DNA of 64,000 nt from the human T2T-CHM13v2.0 reference genome, Homo sapiens. Positions within the stretch are counted from its first letter, which is position 1, and every line of letters starts with the position of its first letter. A program made the position numbers and the translations under genes. Below are positions 1 to 64,000 of this stretch, in pieces. The notes beneath the pieces are model-generated. The model saw only the letters and a list, made by a program, of their open reading frames with translations. It had not been told where the DNA came from and did not search any database. The stretch covers positions 55,168,001-55,232,000 of the forward strand of contig CP086569.2 of the NCBI GenBank assembly GCA_009914755.4, in the 5' to 3' direction.

Positions 1-3000
1 AATGGAACTTTCTTGAATGGACTGGAATCAAACGGAATGGAATGCAATGCAATCAAATGGCATGGAATAAAATAGAATGAAAGAGAATCAAATGGAATTG
101 AATCGAATGGAATCGAATGGATTGGAAAGGAATAGAATGGAATGGAATGGAATTGACTCAAATGGAATGGACTAGAATGGAATGGATTCGAATGGAAGGC
201 AAAGGAATGGAATCTATTGGAATGGACTGTAATGGAATGGAATGGAAGGGATTGGAATGGACTCGAATGGAATGGACTGCAATAGAAAGGATTTGAATGG
301 AATGAAAAAGAATTGAATGGAATAGAACAGAATGGAATCAAATCGAATGAAATGGAATGGAATAGAAAGGAATGGAATGAAATGGAATGGAAAGGATTCG
401 AATGGAATGCAATCGAATGGAATGGAATCGAACGGAATGGAATAAAATGGAAGAAAACTGGCAAGAAATGGAATCGAAATGAATGGAGTGTTATGGAACG
501 GACTCAAAAGGAATTGAATGTAATAGAATGGAGTGGAGTGGACTCGAATATAATGGACTGGAATGGAATGAAATCACATGGAATGGGAACGAATGGAATG
601 GAATGGAAAGGAATGGAATCGAATGGAAAGGAATCGAATGGAAGGGAATGAAATTGAATCAACAGGAATGGAAGGGAATAGAATAGACGGTAATGGAATG
701 GACTCGAATAGAATGGACACGAATGCTCAAATTGAATGGACTCGAATGGAATGGAAACGAAAGGAATGTCATCGAATGGAATTGAATCGATTGGAATGAA
801 ATCGCATAGAATGGAGTGGAATCAAATGGAATTGAATCGAAAGGAAAGGAAGCGAATGGACTGAAATGAAATGGAATGGAATTGAATGGAAAGTAATGCA
901 ATGGAATAGAATGGAACGAAATTTCACGGAATGGAATCAAACTGAATGGAATCAAATCAATGGAATCAAATCAAATGGAATGGAAAGGAATTGAATGGAG
1001 TTGATTGGATTGGATGGGATTGGAATGAAATGTACTGGAAAGGACTCGAATTTCATGAAACGGAATGGAATGAATTGGAACGGAATGGACTCGAATGGAA
1101 TGGAATGTCATGGAATGGCATCAAATGGAATGGCATCAAATGGAATGGAATCGAATGCAATGGAATGCTATGGAATGGAATGGAATGCATTGGAATGGAA
1201 TGTCCTCTAATGGAATGGATTCGAGTGGAATGGAATCGAATATAATGGAGTCGAATGAAATGGAATTGAAAGGAATGGGATCGAATACAATGGAATATAC
1301 TGGAATGTAATGTAATGAACTCGAATGTAATTGACTGGAATGGAATGTACATGAATGGAATGTAATCGAATGGAAAGTAATCCAATGGAATAGAATCTAA
1401 TGCAATAAAATCGACTCAGATAGATTAGAATGTAATGGAATGGAGTGCAGTGCAATGGAATGGAATGGAATGGAATGCAATGGTATGGAATGGAATGGAA
1501 TGGAATGGAATGGAATGGAATGGAATGGGATGGAATGGTATGGAATGGTATGGAATGGATAGTAATGGACTGGAGTGAAATGGACTGGAAAGGAATGGAC
1601 TCAAATTGAAAGGGCTCGAAAGGAATGGAGTCAAATGGAATGGTCTGGAATGGAATGAACACGAATGTAATGCAATCCAATAGAATGGAATCGAATGGCA
1701 TGGAATATAAAGAAATGGATTCGAAGAGAATGGAAACAAATGGAATGGAATTGAATGGAATGGAATTGAATGGAATGGGAACGAATGGAGTGAAATTGTA
1801 TGCAGTAGAAGGGAATAGAATGGAATGCAAGCGAAAGGAAAGGAATGGATTGGAATGGAATGGAATTCATTGGAATGGAAGGGAATGTAGTGTAATGGAC
1901 AGGCCTGGAATAAAGTGGAATGCTACGGTCTCGAATGGAATAAAAATGTATGGAATGGAATACAAAGAAACGGAATCGAATGTCATAGAATGTAATGGAA
2001 TGCAACAAAATGGAATCCAAAATCATTGACTGGAAAGGCTGGGTGTCGAAAGGAATTGACTCCAATGGAATGGAATCGAATGGAATGGAAGTGAATAGAA
2101 TCGAACTAAATCGAATGGAATGGAATTGATAGGAACGGAATGGAAAGGAATGCAATGATTTGGCATGGAATGGAATCGAATGGCATCGAATGGAATGGAA
2201 TGGAATGCAATGGAATGGAATGTATTAGAATGTAATGAACTTTAATGGAATGTACTCGAATGGATTCGACTGGAATGGAATGTTCTGGAAGTGAATGGAC
2301 TCCAATGGAATGGATTCAAAAGGAATGGAATCGTACGGAATGGAATCTAATGGAATGGAATTAAATGGAAATGAATCAAATTGAATAGCACGGAATTGAA
2401 TTGAATGGAATGGAATGCAATGGAATCTAATGAAACGGAAAGGAAAGGAATGGAATGGAATGGAATGGGCTGGAATGGAAAGGAATCGAAACGAATGGAA
2501 TGGAACCGAACTGAAGAGACTGGAATGGAATGCACTGGAATGGAAGGGAGTGTAATGGAAGGTTCTCGAAAAAAATGGAATCGAATGGAATGGAATTGAA
2601 TGGAACGGAATAGAGTCGAATGGAATTGAATGGAATGGAATGGACTAGAGTGAAATGGAATCGAACCACAAGGAATGGAGAGGAATAGAATGGTCTCGAA
2701 TTGAATGGAATCGTATGGAATGGCATCAAACGGAATGGAATGGACAGCCACGGAATGGAATGCACTCGAATGCAATGGAGTCGAAACTAATGGACTGGAA
2801 TAGAATGGACTCGACTGGTACGGACTCCAATGGAATGGAATCGAATGGAAGGGAATCGAACGGAATGGACTCGAAGGGAAAAGACTGCAATGGAAAGGTC
2901 TGGAATGGAATGGAAATTAATGGAATGGAATGGAATCGAATGAAATGGAGTCAAAAGGAATGGAATCGAATGGCAAGAAATCGAATGTAATGGAATCGCA

Positions 3001-3579
3001 AGGAATTGATGTGAACGGAACGGAATGGAATGGAATCCAAAGGAATGGAATAGAATGGAATGGAATCGAATGGAAAGGACTCGAATGGAAATCACTCGAA
3101 TAGAATGCAATTTAATAAAATAGGATCAAATGGAATGGAATGGAATGGAAAGGAATCGAAACGAAAGGAATGGAGACAGATGGAATGGAATGGAACAGAG
3201 AGCAATGCTATAGAATGGAATGGAATCATCTGGAATGGAATTGAATGGAATGGAATAATATGAAATGGAATGGAATGGAATGGAATGGAATGCCCTTGAA
3301 TTAAATGGACTGGAATGGAATGGACTCCAACAGAGTGGAATGGAAAGTGTTGAGATAGAATGGAATGGACTCCTTTGGAATGGTCTAGTATGCAATGCAA
3401 TCGACTGGCAGGGAATCAAAAGGAATGTAATCGAATGGATTGGACTGGAATGCAATGGACTCGAATAGATTGGAAACGGAATGCAAAGGAATGGAATGGA
3501 ATAGTATGGAATGGAATGGAAAGGAATGGAGTGGAATAGACTAGAGTGGAATGGAATGGACTGGAAAGCAATGGACTGG
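1..3579 (+). repeat. HSat3 HOR unit 1 (3579 bp), subtype K
   Basis: The anchor aatggaactttcttgaatgg occurs at 1 and again at 3580. The content matches unit 7 at offset 21389. Confidence 0.9.
1453..1560 (+). repeat. Near-pure (GGAAT)n tract of ~21 pentamers with about 5 substitutions. This is the most homogeneous segment of each HOR. One example is listed; an equivalent tract sits at the same relative position in every unit.
   Basis: Direct read: aatggaatggaatggaatgcaatggtatggaatggaatgg…ggaatgggatggaatggtatggaatggtatggaatggat. The tract length varies between units, for example it is shorter at 8631-8700 and 12160-12215. Confidence 0.85.
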
Positions 3580-6500
3580 AATGGAACTTTCTTGAATGGA
3601 CTGGAATCAAACGGAATGGAATGCAATGCAATCAAATGGCATGGAATAAAATAGAATGAAAGAGAATCAAATGGAATTGAATCGAATGGAATCGAATGGA
3701 TTGGAAAGGAATAGAATGGAATGGAATGGAATTGACTCAAATGGAATGGACTAGAATGGAATGGATTCGAATGGAAGGCAAAGGAATGGAATCTATTGGA
3801 ATGGACTGTAATGGAATGGAATGGAAGGGATTGGAATGGACTCGAATGGAATGGACTGCAATAGAAAGGATTCCAATGGAATGAAAAAGAATTGAATGGA
3901 ATAGAACAGAATGGAATCAAATCGAATGAAATGGAATGGAATAGAAAGGAATGGAATGAAATGGAATGGAAAGGATTCGAATGGAATGCAATCGAATGGA
4001 ATGGAATCGAACGGAATGGAATAAAATGGAAGAAAACTGGCAAGAAATGGAATCGAAATGAATGGAGTATTATGGAACGGACTCAAAAGGAATTGAATGT
4101 AATAGAATGGAGTGGAGTGGACTCGAATATAATGGACTGGAATGGAATGAAATCACATGGAATGGGAACGAATGGAATGGAATGGAAAGGAATGGAATCG
4201 AATGGAAAGGAATCGAATGGAAGGGAATGAAATTGAATCAACAGGAATGGAAGGGAATAGAATAGACGGTAATGGAATGGACTCGAATAGAATGGACACG
4301 AATGCTCAAATTGAATGGACTCGAATGGAATGGAAACGAAAGGAATGTCATCGAATGGAATTGAATCGATTGGAATGAAATCGCATAGAATGGAGTGGAA
4401 TCAAATGGAATTGAATCGAAAGGAAAGGAAGCGAATGGACTGAAATGAAATGGAATGGAATTGAATGGAAAGTAATGCAATGGAATAGAATGGAACGAAA
4501 TTTCACGGAATGGAATCAAACTGAATGGAATCAAATCAATGGAATCTAATCAAATGGAATGGAAAGGAATTGAATGGAGTAGATTGGATTGGATGGGATT
4601 GGAATGAAATCTACTGGAAAGGACTCGAATTTCATGAAACGGAATGGAATGAATTGGAACGGAATGGACTCGAATGGAATGGAATGTCATGGAATGGCAT
4701 CAAATGGAATGGCATCAAATGGAATGGAATCGAATGCAATGGAATGTTATGGAATGGAATGGAATGCATTGGAATGGAATGTCCTCTAATGGAATGGATT
4801 CGAGTGGAATGGAATCGAATATAATGGAGTCGAATGAAATGGAATTGAAAGGAATGGGATCGAATAGAATGGAATATACTGGAATGTAATGTAATGAACT
4901 CGAATGTAATTGACTGGAATGGAATGTACATGAATGGAAGGTAATCGAATGGAAAGTAATCCAATGGAATAGAATCTAATGCAATAAAACCGACTCAGAT
5001 AGAGTAGAATGTAATGGAATGGAGTGCAGTGCAATGGAATGGAATGGAATGGAATGCAATGGAATGGAATGGAATGGAATGGAATGGAATGGAATGGAAT
5101 GGAATGGGATGGAATGGTATGGAATGGTATGGAATGGATAGTAATGGACTGGAGTGAAATGGACTGGAAAGGAATGGACTCAAATTGAAAGGGCTCGAAA
5201 GGAATGGAGTCAAATGGAATGGTCTGGAATGGAATGAACACGAATGTAATGCAATCCAATAGAATGGAATCGAATGGCATGGAATATAAAGAAATGGATT
5301 CGAAGAGAATGGAAACAAATGGAATGGAATTGAATGGAATGGAATTGAATGGAATGGGAACGAATGGAGTGAAATTGTATGCAGTAGAAGGGAATAGAAT
5401 GGAATGCAAGCGAAAGGAAAGGAATGGATTGGAATGGAATGGAATTCATTGGAATGGAAGGGAATGTAGTGTAATGGACAGGCCTGGAATAAAGTGGAAT
5501 GCTACGGTCTCGAATGGAATAAAAATGTATGGAATGGAATACAAAGAAACGGAATCGAATGTCATAGAATGTAATGGAATGCAACAAAATGGAATCCAAA
5601 ATCATTGACTGGAAAGGCTGGGTGTCGAAAGGAATTGACTCCAATGGAATGGAATCGAATGGAATGGAAGTGAATAGAATCGAACTAAATCGAATGGAAT
5701 GGAATTGATAGGAACGGAATGGAAAGGAATGCAATGATTTGGCATGGAATGGAATCGAATGGCATCGAATGGAATGGAATGGAATGCAATGGAATGGAAT
5801 GTATTAGAATGTAATGAACTTTAATGGAATGTACTCGAATGGATTCGACTGGAATGGAATGTTCTGGAAGTGAATGGACTCCAATGGAATGGATTCAAAA
5901 GGAATGGAATCGTACGGAATGGAATCTAATGGAATGGAATTAAATGGAAATGAATCAAATTGAATAGCACGGAATTGAATTGAATGGAATGGAATTCAAT
6001 GGAATCTAATGAAACGGAAAGGAAAGGAATGGAATGGAATGGAATGGGCTGGAATGGAAAGGAATCGAAACGAATGGAATGGAATCGAACTGAAGAGACT
6101 GGAATGGAATGCAATGGAATGGAATGCACTGGAATGGAAGGGAGTGTAATGGAAGGTTCTCGAAAAAAATGGAATCGAATGGAATGGAATTGAATGGAAC
6201 GGAATAGAGTCGAATGGAATTGAATGGAATGGAATGGACTAGAGTGAAATGGAATCAAACCACAAGGAATGGAGAGGAATAGAATGGTCTCGAATTGAAT
6301 GGAATCGTATGGAATGGCATCAAACGGAATGGAATGGACAGCCACGGAATGGAATGCACTCGAATGCAATGGAGTCGAAACTAATGGACTGGAATAGAAT
6401 GGACTCGACTGGTACGGACTCCAATGCAATGGAATCGAATGGAAGGGAATCGAACGGAATGGACTCGAAGGGAAAAGACTGCAATGGAAAGGTCTCGAAT

Positions 6501-7173
6501 GGAATGGAAATTAATGGAATGGAATGGAATGGAATGAAATGGAGTCAAAAGGAATGGAATCGAATGGCAAGAAATCGAATGTAATGGAATCGCAAGGAAT
6601 TGATGTGAACGGAACGGAATGGAATGGAATCCAAAGGAATGGAATAGAATGGAATGGAATCGAATGGAAAGGACTCGAATGGAAATCACTCGAATAGAAT
6701 GCAATTTAATAAAATAGGATCAAATGTAATGGAATGGAATGGAAAGGAATCGAAACGAAAGGAATGGAGACAGATGGAATGGAATAGAACAGAGAGCAAT
6801 GGTATAGAATGGAATGGAATCATCTGGAATGGAATCATCTGGAATGGAATAATATGAAATGGAATGGAATGGAATGGAATGGAATGCCCTTGAATTAAAT
6901 GGACTGGAATGGAATGGACTCGAACAGAGTGGAATGGAAAGTGTTGAGATAGAATGGAATGGACTCCTTTGGAATGGTGTAGTATGCAATGCAATCGACT
7001 GGCAGGGAATCAAAAGGAATGTAATGGAATGGACTGGACTGGAATGCAATGGACTCGAATAGATTGGAAACGGAATGCAAAGAAATGGAATGGAATAGTA
7101 TGGAATGGAATGGAAAGGAATGGAGTGGAATAGACTAGAGTGGAATGGAATGGACTGGAAAGCAATGGACTGG
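3580..7173 (+). repeat. HSat3 HOR unit 2 (3594 bp), subtype L/W
   Basis: Anchor at 3580 and 7174. It carries a 15-bp (3-pentamer) insertion relative to unit 1 near 6110 (ggaatgcaatggaat). The same subtype recurs in units 5 (partly), 8, 11, 14 and 15. Confidence 0.9.
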
Positions 7174-10100
7174 AATGGAACTTTCTTGAATGGACTGGAA
7201 TCAAACGGAATGGAATGCAATGCAATCAAATGGCATGGAATAAAATAGAATGAAAGAGAATCAAATGGAATTGAATCGAATGGAATCGAATGGATTGGAA
7301 AGGAATAGAATGGAATGGAATGGAATGGACTCAAATGGAATGGACTAGAATGGAATGGATTCGAATGGAAGGCAAAGGAATGGAATCTATTGGAATGGAC
7401 TGTAATGGAATGGAATGGAAGGGATTGGAATGGACTCGAATGGAATGGACTGCAATAGAAAGGATTCGAATGGAATGAAAAAGAATTGAATGGAATAGAA
7501 CAGAATGGAATCAAATCGAATGAAATGGAATGGAATAGAAAGGAATGGAATGAAATGGAATGGAAAGGATTCGAATGGAATGCAATCGAATGGAATGGAA
7601 TCGAACGGAATGGAATAAAATGGAAGAAAACTGGCAAGAAATGGAATCGAAATGAATGGAGTGTTATGGAACGGACTCAAAAGGAATTGAATGTAATAGA
7701 ATGGAGTGGAGTGGACTCGAATATAATGGACTGGAATGGAATGAAATCACATGGAATGGGAACGAATGGAATGGAATGGAAAGGAATGGAATCGAATGGA
7801 AAGGAATCGAATGGAAGGGAATGAAATTGAATCAACAGGAATGGAAGGGAATAGAATAGACGGTAATGGAATGGACTCGAATAGAATGGACACGAATGCT
7901 CAAATTGAATGGACTCGAATGGAATGGAAACGAAAGGAATGTCATCGAATGGAATTGAATCGATTGGAATGAAATCGCATAGAATGGAGTGGAATCAAAT
8001 GGAATTGAATCGAAAGGAAAGGAAGCGAATGGACTGAAATGAAATGGAATGGAATTGAATGGAAAGTAATGCAATGGAATAGAATGGAACGAAATTTCAC
8101 GGAATGGAATCAAACTGAATGGAATCAAATCAATGGAATCAAATCAAATGGAATGGAAAGGAATTGAATGGAGTAGATTGGATTGGATGGGATTGGAATG
8201 AAATGTACTGGAAAGGACTCGAATTTCATGAAACGGAATGGAATGAATTGGAACGGAATGGACTCGAATGGAATGGAATGTCATGGAATGGCATCAAATG
8301 GAACGGCATCAAATGGAATAGAATCGAATGCAATGGAATGCTATGGAATGGAATGGAATGCATTGGAATGGAATGTCCTCTAATGGAATGGATTCGAGTG
8401 GAATGGAATCGAATATAATGGAGTCGAATGAAATGGAATTGAAAGGAATGGGATCGAATACAATGGAATATACTGGAATGTAACGTAATGAACTCGAATG
8501 TAATTGACTGGAATGGAATGTACATGAATGGAATGTAATCGAATGGAAAGTAATCCAATGGAATAGAATCTAATGCAATAAAATCGACTCAGATAGAGTA
8601 GAATGTAATGGAATGGAGTTCAGTGCAATGGAATGGAATGGAATGGAATGCAATTGAATGGAATGGAATGGAATGGAATGGAATGGAATGGGATGGAATG
8701 GTATGGAATGGATAGTAATGGACTGGAGTGAAATGGACTGGAAAGGAATGGACTCAAATTGAAAGGGCTCGAAAGGAATGGAGTCAAATGGAATGGTCTG
8801 GAATGGAATGAACACGAATGTAATGCAATCCAATAGAATGGAATCGAATGGCATGGAATATAAAGAAATGGAATCGAAGAGAATGGAAACAAATGGAATG
8901 GAATTGAATGGAATGGGAACGAATGGAGTGAAATTGTATGCAGTAGAAGGGAATAGAATGGAATGCAAGCGAAAGGAAAGGAATGGATTGGAATGGAATG
9001 GAATTCATTGGAATGGAAGGGAATGTAGTGTAATGGACAGGCCTGGAATAAAGTGGAATGCTACGGTCTCGAATGGAATAAAAATGTATGGAATGGAATG
9101 CAATGAAACGGAATCGAATGTCATAGAATGTAATGGAATGCAAAAAAATGGAATCCAAAATCATTGACTGGAAAGGCTGGGTGTCGAAAGGAATTGACTC
9201 CAATGGAATGGAATCGAATGGAATGGAAGTGAATAGAATCGAACTAAATCGAATGGAATGGAATTGATAGGAACGGAATGGAAAGGAATGCAATGATTTG
9301 GCATGGAATGGAATCGAATGGCATCGAATGGAATGGAATGGAATGCAATGGAATGGAATGTATTAGAATGTAATGAACTTTAATGGAATGTACTCGAATG
9401 GATTCGACTGGAATGGAATGTTCTGGAAGTGAATGGACTCCAATGGAATGGATTCAAAAGGAATGGAATCGTACGGAATGGAATCTAATGGAATGGAATT
9501 AAATGGAAATGAATCAAATTGAATAGCACGGAATTGAATTGAATGGAATGGAATGCAATGGAATCTAATGAAACGGAAAGGAAAGGAATGGAATGGAATG
9601 GAATGGACTGGAATGGAAAGGAATCGAAACGAATGGAATGGAATCGAACTGAAGAGACTGGAATGGAATGCACTGGAATGGAAGGGAGTGTAATGGAAGG
9701 TTCTCGAAAAAAATGGAATCGAATGGAATGGAATTGAATGGAACGGAATAGAGTCGAATGGAATTGAATGGAATGGAATGGACTAGAGTGAAATGGAATC
9801 GAACCACAAGGAATGGACAGGAATAGAATGGTCTCGAATTGAATGGAATCGTATGGAATGGCATCAAACGGAATGGAATGGACAGCCACGGAATGGAATG
9901 CACTCGAATGCAATGGAGTCGAAACTAATGGACTGGAATAGAATGGACTCGACTGGTACGGACTCCAATGGAATGGAATCGAATGGAAGGGAATCGAACG
10001 GAATGGACTCGAAGGGAAAAGACTGCAATGGAAAGGTCTCGAATGGAATGGAAATTAATGGAATGGAATGGAATCGAATGAAATGGAGTCAAAAGGAATG

Positions 10101-10717
10101 GAATCGAATGGCAAGAAATCGAATGTAATGGAATCACAAGGAATTGATGTGAACGGAACGGAATGGAATGGAATCCAAAGGAATGGAATAGAATGGAATG
10201 GAATCGAATGGAAAGGACTCGAATGGAAATCACTCGAATAGAATGCAATTTAATAAAATAGGATCAAATGTAATGGAATGGAATGAAAAGGAATCGAAAC
10301 GAAAGGAATGGAGACAGATGGAATGGAATGGAACAGAGAGCAATGGTATAGAATGGAATGGAATCATCTGGAATGGAATTGAATGGAATGGAATAATATG
10401 AAATGGAATGGAATGGAATGGAATGGAATGCCCTTGAATTAAATGGACTGGAATGGAATGGACTCGAACAGAGTGGAATGGAAAGTGTTGAGATAGAATG
10501 GAATGGACTCCTTTGGAATGGTGTAGTATGCAATGCAATCGACTGGCAGGGAATCAAAAGGAATGTAATCGAATGGATTGGACTGGAATGCAATGGACTC
10601 GAATAGATTGGAAACGGAATGCAAAGGAATGGAATGGAATAGTATGGAATGGAATGGAAAGGAATGGAGTGGAATAGACTAGAGTGGAATGGAATGGACT
10701 GGAAAGCAATGGACTGG
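7174..10717 (+). repeat. HSat3 HOR unit 3 (3544 bp)
   Basis: Anchor at 7174 and 10718. It is shorter through in-register pentamer deletions, for example in the (GGAAT)n tract at 8631-8700 and one missing 15-bp copy near 8900. Confidence 0.9.
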
Positions 10718-13700
10718 AATGGAACTTTCTTGAATGGACTGGAATCAAACGGAATGGAATGCAATGCAATCAAATGGCATGGAATAAAATAGAATGAAAG
10801 AGAATCAAATGGAATTGAATCGAATGGAATCGAATGGATTGGAAAGGAATAGAATGGAATGGAATGGAATTGACTCAAATGGAATGGACTAGAATGGAAT
10901 GGATTCGAATGGAAGGCAAAGGAATGGAATCTATTGGAATGGACTGTAATGGAATGGAATGGAAGGGATTGGAATGGACTCGAATGGAATGGACTGCAAT
11001 AGAAAGGATTCGAATGGAATGAAAAAGAATTGAATGGAATAGAACAGAATGGAATCAAATCGAATGAAATGGAATGGAATGAAATGGAATGGAAAGGATT
11101 CGAATGGAATGCAATCGAATGGAATGGAATCGAACGGAATGGAATAAAATGGAAGAAAACTGGCAAGAAATGGAATCGAAATGAATGGAGTGTTATGGAA
11201 CGGAGTCAAAAGGAATTGAATGTAATAGAATGGAGTGGAGTGGACTCGAATATAATGGACTGGAATGGAATGAAATCACATGGAATGGGAACGAATGGAA
11301 TGGAATGGAAAGGAATGGAATCGAATGGAAAGGAATCGAATGGAAGGGAATGAAATTGAATCAACAGGAATGGAAGGGAATAGAATAGACGGTAATGGAA
11401 TGGACTCGAATAGAATGGACAGGAATGCTCAAATTGAATGGACTCGAATGGAATGGAAACGAAATGAATGTCATCGAATGGAATTGAATCGATTGGAATG
11501 AAATCATATAGAATGGAGTGGAATCAAATGGAATTGAATCGAAAGGAAAGGAAACAAATGGACTGAAATGAAATGGAATGGAATTGAATGGAAAGTTATG
11601 TAATGGAATAGAATGGAACGAAATTTCACGGAATGGATTCAAACTGAATGGAATCAAATCAATGGAATCAAATCAAATGGAATGGAAAGGAATTGAATGG
11701 AGTAGATTGGATTGGATGGGATTGGAATGAAATGTACTGGAAAGGACTCGAATTTCATGAAACGGAATGGAATGAATTGGAACGGAACGGACTCGAATGG
11801 AATGGAATGTCATGGAATGGCATCAAATGGAATGGCATCAAATGGAATGGAATCGAATGCAATGGAATGCTATGGAATGGAATGGAATGCATTGGAATGG
11901 AATGTCCTCTAATGGAATGGATTCGAGTGGAATGGAATCGAATATAATGGAGTCGAATGAAATGGAATTGAAAGGAATGGGATCGAATACAATGGAATAT
12001 ACTGGAATGTAATGTAATGAACTCGAATGTAATTGACTGGAATGGAATGTACATGAATGGAATGTAATCGAATGGAAAGTAATCCAATGGAATAGAATCT
12101 AATGCAATAAAATCGACTCAGATAGAGTAGAATGCAATGGAATGGAGTGCAGTGCAATGGAATGGAATGGAATGCAATGGAATGGAATGGAATGGAATGG
12201 AATGGAATGGAATGGTGTGGAATGGATAGTAATGGACTGGAGTGAAATGGACTGGAAAGGAATGGACTCAAATTGAAAGGGCTCGAAAGGAATGGAGTCA
12301 AATGGAATGGTCTGGAATGGAATGAACACGAATGTAATGCAATCCAATAGAATGGAATCGAATGGCATGGAATATAAAGAAATGGAATCGAAGAGAATGG
12401 AAACAAATGGAATGGAATTGAGTGGAATCGAATTGAATGGAATGGGAACGAATGGAGTGAAATTGTATGCAGTAGAAGAGAATAGAATGGAATGCAAGCG
12501 AAAGGAAAGGAATGGATTGGAATGGGATGGAATTCATTGGAATGGAAGGGAATGTAGTGTAATGGACAGGCCTGGAATAAAGTGGAATGCTACGGTCTCG
12601 AATGGAATAAAAATGTATGGAATGGAATGCAATGAAACGGAATCGAATGTCATAGAATGTAATGGAATGCAAAAAAATGGAATCCAAAATCATTGACTGG
12701 AAAGGCTGGGTGTCGAAAGGAATTGACTCCAATGGAATGGAATCGAATGGAATGGAAGTGAATAGAATCGAACTAAATCGAATGGAATGGAATTGATAGG
12801 AACGGAATGGAAAGGAATGCAATGATTTGGCATGGAATGGAATCGAATGGCATCGAATGGAATGGAATGGAATGCAATGGAATGGAATGTATTAGAATGT
12901 AATGAACTTTAATGGAATGTACTCGAATGGATTCGACTGGAATGGAATGTTCTGGAAGTGAATGGACTCCAATGGAATGGATTCCAAAGGAATGGAATCG
13001 TATGGAATGGAATCTAATGGAATGGAATTAAATGGAAATGAATCAAATTGAATAGCACGGAATTGAATTGAATGAAATGGAATGCAATGGAATCTAATGA
13101 AACGGAAAGGAAAGGAATGGAATGGAATGGAATGGGCTGGAATGGAAAGGAATCGAAACGAATGGAATGGAATCGAACTGAAGAGACTGGAATGGAATGC
13201 ACTGGAATGGAAGGGAGTGTAATGGAAGGTTCTCGAAAAAAATGGAATCGAATGGAATGGAATTGAATGGAAAGGAATAGAGTCGAATGAAATTGAATGG
13301 AATGGAATGGACTAGAGTGAAATGGAATCGAACCACAAGGAATGGACAGGAATAGAATGGTCTCGAATTGAATGGAATCGTATGGAATGGCATCAAACGG
13401 AATGGAATGGACAGCCACGGAATGGAATGCACTCGAATGCAATGGAGTCGAAACTAATGGACTGGAATAGAATGGACTCGACTGGTACGGACTCCAATGG
13501 AATGGAATCGAATGGAAGGGAATGGAACGGAATGGACTCGAAGGGAAAAGACTGCAATGGAAAGGTCTCGAATGGAATGGAAATTAATGGAATGGAATGG
13601 AATCGAATGAAATGGAGTCAAAAGGAATGGAATCGAATGGCAAGAAATCGAATGTAATGGAATCGCAAGGAATTGATGTGAACGGAACGGAATGGAATGG

Positions 13701-14246
13701 AATCCAAAGGAATGGAATAGAATGGAATGGAATCGAATGGAAAGGACTCGAATGGAAATCACTCGAATAGAATGCAATTTAATAAAATAGGATCAAATGG
13801 AATGGAATGGAATGGAAAGGAATCGAAACGAAAGGAATGGAGACAGATGGAATGGAATGGAACAGAGAGCAATGCTATAGAATGGAATGGAATCATCTGG
13901 AATGGAATTGAATGGAATGGAATAATATGAAATGGAATGGAATGGAATGGAATGGAATGCCCTTGAATTAAATGGACTGGAATGGAATGGACTCCAACAG
14001 AGTGGAATGGAAAGTGTTGAGATAGAATGGAATGGACTCCTTTGGAATGGTCTAGTATGCAATGCAATCGACTGGCAGGGAATCAAAAGGAATGTAATCG
14101 AATGGATTGGACTGGAATGCAATGGACTCGAATAGATTGGAAACGGAATGCAAAGGAATGGAATGGAATAGTATGGAATGGAATGGAAAGGAATGGAGTG
14201 GAATAGACTAGAGTGGAATGGAATGGACTGGAAAGCAATGGACTGG
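10718..14246 (+). repeat. HSat3 HOR unit 4 (3529 bp)
   Basis: Anchor at 10718 and 14247. There are 15-bp deletions near 11080 and 11130 relative to neighbouring units. Confidence 0.9.
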
Positions 14247-17200
14247 AATGGAACTTTCTTGAATGGACTGGAATCAAACGGAATGGAATGCAATGCAATC
14301 AAATGGCATGGAATAAAATAGAATGAAAGAGAATCAAATGGAATTGAATCGAATGGAATCGAATGGATTGGAAAGGAATAGAATGGAATGGAATGGAATT
14401 GACTCAAATGGAATGGACTAGAATGGAATGGATTCGAATGGAAGGCAAAGGAATGGAATCTATTGGAATGGACTGTAATGGAATGGAATGGAAGGGATTG
14501 GAATGGACTCGAATGGAATGGACTGCAATAGAAAGGATTCCAATGGAATGAAAAAGAATTGAATGGAATAGAACAGAATGGAATCAAATCGAATGAAATG
14601 GAATGGAATAGAAAGGAATGGAATGAAATGGAATGGAAAGGATTCGAATGGAATGCAATCGAATGGAATGGAATCGAACGGAATGGAATAAAATGGAAGA
14701 AAACTGGCAAGAAATGGAATCGAAATGAATGGAGTATTATGGAACGGACTCAAAAGGAATTGAATGTAATAGAATGGAGTGGAGTGGACTCGAATATAAT
14801 GGACTGGAATGGAATGAAATCACATGGAATGGGAACGAATGGAATGGAATGGAAAGGAATGGAATCGAATGGAAAGGAATCGAATGGAAGGGAATGAAAT
14901 TGAATCAACAGGAATGGAAGGGAATAGAATAGACGGTAATGGAATGGACTCGAATAGAATGGACACGAATGCTCAAATTGAATGGACTCGAATGGAATGG
15001 AAACGAAAGGAATGTCATCGAATGGAATTGAATCGATTGGAATGAAATCGCATAGAATGGAGTGGAATCAAATGGAATTGAATCGAAAGGAAAGGAAGCG
15101 AATGGACTGAAATGAAATGGAATGGAATTGAATGGAAAGTAATGCAATGGAATAGAATGGAACGAAATTTCACGGAATGGAATCAAACTGAATGGAATCA
15201 AATCAATGGAATCTAATCAAATGGAATGGAAAGGAATTGAATGGAGTAGATTGGATTGGATGGGATTGGAATGAAATCTACTGGAAAGGACTCGAATTTC
15301 ATGAAACGGAATGGAATGAATTGGAACGGAATGGACTCGAATGGAATGGAATGTCATGGAATGGCATCAAATGGAATGGCATCAAATGGAATGGAATCGA
15401 ATGCAATGGAATGTTATGGAATGGAATGGAATGCATTGGAATGGAATGTCCTCTAATGGAATGGATTCGAGTGGAATGGAATCGAATATAATGGAGTCGA
15501 ATGAAATGGAATTGAAAGGAATGGGATCGAATAGAATGGAATATACTGGAATGTAATGTAATGAACTCGAATGTAATTGACTGGAATGGAATGTACATGA
15601 ATGGAAGGTAATCGAATGGAAAGTAATCCAATGGAATAGAATCTAATGCAATAAAACCGACTCAGATAGAGTAGAATGTAATGGAATGGAGTGCAGTGCA
15701 ATGGAATGGAGTGGAATTGAATGCAAAGGAATGGAATGGAATGGAATGGAATGGAATGGAATGGAATGGAATGGGATGGAATGGTATGGAATGGATAGAA
15801 ATGGACTGGAGTGAAATGGACTGGAAAGGAATGGACTCAAATTGAAAGGGCTCGAAAGGAATGGAGTCAAATGGAATGGTCTGGAATGGAATGAACACGA
15901 ATGTAATGCAATCCAATAGAATGGAATCGAATGGCATGGAATATAAAGAAATGGATACGAAGAGAATGGAAACAAATGGAATGGAATTGAATGGAATGGA
16001 ATTGAATGGAATGGGAACGAATGGAGTGAAATTGTATGCAGTAGAAGGGAATAGAATGGAATGCAAGCGAAAGGAAAGGAATGGATTGGAATGGAATGGA
16101 ATTCATTGGAATGGAAGGGAATGTAGTGTAATGGACAGGCCTGGAATAAAGTGGAATGCTACGGTCTCGAATGGAATAAAAATGTATGGAATGGAATGCA
16201 ATGAAACGGAATCGAATGTCATAGAATGTAATGGAATGCAACAAAATGGAATCCAAAATCATTGACTGGAAAGGCTGGGTGTCGAAAGGAATTGACTCCA
16301 ATGGAATGGAATCGAATGGAATGGAAGTGAATAGAATCGAACTAAATCGAATGGAATGGAATTGATAGGAACGGAATGGAAAGGAATGCAATGATTTGGC
16401 ATGGAATGGAATCGAATGGCATCGAATGGAATGGAATGGAATGCAATGGAATGGAATGTATTAGAATGTAATGAACTTTAATGGAATGTACTCGAATGGA
16501 TTCGACTGGAATGGAATGTTCTGGAAGTGAATGGACTCCAATGGAATGGATTCAAAAGGAATGGAATCGTACGGAATGGAATCTAATGGAATGGAATTAA
16601 ATGGAAATGAATCAAATTGAATAGCACGGAATTGAATTGAATGGAATGGAATGCAATGGAATCTAATGAAACGGAAAGGAAAGGAATGGAATGGAATGGA
16701 ATGGGCTGGAATGGAAAGGAATCGAAACGAATGGAATGGAATCGAACTGAAGAGACTGGAATGGAATGCACTGGAATGGAAGGGAGTGTAATGGAAGGTT
16801 CTCGAAAAAAATGGAATCGAATGGAATGGAATTGAATGGAACGGAATAGAGTCGAATGGAATTGAATGGAATGGAATGGACTAGAGTGAAATGGAATCGA
16901 ACCACAAGGAATGGAGAGGAATAGAATGGTCTCGAATTGAATGGAATCATATGGAATGGCATCAAACGGAATGGAATGGACAGCCACGGAATGGAATGCA
17001 CTCGAATGCAATGGAGTCGAAACTAATGGACTGGAATAGAATGGACTCGACTGGTACGGACTCCAATGGAATGGAATCGAATGGAAGGGAATCGAACGGA
17101 ATGGACTCGAAGGGAAAAGACTGCAATGGAAAGGTCTCGAATGGAATGGAAATTAATGGAATGGAATGGAATCGAATGAAATGGAGTCAAAAGGAATGGA

Positions 17201-17815
17201 ATCGAATGGCAAGAAATCGAATGTAATGGAATCGCAAGGAATTGATGTGAACGGAACGGAATGGAATGGAATCCAAAGGAATGGAATAGAATGGAATGGA
17301 ATCGAATGGAAAGGACTCGAATGGAAATCACTCGAATAGAATGCAATTTAATAAAATAGGATCAAATGTAATGGAATGGAATGGAAAGGAATCGAAACGA
17401 AAGGAATGGAGACAGATGGAATGGAATGGAACGGAGAGCAATGCTATAGAATGGAATGGAATCATCTGGAATGGAATTGAATGGAATGGAATAATATGAA
17501 ATGGAATGGAATGGAATGGAATGGAATGCCCTTGAATTAAATGGACTGGAATGGAATGGACTCCAACAGAGTGGAATGGAAAGTGTTGAGATAGAATGGA
17601 ATGGACTCCTTTGGAATGGTCTAGTATGCAATGCAATCGACTGGCAGGGAATCAAAAGGAATGTAATCGAATGGATTGGACTGGAATGCAATGGACTCGA
17701 ATAGATTGGAAACGGAATGCAAAGGAATGGAATGGAATAGTATGGAATGGAATGGAAAGGAATGGAGTGGAATAGACTAGAGTGGAATGGAATGGACTGG
17801 AAAGCAATGGACTGG
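14247..17815 (+). repeat. HSat3 HOR unit 5 (3569 bp)
   Basis: Anchor at 14247 and 17816. It is a mosaic: the 5' part resembles unit 2 and the 3' part carries the 'HM' variant shared with units 6, 11 and 15. Confidence 0.9.
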
Positions 17816-20800
17816 AATGGAACTTTCTTGAATGGACTGGAATCAAACGGAATGGAATGCAATGCAATCAAATGGCATGGAATAAAATAGAATGAAAGAG
17901 AATCAAATGGAATTGAATCGAATGGAATCGAATGGATTGGAAAGGAATAGAATGGAATGGAATGGAATGGACTCAAATGGAATGGACTAGAATGGAATGG
18001 ATTCGAATGGAAGGCAAAGGAATGGAATCTATTGGAATGGACTGTAATGGAATGGAATGGAAGGGATTGGAATGGACTCGAATGGAATGGACTGCAATAG
18101 AAAGGATTCGAATGGAATGAAAAAGAATTGAATGGAATAGAACAGAATGGAATCAAATCGAATGAAATGGAATGGAATAGAAAGGAATGGAATGAAATGG
18201 AATGGAAAGGATTCGAATGGAATGCAATCGAATGGAATGGAATCGAACGGAATGGAATAAAATGGAAGAAAACTGGCAAGAAATGGAATCGAAATGAATG
18301 GAGTGTTATGGAACGGAGTCAAAAGGAATTGAATGTAATAGAATGGAGTGGAGTGGCCTCGAATATAATGGACTGGAATGGAATGAAATCACATGGAATG
18401 GGAACGAATGGAATGGAATGGAAAGGAATGGAATCGAATGGAAAGGAATCGAATGGAAGGGAATGAAATTGAATCAACAGGAATGGAAGGGAATAGAATA
18501 GACGGTAATGGAATGGACTCGAATAGAATTGACACGAATGCTCAAATTGAATGGACTCGAATGGAATGGAAACGAAAGGAATGTCATCGAATGGAATTGA
18601 ATCGATTGGAATGAAATCGCATAGAATGGAGTGGAATCAAATGGAATTGAATCGAAAGGAAAGGAAGCGAATGGACTGAAATGAAATGGAATGGAATTGA
18701 ATGGAAAGTAATGCAATGGAATAGAATGGAACGAAATTTCACGGAATGGAATCAAACTGAATGGAATCAAATGAATGGAATCTAATCAAATGGAATGGAA
18801 AGGAATTGAATGGAGTAGATTGGATTGGATGGGATTGGAATGAAATGTACTGGAAAGGACTCGAATTTCATGAAACGGAATGGAATGAATTGGAACGGAA
18901 TGGACTCGAATGGAATGGAATGTCATGGAATGGCATCAAATGGAATGGCATCAAATGGAATGGAATCGAATGCAATGGAATGTTACGGAATGGAATGGAA
19001 TGCATTGGAATGGAATGTCCTCTAATGGAATGGATTCGAGTGGAATGGAATCGAATATAATGGAGTCGAATGAAATGGAATTGAAAGGAATGGGATCGAA
19101 TAGAATGGAATATACTGGAATGTAATGTAATGAACTCGAATGTAATTGACTGGAATGGAATGTACATGAATGGAAGGTAATCGAATGGAAAGTAATCCAA
19201 TGGAATAGAATCTAATGCAATAAAACCGACTCAGATAGAGTAGAATGTAATGGAATGGAGTGCAGTGCAATGGAATGGAGTGGAATTGAATGCAAAGGAA
19301 TGGAATGGAATGGAATGGAATGGAATGGAATGGAATGGAATGGAATGGGATGGAATGGTATGGAATGGATAGAAATGGACTGGAGTGAAATGGACTGGAA
19401 AGGAATGGACTCAAATTGAAAGGGCTCGAAAGGAATGGAGTCAAATGGAATGGTCTGGAATGGAATGAACACGAATGTAATGCAATCCAATAGAATGGAA
19501 TCGAATGGCATGGAATATAAAGAAATGGATACGAAGAGAATGGAAACAAATGGAATGGAATTGAATGGAATGGAATTGAATGGAATGGGAACGAATGGAG
19601 TGAAATTGTATGCAGTAGAAGGGAATAGAATGGAATGCAAGCGAAAGGAAAGGAATGGATTGGAATGGAATGGAATTCATTGGAATGGAAGGGAATGTAG
19701 TGTAATGGACAGGCCTGGAATAAAGTGGAATGCTACGGTCTCGAATGGAATAAAAATGTATGGAATGGAATGCAATGAAACGGAATCGAATGTCATAGAA
19801 TGTAATGGAATGCAACAAAATGGAATCCAAAATCATTGACTGGAAAGGCTGGGTGTCGAAAGGAATTGACTCCAATGGAATGGAATCGAATGGAATGGAA
19901 GTGAATAGAATCGAACTAAATCGAATGGAATGGAATTGATAGGAACGGAATGGAAAGGAATGCAATGATTTGGCATGGAATGGAATCGAATGGCATCGAA
20001 TGGAATGGAATGGAATGCAATGGAATGGAATGTATTAGAATGTAATGAACTTTAATGGAATGTACTCGAATGGATTCGACTGGAATGGAATGTTCTGGAA
20101 GTGAATGGACTCCAATGGAATGGATTCAAAAGGAATGGAATCGTACGGAATGGAATCTAATGGAATGGAATTAAATGGAAATGAATCAAATTGAATAGCA
20201 CGGAATTGAATTGAATGGAATGGAATGCAATGGAATCTAATGAAACGGAAAGGAAAGGAATGGAATGGAATGGAATGGGCTGGAATGGAAAGGAATCGAA
20301 ACGAATGGAATGGAATCGAACTGAAGAGACTGGAATGGAATGCACTGGAATGGAAGGGAGTGTAATGGAAGGTTCTCGAAAAAAATGGAATCGAATGGAA
20401 TGGAATTGAATGGAACGGAATAGAGTCGAATGGAATTGAATGGAATGGAATGGACTAGAGTGAAATGGAATCGAACCACAAGGAATGGAGAGGAATAGAA
20501 TGGTCTCGAATTGAATGGAATCATATGGAATGGCATCAAACGGAATGGAATGGACAGCCACGGAATGGAATGCACTCGAATGCAATGGAGTCGAAACTAA
20601 TGGACTGGAATAGAATGGACTCGACTGGTACGGACTCCAATGGAATGGAATCGAATGGAAGGGAATCGAACGGAATGGACTCGAAGGGAAAAGACTGCAA
20701 TGGAAAGGTCTCGAATGGAATGGAAATTAATGGAATGGAATGGAATCGAATGAAATGGAGTCAAAAGGAATGGAATCGAATGGCAAGAAATCGAATGTAA

Positions 20801-21389
20801 TGGAATCGCAAGGAATTGATGTGAACGGAACGGAATGGAATGGAATCCAAAGGAATGGAATAGAATGGAATGGAATCGAATGGAAAGGACTCGAATGGAA
20901 ATCACTCGAATAGAATGCAATTTAATAAAATAGGATCAAATATAATGGAATGGAATGGAAAGGAATCGAAACGAAAGGAATGGAGACAGATGGAATGGAA
21001 TAGAACAGAGAGCAATGGTATAGAATGGAATGGAATCATCTGGAATGGAATTGAATGGAATGGAATAATATGAAATGGAACGGAATGGAATGGAATGGAA
21101 TGCCCTTGAATTAAATGGACTGGAATGGAATGGACTCGAACAGAGTGGAATGGAAAGTGTTGAGATAGAATGGAATGGACTCCTTTGGAATGGTGTAGTA
21201 TGCAATGCAATCGACTGGCAGGGAATCAAAAGGAATGTAATCGAATGGATTGGACTGGAATGCAATGGACTCGAATAGATTGCAAACAGAATGAAAAGGA
21301 ATGGAATGGAATAGTATGGAATGGAATGGAAAGGAATGGAGTGGAATAGACTAGAGTGGAATGGAATGGACTGGAAAGCAATGGACTGG
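17816..21389 (+). repeat. HSat3 HOR unit 6 (3574 bp)
   Basis: Anchor at 17816 and 21390. It has no counterpart in the second super-repeat copy. Confidence 0.9.
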
Positions 21390-24300
21390 AATGGAACTTT
21401 CTTGAATGGACTGGAATCAAACGGAATGGAATGCAATGCAATCAAATGGCATGGAATAAAATAGAATGAAAGAGAATCAAATGGAATTGAATCGAATGGA
21501 ATCGAATGGATTGGAAAGGAATAGAATGGAATGGAATGGAATTGACTCAAATGGAATGGACTAGAATGGAATGGATTCGAATGGAAGGCAAAGGAATGGA
21601 ATCTATTGGAATGGACTGTAATGGAATGGAATGGAAGGGATTGGAATGGACTCGAATGGAATGGACTGCAATAGAAAGGATTTGAATGGAATTAAAAAGA
21701 ATTGAATGGAATAGAACAGAATGGAATCAAATCGAATGAAATGGAATGGAATAGAAAGGAATGGAATGAAATGGAATGGAAAGGATTCGAATGGAATGCA
21801 ATCGAATGGAATGGAATCGAACGGAATGGAATAAAATGGAAGAAAACTGGCAAGAAATGGAATCGAAATGAATGGAGTGTTATGGAACGGACTCAAAAGG
21901 AATTGAATGTAATAGAATGGAGTGGAGTGGACTCGAATATAATGGACTGGAATGGAATGAAATCACATGGAATGGGAACGAATGGAATGGAATGGAAAGG
22001 AATGGAATCGAATGGAAAGGAATCGAATGGAAGGGAATGAAATTGAATCAACAGGAATGGAAGGGAATAGAATAGACGGTAATGGAATGGACTCGAATAG
22101 AATGGACACGAATGCTCAAATTGAATGGACTCGAATGGAATGGAAACGAAAGGAATGTCATCGAATGGAATTGAATCGATTGGAATGAAATCGCATAGAA
22201 TGGAGTGGAATCAAATGGAATTGAATCGAAAGGAAAGGAAGCGAATGGACTGAAATGAAATGGAATGGAATTGAATGGAAAGTAATGCAATGGAATAGAA
22301 TGGAACGAAATTTCACGGAATGGAATCAAACTGAATGGAATCAAATCAATGGAATCAAATCAAATGGAATGGAAAGGAATTGAATGGAGTTGATTGGATT
22401 GGATGGGATTGGAATGAAATGTACTGGAAAGGACTCGAATTTCATGAAACGGAATGGAATGAATTGGAACGGAATGGACTCGAATGGAATGGAATGTCAT
22501 GGAATGGCATCAAATGGAATGGCATCAAATGGAATGGAATCGAATGCAATGGAATGCTATGGAATGGAATGGAATGCATTGGAATGGAATGTCCTCTAAT
22601 GGAATGGATTCGAGTGGAATGGAATCGAATATAATGGAGTCGAATGAAATGGAATTGAAAGGAATGGGATCGAATACAATGGAATATACTGGAATGTAAT
22701 GTAATGAACTCGAATGTAATTGACTGGAATGGAATGTACATGAATGGAATGTAATCGAATGGAAAGTAATCCAATGGAATAGAATCTAATGCAATAAAAT
22801 CGACTCAGATAGATTAGAATGTAATGGAATGGAGTGCAGTGCAATGGAATGGAATGGAATGGAATGCAATGGAATGGAATGGAATGGAATGGAATGGAAT
22901 GGAATGGAATGGAATGGGATGGAATGGTATGGAATGGTATGGAATGGATAGTAATGGACTGGAGTGAAATGGACTGGAAAGGAATGGACTCAAATTGAAA
23001 GGGCTCGAAAGGAATGGAGTCAAATGGAATGGTCTGGAATGGAATGAACACGAATGTAATGCAATCCAATAGAATGGAATCGAATGGCATGGAATATAAA
23101 GAAATGGATTCGAAGAGAATGGAAACAAATGGAATGGAATTGAATGGAATGGAACTGAATGGAATGGGAACGAATGGAGTGAAATTGTATGCAGTAGAAG
23201 GGAATAGAATGGAATGCAAGCGAAAGGAAAGGAATGGATTGGAATGGAATGGAATTCATTGGAATGGAAGGGAATGTAGTGTAATGGACAGGCCTGGAAT
23301 AAAGTGGAATGCTACGGTCTCGAATGGAATAAAAATGTATGGAATGGAATACAAAGAAACGGAATCGAATGTCATAGAATGTAATGGAATGCAACAAAAT
23401 GGAATCCAAAATCATTGACTGGAAAGGCTGGGTGTCGAAAGGAATTGACTCCAATGGAATGGAATCGAATGGAATGGAAGTGAATAGAATCGAACTAAAT
23501 CGAATGGAATGGAATTGATAGGAACGGAATGGAAAGGAATGCAATGATTTGGCATGGAATGGAATCGAATGGCATCGAATGGAATGGAATGGAATGCAAT
23601 GGAATGGAATGTATTAGAATGTAATGAACTTTAATGGAATGTACTCGAATGGATTCGACTGGAATGGAATGTTCTGGAAGTGAATGGACTCCAATGGAAT
23701 GGATTCAAAAGGAATGGAATCGTACGGAATGGAATCTAATGGAATGGAATTAAATGGAAATGAATCAAATTGAATAGCACGGAATTGAATTGAATGGAAT
23801 GGAATGCAATGGAATCTAATGAAACGGAAAGGAAAGGAATGGAATGGAATGGAATGGGCTGGAATGGAAAGGAATCGAAACGAATGGAATGGAACCGAAC
23901 TGAAGAGACTGGAATGGAATGCACTGGAATGGAAGGGAGTGTAATGGAAGGTTCTCGAAAAAAATGGAATCGAATGGAATGGAATTGAATGGAACGGAAT
24001 AGAGTCGAATGGAATTGAATGGAATGGAATGGACTAGAGTGAAATGGAATCGAACCACAAGGAATGGAGAGGAATAGAATGGTCTCGAATTGAATGGAAT
24101 CGTATGGAATGGCATCAAACGGAATGGAATGGACAGCCACGGAATGGAATGCACTCGAATGCAATGGAGTCGAAACTAATGGACTGGAATAGAATGGACT
24201 CGACTGGTACGGACTCCAATGGAATGGAATCGAATGGAAGGGAATCGAACGGAATGGACTCGAAGGGAAAAGACTGCAATGGAAAGGTCTGGAATGGAAT

Positions 24301-24968
24301 GGAAATTAATGGAATGGAATGGAATCGAATGAAATGGAGTCAAAAGGAATGGAATCGAATGGCAAGAAATCGAATGTAATGGAATCGCAAGGAATTGATG
24401 TGAACGGAACGGAATGGAATGGAATCCAAAGGAATGGAATAGAATGGAATGGAATCGAATGGAAAGGACTCGAATGGAAATCACTCGAATAGAATGCAAT
24501 TTAATAAAATAGGATCAAATGGAATGGAATGGAATGGAAAGGAATCGAAACGAAAGGAATGGAGACAGATGGAATGGAATGGAACAGAGAGCAATGCTAT
24601 AGAATGGAATGGAATCATCTGGAATGGAATTGAATGGAATGGAATAATATGAAATGGAATGGAATGGAATGGAATGGAATGCCCTTGAATTAAATGGACT
24701 GGAATGGAATGGACTCCAACAGAGTGGAATGGAAAGTGTTGAGATAGAATGGAATGGACTCCTTTGGAATGGTCTAGTATGCAATGCAATCGACTGGCAG
24801 GGAATCAAAAGGAATGTAATCGAATGGATTGGACTGGAATGCAATGGACTCGAATAGATTGGAAACGGAATGCAAAGGAATGGAATGGAATAGTATGGAA
24901 TGGAATGGAAAGGAATGGAGTGGAATAGACTAGAGTGGAATGGAATGGACTGGAAAGCAATGGACTGG
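21390..24968 (+). repeat. HSat3 HOR unit 7 (3579 bp), a copy of unit 1
   Basis: Anchor at 21390. ORF-track translations are identical to unit 1 at a constant offset of 21389, for example 313-651 equals 21702-22040. Confidence 0.9.
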
Positions 24969-27900
24969 AATGGAACTTTCTTGAATGGACTGGAATCAAA
25001 CGGAATGGAATGCAATGCAATCAAATGGCATGGAATAAAATAGAATGAAAGAGAATCAAATGGAATTGAATCGAATGGAATCGAATGGATTGGAAAGGAA
25101 TAGAATGGAATGGAATGGAATTGACTCAAATGGAATGGACTAGAATGGAATGGATTCGAATGGAAGGCAAAGGAATGGAATCTATTGGAATGGACTGTAA
25201 TGGAATGGAATGGAAGGGATTGGAATGGACTCGAATGGAATGGACTGCAATAGAAAGGATTCCAATGGAATGAAAAAGAATTGAATGGAATAGAACAGAA
25301 TGGAATCAAATCGAATGAAATGGAATGGAATAGAAAGGAATGGAATGAAATGGAATGGAAAGGATTCGAATGGAATGCAATCGAATGGAATGGAATCGAA
25401 CGGAATGGAATAAAATGGAAGAAAACTGGCAAGAAATGGAATCGAAATGAATGGAGTATTATGGAACGGACTCAAAAGGAATTGAATGTAATAGAATGGA
25501 GTGGAGTGGACTCGAATATAATGGACTGGAATGGAATGAAATCACATGGAATGGGAACGAATGGAATGGAATGGAAAGGAATGGAATCGAATGGAAAGGA
25601 ATCGAATGGAAGGGAATGAAATTGAATCAACAGGAATGGAAGGGAATAGAATAGACGGTAATGGAATGGACTCGAATAGAATGGACACGAATGCTCAAAT
25701 TGAATGGACTCGAATGGAATGGAAACGAAAGGAATGTCATCGAATGGAATTGAATCGATTGGAATGAAATCGCATAGAATGGAGTGGAATCAAATGGAAT
25801 TGAATCGAAAGGAAAGGAAGCGAATGGACTGAAATGAAATGGAATGGAATTGAATGGAAAGTAATGCAATGGAATAGAATGGAACGAAATTTCACGGAAT
25901 GGAATCAAACTGAATGGAATCAAATCAATGGAATCTAATCAAATGGAATGGAAAGGAATTGAATGGAGTAGATTGGATTGGATGGGATTGGAATGAAATC
26001 TACTGGAAAGGACTCGAATTTCATGAAACGGAATGGAATGAATTGGAACGGAATGGACTCGAATGGAATGGAATGTCATGGAATGGCATCAAATGGAATG
26101 GCATCAAATGGAATGGAATCGAATGCAATGGAATGTTATGGAATGGAATGGAATGCATTGGAATGGAATGTCCTCTAATGGAATGGATTCGAGTGGAATG
26201 GAATCGAATATAATGGAGTCGAATGAAATGGAATTGAAAGGAATGGGATCGAATAGAATGGAATATACTGGAATGTAATGTAATGAACTCGAATGTAATT
26301 GACTGGAATGGAATGTACATGAATGGAAGGTAATCGAATGGAAAGTAATCCAATGGAATAGAATCTAATGCAATAAAACCGACTCAGATAGAGTAGAATG
26401 TAATGGAATGGAGTGCAGTGCAATGGAATGGAATGGAATGGAATGCAATGGAATGGAATGGAATGGAATGGAATGGAATGGAATGGAATGGAATGGGATG
26501 GAATGGTATGGAATGGTATGGAATGGATAGTAATGGACTGGAGTGAAATGGACTGGAAAGGAATGGACTCAAATTGAAAGGGCTCGAAAGGAATGGAGTC
26601 AAATGGAATGGTCTGGAATGGAATGAACACGAATGTAATGCAATCCAATAGAATGGAATCGAATGGCATGGAATATAAAGAAATGGATTCGAAGAGAATG
26701 GAAACAAATGGAATGGAATTGAATGGAATGGAATTGAATGGAATGGGAACGAATGGAGTGAAATTGTATGCAGTAGAAGGGAATAGAATGGAATGCAAGC
26801 GAAAGGAAAGGAATGGATTGGAATGGAATGGAATTCATTGGAATGGAAGGGAATGTAGTGTAATGGACAGGCCTGGAATAAAGTGGAATGCTACGGTCTC
26901 GAATGGAATAAAAATGTATGGAATGGAATACAAAGAAACGGAATCGAATGTCATAGAATGTAATGGAATGCAACAAAATGGAATCCAAAATCATTGACTG
27001 GAAAGGCTGGGTGTCGAAAGGAATTGACTCCAATGGAATGGAATCGAATGGAATGGAAGTGAATAGAATCGAACTAAATCGAATGGAATGGAATTGATAG
27101 GAACGGAATGGAAAGGAATGCAATGATTTGGCATGGAATGGAATCGAATGGCATCGAATGGAATGGAATGGAATGCAATGGAATGGAATGTATTAGAATG
27201 TAATGAACTTTAATGGAATGTACTCGAATGGATTCGACTGGAATGGAATGTTCTGGAAGTGAATGGACTCCAATGGAATGGATTCAAAAGGAATGGAATC
27301 GTACGGAATGGAATCTAATGGAATGGAATTAAATGGAAATGAATCAAATTGAATAGCACGGAATTGAATTGAATGGAATGGAATTCAATGGAATCTAATG
27401 AAACGGAAAGGAAAGGAATGGAATGGAATGGAATGGGCTGGAATGGAAAGGAATCGAAACGAATGGAATGGAATCGAACTGAAGAGACTGGAATGGAATG
27501 CAATGGAATGGAATGCACTGGAATGGAAGGGAGTGTAATGGAAGGTTCTCGAAAAAAATGGAATCGAATGGAATGGAATTGAATGGAACGGAATAGAGTC
27601 GAATGGAATTGAATGGAATGGAATGGACTAGAGTGAAATAGAATCAAACCACAAGGAATGGAGAGGAATAGAATGGTCTCGAATTGAATGGAATCGTATG
27701 GAATGGCATCAAACGGAATGGAATGGACAGCCACGGAATGGAATGCACTCGAATGCAATGGAGTCGAAACTAATGGACTGGAATAGAATGGACTCGACTG
27801 GTACGGACTCCAATGCAATGGAATCGAATGGAAGGGAATCGAACGGAATGGACTCGAAGGGAAAAGACTGCAATGGAAAGGTCTCGAATGGAATGGAAAT

Positions 27901-28562
27901 TAATGGAATGGAATGGAATGGAATGAAATGGAGTCAAAAGGAATGGAATCGAATGGCAAGAAATCGAATGTAATGGAATCGCAAGGAATTGATGTGAACG
28001 GAACGGAATGGAATGGAATCCAAAGGAATGGAATAGAATGGAATGGAATCGAATGGAAAGGACTCGAATGGAAATCACTCGAATAGAATGCAATTTAATA
28101 AAATAGGATCAAATGTAATGGAATGGAATGGAAAGGAATCGAAACGAAAGGAATGGAGACAGATGGAATGGAATAGAACAGAGAGCAATGGTATAGAATG
28201 GAATGGAATCATCTGGAATGGAATCATCTGGAATGGAATAATATGAAATGGAATGGAATGGAATGGAATGGAATGCCCTTGAATTAAATGGACTGGAATG
28301 GAATGGACTCGAACAGAGTGGAATGGAAAGTGTTGAGATAGAATGGAATGGACTCCTTTGGAATGGTGTAGTATGCAATGCAATCGACTGGCAGGGAATC
28401 AAAAGGAATGTAATGGAATGGACTGGACTGGAATGCAATGGACTCGAATAGATTGGAAACGGAATGCAAAGAAATGGAATGGAATAGTATGGAATGGAAT
28501 GGAAAGGAATGGAGTGGAATAGACTAGAGTGGAATGGAATGGACTGGAAAGCAATGGACTGG
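24969..28562 (+). repeat. HSat3 HOR unit 8 (3594 bp), a copy of unit 2
   Basis: Anchor at 24969. The length and variants are identical to unit 2, for example 3126-4043 equals 24515-25432. Confidence 0.9.
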
Positions 28563-31500
28563 AATGGAACTTTCTTGAATGGACTGGAATCAAACGGAAT
28601 GGAATGCAATGCAATCAAATGGCATGGAATAAAATAGAATGAAAGAGAATCAAATGGAATTGAATCGAATGGAATCGAATGGATTGGAAAGGAATAGAAT
28701 GGAATGGAATGGAATGGACTCAAATGGAATGGACTAGAATGGAATGGATTCGAATGGAAGGCAAAGGAATGGAATCTATTGGAATGGACTGTAATGGAAT
28801 GGAATGGAAGGGATTGGAATGGACTCGAATGGAATGGACTGCAATAGAAAGGATTCGAATGGAATGAAAAAGAATTGAATGGAATAGAACAGAATGGAAT
28901 CAAATCGAATGAAATGGAATGGAATAGAAAGGAATGGAATGAAATGGAATGGAAAGGATTCGAATGGAATGCAATCGAATGGAATGGAATCGAACGGAAT
29001 GGAATAAAATGGAAGAAAACTGGCAAGAAATGGAATCGAAATGAATGGAGTGTTATGGAACGGACTCAAAAGGAATTGAATGTAATAGAATGGAGTGGAG
29101 TGGACTCGAATATAATGGACTGGAATGGAATGAAATCACATGGAATGGGAACGAATGGAATGGAATGGAAAGGAATGGAATCGAATGGAAAGGAATCGAA
29201 TGGAAGGGAATGAAATTGAATCAACAGGAATGGAAGGGAATAGAATAGACGGTAATGGAATGGACTCGAATAGAATGGACACGAATGCTCAAATTGAATG
29301 GACTCGAATGGAATGGAAACGAAAGGAATGTCATCGAATGGAATTGAATCGATTGGAATGAAATCGCATAGAATGGAGTGGAATCAAATGGAATTGAATC
29401 GAAAGGAAAGGAAGCGAATGGACTGAAATGAAATGGAATGGAATTGAATGGAAAGTAATGCAATGGAATAGAATGGAACGAAATTTCACGGAATGGAATC
29501 AAACTGAATGGAATCAAATCAATGGAATCAAATCAAATGGAATGGAAAGGAATTGAATGGAGTAGATTGGATTGGATGGGATTGGAATGAAATGTACTGG
29601 AAAGGACTCGAATTTCATGAAACGGAATGGAATGAATTGGAACGGAATGGACTCGAATGGAATGGAATGTCATGGAATGGCATCAAATGGAACGGCATCA
29701 AATGGAATAGAATCGAATGCAATGGAATGCTATGGAATGGAATGGAATGCATTGGAATGGAATGTCCTCTAATGGAATGGATTCGAGTGGAATGGAATCG
29801 AATATAATGGAGTCGAATGAAATGGAATTGAAAGGAATGGGATCGAATACAATGGAATATACTGGAATGTAACGTAATGAACTCGAATGTAATTGACTGG
29901 AATGGAATGTACATGAATGGAATGTAATCGAATGGAAAGTAATCCAATGGAATAGAATCTAATGCAATAAAATCGACTCAGATAGAGTAGAATGTAATGG
30001 AATGGAGTTCAGTGCAATGGAATGGAATGGAATGGAATGCAATTGAATGGAATGGAATGGAATGGAATGGAATGGAATGGGATGGAATGGTATGGAATGG
30101 ATAGTAATGGACTGGAGTGAAATGGACTGGAAAGGAATGGACTCAAATTGAAAGGGCTCGAAAGGAATGGAGTCAAATGGAATGGTCTGGAATGGAATGA
30201 ACACGAATGTAATGCAATCCAATAGAATGGAATCGAATGGCATGGAATATAAAGAAATGGAATCGAAGAGAATGGAAACAAATGGAATGGAATTGAATGG
30301 AATGGGAACGAATGGAGTGAAATTGTATGCAGTAGAAGGGAATAGAATGGAATGCAAGCGAAAGGAAAGGAATGGATTGGAATGGAATGGAATTCATTGG
30401 AATGGAAGGGAATGTAGTGTAATGGACAGGCCTGGAATAAAGTGGAATGCTACGGTCTCGAATGGAATAAAAATGTATGGAATGGAATGCAATGAAACGG
30501 AATCGAATGTCATAGAATGTAATGGAATGCAAAAAAATGGAATCCAAAATCATTGACTGGAAAGGCTGGGTGTCGAAAGGAATTGACTCCAATGGAATGG
30601 AATCGAATGGAATGGAAGTGAATAGAATCGAACTAAATCGAATGGAATGGAATTGATAGGAACGGAATGGAAAGGAATGCAATGATTTGGCATGGAATGG
30701 AATCGAATGGCATCGAATGGAATGGAATGGAATGCAATGGAATGGAATGTATTAGAATGTAATGAACTTTAATGGAATGTACTCGAATGGATTCGACTGG
30801 AATGGAATGTTCTGGAAGTGAATGGACTCCAATGGAATGGATTCAAAAGGAATGGAATCGTACGGAATGGAATCTAATGGAATGGAATTAAATGGAAATG
30901 AATCAAATTGAATAGCACGGAATTGAATTGAATGGAATGGAATGCAATGGAATCTAATGAAACGGAAAGGAAAGGAATGGAATGGAATGGAATGGACTGG
31001 AATGGAAAGGAATCGAAACGAATGGAATGGAATCGAACTGAAGAGACTGGAATGGAATGCACTGGAATGGAAGGGAGTGTAATGGAAGGTTCTCGAAAAA
31101 AATGGAATCGAATGGAATGGAATTGAATGGAACGGAATAGAGTCGAATGGAATTGAATGGAATGGAATGGACTAGAGTGAAATGGAATCGAACCACAAGG
31201 AATGGACAGGAATAGAATGGTCTCGAATTGAATGGAATCGTATGGAATGGCATCAAACGGAATGGAATGGACAGCCACGGAATGGAATGCACTCGAATGC
31301 AATGGAGTCGAAACTAATGGACTGGAATAGAATGGACTCGACTGGTACGGACTCCAATGGAATGGAATCGAATGGAAGGGAATCGAACGGAATGGACTCG
31401 AAGGGAAAAGACTGCAATGGAAAGGTCTCGAATGGAATGGAAATTAATGGAATGGAATGGAATCGAATGAAATGGAGTCAAAAGGAATGGAATCGAATGG

Positions 31501-32106
31501 CAAGAAATCGAATGTAATGGAATCACAAGGAATTGATGTGAACGGAACGGAATGGAATGGAATCCAAAGGAATGGAATAGAATGGAATGGAATCGAATGG
31601 AAAGGACTCGAATGGAAATCACTCGAATAGAATGCAATTTAATAAAATAGGATCAAATGTAATGGAATGGAATGAAAAGGAATCGAAACGAAAGGAATGG
31701 AGACAGATGGAATGGAATGGAACAGAGAGCAATGGTATAGAATGGAATGGAATCATCTGGAATGGAATTGAATGGAATGGAATAATATGAAATGGAATGG
31801 AATGGAATGGAATGGAATGCCCTTGAATTAAATGGACTGGAATGGAATGGACTCGAACAGAGTGGAATGGAAAGTGTTGAGATAGAATGGAATGGACTCC
31901 TTTGGAATGGTGTAGTATGCAATGCAATCGACTGGCAGGGAATCAAAAGGAATGTAATCGAATGGATTGGACTGGAATGCAATGGACTCGAATAGATTGG
32001 AAACGGAATGCAAAGGAATGGAATGGAATAGTATGGAATGGAATGGAAAGGAATGGAGTGGAATAGACTAGAGTGGAATGGAATGGACTGGAAAGCAATG
32101 GACTGG
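28563..32106 (+). repeat. HSat3 HOR unit 9 (3544 bp), a copy of unit 3
   Basis: Anchor at 28563. It has the same 3544-bp length as unit 3 and the same diagnostic variants at offset 21389. Confidence 0.9.
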
Positions 32107-35100
32107 AATGGAACTTTCTTGAATGGACTGGAATCAAACGGAATGGAATGCAATGCAATCAAATGGCATGGAATAAAATAGAATGAAAGAGAATCAAATG
32201 GAATTGAATCGAATGGAATCGAATGGATTGGAAAGGAATAGAATGGAATGGAATGGAATTGACTCAAATGGAATGGACTAGAATGGAATGGATTCGAATG
32301 GAAGGCAAAGGAATGGAATCTATTGGAATGGACTGTAATGGAATGGAATGGAAGGGATTGGAATGGGCTCGAATGGAATGGACTGCAATAGAAAGGATTC
32401 GAATGGAATGAAAAAGAATTGAATGGAATAGAACAGAATGGAATCAAATCGAATGAAATGGAATGGAATGAAATGGAATGGAAAGGATTCGAATGGAATG
32501 CAATCGAATGGAATGGAATCGAACGGAATGGAATAAAATGGAAGAAAACTGGCAAGAAATGGAATCGAAATGAATGGAGTGTTATGGAACGGAGTCAAAA
32601 GGAATTGAATGTAATAGAATGGAGTGGAGTGGACTCGAATATAATGGACTGGAATGGAATGAAATCACATGGAATGGGAACGAATGGAATGGAATGGAAA
32701 GGAATGGAATCGAATGGAAAGGAATCGAATGGAAGGGAATGAAATTGAATCAACAGGAATGGAAGGGAATAGAATAGACGGTAATGGAATGGACTCGAAT
32801 AGAATGGACAGGAATGCTCAAATTGAATGGACTCGAATGGAATGGAAACGAAATGAATGTCATCGAATGGAATTGAATCGATTGGAATGAAATCATATAG
32901 AATGGAGTGGAATCAAATGGAATTGAATCGAAAGGAAAGGAAACAAATGGACTGAAATGAAATGGAATGGAATTGAATGGAAAGTTATGTAATGGAATAG
33001 AATGGAACGAAATTTCACGGAATGGATTCAAACTGAATGGAATCAAATCAATGGAATCAAATCAAATGGAATGGAAAGGAATTGAATGGAGTAGATTGGA
33101 TTGGATGGGATTGGAATGAAATGTACTGGAAAGGACTCGAATTTCATGAAACGGAATGGAATGAATTGGAACGGAACGGACTCGAATGGAATGGAATGTC
33201 ATGGAATGGCATCAAATGGAATGGCATCAAATGGAATGGAATCGAATGCAATGGAATGCTATGGAATGGAATGGAATGCATTGGAATGGAATGTCCTCTA
33301 ATGGAATGGATTCGAGTGGAATGGAATCGAATATAATGGAGTCGAATGAAATGGAATTGAAAGGAATGGGATCGAATACAATGGAATATACTGGAATGTA
33401 ATGTAATGAACTCGAATGTAATTGACTGGAATGGAATGTACATGAATGGAATGTAATCGAATGGAAAGTAATCCAATGGAATAGAATCTAATGCAATAAA
33501 ATCGACTCAGATAGAGTAGAATGCAATGGAATGGAGTGCAGTGCAATGGAATGGAATGGAATGCAATGGAATGGAATGGAATGGAATGGAATGGAATGGA
33601 ATGGAATGGTGTGGAATGGATAGTAATGGACTGGAGTGAAATGGACTGGAAAGGAATGGACTCAAATTGAAAGGGCTCGAAAGGAATGGAGTCAAATGGA
33701 ATGGTCTGGAATGGAATGAACACGAATGTAATGCAATCCAATAGAATGGAATCGAATGGCATGGAATATAAAGAAATGGAATCGAAGAGAATGGAAACAA
33801 ATGGAATGGAATTGAGTGGAATCGAATTGAATGGAATGGGAACGAATGGAGTGAAATTGTATGCAGTAGAAGAGAATAGAATGGAATGCAAGCGAAAGGA
33901 AAGGAATGGATTGGAATGGAATGGAATTCATTGGAATGGAAGGGAATGTAGTGTAATGGACAGGCCTGGAATAAAGTGGAATGCTACGGTCTCGAATGGA
34001 ATAAAAATGTATGGAATGGAATGCAATGAAACGGAATCGAATGTCATAGAATGTAATGAAATGCAAAAAAATGGAATCCAAAATCATTGACTGGAAAGGC
34101 TGGGTGTCGAAAGGAATTGACTCCAATGGAATGGAATCGAATGGAATGGAAGTGAATAGAATCGAACTAAATCGAATGGAATGGAATTGATAGGAACGGA
34201 ATGGAAAGGAATGCAATGATTTGGCATGGAATGGAATCGAATGGCATCGAATGGAATGGAATGGAATGCAATGGAATGGAATGTATTAGAATGTAATGAA
34301 CTTTAATGGAATGTACTCGAATGGATTCGACTGGAATGGAATGTTCTGGAAGTGAATGGACTCCAATGGAATGGATTCCAAAGGAATGGAATCGTACGGA
34401 ATGGAATCTAATGGAATGGAATTAAATGGAAATGAATCAAATTGAATAGCACGGAATTGAATTGAATGAAATGGAATGCAATGGAATCTAATGAAACGGA
34501 AAGGAAAGGAATGGAATGGAATGGAATGGGCTGGAATGGAAAGGAATCGAAACGAATGGAATGGAATCGAACTGAAGAGACTGGAATGGAATGCACTGGA
34601 ATGGAAGGGAGTGTAATGGAAGGTTCTCGAAAAAAATGGAATCGAATGGAATGGAATTGAATGGAAAGGAATAGAGTCGAATGAAATTGAATGGAATGGA
34701 ATGGACTAGAGTGAAATGGAATCGAACCACAAGGAATGGACAGGAATAGAATGGTCTCGAATTGAATGGAATCGTATGGAATGGCATCAAACGGAATGGA
34801 ATGGACAGCCACGGAATGGAATGCACTCGAATGCAATGGAGTCGAAACTAATGGACTGGAATAGAATGGACTCGACTGGTACGGACTCCAATGGAATGGA
34901 ATCGAATGGAAGGGAATCGAACGGAATGGACTCGAAGGGAAAAGACTGCAATGGAAAGGTCTCGAATGGAATGGAAATTAATGGAATGGAATGGAATCGA
35001 ATGAAATGGAGTCAAAAGGAATGGAATCGAATGGCAAGAAATCGAATGTAATGGAATCGCAAGGAATTGATGTGAACGGAACGGAATGGAATGGAATCCA

Positions 35101-35640
35101 AAGGAATGGAATAGAATGGAATGGAATCGAATGGAAAGGACTCGAATGGAAATCACTCGAATAGAATGCAATTTAATAAAATAGGATCAAATGGAATGGA
35201 ATGGAATGGAAAGGAATCGAAACGAAAGGAATGGAGACAGATGGAATGGAATGGAACAGAGAGCAATGCTATAGAATGGAATGGAATCATCTGGAATGGA
35301 ATTGAATGGAATGGAATAATATGAAATGGAATGGAATGGAATGGAATGGAATGCCCTTGAATTAAATGGACTGGAATGGAATGGACTCCAACAGAGTGGA
35401 ATGGAAAGTGTTGAGATAGAATGGAATGGACTCCTTTGGAATGGTCTAGTATGCAATGCAATCGACTGGCAGGGAATCAAAAGGAATGTAATCGAATGGA
35501 TTGGACTGGAATGCAATGGACTCGAATAGATTGGAAACGGAATGCAAAGGAATGGAATGGAATAGTATGGAATGGAATGGAAAGGAATGGAGTGGAATAG
35601 ACTAGAGTGGAATGGAATGGACTGGAAAGCAATGGACTGG
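32107..35640 (+). repeat. HSat3 HOR unit 10 (3534 bp), a copy of unit 4
   Basis: Anchor at 32107. It has the same 15-bp deletions as unit 4 and is 5 bp longer overall. Confidence 0.9.
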
Positions 35641-38600
35641 AATGGAACTTTCTTGAATGGACTGGAATCAAACGGAATGGAATGCAATGCAATCAAATGG
35701 CATGGAATAAAATAGAATGAAAGAGAATCAAATGGAATTGAATCGAATGGAATCGAATGGATTGGAAAGGAATAGAATGGAATGGAATGGAATTGACTCA
35801 AATGGAATGGACTAGAATGGAATGGATTCGAATGGAAGGCAAAGGAATGGAATCTATTGGAATGGACTGTAATGGAATGGAATGGAAGGGATTGGAATGG
35901 ACTCGAATGGAATGGACTGCAATAGAAAGGATTCCAATGGAATGAAAAAGAATTGAATGGAATAGAACAGAATGGAATCAAATCGAATGAAATGGAATGG
36001 AATAGAAAGGAATGGAATGAAATGGAATGGAAAGGATTCGAATGGAATGCAATCGAATGGAATGGAATCGAACGGAATGGAATAAAATGGAAGAAAACTG
36101 GCAAGAAATGGAATCGAAATGAATGGAGTATTATGGAACGGACTCAAAAGGAATTGAATGTAATAGAATGGAGTGGAGTGGACTCGAATATAATGGACTG
36201 GAATGGAATGAAATCACATGGAATGGGAACGAATGGAATGGAATGGAAAGGAATGGAATCGAATGGAAAGGAATCGAATGGAAGGGAATGAAATTGAATC
36301 AACAGGAATGGAAGGGAATAGAATAGACGGTAATGGAATGGACTCGAATAGAATGGACACGAATGCTCAAATTGAATGGACTCGAATGGAATGGAAACGA
36401 AAGGAATGTCATCGAATGGAATTGAATCGATTGGAATGAAATCGCATAGAATGGAGTGGAATCAAATGGAATTGAATCGAAAGGAAAGGAAGCGAATGGA
36501 CTGAAATGAAATGGAATGGAATTGAATGGAAAGTAATGCAATGGAATAGAATGGAACGAAATTTCACGGAATGGAATCAAACTGAATGGAATCAAATCAA
36601 TGGAATCTAATCAAATGGAATGGAAAGGAATTGAATGGAGTAGATTGGATTGGATGGGATTGGAATGAAATCTACTGGAAAGGACTCGAATTTCATGAAA
36701 CGGAATGGAATGAATTGGAACGGAATGGACTCGAATGGAATGGAATGTCATGGAATGGCATCAAATGGAATGGCATCAAATGGAATGGAATCGAATGCAA
36801 TGGAATGTTATGGAATGGAATGGAATGCATTGGAATGGAATGTCCTCTAATGGAATGGATTCGAGTGGAATGGAATCGAATATAATGGAGTCGAATGAAA
36901 TGGAATTGAAAGGAATGGGATCGAATAGAATGGAATATACTGGAATGTAATGTAATGAACTCGAATGTAATTGACTGGAATGGAATGTACATGAATGGAA
37001 GGTAATCGAATGGAAAGTAATCCAATGGAATAGAATCTAATGCAATAAAACCGACTCAGATAGAGTAGAATGTAATGGAATGGAGTGCAGTGCAATGGAA
37101 TGGAGTGGAATTGAATGCAAAGGAATGGAATGGAATGGAATGGAATGGAATGGAATGGAATGGAATGGAATGGGATGGAATGGTATGGAATGGATAGAAA
37201 TGGACTGGAGTGAAATGGACTGGAAAGGAATGGACTCAAATTGAAAGGGCTCGAAAGGAATGGAGTCAAATGGAATGGTCTGGAATGGAATGAACACGAA
37301 TGTAATGCAATCCAATAGAATGGAATCGAATGGCATGGAATATAAAGAAATGGATACGAAGAGAATGGAAACAAATGGAATGGAATTGAATGGAATGGAA
37401 TTGAATGGAATGGGAACGAATGGAGTGAAATTGTATGCAGTAGAAGGGAATAGAATGGAATGCAAGCGAAAGGAAAGGAATGGATTGGAATGGAATGGAA
37501 TTCATTGGAATGGAAGGGAATGTAGTGTAATGGACAGGCCTGGAATAAAGTGGAATGCTACGGTCTCGAATGGAATAAAAATGTATGGAATGGAATGCAA
37601 TGAAACGGAATCGAATGTCATAGAATGTAATGGAATGCAACAAAATGGAATCCAAAATCATTGACTGGAAAGGCTGGGTGTCGAAAGGAATTGACTCCAA
37701 TGGAATGGAATCGAATGGAATGGAAGTGAATAGAATCGAACTAAATCGAATGGAATGGAATTGATAGGAACGGAATGGAAAGGAATGCAATGATTTGGCA
37801 TGGAATGGAATCGAATGGCATCGAATGGAATGGAATGGAATGCAATGGAATGGAATGTATTAGAATGTAATGAACTTTAATGGAATGTACTCGAATGGAT
37901 TCGACTGGAATGGAATGTTCTGGAAGTGAATGGACTCCAATGGAATGGATTCAAAAGGAATGGAATCGTACGGAATGGAATCTAATGGAATGGAATTAAA
38001 TGGAAATGAATCAAATTGAATAGCACGGAATTGAATTGAATGGAATGGAATGCAATGGAATCTAATGAAACGGAAAGGAAAGGAATGGAATGGAATGGAA
38101 TGGGCTGGAATGGAAAGGAATCGAAACGAATGGAATGGAATCGAACTGAAGAGACTGGAATGGAATGCACTGGAATGGAAGGGAGTGTAATGGAAGGTTC
38201 TCGAAAAAAATGGAATCGAATGGAATGGAATTGAATGGAACGGAATAGAGTCGAATGGAATTGAATGGAATGGAATGGACTAGAGTGAAATGGAATCGAA
38301 CCACAAGGAATGGAGAGGAATAGAATGGTCTCGAATTGAATGGAATCATATGGAATGGCATCAAACGGAATGGAATGGACAGCCACGGAATGGAATGCAC
38401 TCGAATGCAATGGAGTCGAAACTAATGGACTGGAATAGAATGGACTCGACTGGTACGGACTCCAATGGAATGGAATCGAATGGAAGGGAATCGAACGGAA
38501 TGGACTCGAAGGGAAAAGACTGCAATGGAAAGGTCTCGAATGGAATGGAAATTAATGGAATGGAATGGAATCGAATGAAATGGAGTCAAAAGGAATGGAA

Positions 38601-39214
38601 TCGAATGGCAAGAAATCGAATGTAATGGAATCGCAAGGAATTGATGTGAACGGAACGGAATGGAATGGAATCCAAAGGAATGGAATAGAATGGAATGGAA
38701 TCGAATGGAAAGGACTCGAATGGAAATCACTCGAATAGAATGCAATTTAATAAAATAGGATCAAATATAATGGAATGGAATGGAAAGGAATCGAAACGAA
38801 AGGAATGGAGACAGATGGAATGGAATAGAACAGAGAGCAATGGTATAGAATGGAATGGAATCATCTGGAATGGAATTGAATGGAATGGAATAATATGAAA
38901 AGGAACGGAATGGAATGGAATGGAATGCCCTTGAATTAAATGGACTGGAATGGAATGGACTCGAACAGAGTGGAATGGAAAGTGTTGAGATAGAATGGAA
39001 TGGACTCCTTTGGAATGGTGTAGTATGCAATGCAATCGACTGGCAGGGAATCAAAAGGAATGTAATCGAATGGATTGGACTGGAATGCAATGGACTCGAA
39101 TAGATTGCAAACAGAATGCAAAGGAATGGAATGGAATAGTATGGAATGGAATGGAAAGGAATGGAGTGGAATAGACTAGAGTGGAATGGAATGGACTGGA
39201 AAGCAATGGACTGG
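35641..39214 (+). repeat. HSat3 HOR unit 11 (3574 bp)
   Basis: Anchor at 35641 and 39215. Its 5' part equals unit 5 at offset ~21394 and its 3' end is of the unit-6 type. Confidence 0.9.
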
Positions 39215-40878
39215 AATGGAACTTTCTTGAATGGACTGGAATCAAACGGAATGGAATGCAATGCAATCAAATGGCATGGAATAAAATAGAATGAAAGAGA
39301 ATCAAATGGAATTGAATCGAATGGAATCGAATGGATTGGAAAGGAATAGAATGGAATGGAATGGAATTGACTCAAATGGAATGGACTAGAATGGAATGGA
39401 TTCGAATGGAAGGCAAAGGAATGGAATCTATTGGAATGGACTGTAATGGAATGGAATGGAAGGGATTGGAATGGACTCGAATGGAATGGACTGCAATAGA
39501 AAGGATTTGAATGGAATGAAAAAGAATTGAATGGAATAGAACAGAATGGAATCAAATCGAATGAAATGGAATGGAATAGAAAGGAATGGAATGAAATGGA
39601 ATGGAAAGGATTCGAATGGAATGCAATCGAATGGAATGGAATCGAACGGAATGGAATAAAATGGAAGAAAACTGGCAAGAAATGGAATCGAAATGAATGG
39701 AGTGTTATGGAACGGACTCAAAAGGAATTGAATGTAATAGAATGGAGTGGAGTGGACTCGAATATAATGGACTGGAATGGAATGAAATCACATGGAATGG
39801 GAACGAATGGAATGGAATGGAAAGGAATGGAATCGAATGGAAAGGAATCGAATGGAAGGGAATGAAATTGAATCAACAGGAATGGAAGGGAATAGAATAG
39901 ACGGTAATGGAATGGACTCGAATAGAATGGACACGAATGCTCAAATTGAATGGACTCGAATGGAATGGAAACGAAAGGAATGTCATCGAATGGAATTGAA
40001 TCGATTGGAATGAAATCGCATAGAATGGAGTGGAATCAAATGGAATTGAATCGAAAGGAAAGGAAGCGAATGGACTGAAATGAAATGGAATGGAATTGAA
40101 TGGAAAGTAATGCAATGGAATAGAATGGAACGAAATTTCACGGAATGGAATCAAACTGAATGGAATCAAATCAATGGAATCAAATCAAATGGAATGGAAA
40201 GGAATTGAATGGAGTAGATTGGATTGGATGGGATTGGAATGAAATGTACTGGAAAGGACTCGAATTTCATGAAACGGAATGGAATGAATTGGAACGGAAT
40301 GGACTCGAATGGAATGGAATGTCATGGAATGGCATCAAATGGAATGGCATCAAATGGAATGGAATCGAATGGAAAGGACTCGAATGGAAATCACTCGAAT
40401 AGAATGCAATTTAATAAAATAGGATCAAATATAATGGAATGGAATGGAAAGGAATCGAAACGAAAGGAATGGAGACAGATGGAATGGAATAGAACAGAGA
40501 GCAATGGTATAGAATGGAATGGAATCATCTGGAATGGAATTGAATGGAATGGAATAATATGAAATGGAATGGAATGGAATGGAATGGAATGCCCTTGAAT
40601 TAAATGGACTGGAATGGAATGGACTCGAACAGAGTGGAATGGAAAGTGTTGAGATAGAATGGAATGGACTCCTTTGGAATGGTGTAGTATGCAATGCAAT
40701 CGACTGGCAGGGAATCAAAAGGAATGTAATCGAATGGATTGGACTGGAATGCAATGGACTCGAATAGATTGCAAACAGAATGCAAAGGAATGGAATGGAA
40801 TAGTATGGAATGGAATGGAAAGGAATGGAGTGGAATAGACTAGAGTGGAATGGAATGGACTGGAAAGCAATGGACTGG
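39215..40878 (+). repeat. HSat3 HOR unit 12, truncated (1664 bp) by an internal 1915-bp deletion
   Basis: The anchors at 39215 and 40879 are only 1664 bp apart. ORF 40224-40562 fuses two segments that lie ~1.9 kb apart in every other unit. Confidence 0.9.
40353..40371 (+). other. Deletion junction with 19-bp microhomology (aatggaatggaatcgaatg) inside truncated HOR unit 12
   Basis: The left flank (…ggcatcaaatggaatggaatcgaatg|caatggaatgctatgg in intact units) and the right flank (…aatagaatggaatggaatcgaatg|gaaaggactcgaatggaaatcactcg) share this 19-mer. Here the 19-mer is followed directly by gaaaggactcg. Confidence 0.85.
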
Positions 40879-43800
40879 AATGGAACTTTCTTGAATGGAC
40901 TGGAATCAAACGGAATGGAATGCAATGCAATCAAATGGCATGGAATAAAATAGAATGAAAGAGAATCAAATGGAATTGAATCGAATGGAATCGAATGGAT
41001 TGGAAAGGAATAGAATGGAATGGAATGGAATTGACTCAAATGGAATGGACTAGAATGGAATGGATTCGAATGGAAGGCAAAGGAATGGAATCTATTGGAA
41101 TGGACTGTAATGGAATGGAATGGAAGGGATTGGAATGGACTCGAATGGAATGGACTGCAATAGAAAGGATTTGAATGGAATGAAAAAGAATTGAATGGAA
41201 TAGAACAGAATGGAATCAAATCGAATGAAATGGAATGGAATAGAAAGGAATGGAATGAAATGGAATGGAAAGGATTCGAATGGAATGCAATCGAATGGAA
41301 TGGAATCGAACGGAATGGAATAAAATGGAAGAAAACTGGCAAGAAATGGAATCGAAATGAATGGAGTGTTATGGAACGGACTCAAAAGGAATTGAATGTA
41401 ATAGAATGGAGTGGAGTGGACTCGAATATAATGGACTGGAATGGAATGAAATCACATGGAATGGGAACGAATGGAATGGAATGGAAAGGAATGGAATCGA
41501 ATGGAAAGGAATCGAATGGAAGGGAATGAAATTGAATCAACAGGAATGGAAGGGAATAGAATAGACGGTAATGGAATGGACTCGAATAGAATGGACACGA
41601 ATGCTCAAATTGAATGGACTCGAATGGAATGGAAACGAAAGGAATGTCATCGAATGGAATTGAATCGATTGGAATGAAATCGCATAGAATGGAGTGGAAT
41701 CAAATGGAATTGAATCGAAAGGAAAGGAAGCGAATGGACTGAAATGAAATGGAATGGAATTGAATGGAAAGTAATGCAATGGAATAGAATGGAACGAAAT
41801 TTCACGGAATGGAATCAAACTGAATGGAATCAAATCAATGGAATCAAATCAAATGGAATGGAAAGGAATTGAATGGAGTAGATTGGATTGGATGGGATTG
41901 GAATGAAATGTACTGGAAAGGACTCGAATTTCATGAAACGGAATGGAATGAATTGGAACGGAATGGACTCGAATGGAATGGAATGTCATGGAATGGCATC
42001 AAATGGAATGGCATCAAATGGAATGGAATCGAATGCAATGGAATGCTATGGAATGGAATGGAATGCATTGGAATGGAATGTCCTCTAATGGAATGGATTC
42101 GAGTGGAATGGAATCGAATATAATGGAGTCGAATGAAATGGAATTGAAAGGAATGGGATCGAATACAATGGAATATACTGGAATGTAATGTAATGAACTC
42201 GAATGTAATTGACTGGAATGGAATGTACATGAATGGAATGTAATCGAATGGAAAGTAATCCAATGGAATAGAATCTAATGCAATAAAATCGACTCAGATA
42301 GATTAGAATGTAATGGAATGGAGTGCAGTGCAATGGAATGGAATGGAATGGAATGCAATGGAATGGAATGGAATGGAATGGAATGGAATGGAATGGAATG
42401 GAATGGGATGGAATGGTATGGAATGGTATGGAATGGATAGTAATGGACTGGAGTGAAATGGACTGGAAAGGAATGGACTCAAATTGAAAGGGCTCGAAAG
42501 GAATGGAGTCAAATGGAATGGTCTGGAATGGAATGAACACGAATGTAATGCAATCCAATAGAATGGAATCGAATGGCATGGAATATAAAGAAATGGATTC
42601 GAAGAGAATGGAAACAAATGGAATGGAATTGAATGGAATGGAATTGAATGGAATGGGAACGAATGGAGTGAAATTGTATGCAGTAGAAGGGAATAGAATG
42701 GAATGCAAGCGAAAGGAAAGGAATGGATTGGAATGGAATGGAATTCATTGGAATGGAAGGGAATGTAGTGTAATGGACAGGCCTGGAATAAAGTGGAATG
42801 CTACGGTCTCGAATGGAATAAAAATGTATGGAATGGAATACAAAGAAACGGAATCGAATGTCATAGAATGTAATGGAATGCAACAAAATGGAATCCAAAA
42901 TCATTGACTGGAAAGGCTGGGTGTCGAAAGGAATTGACTCCAATGGAATGGAATCGAATGGAATGGAAGTGAATAGAATCGAACTAAATCGAATGGAATG
43001 GAATTGATAGGAACGGAATGGAAAGGAATGCAATGATTTGGCATGGAATGGAATCGAATGGCATCGAATGGAATGGAATGGAATGCAATGGAATGGAATG
43101 TATTAGAATGTAATGAACTTTAATGGAATGTACTCGAATGGATTCGACTGGAATGGAATGTTCTGGAAGTGAATGGACTCCAATGGAATGGATTCAAAAG
43201 GAATGGAATCGTACGGAATGGAATCTAATGGAATGGAATTAAATGGAAATGAATCAAATTGAATAGCACGGAATTGAATTGAATGGAATGGAATGCAATG
43301 GAATCTAATGAAACGGAAAGGAAAGGAATGGAATGGAATGGAATGGGCTGGAATGGAAAGGAATCGAAACGAATGGAATGGAATCGAACTGAAGAGACTG
43401 GAATGGAATGCACTGGAATGGAAGGGAGTGTAATGGAAGGTTCTCGAAAAAAATGGAATCGAATGGAATGGAATTGAATGGAACGGAATAGAGTCGAATG
43501 GAATTGAATGGAATGGAATGGACTAGAGTGAAATGGAATCGAACCACAAGGAATGGAGAGGAATAGAATGGTCTCGAATTGAATGGAATCGTATGGAATG
43601 GCATCAAACGGAATGGAATGGACAGCCACGGAATGGAATGCACTCGAATGCAATGGAGTCGAAACTAATGGACTGGAATAGAATGGACTCGACTGGTACG
43701 GACTCCAATGGAATGGAATCGAATGGAAGGGAATCGAACGGAATGGACTCGAAGGGAAAAGACTGCAATGGAAAGGTCTGGAATGGAATGGAAATTAATG

Positions 43801-44457
43801 GAATGGAATGGAATCGAATGAAATGGAGTCAAAAGGAATGGAATCGAATGGCAAGAAATCGAATGTAATGGAATCGCAAGGAATTGATGTGAACGGAACG
43901 GAATGGAATGGAATCCAAAGGAATGGAATAGAATGGAATGGAATCGAATGGAAAGGACTCGAATGGAAATCACTCGAATAGAATGCAATTTAATAAAATA
44001 GGATCAAATGGAATGGAATGGAATGGAAAGGAATCGAAACGAAAGGAATGGAGACAGATGGAATGGAATGGAACAGAGAGCAATGCTATAGAATGGAATG
44101 GAATCATCTGGAATGGAATTGAATGGAATGGAATAATATGAAATGGAATGGAATGGAATGGAATGGAATGCCCTTGAATTAAATGGACTGGAATGGAATG
44201 GACTCCAACAGAGTGGAATGGAAAGTGTTGAGATAGAATGGAATGGACTCCTTTGGAATGGTCTAGTATGCAATGCAATCGACTGGCAGGGAATCAAAAG
44301 GAATGTAATCGAATGGATTGGACTGGAATGCAATGGACTCGAATAGATTGGAAACGGAATGCAAAGGAATGGAATGGAATAGTATGGAATGGAATGGAAA
44401 GGAATGGAGTGGAATAGACTAGAGTGGAATGGAATGGACTGGAAAGCAATGGACTGG
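40879..44457 (+). repeat. HSat3 HOR unit 13 (3579 bp), subtype K
   Basis: Anchor at 40879 and 44458. Its variants resemble units 1 and 7. Confidence 0.9.
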
Positions 44458-47400
44458 AATGGAACTTTCTTGAATGGACTGGAATCAAACGGAATGGAAT
44501 GCAATGCAATCAAATGGCATGGAATAAAATAGAATGAAAGAGAATCAAATGGAATTGAATCGAATGGAATCGAATGGATTGGAAAGGAATAGAATGGAAT
44601 GGAATGGAATTGACTCAAATGGAATGGACTAGAATGGAATGGATTCGAATGGAAGGCAAAGGAATGGAATCTATTGGAATGGACTGTAATGGAATGGAAT
44701 GGAAGGGATTGGAATGGACTCGAATGGAATGGACTGCAATAGAAAGGATTCCAATGGAATGAAAAAGAATTGAATGGAATAGAACAGAATGGAATCAAAT
44801 CGAATGAAATGGAATGGAATAGAAAGGAATGGAATGAAATGGAATGGAAAGGATTCGAATGGAATGCAATCGAATGGAATGGAATCGAACGGAATGGAAT
44901 AAAATGGAAGAAAACTGGCAAGAAATGGAATCGAAATGAATGGAGTATTATGGAACGGACTCAAAAGGAATTGAATGTAATAGAATGGAGTGGAGTGGAC
45001 TCGAATATAATGGACTGGAATGGAATGAAATCACATGGAATGGGAACGAATGGAATGGAATGGAAAGGAATGGAATCGAATGGAAAGGAATCGAATGGAA
45101 GGGAATGAAATTGAATCAACAGGAATGGAAGGGAATAGAATAGACGGTAATGGAATGGACTCGAATAGAATGGACACGAATGCTCAAATTGAATGGACTC
45201 GAATGGAATGGAAACGAAAGGAATGTCATCGAATGGAATTGAATCGATTGGAATGAAATCGCATAGAATGGAGTGGAATCAAATGGAATTGAATCGAAAG
45301 GAAAGGAAGCGAATGGACTGAAATGAAATGGAATGGAATTGAATGGAAAGTAATGCAATGGAATAGAATGGAACGAAATTTCACGGAATGGAATCAAACT
45401 GAATGGAATCAAATCAATGGAATCTAATCAAATGGAATGGAAAGGAATTGAATGGAGTAGATTGGATTGGATGGGATTGGAATGAAATCTACTGGAAAGG
45501 ACTCGAATTTCATGAAACGGAATGGAATGAATTGGAACGGAATGGACTCGAATGGAATGGAATGTCATGGAATGGCATCAAATGGAATGGCATCAAATGG
45601 AATGGAATCGAATGCAATGGAATGTTATGGAATGGAATGGAATGCATTGGAATGGAATGTCCTCTAATGGAATGGATTCGAGTGGAATGGAATCGAATAT
45701 AATGGAGTCGAATGAAATGGAATTGAAAGGAATGGGATCGAATAGAATGGAATATACTGGAATGTAATGTAATGAACTCGAATGTAATTGACTGGAATGG
45801 AATGTACATGAATGGAAGGTAATCGAATGGAAAGTAATCCAATGGAATAGAATCTAATGCAATAAAACCGACTCAGATAGAGTAGAATGTAATGGAATGG
45901 AGTGCAGTGCAATGGAATGGAATGGAATGGAATGCAATGGAATGGAATGGAATGGAATGGAATGGAATGGAATGGAATGGAATGGGATGGAATGGTATGG
46001 AATGGTATGGAATGGATAGTAATGGACTGGAGTGAAATGGACTGGAAAGGAATGGACTCAAATTGAAAGGGCTCGAAAGGAATGGAGTCAAATGGAATGG
46101 TCTGGAATGGAATGAACACGAATGTAATGCAATCCAATAGAATGGAATCGAATGGCATGGAATATAAAGAAATGGATTCGAAGAGAATGGAAACAAATGG
46201 AATGGAATTGAATGGAATGGAATTGAATGGAATGGGAACGAATGGAGTGAAATTGTATGCAGTAGAAGGGAATAGAATGGAATGCAAGCGAAAGGAAAGG
46301 AATGGATTGGAATGGAATGGAATTCATTGGAATGGAAGGGAATGTAGTGTAATGGACAGGCCTGGAATAAAGTGGAATGCTACGGTCTCGAATGGAATAA
46401 AAATGTATGGAATGGAATACAAAGAAACGGAATCGAATGTCATAGAATGTAATGGAATGCAACAAAATGGAATCCAAAATCATTGACTGGAAAGGCTGGG
46501 TGTCGAAAGGAATTGACTCCAATGGAATGGAATCGAATGGAATGGAAGTGAATAGAATCGAACTAAATCGAATGGAATGGAATTGATAGGAACGGAATGG
46601 AAAGGAATGCAATGATTTGGCATGGAATGGAATCGAATGGCATCGAATGGAATGGAATGGAATGCAATGGAATGGAATGTATTAGAATGTAATGAACTTT
46701 AATGGAATGTACTCGAATGGATTCGACTGGAATGGAATGTTCTGGAAGTGAATGGACTCCAATGGAATGGATTCAAAAGGAATGGAATCGTACGGAATGG
46801 AATCTAATGGAATGGAATTAAATGGAAATGAATCAAATTGAATAGCACGGAATTGAATTGAATGGAATGGAATGCAATGGAATCTAATGAAACGGAAAGG
46901 AAAGGAATGGAATGGAATGGAATGGGCTGGAATGGAAAGGAATCGAAACGAATGGAATGGAATCGAACTGAAGAGACTGGAATGGAATGCACTGGAATGG
47001 AAGGGAGTGTAATGGAAGGTTCTCGAAAAAAATGGAATCGAATGGAATGGAATTGAATGGAACGGAATAGAGTCGAATGGAATTGAATGGAATGGAATGG
47101 ACTAGAGTGAAATGGAATCGAACCACAAGGAATGGAGAGGAATAGAATGGTCTCGAATTGAATGGAATCGTATGGAATGGCATCAAACGGAATGGAATGG
47201 ACAGCCACGGAATGGAATGCACTCGAATGCAATGGAGTCGAAACTAATGGACTGGAATAGAATGGACTCGACTGGTACGGACTCCAATGGAATGGAATCG
47301 AATGGAAGGGAATCGAACGGAATGGACTCGAAGGGAAAAGACTGCAATGGAAAGGTCTGGAATGGAATGGAAATTAATGGAATGGAATGGAATCGAATGA

Positions 47401-48036
47401 AATGGAGTCAAAAGGAATGGAATCGAATGGCAAGAAATCGAATGTAATGGAATCGCAAGGAATTGATGTGAACGGAACGGAATGGAATGGAATCCAAAGG
47501 AATGGAATAGAATGGAATGGAATCGAATGGAAAGGACTCGAATGGAAATCACTCGAATAGAATGCAATTTAATAAAATAGGATCAAATGGAATGGAATGG
47601 AATGGAAAGGAATCGAAACGAAAGGAATGGAGACAGATGGAATGGAATGGAACAGAGAGCAATGCTATAGAATGGAATGGAATCATCTGGAATGGAATTG
47701 AATGGAATGGAATAATATGAAATGGAATGGAATGGAATGGAATGGAATGCCCTTGAATTAAATGGACTGGAATGGAATGGACTCCAACAGAGTGGAATGG
47801 AAAGTGTTGAGATAGAATGGAATGGACTCCTTTGGAATGGTCTAGTATGCAATGCAATCGACTGGCAGGGAATCAAAAGGAATGTAATCGAATGGATTGG
47901 ACTGGAATGCAATGGACTCGAATAGATTGGAAACGGAATGCAAAGGAATGGAATGGAATAGTATGGAATGGAATGGAAAGGAATGGAGTGGAATAGACTA
48001 GAGTGGAATGGAATGGACTGGAAAGCAATGGACTGG
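44458..48036 (+). repeat. HSat3 HOR unit 14 (3579 bp), subtype L/W
   Basis: Anchor at 44458 and 48037. Confidence 0.9.
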
Positions 48037-51000
48037 AATGGAACTTTCTTGAATGGACTGGAATCAAACGGAATGGAATGCAATGCAATCAAATGGCATG
48101 GAATAAAATAGAATGAAAGAGAATCAAATGGAATTGAATCGAATGGAATCGAATGGATTGGAAAGGAATAGAATGGAATGGAATGGAATTGACTCAAATG
48201 GAATGGACTAGAATGGAATGGATTCGAATGGAAGGCAAAGGAATGGAATCTATTGGAATGGACTGTAATGGAATGGAATGGAAGGGATTGGAATGGACTC
48301 GAATGGAATGGACTGCAATAGAAAGGATTCCAATGGAATGAAAAAGAATTGAATGGAATAGAACAGAATGGAATCAAATCGAATGAAATGGAATGGAATA
48401 GAAAGGAATGGAATGAAATGGAATGGAAAGGATTCGAATGGAATGCAATCGAATGGAATGGAATCGAACGGAATGGAATAAAATGGAAGAAAACTGGCAA
48501 GAAATGGAATCGAAATGAATGGAGTATTATGGAACGGACTCAAAAGGAATTGAATGTAATAGAATGGAGTGGAGTGGACTCGAATATAATGGACTGGAAT
48601 GGAATGAAATCACATGGAATGGGAACGAATGGAATGGAATGGAAAGGAATGGAATCGAATGGAAAGGAATCGAATGGAAGGGAATGAAATTGAATCAACA
48701 GGAATGGAAGGGAATAGAATAGACGGTAATGGAATGGACTCGAATAGAATGGACACGAATGCTCAAATTGAATGGACTCGAATGGAATGGAAACGAAAGG
48801 AATGTCATCGAATGGAATTGAATCGATTGGAATGAAATCGCATAGAATGGAGTGGAATCAAATGGAATTGAATCGAAAGGAAAGGAAGCGAATGGACTGA
48901 AATGAAATGGAATGGAATTGAATGGAAAGTAATGCAATGGAATAGAATGGAACGAAATTTCACGGAATGGAATCAAACTGAATGGAATCAAATCAATGGA
49001 ATCTAATCAAATGGAATGGAAAGGAATTGAATGGAGTAGATTGGATTGGATGGGATTGGAATGAAATCTACTGGAAAGGACTCGAATTTCATGAAACGGA
49101 ATGGAATGAATTGGAACGGAATGGACTCGAATGGAATGGAATGTCATGGAATGGCATCAAATGGAATGGCATCAAATGGAATGGAATCGAATGCAATGGA
49201 ATGTTATGGAATGGAATGGAATGCATTGGAATGGAATGTCCTCTAATGGAATGGATTCGAGTGGAATGGAATCGAATATAATGGAGTCGAATGAAATGGA
49301 ATTGAAAGGAATGGGATCGAATAGAATGGAATATACTGGAATGTAATGTAATGAACTCGAATGTAATTGACTGGAATGGAATGTACATGAATGGAAGGTA
49401 ATCGAATGGAAAGTAATCCAATGGAATACAATCTAATGCAATAAAACCGACTCAGATAGAGTAGAATGTAATGGAATGGAGTGCAGTGCAATGGAATGGA
49501 ATGGAATTGAATGCAATGGAATGGAATGGAATGGAATGGAATGGAATGGAATGGAATGGAATGGAATGGGATGGAATGGTATGGAATGGATAGAAATGGA
49601 CTGGAGTGAAATGGACTGGAAAGGAATGGACTCAAATTGAAAGGGCTCGAAAGGAATGGAGTCAAATGGAATGGTCTGGAATGGAATGAACACGAATGTA
49701 ATGCAATCCAATAGAATGGAATCGAATGGCATGGAATATAAAGAAATGGATACGAAGAGAATGGAAACAAATGGAATGGAATTGAATGGAATGGAATTGA
49801 ATGGAATGGGAACGAATGGAGTGAAATTGTATGCAGTAGAAGGGAATAGAATGGAATGCAAGCGAAAGGAAAGGAATGGATTGGAATGGAATGGAATTCA
49901 TTGGAATGGAAGGGAATGTAGTGTAATGGACAGGCCTGGAATAAAGTGGAATGCTACGGTCTCGAATGGAATAAAAATGTATGGAATGGAATGCAATGAA
50001 ACGGAATCGAATGTCATAGAATGTAATGGAATGCAACAAAATGGAATCCAAAATCATTGACTGGAAAGGCTGGGTGTCGAAAGGAATTGACTCCAATGGA
50101 ATGGAATCGAATGGAATGGAAGTGAATAGAATCGAACTAAATCGAATGGAATGGAATTGATAGGAACGGAATGGAAAGGAATGCAATGATTTGGCATGGA
50201 ATGGAATCGAATGGCATCGAATGGAATGGAATGGAATGCAATGGAATGGAATGTATTAGAATGTAATGAACTTTAATGGAATGTACTCGAATGGATTCGA
50301 CTGGAATGGAATGTTCTGGAAGTGAATGGACTCCAATGGAATGGATTCAAAAGGAATGGAATCGTACGGAATGGAATCTAATGGAATGGAATTAAATGGA
50401 AATGAATCAAATTGAATAGCACGGAATTGAATTGAATGGAATGGAATGCAATGGAATCTAATGAAACGGAAAGGAAAGGAATGGAATGGAATGGAATGGG
50501 CTGGAATGGAAAGGAATCGAAACGAATGGAATGGAATCGAACTGAAGAGACTGGAATGGAATGCACTGGAATGGAAGGGAGTGTAATGGAAGGTTCTCGA
50601 AAAAAATGGAATCGAATGGAATGGAATTGAATGGAACGGAATAGAGTCGAATGGAATTGAATGGAATGGAATGGACTAGAGTGAAATGGAATCGAACCAC
50701 AAGGAATGGAGAGGAATAGAATGGTCTCGAATTGAATGGAATCATATGGAATGGCATCAAACGGAATGGAATGGACAGCCACGGAATGGAATGCACTCGA
50801 ATGCAATGGAGTCGAAACTAATGGACTGGAATAGAATGGACTCGACTGGTACGGACTCCAATGGAATGGAATCGAATGGAAGGGAATCGAACGGAATGGA
50901 CTCGAAGGGAAAAGACTGCAATGGAAAGGTCTCGAATGGAATGGAAATTAATGGAATGGAATGGAATCGAATGAAATGGAGTCAAAAGGAATGGAATCGA

Positions 51001-51610
51001 ATGGCAAGAAATCGAATGTAATGGAATCGCAAGGAATTGATGTGAACGGAACGGAATGGAATGGAATCCAAAGGAATGGAATAGAATGGAATGGAATCGA
51101 ATGGAAAGGACTCGAATGGAAATCACTCGAATAGAATGCAATTTAATAAAATAGGATCAAATATAATGGAATGGAATGGAAAGGAATCGAAACGAAAGGA
51201 ATGGAGACAGATGGAATGGAATAGAACAGAGAGCAATGGTATAGAATGGAATGGAATCATCTGGAATGGAATTGAATGGAATGGAATAATATGAAATGGA
51301 ATGGAATGGAATGGAATGGAATGCCCTTGAATTAAATGGACTGGAATGGAATGGACTCGAACAGAGTGGAATGGAAAGTGTTGAGATAGAATGGAATGGA
51401 CTCCTTTGGAATGGTGTAGTATGCAATGCAATCGACTGGCAGGGAATCAAAAGGAATGTAATCGAATGGATTGGACTGGAATGCAATGGACTCGAATAGA
51501 TTGCAAACAGAATGCAAAGGAATGGAATGGAATAGTATGGAATGGAATGGAAAGGAATGGAGTGGAATAGACTAGAGTGGAATGGAATGGACTGGAAAGC
51601 AATGGACTGG
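48037..51610 (+). repeat. HSat3 HOR unit 15 (3574 bp)
   Basis: Anchor at 48037 and 51611. The 5' two-thirds are nearly identical to unit 14. Confidence 0.9.
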
Positions 51611-54600
51611 AATGGAACTTTCTTGAATGGACTGGAATCAAACGGAATGGAATGCAATGCAATCAAATGGCATGGAATAAAATAGAATGAAAGAGAATCA
51701 AATGGAATTGAATCGAATGGAATCGAATGGATTGGAAAGGAATAGAATGGAATGGAATGGAATTGACTCAAATGGAATGGACTAGAATGGAATGGATTCG
51801 AATGGAAGGCAAAGGAATGGAATCTATTGGAATGGACTGTAATGGAATGGAATGGAAGGGATTGGAATGGACTCGAATGGAATGGACTGCAATAGAAAGG
51901 ATTCGAATGGAATGAAAAAGAATTGAATGGAATAGAACAGAATGGAATCAAATCGAATGAAATGGAATGGAATAGAAAGGAATGGAATGAAATGGAATGG
52001 AAAGGATTCGAATGGAATGCAATCGAATGGAATGGAATCAAACGGAATGGAATAAAATGGAAGAAAACTGGCAAGAAATGGAATCGAAATGAATGGAGTG
52101 TTATGGAACGGACTCAAAAGGAATTGAATGTAATAGAATGGAGTGGAGTGGACTCGAATATAATGGACTGGAATGGAATGAAATCACATGGAATGGGAAC
52201 GAATGGAATGGAATGGAAAGGAATGGAATCGAATGGAAAGGAATCGAATGGAAGGGAATGAAATTGAATCAACAGGAATGGAAGGGAATAGAATAGACGG
52301 TAATGGAATGGACTCGAATAGAATGGACACGAATGCTCAAATTGAATGGACTCGAATGGAATGGAAACGAAAGGAATGTCATCGAATGGAATTGAATCGA
52401 TTGGAATGAAATCGCATAGAATGGAGTGGAATCAAATGGAATTGAATCGAAAGGAAAGGAAGCGAATGGACTGAAATGAAATGGAATGGAATTGAATGGA
52501 AAGTAATGCAATGGAATAGAATGGAACGAAATTTCACGGAATGGAATCAAACTGAATGGAATCAAATCAATGGAATCAAATCAAATGGAATGGAAAGGAA
52601 TTGAATGGAGTAGATTGGATTGGATGGGATTGGAATGAAATGTACTGGAAAGGACTCGAATTTCATGAAACGGAATGGAATGAATTGGAACGGAATGGAC
52701 TCGAATGGAATGGAATGTCATGGAATGGCATCAAATGGAATGGCATCAAATGGAATGGAATCGAATGCAATGGAATGCTATGGAATGGAATGGAATGCAT
52801 TGGAATGGAATGTCCTCTAATGGAATGGATTCGAGTGGAATGGAATCGAATATAATGGAGTCGAATGAAATGGAATTGAAAGGAATGGGATCGAATACAA
52901 TGGAATATACTGGAATGTAATGTAATGAACTCGAATGTAATTGACTGGAATGGAATGTACATGAATGGAATGTAATCGAATGGAAAGTAATCCAATGGAA
53001 TAGAATCTAATGCAATAAAATCGACTCAGATAGAGTAGAATGTAATGGAATGGAGTGCAGTGAAATGGAATGGAATGGAATGGAATGCAATGGAATGGAA
53101 TGGAATGGAATGGAATGGAATGGAATGGAATGGAATGGAATGGGATGGAATGGTATGGAATGGATAGTAATGGACTGGAGTGAAATGGACTGGAAAGGAA
53201 TGGACTCAAATTGAAAGGGCTCGAAAGGAATGGAGTCAAATGGAATGGTCTGGAATGGAATGAACACGAATGTAATGCAATCCAATAGAATGGAATCGAA
53301 TGGCATGGAATATAAAGAAATGGATTCGAAGAGAATGGAAACAAATGGAATGGAATTGAATGGAATGGAATTGAATGGAATGGGAACGAATGGAGTGAAA
53401 TTGTATGCAGTAGAAGGGAATAGAATGGAATGCAAGCGAAAGGAAAGGAATGGATTGGAATGGAATGGAATTCATTGGAATGGAAGGGAATGTAGTGTAA
53501 TGGACAGGCCTGGAATAAAGTGGAATGCTACGGTCTCGAATGGAATAAAAATGTATGGAATGGAATACAAAGAAACGGAATCGAATGTCATAGAATGTAA
53601 TGGAATGCAACAAAATGGAATCCAAAATCATTGACTGGAAAGGCTGGGTGTCGAAAGGAATTGACTCCAATGGAATGGAATCGAATGGAATGGAAGTGAA
53701 TAGAATCGAACTAAATCGAATGGAATGGAATTGATAGGAACGGAATGGAAAGGAATGCAATGATTTGGCATGGAATGGAATCGAATGGCATCGAATGGAA
53801 TGGAATGGAATGCAATGGAATGGAATGTATTAGAATGTAATGAACTTTAATGGAATGTACTCGAATGGATTCGACTGGAATGGAATGTTCTGGAAGTGAA
53901 TGGACTCCAATGGAATGGATTCAAAAGGAATGGAATCGTACGGAATGGAATCTAATGGAATGGAATTAAATGGAAATGAATCAAATTGAATAGCACGGAA
54001 TTGAATTGAATGGAATGGAATGCAATGGAATCTAATGAAACGGAAAGGAAAGGAATGGAATGGAATGGAATGGGCTGGAATGGAAAGGAATCGAAACGAA
54101 TGGAATGGAATCGAACTGAAGAGACTGGAATGGAATGCACTGGAATGGAAGGGAGTGTAATGGAAGGTTCTCGAAAAAAATGGAATCGAATGGAATGGAA
54201 TTGAATGGAACGGAATAGAGTCGAATGGAATTGAATGGAATGGAATGGACTAGAGTGAAATGGAATCAAACCACAAGGAATGGAGAGGAATAGAATGGTC
54301 TCGAATTGAATGGAATCGTATGGAATGGCATCAAACGGAATGGAATGGACAGCCACGGAATGGAATGCACTCGAATGCAATGGAGTCGAAACTAATGGAC
54401 TGGAATAGAATGGACTCGACTGGTACGGACTCCAATGGAATGGAATCGAATGGAAAGGAATCGAACGGAATGGACTCGAAGGGAAAAGACTGCAATGGAA
54501 AGGTCTCGAATGGAATGGAAATTAATGGAATGGAATGGAATCGAATGAAATGGAGTCAAAAGGAATGGAATCGAATGGCAACAAATCGAATGTAATGGAA

Positions 54601-55189
54601 TGGCAAGGAATTGATGTGAACGGAACGGAATGGAATGGAATCCAAAGGAATGGAATAGAATGGAATGGAATCGAATGGAAAGGACTCGAATGGAAATCAC
54701 TCGAATAGAATGCAATTTAATAAAATAGGATCAAATGTAATGGAATGGAATGGAAAGGAATCGAAACGAAAGGAATGGAGACAGATGGAATGGAATAGAA
54801 CAGAGAGCAATGGTATGGAATGGAATGGAATCATCTGGAATGGAATTGAATGGAATGGAATAATATGAAATGGAATGGAATGGAATGGAATGGAATGGAA
54901 TGCCCTTGAATTAAATGGACTGGAATGGAATGGACTCGAACAGAGTGGAATGGAAAGTGTTGAGATAGAATGGAATGGACTCCTTTGGAATGGTGTAGTA
55001 TGCAATGCAATCGACTGGCAGGGAATCAAAAGGAATGTAATGGAATGGACTGGACTGGAATGCAATGGACTCGAATAGATTGGAAACGGAATGCAAAGAA
55101 ATGGAATGGAATAGTATGGAATGGAATGGAAAGGAATGGAGTGGAATAGACTACAGTGGAATGGAATGGACTGGAAAGCAATGGACTGG
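51611..55189 (+). repeat. HSat3 HOR unit 16 (3579 bp)
   Basis: Anchor at 51611 and 55190. Confidence 0.9.
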
Positions 55190-58100
55190 AATGGAACTTT
55201 CTTGAATGGACTGGAATCAAACGGAATGGAATGCAATGCAATCAAATGGCATGGAATAAAATAGAATGAAAGAGAATCAAATGGAATTGAATCGAATGGA
55301 ATCGAATGGATTGGAAAGGAATAGAATGGAATGGAATGGAATGGACTCAAATGGAATGGACTAGAATGGAATGGATTCGAATGGAAGGCAAAGGAATGGA
55401 ATCTATTGGAATGGACTGTAATGGAATGGAATGGAAGGGATTGGAATGGACTCGAATGGAATGGACTGCAATAGAAAGGATTCGAATGGAATGAAAAAGA
55501 ATTGAATGGAATAGAACAGAATGGAATCAAATCGAATGAAATGGAATGGAATAGAAAGGAATGGAATGAAATGGAATGGAAAGGATTCGAATGGAATGCA
55601 ATCGAATGGAATGGAATCGAACGGAATGGAATAAAATGGAAGAAAACTGGCAAGAAATGGAATCGAAATGAATGGAGTGTTATGGAACGGACTCAAAAGG
55701 AATTGAATGTAATAGAATGGAGTGGAGTGGACTCGAATATAATGGACTGGAATGGAATGAAATCACATGGAATGGGAACGAATGGAATGGAATGGAAAGG
55801 AATGGAATCGAATGGAAAGGAATCGAATGGAAGGGAATGAAATTGAATCAACAGGAATGGAAGGGAATAGAATAGACGGTAATGGAATGGACTCGAATAG
55901 AATGGACACGAATGCTCAAATTGAATGGACTCGAATGGAATGGAAACGAAAGGAATGTCATCGAATGGAATTGAATCGATTGGAATGAAATCGCATAGAA
56001 TGGAGTGGAATCAAATGGAATTGAATCGAAAGGAAAGGAAGCGAATGGACTGAAATGAAATGGAATGGAATTGAATGGAAAGTAATGCAATGGAATAGAA
56101 TGGAACGAAATTTCACGGAATGGAATCAAACTGAATGGAATCAAATCAATGGAATCAAATCAAATGGAATGGAAAGGAATTGAATGGAGTAGATTGGATT
56201 GGATGGGATTGGAATGAAATGTACTGGAAAGGACTCGAATTTCATGAAACGGAATGGAATGAATTGGAACGGAATGGACTCGAATGGAATGGAATGTCAT
56301 GGAATGGCATCAAATGGAATGGCATCAAATGGAATGGAATCGAATGCAATGGAATGCTATGGAATGGAATGGAATGCATTGGAATGGAATGTCCTCTAAT
56401 GGAATGGATTCGAGTGGAATGGAATCGAATATAATGGAGTCGAATGAAATGGAATTGAAAGGAATGGGATCGAATACAATGGAATATACTGGAATGTAAT
56501 GTAATGAACTCGAATGTAATTGACTGGAATGGAATGTACATGAATGGAATGTAATCGAATGGAAAGTAATCCAATGGAATAGAATCTAATGCAATAAAAT
56601 CGACTCAGATAGAGTAGAATGTAATGGAATGGAGTGCAGTGCAATGGAATGGAATGGAATGGAATGCAATTGAACGGAATGGAATGGAATGGAATGGAAT
56701 GGAATGGGATGGAATGGTATGGAATGGATAGTAATGGACTGGAGTGAAATGGACTGGAAAGGAATGGACTCAAATTGAAAGGGCTCGAAAGGAATGGAGT
56801 CAAATGGAATGGTCTGGAATGGAATGAACACGAATGTAATGCAATCCAATAGAATGGAATCGAATGGCATGGAATATAAAGAAATGGAATCGGAGAGAAT
56901 GGAAACAAATGGAATGGAATTGAATGGAATGGAATTGAATGGAATGGGAACGAATGGAGTGAAATTGTATGCAGTAGAAGGGAATAGAATGGAATGCAAG
57001 CGAAAGGAAAGGAATGGATTGGAATGGAATGGAATTCATTGGAATGGAAGGGAATGTAGTGTAATGGACAGGCCTGGAATAAAGTGGAATGCTACGGTCT
57101 CGAATGGAATAAAAATGTATGGAATGGAATGCAATGAAATGGAATCGAATGTCATAGAATGTAATGGAATGCAACAAAATGGAATCCAAAATCATTGACT
57201 GGAAAGGCTGGGTGTCGAAAGGAATTGACTCCAATGGAATGGAATCGAATGGAATGGAAGTGAATAGAATCGAACTAAATCGAATGGAATGGAATTGATA
57301 GGAACGGAATGGAAAGGAATGCAATGATTTGGCATGGAATGGAATCGAATGGCATCGAATGGAATGGAATGGAATGCAATGGAATGGAATGTATTAGAAT
57401 GTAATGAACTTTAATGGAATGTACTCGAATGGATTCGACTGGAATGGAATGTTCTGGAAGTGAATGGACTCCAATGGAATAGATTCCAAAGGAATGGAAT
57501 CGTACGGAATGGAATCTAATGGAATGGAATTAAATGGAAATGAATCAAATTGAATAGCACGGAATTGAATTGAATGGAATGGAATGCAATGGAATCTAAT
57601 GAAACGGAATGGAAAGGAATGGAATGGAATGGAATGGGCTGGAATGGAAAGGAATCGAAACGAATGGAATGGAATCGAACTGAAGAGACTGGAATGGAAT
57701 GCACTGGAATGGAAGGGAGTGTAATGGAAGGTTCTCGAAAAAAATGGAATCGAATGGAATGGAATTGAATGGAACGGAATAGAGTCGAATGGAATTGAAT
57801 GGAATGGAATGGACTAGAGTGATATGGAATCGAACCACAAGGAATGGAGAGGAATAGAATGGTCTCGAATTGAATGGAATCGTATGGAGTGGCATCAAAC
57901 GGAATGGAATGGACAGCCACGGAATGGAATGCACTCGAATGCAATGGAGTCGAAACTAATGGACTGGAATAGAATGGACTCGACTGGTACGGACTCCAAT
58001 GGAATGGAATCGAATGGAAGGGAATCGAACGGAATGGACTCGAAGGGAAAAGACTGCAATGGAAAGGTCTCGAATGGAATGGAAATTAATGGAATGGAAT

Positions 58101-58748
58101 GGAATCGAATGAAATGGAGTCAAAAGGAATGGAATCGAATGGCAACAAATCGAATGTAATGGAATCGCAAGGAATTGACGTGAAAGGAACGGAATGGAAT
58201 GGAATCCAAAGGAATGGAATAGAATGGAATGGAATCGAATGGAAAGGACTCGAATGGAAATCACTCGAATAGAATGCAATTTAATAAAATAGGATCAAAT
58301 GTAATGGAATGGAATGGAAAGGAATCGAAACGAAAGGAATGGAGACAGATGGAATGGAATGGAACAGAGAGCAATGGTATAGAATGGAATGGAATCATCT
58401 GGAATGGAATTGAATGGAATGGAATAATATGAAATGGAATGGAATGGAATGGAATGGAATGCCCTTGAATTAAATGGACTGGAATGGAATGGACTCGAAC
58501 AGAGTGGAATGGAAAGTGTTGAGATAGAATGGAATGGACTCCTTTGGAATGGTGTAGTATGCAATGCAATCGACTGGCAGGGAATCAAAAGGAATGTAAT
58601 GGAATGGACTGGACTGGAATGCAATGGACTCGAATAGATTGGAAACGGAATGCAAAGAAATGGAATGGAATAGTATGGAATGGAATGGAAAGGAATGGAG
58701 TGGAATAGACTAGAGTGGAATGGAATGGACTGGAAAGCAATGGACTGG
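55190..58748 (+). repeat. HSat3 HOR unit 17 (3559 bp)
   Basis: Anchor at 55190 and 58749. Confidence 0.9.
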
Positions 58749-61700
58749 AATGGAACTTTCTTGAATGGACTGGAATCAAACGGAATGGAATGCAATGCAA
58801 TCAAATGGCATGGAATAAAATAGAATGAAAGAGAATCAAATGGAATTGAATCGAATGGAATCGAATGGATTGGAAAGGAATAGAATGGAATGGAATGGAA
58901 TGGACTCAAATGGAATGGACTAGAATGGAATGGATTCGAATGGAAGGCAAAGGAATGGAATCTACTGGAATGGACTGTAATGGAATGGAATGGAAGGGAT
59001 TGGAATGGACTCGAATGGAATGGACTGCAATAGAAAGGATTCGAATGGAATGAAAAAGAATTGAATGGAATAGAACAGAATGGAATCAAATCGAATGAAA
59101 TGGAATGGAATAGAAAGGAATGGAATGAAATGGAATGGAAAGGATTCGAATGGAATGCAATCGAATGGAATGGAATCGAACGGAATGGAATAAAATGGAA
59201 GAAAACTGGCAAGAAATGGAATCGAAATGAATGGAGTGTTATGGAACGGACTCAAAAGGAATTGAATGTAATAGAATGGAGTGGAGTGGACTCGAATATA
59301 ATGGACTGGAATGGAATGAAATCACATGGAATGGGAACGAATGGAATGGAATGGAAAGGAATGGAATCGAATGGAAAGGAATCGAATGGAAGGGAATGAA
59401 ATTGAATCAACAGGAATGGAAGGGAATAGAATAGACGGTAATGGAATGGACTCGAATAGAATGGACACGAATGCTCAAATTAAATGGACTCGAATGGAAT
59501 GGAAACGAAAGGAATGTCATCGAATGGAATTGAATCGATTGGAATGAAATCGCATAGAATGGAGTGGAATCAAATGGAATTGAATCGAAAGGAAAGGAAG
59601 CGAATGGACTGAAATGAAATGGAATGGAATTGAATGGAAAGTAATGCAATGGAATAGAATGGAACGAAATTTCACGGAATGGAATCAAACTGAATGGAAT
59701 CAAATCAATGGAATCAAATCAAATGGAATGGAAAGGAATTGAATGGAGTAGATTGGATTGGATGGGATTGGAATGAAATGTACTGGAAAGGACTCGAATT
59801 TCATGAAACGGAATGGAATGAATTGGAACGGAATGGACTCGAATGGAATGGAATGTCATGGAATGGCATCAAATGGAATGGCATCAAATGGAATGGAATC
59901 GAATGCAATGGAATGCTATGGAATGGAATGGAATGCATTGGAATGGAATGTCCTCTAATGGAATGGATTCGAGTGGAATGGAATCGAATATAATGGAGTC
60001 GAATGAAATGGAATTGAAAGGAATGGGATCGAATAGAATGGAATATACTGGAATGTAATGTAATGAACTCGAATGTAATTGACTGGAATGGAATGTACAT
60101 GAATGGAATGTAATCGAATGGAAAGTAATCCAATGGAATAGAATCTAATGCAATAAAACCGACTCAGATAGAGTAGAATGTAATGGAATGGAGTGCAGTG
60201 CAATGGAAGGGAATGGAGTTGAATGCAATGGAATGGAATGGAATGGAATGGAATGGAATGGAATGGGATGGAATGGTATGGAATGGATAGTAATGGACTG
60301 GAGTGAAATGGACTGGAAAGGAATGGACTCAAATTGAAAGGGCTCGAAAGGAATGGAGTCAAATGGAATGGTCTGGAATGGAATGAACACGAATGTAATG
60401 CAATCCAATAGAATGGAATCGAATGGCATGGAATATAAAGAAATGGAATCGAAGAGAATGGAAACAAATGGAATGGAATTGAATGGAATGGAATTGAATG
60501 GAATGGGAACGAATGGAGTGAAATTGTATGCAGTAGAAGGGAATAGAATGGAATGCAAGCGAAAGGAAAGGAATGGATTGGAATGGAATGGAATTCATTG
60601 GAATGGAAGGGAATGTAGTGTAATGGACAGGCCTGGAATAAAGTGGAATGCTACGGTCTCGAATGGAATAAAAATGTATGGAATGGAATGCAATGAAACG
60701 GAATCGAATGTCATAGAATGTAATGGAATGCAAAAAAATGGAATCCAAAATCATTGACTGGAAAGGCTGGGTGTCGAAAGGAATTGACTCCAATGGAATG
60801 GAATCGAATGGAATGGAAGTGAATAGAATCGAACTAAATCGAATGGAATGGAATTGATAGGAACGGAATGGAAAGGAATGCAATGATTTGGCATGGAATG
60901 GAATCGAATGGCATCGAATGGAATGGAATGGAATGCAATGGAATGGAATGTATTAGAATGTAATGAACTTTAATGGAATGTACTCGAATGGATTCGACTG
61001 GAATGGAATGTTCTGGAAGTGAATGGACTCCAATGGAATGGATTCAAAAGGAATGGAATCGTACGGAATGGAATCTAATGGAATGGAATTAAATGGAAAT
61101 GAATCAAATTGAATAGCACGGAATTGAATTGAATGGAATGGAATGCAATGGAATCTAATGAAACGGAAAGGAAAGGAATGGAATGGAATGGAATGGACTG
61201 GAATGGAAAGGAATCGAAACGAATGGAATGGAATCGAACTGAAGAGACTGGAATGGAATGCACTGGAATGGAAGGGAGTGTAATGGAAGGTTCTCGAAAA
61301 AAATGGAATCGAATGGAATGGAATTAAATGGAACGGAATAGAGTCGAATGGAATTGAATGGAATGGAATGGACTAGAGTGAAATGGAATCGAACCACAAG
61401 GAATGGACATGAATAGAATGGAATCGAATTGAATGGAATCGTATGGAATGGCATCAAACGGAATGGAATGGACAGCCACGGAATGGAATGCACTCGAATG
61501 CAATGGAGTCGAAACTAATGGACTGGAATAGAATGGACTCGACTGGTACGGACTCCAATGGAATGGAATCGAATGGAAGGGAATCGAACGGAATGGACTC
61601 GAAGGGAAAAGACTGCAATGGAAAGGTCTCGAATGGAATGGAAATTAATGGAATGGAATGGAATCGAATGAAATGGAGTCAAAAGGAATGGAATCGTATG

Positions 61701-62307
61701 GCAAGAAATCGAATGTAATGGAATCACAAGGAATTGATGTGAACGGAACGGAATGGAATGGAATCCAAAGGAATGGAATAGAATGGAATGGAATCGAATG
61801 GAAAGGACTCGAATGGAAATCACTCGAATAGAATGCAATTTAATAAAATAGGATCAAATGTAATGGAATGGAATGGAAAGGAATCGAAACGAAAGGAATG
61901 GAGACAGATGGAATGGAATAGAACAGAGAGCAATGGTATGGAATGGAATGGAATCATCTAGAATGGAACTGAATGGAATGGAATAATATGAAATGGAATG
62001 GAATGGAATGGAATGGAATGCCCTTGAATTAAATGGACTGGAATGGAATGGACTCGAACAGAGTGGAATGGAAAGTGTTGAGATAGAATGGAATGGACTC
62101 CTTTGGAATGGTCTAGTATGCAATGCAATCGACTGGCAGGGAATCAAAAGGAATGTAATGGAATGGACTGGACTGGAATGCAATGGACTCGAATAGATTG
62201 GAAACGGAATGCAAAGAAATGGAATGGAATAGTATGGAATGGAATGGAAAGGAATGGAGTGGAATAGACTAGAGTGGAATGGAATGGACTGGAAAGCAAT
62301 GGACTGG
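58749..62307 (+). repeat. HSat3 HOR unit 18 (3559 bp)
   Basis: Anchor at 58749 and 62308. Confidence 0.9.
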
Positions 62308-64000
62308 AATGGAACTTTCTTGAATGGACTGGAATCAAACGGAATGGAATGCAATGCAATCAAATGGCATGGAATAAAATAGAATGAAAGAGAATCAAAT
62401 GGAATTGAATCGAATGGAATCGAATGGATTGGAAAGGAATAGAATGGAATGGAATGGAATTGACTCAAATGGAATGGACTAGAATGGAATGGATTCGAAT
62501 GGAAGGCAAAGGAATGGAATCTATTGGAATGGACTGTAATGGAATGGAATGGAAGGGATTGGAATGGACTCGAATGGAATGGACTGCAATAGAAAGGATT
62601 CGAATGGAATGAAAAAGAATTGAATGGAATAGAACAGAATGGAATCAAATCGAATGAAATGGAATGGAATAGAAAGGAATGGAATGAAATGGAATGGAAA
62701 GGATTCGAATGGAATGCAATCGAATGGAATGGAATCGAACGGAATGGAATAAAATGGAAGAAAACTGGCAAGAAATGGAATCGAAATGAATGGAGTGTTA
62801 TGGAACGGACTCAAAAGGAATTGAATGTAATAGAATGGAGTGGAGTGGACTCGAATATAATGGACTGGAATGGAATGAAATCACATGGAATGGGAACGAA
62901 TGGAATGGAATGGAAAGGAATGGAATGGAATGGAAAGGAATCGAATGGAAGGGAATGAAATTGAATCAACAGGAATGGAAGGGAATAGAATAGACGGTAA
63001 TGGAATGGACTCGAATAGAATGGACACGAATGCTCAAATTGAATGGACTCGAATGGAATGGAAACGAAAGGAATGTCATCGAATGGAATTGAATCGATTG
63101 GAATGAAATCGCATAGAATGGAGTGGAATCAAATGGAATTGAATCGAAAGGAAAGGAAGCGAATGGACTGAAATGAAATGGAATGGAATTGAATGGAAAG
63201 TAATGCAATGGAATAGAATGGAACGAAATTTCACGGAATGGAATCAAACTGAATGGAATCAAATCAATGGAATCAAATCAAATGGAATGGAAAGGAATTG
63301 AATGGAGTAGATTGGATTGGATGGGATTGGAATGAAATGTACTGGAAAGGACTCGAATTTCATGAAACGGAATGGAATGAATTGGAACGGAATGGACTCG
63401 AATGGAATGGAATGTCATGGAATGGCATCAAATGGAATGGCATCAAATGGAATAGAATCGAATGCAATGGAATGCTATGGAATGGAATGGAATGCATTGG
63501 AATGGAATGTCCTCTAATGGAATGGATTCGAGTGGAATGGAATCGAATATAATGGAGTCGAATGAAATGGAATTGAAAGGAATGGGATCGAATACAATGG
63601 AATATACTGGAATGTAACGTAATGAACTCGAATGTAATTGACTCGAATGGAATGTACATGAATGGAATGTAATCGAATGGAAAGTAATCCAATGGAATAG
63701 AATCTAATGCAATAAAATCGACTCAGATAGAGTAGAATGTAATGGAATGGAGTGCAGTGCAATGGAATGGAATGGAATGGAATGCAATTGAATGGAATGG
63801 AATGGAATGGAATGGAATGGAATGGGATGGAATGGTATGGAATGGATAGTAATGGACTGGAGTGAAATGGACTGGAAAGGAATGGACTCAAATTGAAAGG
63901 GCTCAAAAGGAATGGAGTCAAATGGAATGGTCTGGAATGGAATGAACACGAATGTAATGCAATCCAAAAGAATGGAATCGAATGGCATGGAATATAAAGA
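62308..64000 (+). repeat. HSat3 HOR unit 19 (partial, cut by the window end)
   Basis: Anchor at 62308. The window ends 1693 bp into the unit. Confidence 0.9.

What the first reader, a model, noticed from the sequence alone, without database searches (positions are those of the whole stretch)
1..39214. A 21,389-bp super-periodicity: a block of HOR units is duplicated as a unit
The anchor positions 1, 3580, 7174 and 10718 recur at 21390, 24969, 28563 and 32107, an identical offset of 21389 bp. Anchor 14247 recurs at 35641, offset 21394. The unit-specific lengths (3579, 3594, 3544, ~3530) and the unit-specific variants are copied in the same order. Examples are SVMERTQ versus SIMERTQ in the 112-aa translation, and FHWNPF/LCWSPF in the 305-aa translation. 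Unit 1 and unit 7 are more than 99% identical, whereas adjacent units differ more. The first copy has six units. The second has five, with the unit-6 equivalent missing and unit 11 a hybrid of the unit-5 and unit-6 types. This is the footprint of a recent multi-unit (~21 kb) duplication followed by unequal exchange. It represents a higher tier of array organisation above the 3.57-kb HOR.
Basis: seen in the sequence. Interest (0 to 1): 0.55.

Follow-up and report, generated by a model that had tools for sequence, protein, structure and literature searches.

The report
Local 21-kb duplication inside Y-chromosome satellite
The window is human Y-type DYZ1 satellite DNA in which a block of six 3.57-kb repeat units was recently copied in tandem and then trimmed by further unequal exchanges. 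The feature is real, but this is the ordinary, already described way such satellite arrays evolve.

Summary
All 64 kb are a (GGAAT)n-derived satellite with 3.53-3.59 kb units, and its documented features match DYZ1/HSat3A6 of human Yq12. Units 1-5 recur as units 7-11 at offset 21,389/21,394 bp. They differ by 3, 1, 0, 7 and 11 differences per ~3.57 kb, against 20-39 between adjacent block-1 units. The lengths recur in the same order (3579, 3594, 3544, 3529/3534), and exact repeats of 4,726 and 4,484 bp lie on that diagonal. Unit 11 is a clean chimera of the unit-5 head and the unit-6 tail.

39215-40878 is a 1,664-bp remnant, an A-type head joined to an M-type tail across 19 nt of microhomology. 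40879-51610 is a collapsed copy (A, M/A hybrid, M) that contains a very recent one-unit duplication. Units 16-19 (51611-64000) have no near-identical partner, so this is a local, decaying amplification and not an array-wide period.

The best explanation is in-register unequal sister-chromatid exchange, followed by unit-level deletions and duplications. These processes are already documented for Yq12. The ORFs are pentamer artefacts. Interest is low and the kind is already known.

The parts
1..21389 (+). Copy 1 of the block, six units: A 1-3579, B 3580-7173, C 7174-10717, D 10718-14246, E 14247-17815, F 17816-21389. The left edge is cut by the window start, so the block may continue upstream.
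   Evidence: Anchors, pairwise matrix, variant table.
21390..39214 (+). Copy 2, five units: A' 21390-24968, B' 24969-28562, C' 28563-32106, D' 32107-35640, M (E/F chimera) 35641-39214. Over 1-15774 vs 21390-37168 there are 9 substitutions and a net 5-bp indel (about 99.93 % identity).
36812..38766 (+). Interval within unit 11 that contains the E x F exchange point. It narrows to 36812-37164 if the 5-bp deletion in unit 5 pre-dates the exchange.
   Evidence: the last U6-vs-U11 head difference is at column 1170, and the first U5-vs-U11 substitution is at column 3146; exact runs 18987-21075 = 36812-38900 and 15728-17367 = 37127-38766.
39215..40878 (+). Truncated 1,664-bp unit (U12). An A-type head, identical to U13 for 1,157 nt, is joined out of register to an M-type tail. 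The tail is identical to U15 for 526 nt but to U11 for only 308 nt. It lacks the HaeIII site.
40353..40371 (+). 19-nt microhomology AATGGAATGGAATCGAATG at the U12 out-of-register junction (unit column ~1138 joined to ~3068).
   Evidence: The junction 38-mer is unique in the window.
40879..51610 (+). Collapsed further copy: U13 (A type, 3-4 substitutions from U1/U7), U14 (M/B head + A tail hybrid) and U15 (M type, 5 substitutions from U11).
42304..49428 (+). Very recent one-unit (3,579-bp) tandem duplication: 42304-45849 is identical to 45883-49428 (3,546 bp exact). Unit 14 is its hybrid junction unit, with the exchange point between unit columns ~1424 and ~1473.
2903..5043 (+). 2,141-bp patch spanning a unit boundary (A tail + B head). 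It is exactly identical to the D tail + E/M head at 13570-15710, and it recurs at 24292-26432, 34964-37104 and 43781-45921. An in-register exchange within this patch would remove three units and give the 'A, M' adjacency seen in 40879-51610.
51611..64000 (+). Units 16-19 of other variant types. They have no near-identical partner in the window (best ~99.0 %), and they mark the right-hand end of the amplified block.

Best explanation
The window lies inside a DYZ1 (HSat3A6) array of the human-type Y long-arm heterochromatin. A block of six consecutive 3.57-kb units (A-F, 21,389 bp) was amplified in tandem. The most likely mechanism is in-register unequal sister-chromatid exchange, with replication-based template switching as an equivalent alternative. 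The copies were then eroded by the same process acting at smaller offsets. (i) An E x F exchange removed one unit and produced the chimera M (unit 11). (ii) An exchange within the 2.1-kb patch shared by the A|B and D|E boundaries removed three units, leaving 'A, M'. (iii) A one-unit duplication produced hybrid unit 14. (iv) An out-of-register event at 19 nt of microhomology left the 1,664-bp unit 12. The structure is a neutral footprint of satellite turnover and not a functional element. What is shown directly: the copy structure, the chimeric units, the exact-repeat tracts and the junction. What is inferred: the molecular mechanism, the order of events and the age. The age is about 740 generations (~2x10^4 years) at the published Yq12 rate, and up to several 10^5 years at euchromatic rates.
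For: Identity as DYZ1:
- GGAAT-family pentamers dominate.
- There is one HaeIII site per unit, giving fragments of 3529-3579 bp.
- GC is 38.7 % and there is one CpG per 36 bp. Published DYZ1 values are a 3,569-bp modal HaeIII fragment, 38 % GC and 1 CpG per 35 bp.
- 3,579 bp is a published periodicity peak on human chrY.
- The Y-specific primer pair I recalled from memory matches once in each of the 17 units that span that part of the repeat. Sixteen matches are exact and one has a single mismatch. The amplicon is 154 bp.

Duplication:
- Offset 21,389 stands out in the k-mer histogram.
- Lag-6 pairs show 0-11 differences, against 20-39 between adjacent block-1 units.
- Exact repeats of 4.7 and 4.5 kb lie at that offset.
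- The F|A boundary recurs three times: 21389|21390, 39214|39215 and 40878|40879.

Exchange products:
- U11 and U14 are clean single-crossover hybrids.
- The U12 junction carries 19-nt microhomology.
- All unit lengths differ by multiples of 5 bp.

Literature on mechanism:
- A pedigree study reports about one whole-unit structural change per Y transmission (in DYZ2), 3.86e-7 mutations/bp/generation, and 29 % of new mutations resembling gene conversion.
- Satellite periodicity is reported to vary 'hyper-locally'.
Against: - No reads or flanking sequence are available, so assembly correctness and the extent of the block to the left cannot be checked.
- The event order is ambiguous. U15 carries an E/F chimera with the same or an overlapping exchange interval as U11 but is an outgroup to U5/U6/U11 at columns 1464, 1480 and 3290. 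U13 is likewise an outgroup to U1/U7. A single 'duplicate, then delete' history therefore does not fit every site. Recurrent exchange or gene conversion must be invoked.
- Sister-chromatid exchange cannot be distinguished from replication slippage or break-induced replication using sequence alone.
- The primer sequences could not be confirmed in the searchable literature.
Confidence: 0.85

Rival explanations
1. The six-unit block is a genuine second-tier repeat unit, a 21.4-kb nested period that is being propagated. It would extend for many copies to the left of the window, and the window would catch its decaying right-hand edge.
For: Four successive A-type heads and four F/M-type tails occur in the same order across 1-51610. 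The F|A boundary recurs three times. The window starts exactly on a block copy, so the left extent is unknown. Hyper-local new periodicities are reported for HSat arrays.
Against: Only two copies are intact. The spacings of the A heads are 21,389, 17,825 and 1,664 bp, so they are not periodic. Units 16-19 do not take part. Nothing in the retrieved DYZ1 literature mentions a ~21-kb period.
Confidence: 0.12
2. Assembly artefact: a false tandem duplication, or mis-joined reads, in a near-identical satellite.
For: Satellite arrays with >98 % identical units are the hardest regions to assemble. Recent work still flags errors in many Yq12 assemblies. No read evidence is available here.
Against: The two copies are not identical. 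They differ by 9 substitutions and a 5-bp indel over 15.8 kb, by a whole-unit difference, and by different downstream contexts. The Y is haploid, so haplotype-induced false duplication does not apply. The hybrid units are clean single crossovers of the kind produced biologically. None of these points excludes a mis-join.
Confidence: 0.05
3. Long-tract gene conversion homogenised two pre-existing, independently arranged stretches of units, without any change in copy number.
For: Gene conversion is documented in Yq12: 17-29 % of de novo changes. Kilobase-scale identical patches shared by otherwise different units exist in the window, for example the 2,141-bp patch.
Against: The near-identical tract is at least 15.8 kb and continuous through four unit boundaries. 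It copies unit-specific indels and lengths in order. The only conversion-tract figure retrieved is far shorter: a median of 542 bp in Y palindromes.
Confidence: 0.03

Closest known systems
DYZ1 / HSat3A6 arrays of human Yq12 (Nakahori 1986 from memory; Rhie et al. T2T-Y; Hallast et al. 2023)
   Same: Pentamer-derived ~3.57-kb unit, one HaeIII site per unit, 38-39 % GC, about one CpG per 36 bp, units >98 % identical, and the 3,579-bp length class.
   Different: Nothing differs at the family level. The retrieved papers describe Mb-scale and array-scale structure, not this particular six-unit block.
Iterative tandem duplications and small-scale deletions/expansions within Yq12 satellite blocks (T2T-Y, Extended Data Fig. 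8)
   Same: Recent duplications are recognised from long exact matches on off-diagonals. They are followed by smaller deletions and expansions and attributed to unequal exchange.
   Different: The scale differs: 21 kb here, against hundreds of kb to 5 Mb in the paper. The paper's fine-scale example is from HSat1B/DYZ2, not DYZ1.
Hyper-local nested-tandem-repeat periodicities in HSat2/3 arrays (Altemose et al., NTRprism)
   Same: The periodicity seen above the basic unit is restricted to part of an array.
   Different: Here only two intact copies exist. NTRprism-type periodicities normally rest on many copies.
Alpha-satellite HOR structural variants and HOR-haplotype expansions
   Same: Hybrid units are created by in-register unequal crossover, and variant blocks expand locally.
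   Different: Alpha-satellite HORs consist of discrete ~171-bp monomers. DYZ1 units do not, so 'HOR' is loose usage here.

Membership tests
DYZ1 / HSat3A6 (human Yq12 satellite) | Derived from the (CATTC)n/(GGAAT)n pentamer | tested here: met
   The five rotations of GGAAT are by far the commonest 5-mers, at ~4,200-4,470 occurrences each. All unit-length differences are multiples of 5 bp.
DYZ1 / HSat3A6 (human Yq12 satellite) | ~3.5-3.6-kb unit defined by one HaeIII (GGCC) site; modal fragment 3,569 bp | tested here: met
   There are 18 GGCC sites. Fragments are 3529, 3534, 3559, 3564, 3569, 3574 and 3579 bp. The exceptions are one extra site in unit 6 and one missing in truncated unit 12.
DYZ1 / HSat3A6 (human Yq12 satellite) | Composition of 38 % GC and ~1 CpG per 35 bp | tested here: met
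   38.7 % GC and one CpG per 36.3 bp, compared with Hallast et al..
DYZ1 / HSat3A6 (human Yq12 satellite) | Amplifiable with the classical Y-specific DYZ1 primer pair (154-bp product) | tested here: met
   Both primers match once in each of 17 units, 154 bp apart, with a single mismatch in one unit. The primer sequences are from my memory (Kogan et al. 1987) and were not found in the searchable library.
DYZ1 / HSat3A6 (human Yq12 satellite) | Located on Yq12, interspersed with DYZ2/HSat1B blocks | not testable with these tools
   The window contains no DYZ2, and no human genome reference is available. The metagenome and 'bacterial' contigs that carry the same repeat are contamination fragments.
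Tandem segmental duplication by in-register unequal exchange | Two head-to-tail copies in the same orientation, with inter-copy identity well above the array background | tested here: met
   Lag-6 divergence is 0.00-0.31 % against a background mean of 0.90 %. Only 18 of 100,000 permutations reach it.
Tandem segmental duplication by in-register unequal exchange | Hybrid (chimeric) units at exchange points, with the unit register preserved | tested here: met
   U11 (E/F) and U14 (M/A) are single-crossover chimeras of normal length. U12 is the one out-of-register product.
Array-wide second-tier period ('super-HOR') | Three or more consecutive copies at a constant period, with lag-k identity above lag-1 identity throughout the array | tested here: not met
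   The A-type heads lie at 1, 21390, 39215 and 40879, so the spacing is not constant. Positional lag-6 divergence beyond unit 8 is 0.90-1.36 %. The flanks are not available.
Higher-order repeat in the strict alpha-satellite sense | Unit built from an integer number of discrete monomers of similar length | not tested
   I did no monomer decomposition. Only an internal ~105-bp-offset self-match at 76 % identity was seen. The literature classes such HSat3 units as nested tandem repeats.

The most novel reading that the evidence does not exclude
The A-F block is an emerging 21.4-kb repeat tier of DYZ1. It would continue for many copies upstream of the window and would be specific to one Y lineage. 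That would provide a datable, haplogroup-informative marker of how new periodicities are born inside Yq12 satellite arrays.
Probability: 0.12. Interest if true: 0.35.

Novelty: already known. Interest (0 to 1): 0.15.

Why it matters
It matters little beyond being a clean worked example. At base resolution the window shows one exchange process acting at four scales in a single 52-kb stretch of Y heterochromatin: 21.4 kb, 10.7 kb, 3.58 kb and an out-of-register 1.9 kb. The hybrid units and a 19-nt microhomology junction are preserved. Such unit-variant 'barcodes' could be used to validate Yq12 assemblies or to trace Y lineages. The phenomenon itself, local multi-unit duplication and unequal exchange in DYZ1/DYZ2, is already described.

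Tried and rejected
- **Coding potential.** The long ORFs on both strands translate to pentamer-derived low-complexity peptides (MEWNG..., HSIPF...). The only Pfam matches are Extensin_1 (36.6 bits, cut-off 105) and Pentapeptide_4 (23 bits, cut-off 38). I rejected them as artefacts.
- **Structured RNA.** No Rfam family reaches its gathering score in 1-22000.
- **A three-unit sub-period inside the block** (A B C / D E F). A vs D, B vs E and C vs F diverge by 1.05, 0.76 and 1.02 %, no better than background. Only a 2,141-bp patch is shared, so I rejected an older duplication and read it as a conversion or exchange patch.
- **Unit 12 as a simple 1,664-bp tandem duplication of the U11|U13 boundary.** This is disfavoured. 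The U12 tail is identical to U15 for 526 nt but to U11 for only 308 nt.
- **Independent confirmation from public collections.** The U12 junction 38-mer is absent from metagenome contigs. A positive-control primer found 33 metagenome and 6 'bacterial genome' contigs carrying DYZ1. These are either short consensus-like contigs or noisy long-read contigs at 88-98 % identity, so they cannot test unit order or the 21-kb period. A 25-mer allele survey on them was confounded by non-unique pentamer k-mers.
- **Literature confirmation of the primer sequences.** None was found.
Full report
**What the sequence is**

The whole 64-kb window is strongly strand-asymmetric: A 40 %, G 30 %, T 21 %, C 8 %, with GC 0.38-0.40 throughout. 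The five rotations of GGAAT dominate its 5-mer content. It is tiled by units of 3,529-3,594 bp. Anchors lie at 1, 3580, 7174, 10718, 14247, 17816, 21390, 24969, 28563, 32107, 35641, 39215, 40879, 44458, 48037, 51611, 55190, 58749 and 62308.

Several features match published DYZ1/HSat3A6 of human Yq12:
- Each full unit has one HaeIII site, giving fragments of 3,529-3,579 bp.
- GC is 38.7 % and there is one CpG per 36 bp. Published values are a modal virtual HaeIII fragment of 3,569 bp, 38 % GC and 1 CpG per 35 bp.
- 3,579 bp is a reported periodicity peak on human chrY.
- A Y-specific DYZ1 primer pair that I recalled from memory (Kogan et al. 1987) matches once in each of the 17 units that span that part of the repeat, 154 bp apart, with a single mismatch in one unit. 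I could not confirm those primer sequences in the searchable literature.

The chromosomal position cannot be tested with these tools.

**Check of the observation**

- In a 16-mer offset histogram, 21,389 is the second strongest offset after 3,579.
- In a MAFFT alignment of all 19 units, U1/U7 differ by 3 substitutions, U2/U8 by 1 and U3/U9 by 0. U4/U10 differ by 5 substitutions plus a net 5-bp indel, and U5/U11 by 10 plus one indel. Adjacent units in the first block differ by 19-36 substitutions.
- Lag-6 divergence is 0.00-0.31 % against an all-pair mean of 0.90 %. Only 18 of 100,000 unit permutations do as well.
- The two longest exact repeats in the window, 4,726 and 4,484 bp, both lie at offset 21,389.

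**Anatomy**

The variant table defines these unit types: A (U1, U7, U13), B (U2, U8), C (U3, U9), D (U4, U10), E (U5), F (U6) and M (U11, U15).

Unit 11 is identical to U5 from column 0 to 3145, apart from a 5-bp indel. It is identical to U6 from column 1171 to 3284. It is therefore a single-crossover E/F chimera, with the exchange point in window 36812-38766.

The pattern does not stop at 39214:
- **U12 (39215-40878)** is only 1,664 bp. It has an A-type head identical to U13 for 1,157 nt and an M-type tail identical to U15 for 526 nt (but to U11 for only 308 nt). The two are joined out of register across the 19-nt microhomology AATGGAATGGAATCGAATG at 40353-40371.
- **U13** is A type, 3-4 substitutions from U1/U7.
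- **U15** is M type, 5 substitutions from U11.
- **U14** is an M(or B)-head / A-tail hybrid. The stretch 42304-45849 is identical to 45883-49428 (3,546 bp, offset 3,579). U14 is therefore the junction unit of a very recent one-unit duplication of an 'A, M' pair.
- **The 'A, M' adjacency** is what an in-register exchange would produce inside the 2,141-bp patch that is exactly shared by the A|B and D|E boundaries (2903-5043 = 13570-15710). Such an exchange would remove three units.

The stretch 1-51610 therefore reads (A B C D E F)(A B C D M)(A/M remnant)(A M/A M). The F|A or M|A boundary recurs three times. Units 16-19 (51611-64000) have no partner better than about 99.0 %.

**Mechanism**

The sequence shows tandem, same-orientation copies, preserved register, clean chimeric units, a microhomology junction and length changes in multiples of 5 bp. 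From these I infer unequal sister-chromatid exchange, or an equivalent replication-based process, acting at offsets of 6, 3 and 1 units, plus one out-of-register event.

This agrees with published work on Yq12:
- About one whole-unit structural change per Y transmission (observed in DYZ2), 3.86e-7 mutations/bp/generation, and 29 % of new mutations resembling interlocus gene conversion.
- HSat periodicity that 'can vary across an array ... expanding hyper-locally'.

Nine substitutions over 15,774 bp give about 740 generations (~2x10^4 years) at the Yq12 rate. Euchromatic rates would give several 10^5 years. This is a rough inference.

**Unresolved**

The order of events is not unique. U1 and U7 share derived alleles that U13 lacks, and U5/U6/U11 share derived alleles that U15 lacks. 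Yet U11 and U15 are E/F chimeras with the same or overlapping exchange intervals. Either the E x F exchange happened twice, which is plausible because E and F share ~2 kb that is identical apart from a 5-bp indel, or gene conversion has blurred the history.

The left edge of the block is cut by the window. Assembly correctness cannot be checked without reads.

**Other checks**

- The long ORFs are pentamer artefacts with only sub-threshold Pfam matches.
- No Rfam family matches.
- Public metagenome and 'bacterial genome' contigs contain DYZ1 as human contamination, but they are too short or too noisy to test the 21-kb structure.

**Verdict**

It is a clear instance of an already described process in a well-known satellite. 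Novelty and interest are low.

Noticed in passing
window 39215-40878 (junction 40353-40371): A 1,664-bp truncated DYZ1 unit. An A-type head is joined to an M-type tail across 19 nt of microhomology, and the tail matches unit 15 better than the neighbouring unit 11. The junction 38-mer is unique in the window and absent from the metagenome collection.
   Followed up: yes
window 42304-45849 and 45883-49428: Two exactly identical 3,546-bp tracts one unit apart: a one-unit tandem duplication with at most one substitution since it formed. It is at least as recent as the 21-kb duplication, and probably more recent.
   Followed up: yes
window 2903-5043, 13570-15710, 24292-26432, 34964-37104, 43781-45921: A 2,141-bp patch spanning a unit boundary is exactly identical between otherwise different unit pairs (A|B and D|E). 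It looks like a gene-conversion or exchange patch and is a likely hotspot for three-unit deletions.
   Followed up: partly
window 15728-17367 and 19302-20941: Units 5 and 6 share an exactly identical 1,640-bp mid-section although their heads and tails differ. This is the substrate for the E x F exchange that made the unit 11/15 chimera.
   Followed up: partly
window 18355-18358: Unit 6 has a private extra HaeIII (GGCC) site, created by a C at 18357. It splits the unit's restriction fragment into 2,217 + 1,357 bp. Unit 12 lacks the site, which gives a 5,243-bp fragment.
   Followed up: partly
whole window: All unit lengths (3529, 3534, 3544, 3559, 3569, 3574, 3579, 3594, 1664) differ by multiples of 5 bp, so indels occur in whole pentamers.
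   Followed up: partly
window 1-502 and each unit start: The first ~400 bp of each unit also match themselves at a 105-bp offset with ~76 % identity. This suggests an older internal sub-repeat within the 3.57-kb unit.
   Followed up: no
L034-L039 (e.g. BMRF01000076.1 Actinomadura cremea JCM 3308; NZ_JBFAJD010000109.1 Streptomyces sp.): Contigs deposited as bacterial genome sequence carry an exact 23-nt match to a DYZ1 marker sequence. They are almost certainly human male DNA contamination in those assemblies.
   Followed up: partly
L004/L005 (BNJT01001888.1, 55 kb), L013/L027 (BNJU01004413.1, 55 kb), L021 (BNJU01001848.1, 52 kb): Metagenome contigs longer than 50 kb whose stored stretches are tandem DYZ1 units: human Y heterochromatin assembled within metagenomes. 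Identity to the window is only 91-98 %, with many indels, consistent with noisy long reads.
   Followed up: partly
window 3126-4043 (- strand) and many others: ORFs of 100-305 aa occur on both strands and in several frames because GGAAT/ATTCC repeats contain no stop codons. The weak Extensin and pentapeptide Pfam similarities fall below the curated cut-offs.
   Followed up: yes

What the first reader, a model, noticed from the sequence alone, without database searches (positions are those of the whole stretch)
39215..40878. Truncated HOR unit with a 1,915-bp internal deletion at a 19-bp microhomology
Unit 12 is 1664 bp long instead of ~3579. The breakpoint lies at 40353-40371 on the 19-mer aatggaatggaatcgaatg. 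This 19-mer occurs at two places ~1.9 kb apart in intact units, at roughly relative positions 1140 and 3060. The junction joins sequence normally followed by caatggaatgctatgg to sequence normally preceded by aatagaatgg. The deleted length of 1915 bp equals 383 pentamers, so pentamer phase is preserved. This is a clean example of intra-unit homology-mediated deletion, by replication slippage or unequal sister-chromatid exchange, inside a satellite HOR. It also makes a unique structural marker within an otherwise monotonous array.
Basis: seen in the sequence. Interest (0 to 1): 0.55.

Follow-up and report, generated by a model that had tools for sequence, protein, structure and literature searches.

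The report
Short chimeric unit in human DYZ1 satellite
One repeat unit in this stretch of the human Y-chromosome DYZ1 satellite is less than half the normal length; it is real in the sequence but ordinary, the footprint of a misaligned exchange between two neighbouring repeat units rather than a simple deletion inside one unit.

Summary
The window is human DYZ1 (Yq12 HSat3A6). It holds 18 full units of 3,529-3,594 bp and is 99.2-99.35% identical to a published 3,564-bp DYZ1 unit. It aligns to its neighbours with one gap of 1,910/1,915 bp. The switch lies inside the 19-mer AATGGAATGGAATCGAATG at 40353-40371, and the fusion k-mer is unique in the window.

The interpretation needs correction in three places.
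- The 19-mer occurs about five times per unit, not twice. One unit holds 139 internal exact matches of 19 bp or more, so the microhomology is unremarkable.
- Every indel among the intact units is a multiple of 5 bp, so keeping the pentamer phase is the rule here.
- The two arms come from different unit subtypes. The left arm is identical to the next unit (U13). The right arm is identical to U15 and 2 bp from the previous unit (U11). No intact unit combines these arms.

Segments 38689-40352 and 40353-42016 are therefore a 1,664-bp tandem duplicate differing at 2 bases. The best reading is an out-of-register exchange between units, with net change +1.66 kb or a larger deletion. This is known satellite dynamics and of low interest. 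An assembly artefact cannot be excluded without reads.

The parts
39222..40885 (+). Short DYZ1 unit (U12), 1,664 bp. The left arm is 39222-40352 (unit positions 1-1131). The right arm is 40353-40885 (the last 533 bp of a unit). It lacks the central ~1.9 kb, including the HaeIII site and the 154-bp sexing amplicon.
   Evidence: Marker spacing; two-block alignment; no GGCC site and no primer sites in this unit.
40353..40371 (+). Junction 19-mer AATGGAATGGAATCGAATG. The left flank is the site-a context (..TGGCATCA) and the right flank is the site-b context (GAAAGGACTCG..).
   Evidence: This is the only a-left/b-right combination among 80 copies of the 19-mer in the window.
38689..40352 (+). Copy 1 of the 1,664-bp tandem duplicate: right arm of U11 plus left arm of U12.
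   Evidence: Ungapped comparison with 40353-42016 shows 2 differences in 1,664 bp.
40353..42016 (+). Copy 2 of the 1,664-bp tandem duplicate: right arm of U12 plus left arm of U13.
38689..38707 (+). Site b (the 19-mer) in the preceding unit U11. This is the candidate parental exchange site under the duplication model.
42017..42035 (+). Site a (the 19-mer) in the following unit U13. This is the candidate parental exchange site under the duplication model.
38901..38906 (+). The only two differences between the duplicate copies, 5 bp apart: 38901 A versus T, and 38906 C versus T. The second is a CpG/TpG site, and its C is shared with U6.
37537..42783 (+). The 5,243-bp interval between HaeIII (GGCC) sites that spans the short unit. 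Elsewhere the fragments are 3,529-3,579 bp. This predicts a diagnostic restriction fragment.

Best explanation
The window is human Y-chromosome DYZ1 satellite (HSat3A6, Yq12). The short unit is the recombinant joint left by one out-of-register exchange between two different DYZ1 units.

The site-a 19-mer (position ~1132) of a 'type-1' unit, like U13, was joined to the site-b 19-mer (position ~3047) of a 'type-H' unit, like U11 or U15. Type H normally precedes type 1 in this array.

The simplest form is an exchange between immediate neighbours on misaligned sister chromatids, or a template switch during replication or break-induced repair. That duplicated the 1,664-bp segment spanning the unit boundary, so the array gained 1.66 kb and lost nothing. 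A variant that fits equally well is a ~5.5-kb deletion within an earlier (type-1, type-H)(type-1, type-H) arrangement.

Shown: the single junction, the 19-bp identity, the chimeric arms and the 99.88% tandem duplicate. Inferred: the mechanism, the direction of the net length change, and that the assembly is correct. The element has no function. It is a neutral structural variant and a potential lineage marker.
For: Identity of the array:
- HaeIII fragments are 3.53-3.58 kb.
- Fragments are 99.2-99.35% identical over 3,564 columns to the published human DYZ1 unit MZT1a/KF941192 (PMC3925983 Additional file 1).
- Contaminant DYZ1 contigs from metagenomes and bacterial assemblies are mostly 92-99.9% identical over their best alignments (a few only 72-90%), as the T2T-Y paper describes.

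Junction:
- One gap and two ungapped blocks.
- The context switch lies inside the 19-mer.

Chimeric arms:
- The left arm shows 0 differences to U13, 1-2 to U1, U7, U16 and U17, and 4 or more to the rest.
- The right arm shows 0 differences to U15, 2 to U6 and U11, and 5 or more to the rest.
- No intact unit is close on both arms.

Duplication signature:
- 38689-40352 and 40353-42016 differ at 2 of 1,664 positions.
- d(L, next unit) + d(R, previous unit) is 2 for U12, against 6-24 for 14 other units.
- The only other low value is U14 (0). It is a full-length in-register chimera of the same kind, so exchange between neighbouring units has happened here independently.

Context from the literature:
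- Yq12 rearrangement patterns are consistent with unequal exchange, and sister-chromatid exchanges were seen in about 15% of Strand-seq libraries.
- There is about one de novo SV per Y transmission in Yq12, and gene conversion is frequent (PMC12240836).
Against: - The right arm is not identical to that of the preceding unit. The two clustered differences are at 38901 and 38906, and the C at 38906 is shared with U6. A pure neighbour duplication therefore needs one later short conversion tract or two substitutions. The right arm is instead identical to U15.
- 19 bp of identity, with flanks 57-75% identical (60-70% within 20 bp of the junction), is far below the homology length usually needed for mammalian homologous recombination (own knowledge). 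Classical crossing-over is thus less likely than a replication-based template switch.
- No reciprocal product (b-left/a-right junction) was seen in the window or in the 53 loci.
- No read-level evidence is available, so an assembly error is not excluded.
Confidence: 0.62

Rival explanations
1. One reading: a 1,915-bp deletion inside one full-length unit, between its own site a and site b. The cause would be replication slippage, single-strand annealing after a break, or an intrachromatid loop-out.
For: - The structure is compatible: one gap of 1,910/1,915 bp flanked by the 19-mer.
- In-register chimeric units do exist in this array: U14, and the type-H units U11 and U15. A full-length ancestor with a type-1 left arm and a type-H right arm could therefore once have sat between U11 and U13 and then lost its middle.
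Against: - It needs two events, formation of an in-register hybrid and then a deletion, where one out-of-register exchange suffices.
- None of the 17 intact units in the window has the required arm combination. The best single-unit fits are 5 (U15), 7 (U11) and 8 (U13) differences, against 0-2 for the two-parent fit.
Confidence: 0.22
2. Assembly artefact: the real chromosome has a full-length unit, or no extra unit, here. The short unit would come from a mis-join or a collapsed path in the assembly graph.
For: [quoted passage not shown] The 2026 population-scale Y paper reports graph errors in tandem repeats.
- The fusion 35-mer was found in none of the public metagenome or prokaryote-genome contigs, while the matched normal site-b 35-mer was found in 45 + 8 loci.
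Against: - Around the junction the parental sequences share only 19 exact bases, with flanks 57-75% identical. Long-read assemblers do not join on overlaps of that size (inference).
- The absence from 53 loci is uninformative for a single-copy variant among thousands of units.
- The arms carry a coherent, biologically sensible haplotype pattern.
Confidence: 0.08
3. The short unit is the seam of a much larger segmental duplication, that is, the joint between copies of the ~21.4-kb six-unit super-repeat seen in the window.
For: - The short unit sits at the end of the second super-repeat copy (U7-U11), just before a type-1 unit (U13) that begins the next one.
- U1, U7 and U13 differ by only 3-4 positions.
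Against: - The units to the right of the joint do not repeat the left-hand series. U14 versus U8 shows 33 differences and U15 versus U9 shows 59.
- The joint between copy 1 and copy 2 (U6|U7) is seamless.
Confidence: 0.05

Closest known systems
Human DYZ1 / HSat3A6 3.56-kb repeat of Yq12 (Nakahori 1986, own knowledge; T2T-Y, Rhie et al. 2023; Hallast et al. 2023)
   Same: - The unit is derived from the pentamer GGAAT.
- There is one HaeIII site per unit, giving 3.53-3.58-kb fragments.
- It is 99.2-99.35% identical to a published DYZ1 unit.
- Unit lengths include the 3,569 bp that Hallast et al. found most abundant.
   Different: The unit studied here is 1,664 bp and lacks the central 1.9 kb. 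The papers read here do not describe this variant.
Structural variants of alpha-satellite higher-order repeats made by unequal crossing-over between homologous monomers (for example the D17Z1 16-/15-/14-mers; Waye & Willard 1986; Smith 1976 model; own knowledge)
   Same: - A shortened repeat unit inside an otherwise regular array.
- A single joint at an internal homology.
- Arms contributed by different parental units.
- The sub-repeat phase is preserved.
   Different: - In alpha satellite the exchanging homologies are 171-bp monomers, 70-90% or more identical. Here the exact identity is only 19 bp of pentamer-derived sequence.
- Alpha-satellite variants are often amplified to many copies. This one is single-copy in all data examined.
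The 2.7-kb repeat at the Yq11/Yq12 boundary (Hallast et al. 2023)
   Same: It is a sub-unit-length derivative of DYZ1: 77% of the 2.7-kb unit is 97% identical to DYZ1. Rearranged DYZ1 units can therefore persist.
   Different: That repeat is a DYZ18/DYZ1 hybrid amplified into its own array. The unit here is pure DYZ1 and is not amplified.
Tandem duplications and deletions with microhomology at the junction, attributed to replication template switching (FoSTeS/MMBIR; own knowledge)
   Same: The junction identity is short (19 bp), and there is a head-to-tail duplicate of 1.66 kb.
   Different: In a satellite, any in-phase joint carries some identity. The microhomology is therefore not diagnostic of that pathway.

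Membership tests
Human DYZ1 (HSat3A6) satellite | Built from diverged copies of the pentamer GGAAT/TTCCA | tested here: met
   TRF finds one array over 15-63993 with periods 15, 30 and 45 and GGAAT-type consensus units. Composition is uniform, with GC 0.38-0.40 and a strong G-over-C skew.
Human DYZ1 (HSat3A6) satellite | ~3.56-kb higher-order unit released by HaeIII | tested here: met
   There is one GGCC site per intact unit. Fragments are 3,529-3,579 bp, apart from one extra site in U6 and the 5,243-bp fragment across the short unit. Published values are 3,564 bp and 3,569 bp.
Human DYZ1 (HSat3A6) satellite | Sequence identity to a published DYZ1 unit | tested here: met
   Four window fragments are 99.21-99.35% identical over 3,564 aligned columns to MZT1a blood (KF941192), transcribed from PMC3925983 Additional file 1.
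Human DYZ1 (HSat3A6) satellite | Carries the classical 154-bp DYZ1 sexing amplicon | tested here: inconclusive
   Both primers match exactly once per intact unit, 154 bp apart. The primer sequences are from my memory, however, and could not be verified in the held library.
Human DYZ1 (HSat3A6) satellite | Located in Yq12, in blocks alternating with DYZ2/HSat1B | not testable with these tools
   The 64-kb window lies wholly inside one DYZ1 block, and no human genome is available to search.
Product of unequal (out-of-register) exchange between repeat units | A single joint, with both arms collinear with normal units | tested here: met
   Two ungapped blocks of 1,131 and 533 bp, with 0-8 mismatches.
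Product of unequal (out-of-register) exchange between repeat units | The joint lies in sequence shared by the two parental sites | tested here: met
   19 bp of exact identity. The flanks switch from the a-context to the b-context across it.
Product of unequal (out-of-register) exchange between repeat units | The arms derive from two different parental units | tested here: met
   The left arm is type 1 (0 differences to U13). The right arm is type H (0 to U15, 2 to U11). No intact unit is close on both.
Product of unequal (out-of-register) exchange between repeat units | A reciprocal product exists (a unit with the middle duplicated, b-left/a-right junction) | tested here: not met
   No b-left/a-right context appears among 80 copies of the 19-mer in the window or about 215 in 53 external loci. 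The reciprocal would segregate to the other chromatid, so its absence is expected and does not count against the model.
   The best single-unit fits are 5-8 differences, against 0-2 for the two-parent fit. An unobserved chimeric ancestor cannot be excluded.

The most novel reading that the evidence does not exclude
The short unit may be an old, stably inherited joint. From 2 differences in 1,664 bp, at the published Yq12 rate of 3.86e-7 per bp per generation, its age is roughly 1,600 generations (Poisson range about 190-5,600). On that reading it would mark a Y-haplogroup clade, or it could seed a new 1.66-kb sub-array, as the 2.7-kb DYZ1-derived repeat did. It would then give a rare fixed landmark for anchoring and dating rearrangements inside a DYZ1 block.
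Probability: 0.15. Interest if true: 0.3.

Novelty: new member of a known kind. Interest (0 to 1): 0.15.

Why it matters
It matters little for biology. Satellites, Yq12 in particular, are already understood to evolve by unequal exchange and gene conversion, and this is one more footprint of that process.

It has some practical value.
- The fusion k-mer (21-35 nt) and the 5,243-bp HaeIII fragment are unique landmarks in a monotonous array. They can be used for assembly validation or for tracing this DYZ1 block among related Y chromosomes.
- The case shows that in a periodic array 'deletion of x' and 'duplication of (unit - x)' look the same. They can be told apart only by phasing unit-subtype variants on the two arms.

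Tried and rejected
- **Fusion junction in public collections.** The 35-mer gave 0 hits in metagenome contigs and in genome contigs. The matched control, the normal site-b 35-mer, gave 45 + 8 loci. DYZ1 is therefore present there, but the sample is far too small to detect a single-copy variant.
- **DYZ1 sexing primers in the literature.** Three searches found nothing, so that evidence stays marked as from memory. I replaced it with a direct alignment to a published DYZ1 sequence.
- **The repeat finder on 38000-42600.** The tool was swamped by the 65-69% self-similarity of the satellite and gave nothing useful. The duplicate was measured by direct comparison instead.
- **Rfam scan of the whole window.** No family matched.
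- **Seam of the 21.4-kb super-repeat.** Rejected because the units to its right do not repeat the series to its left.
- **Donor for the 38901/38906 variant pair.** None exists in the window.
- **Other rearrangements mediated by the same 19-mer.** None was found in 53 external DYZ1 loci. The apparent 'd/c' contexts are point variants.

Full report
**What the window is.** The whole 64 kb is one tandem array derived from the pentamer GGAAT, with uniform composition.
- The marker CTTTCTTGAATGGACTGG divides it into 18 units of 3,529-3,594 bp plus one of 1,664 bp.
- GGCC (HaeIII) occurs once per intact unit, giving fragments of 3,529-3,579 bp. This is the classical definition of DYZ1.
- I transcribed the published 3,564-bp DYZ1 unit MZT1a/KF941192 from Additional file 1 of PMC3925983. 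Four window fragments are 99.2-99.35% identical to its reverse complement over all 3,564 columns.
- The window is therefore human DYZ1 (HSat3A6, Yq12), shown on the GGAAT strand.
- Two sexing primers I recalled from memory match exactly once per intact unit, 154 bp apart. I could not verify them in the library.
- Rfam finds nothing.

**The observation.** It is correct.
Both are 1,664 bp.
- Global alignment to units 11, 13, 5 and 6 always gives two ungapped blocks of 1,131 bp and 533 bp. The single gap is 1,910 bp against a 3,574-bp unit and 1,915 bp against a 3,579-bp unit.
- The 19-mer AATGGAATGGAATCGAATG sits at 40353-40371. Its left flank is that of 'site a' (unit position 1132) and its right flank that of 'site b' (position 3047), so the switch is inside the 19 bp.

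**What is not special.**
- The 19-mer occurs 80 times in the window, at five sites per unit, not two. It also occurs five times in the independent published unit.
- Within a single unit there are 139 pairs of maximal exact repeats of 19 bp or more, 103 of them at least 500 bp apart, and the longest is 45 bp. Identity beyond the 19-mer is 57-75% depending on side and flank length (60-70% within 20 bp), about the general self-similarity of the satellite (68% by TRF). A joint on 19 identical bases is what any in-phase rearrangement here would show.
- All gaps among the 17 intact units are 5, 10, 15 or 20 bp. Preservation of the pentamer phase is therefore the rule in this array.

**The arms come from different units.**
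- A multiple alignment of the intact units shows distinct subtypes and a six-unit (~21.4-kb) super-repeat. U1/U7/U13 differ by 3-4 positions, U2/U8 by 1 and U3/U9 by 0. Different subtypes differ by roughly 30-120.
- The left arm of the short unit has 0 differences to U13, 1-2 to U1, U7, U16 and U17, and 4 or more to all others.
- The right arm has 0 differences to U15, 2 to U6 and U11, and 5 or more to all others.
- Units that match on the left are 7-8 differences away on the right. Units that match on the right are 5-7 away on the left. No intact unit carries both arms.
- In the array, the right-arm type (type H or 6: U6, U11, U15) is regularly followed by the left-arm type (U7, U13, U16).
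- The present sequence therefore reads R(H)-L(1)-R(H)-L(1). Segments 38689-40352 and 40353-42016 are head-to-tail copies of 1,664 bp that differ at only two positions: 38901 (A/T) and 38906 (C/T, a CpG site).
- The statistic 'differences of the left arm to the next unit plus differences of the right arm to the previous unit' is 2 for U12 and 6-24 for 14 other units.
- The only other low value is U14 (0). U14 is a full-length, in-register chimera of its neighbours, an independent footprint of exchange between adjacent units. U11 and U15 are in-register hybrids of types 5 and 6.

**Most likely mechanism.** One out-of-register exchange joined site a of a type-1 unit to site b of a type-H unit.
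- If the two units were immediate neighbours (ancestors of U11 and U13), the result is a 1,664-bp tandem duplication and the array grew. This needs one later short conversion tract, or two substitutions, at 38901/38906. Gene conversion is documented as frequent in Yq12 (PMC12240836). I found no donor carrying both variants in the window.
- If the array earlier read H, 1', H', 1, the same joint would be a ~5.5-kb deletion and would fit with zero later changes. I cannot separate these two forms.
It is possible, because in-register chimeras do occur here, but it is less parsimonious.
- Yq12 does not recombine with a homologue, so the partners were sister chromatids or the same chromatid. The T2T-Y paper reports rearrangement patterns consistent with unequal exchange, and sister-chromatid exchanges in about 15% of Strand-seq libraries.
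- The exact identity is only 19 bp. A replication or repair template switch is therefore at least as plausible as classical crossing-over. This is my inference from general knowledge of homology requirements.
- Single-strand annealing could produce only the deletion forms.

**Artefact and recurrence.**
- I cannot examine reads. A false join on a 19-bp identity with flanks 57-75% identical is not how long-read assemblers usually fail, and the arm haplotypes are coherent. I rate an artefact as unlikely, at about 8%.
- The fusion 35-mer is absent from the metagenome and prokaryote-genome collections. The matched normal site-b 35-mer finds 45 + 8 loci.
- These loci are human DYZ1 contaminants, mostly 92-99.9% identical to U13 over their best alignments (a few only 72-90%). 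They include contigs in a human gut metagenome and in Actinomadura and Streptomyces assemblies. The T2T-Y paper describes such contamination.
- This shows the joint is not a common DYZ1 variant. It says nothing about a single-copy one.
- No reciprocal junction and no other recombinant context of the 19-mer was seen in the window or the loci.

**Rough age (inference).** Two differences in 1,664 bp, at 3.86e-7 per bp per generation acting on two copies, give about 1,600 generations. The Poisson range is about 190-5,600. The estimate halves if the two clustered changes were one event.

**Comparison and verdict.**
- This is a new instance of a well-known kind: a recombinant repeat unit made by unequal exchange in a satellite.
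- It is analogous to the monomer-deletion variants of alpha-satellite higher-order repeats, and to the DYZ1-derived 2.7-kb repeat at the Yq11/Yq12 border. Unlike those, it is not amplified.
- Its use is as a landmark. The fusion k-mer and a 5,243-bp HaeIII fragment mark one spot in a monotonous array.
- Interest is low.

Noticed in passing
window 8-21396 versus 21397-39221: There is a second-order periodicity of about 21.4 kb. Units U1-U6 recur as U7-U11, with 3, 1, 0 and 10 differences for the first four pairs. Unit lengths recur too: 3579, 3594, 3544, then 3529/3534. U13 starts a third copy that then departs from the pattern. This indicates a very recent multi-unit tandem duplication.
   Followed up: partly
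window 44465-48043 (U14); 35648-39221 (U11); 48044-51617 (U15): These are full-length in-register chimeric units. U14 has the left arm of U15 and the middle and right of U13 (0 differences to each), a duplication-type recombinant. U11 and U15 combine the left part of type 5 with the right arm of type 6, a deletion-type hybrid. They are footprints of several unit-register exchanges within 64 kb.
   Followed up: partly
window 18355: U6 has an extra GGCC (HaeIII) site, which splits that unit's fragment into 2,217 + 1,357 bp. It is absent from the equivalent units of the other super-repeat copies.
   Followed up: no
whole window: All length differences among intact units are gaps of 5, 10, 15 or 20 bp, at only about 7 positions in the unit. 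15 bp is the commonest gap size, which matches the 15-bp period that TRF reports.
   Followed up: yes
units U3 (7181-10724), U9 (28570-32113) and the last partial unit (from 62315): These units lack an exact copy of the 19-mer at site a. The recombination substrate is therefore itself polymorphic among unit subtypes.
   Followed up: no
loci L046-L053 (e.g. BMRF01000076.1 Actinomadura cremea JCM 3308, 3,637 bp; BMTH01000092.1 and BMUF01000112.1 Streptomyces; CAYVXY010000078.1 Polyangiaceae MAG) and L001-L045: Contigs deposited as bacterial or archaeal genomes and metagenomes are human DYZ1, up to 99.9% identical to window unit U13. Many are about 3.6 kb long, that is, one collapsed repeat unit. 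This is human contamination of public assemblies.
   Followed up: partly
window 38901 and 38906: The only two differences between the 1,664-bp duplicate copies lie 5 bp apart (AAAGG AACGG versus AATGG AATGG). This suggests a single conversion or multi-nucleotide event rather than two independent substitutions. No donor carrying both variants exists in the window.
   Followed up: partly
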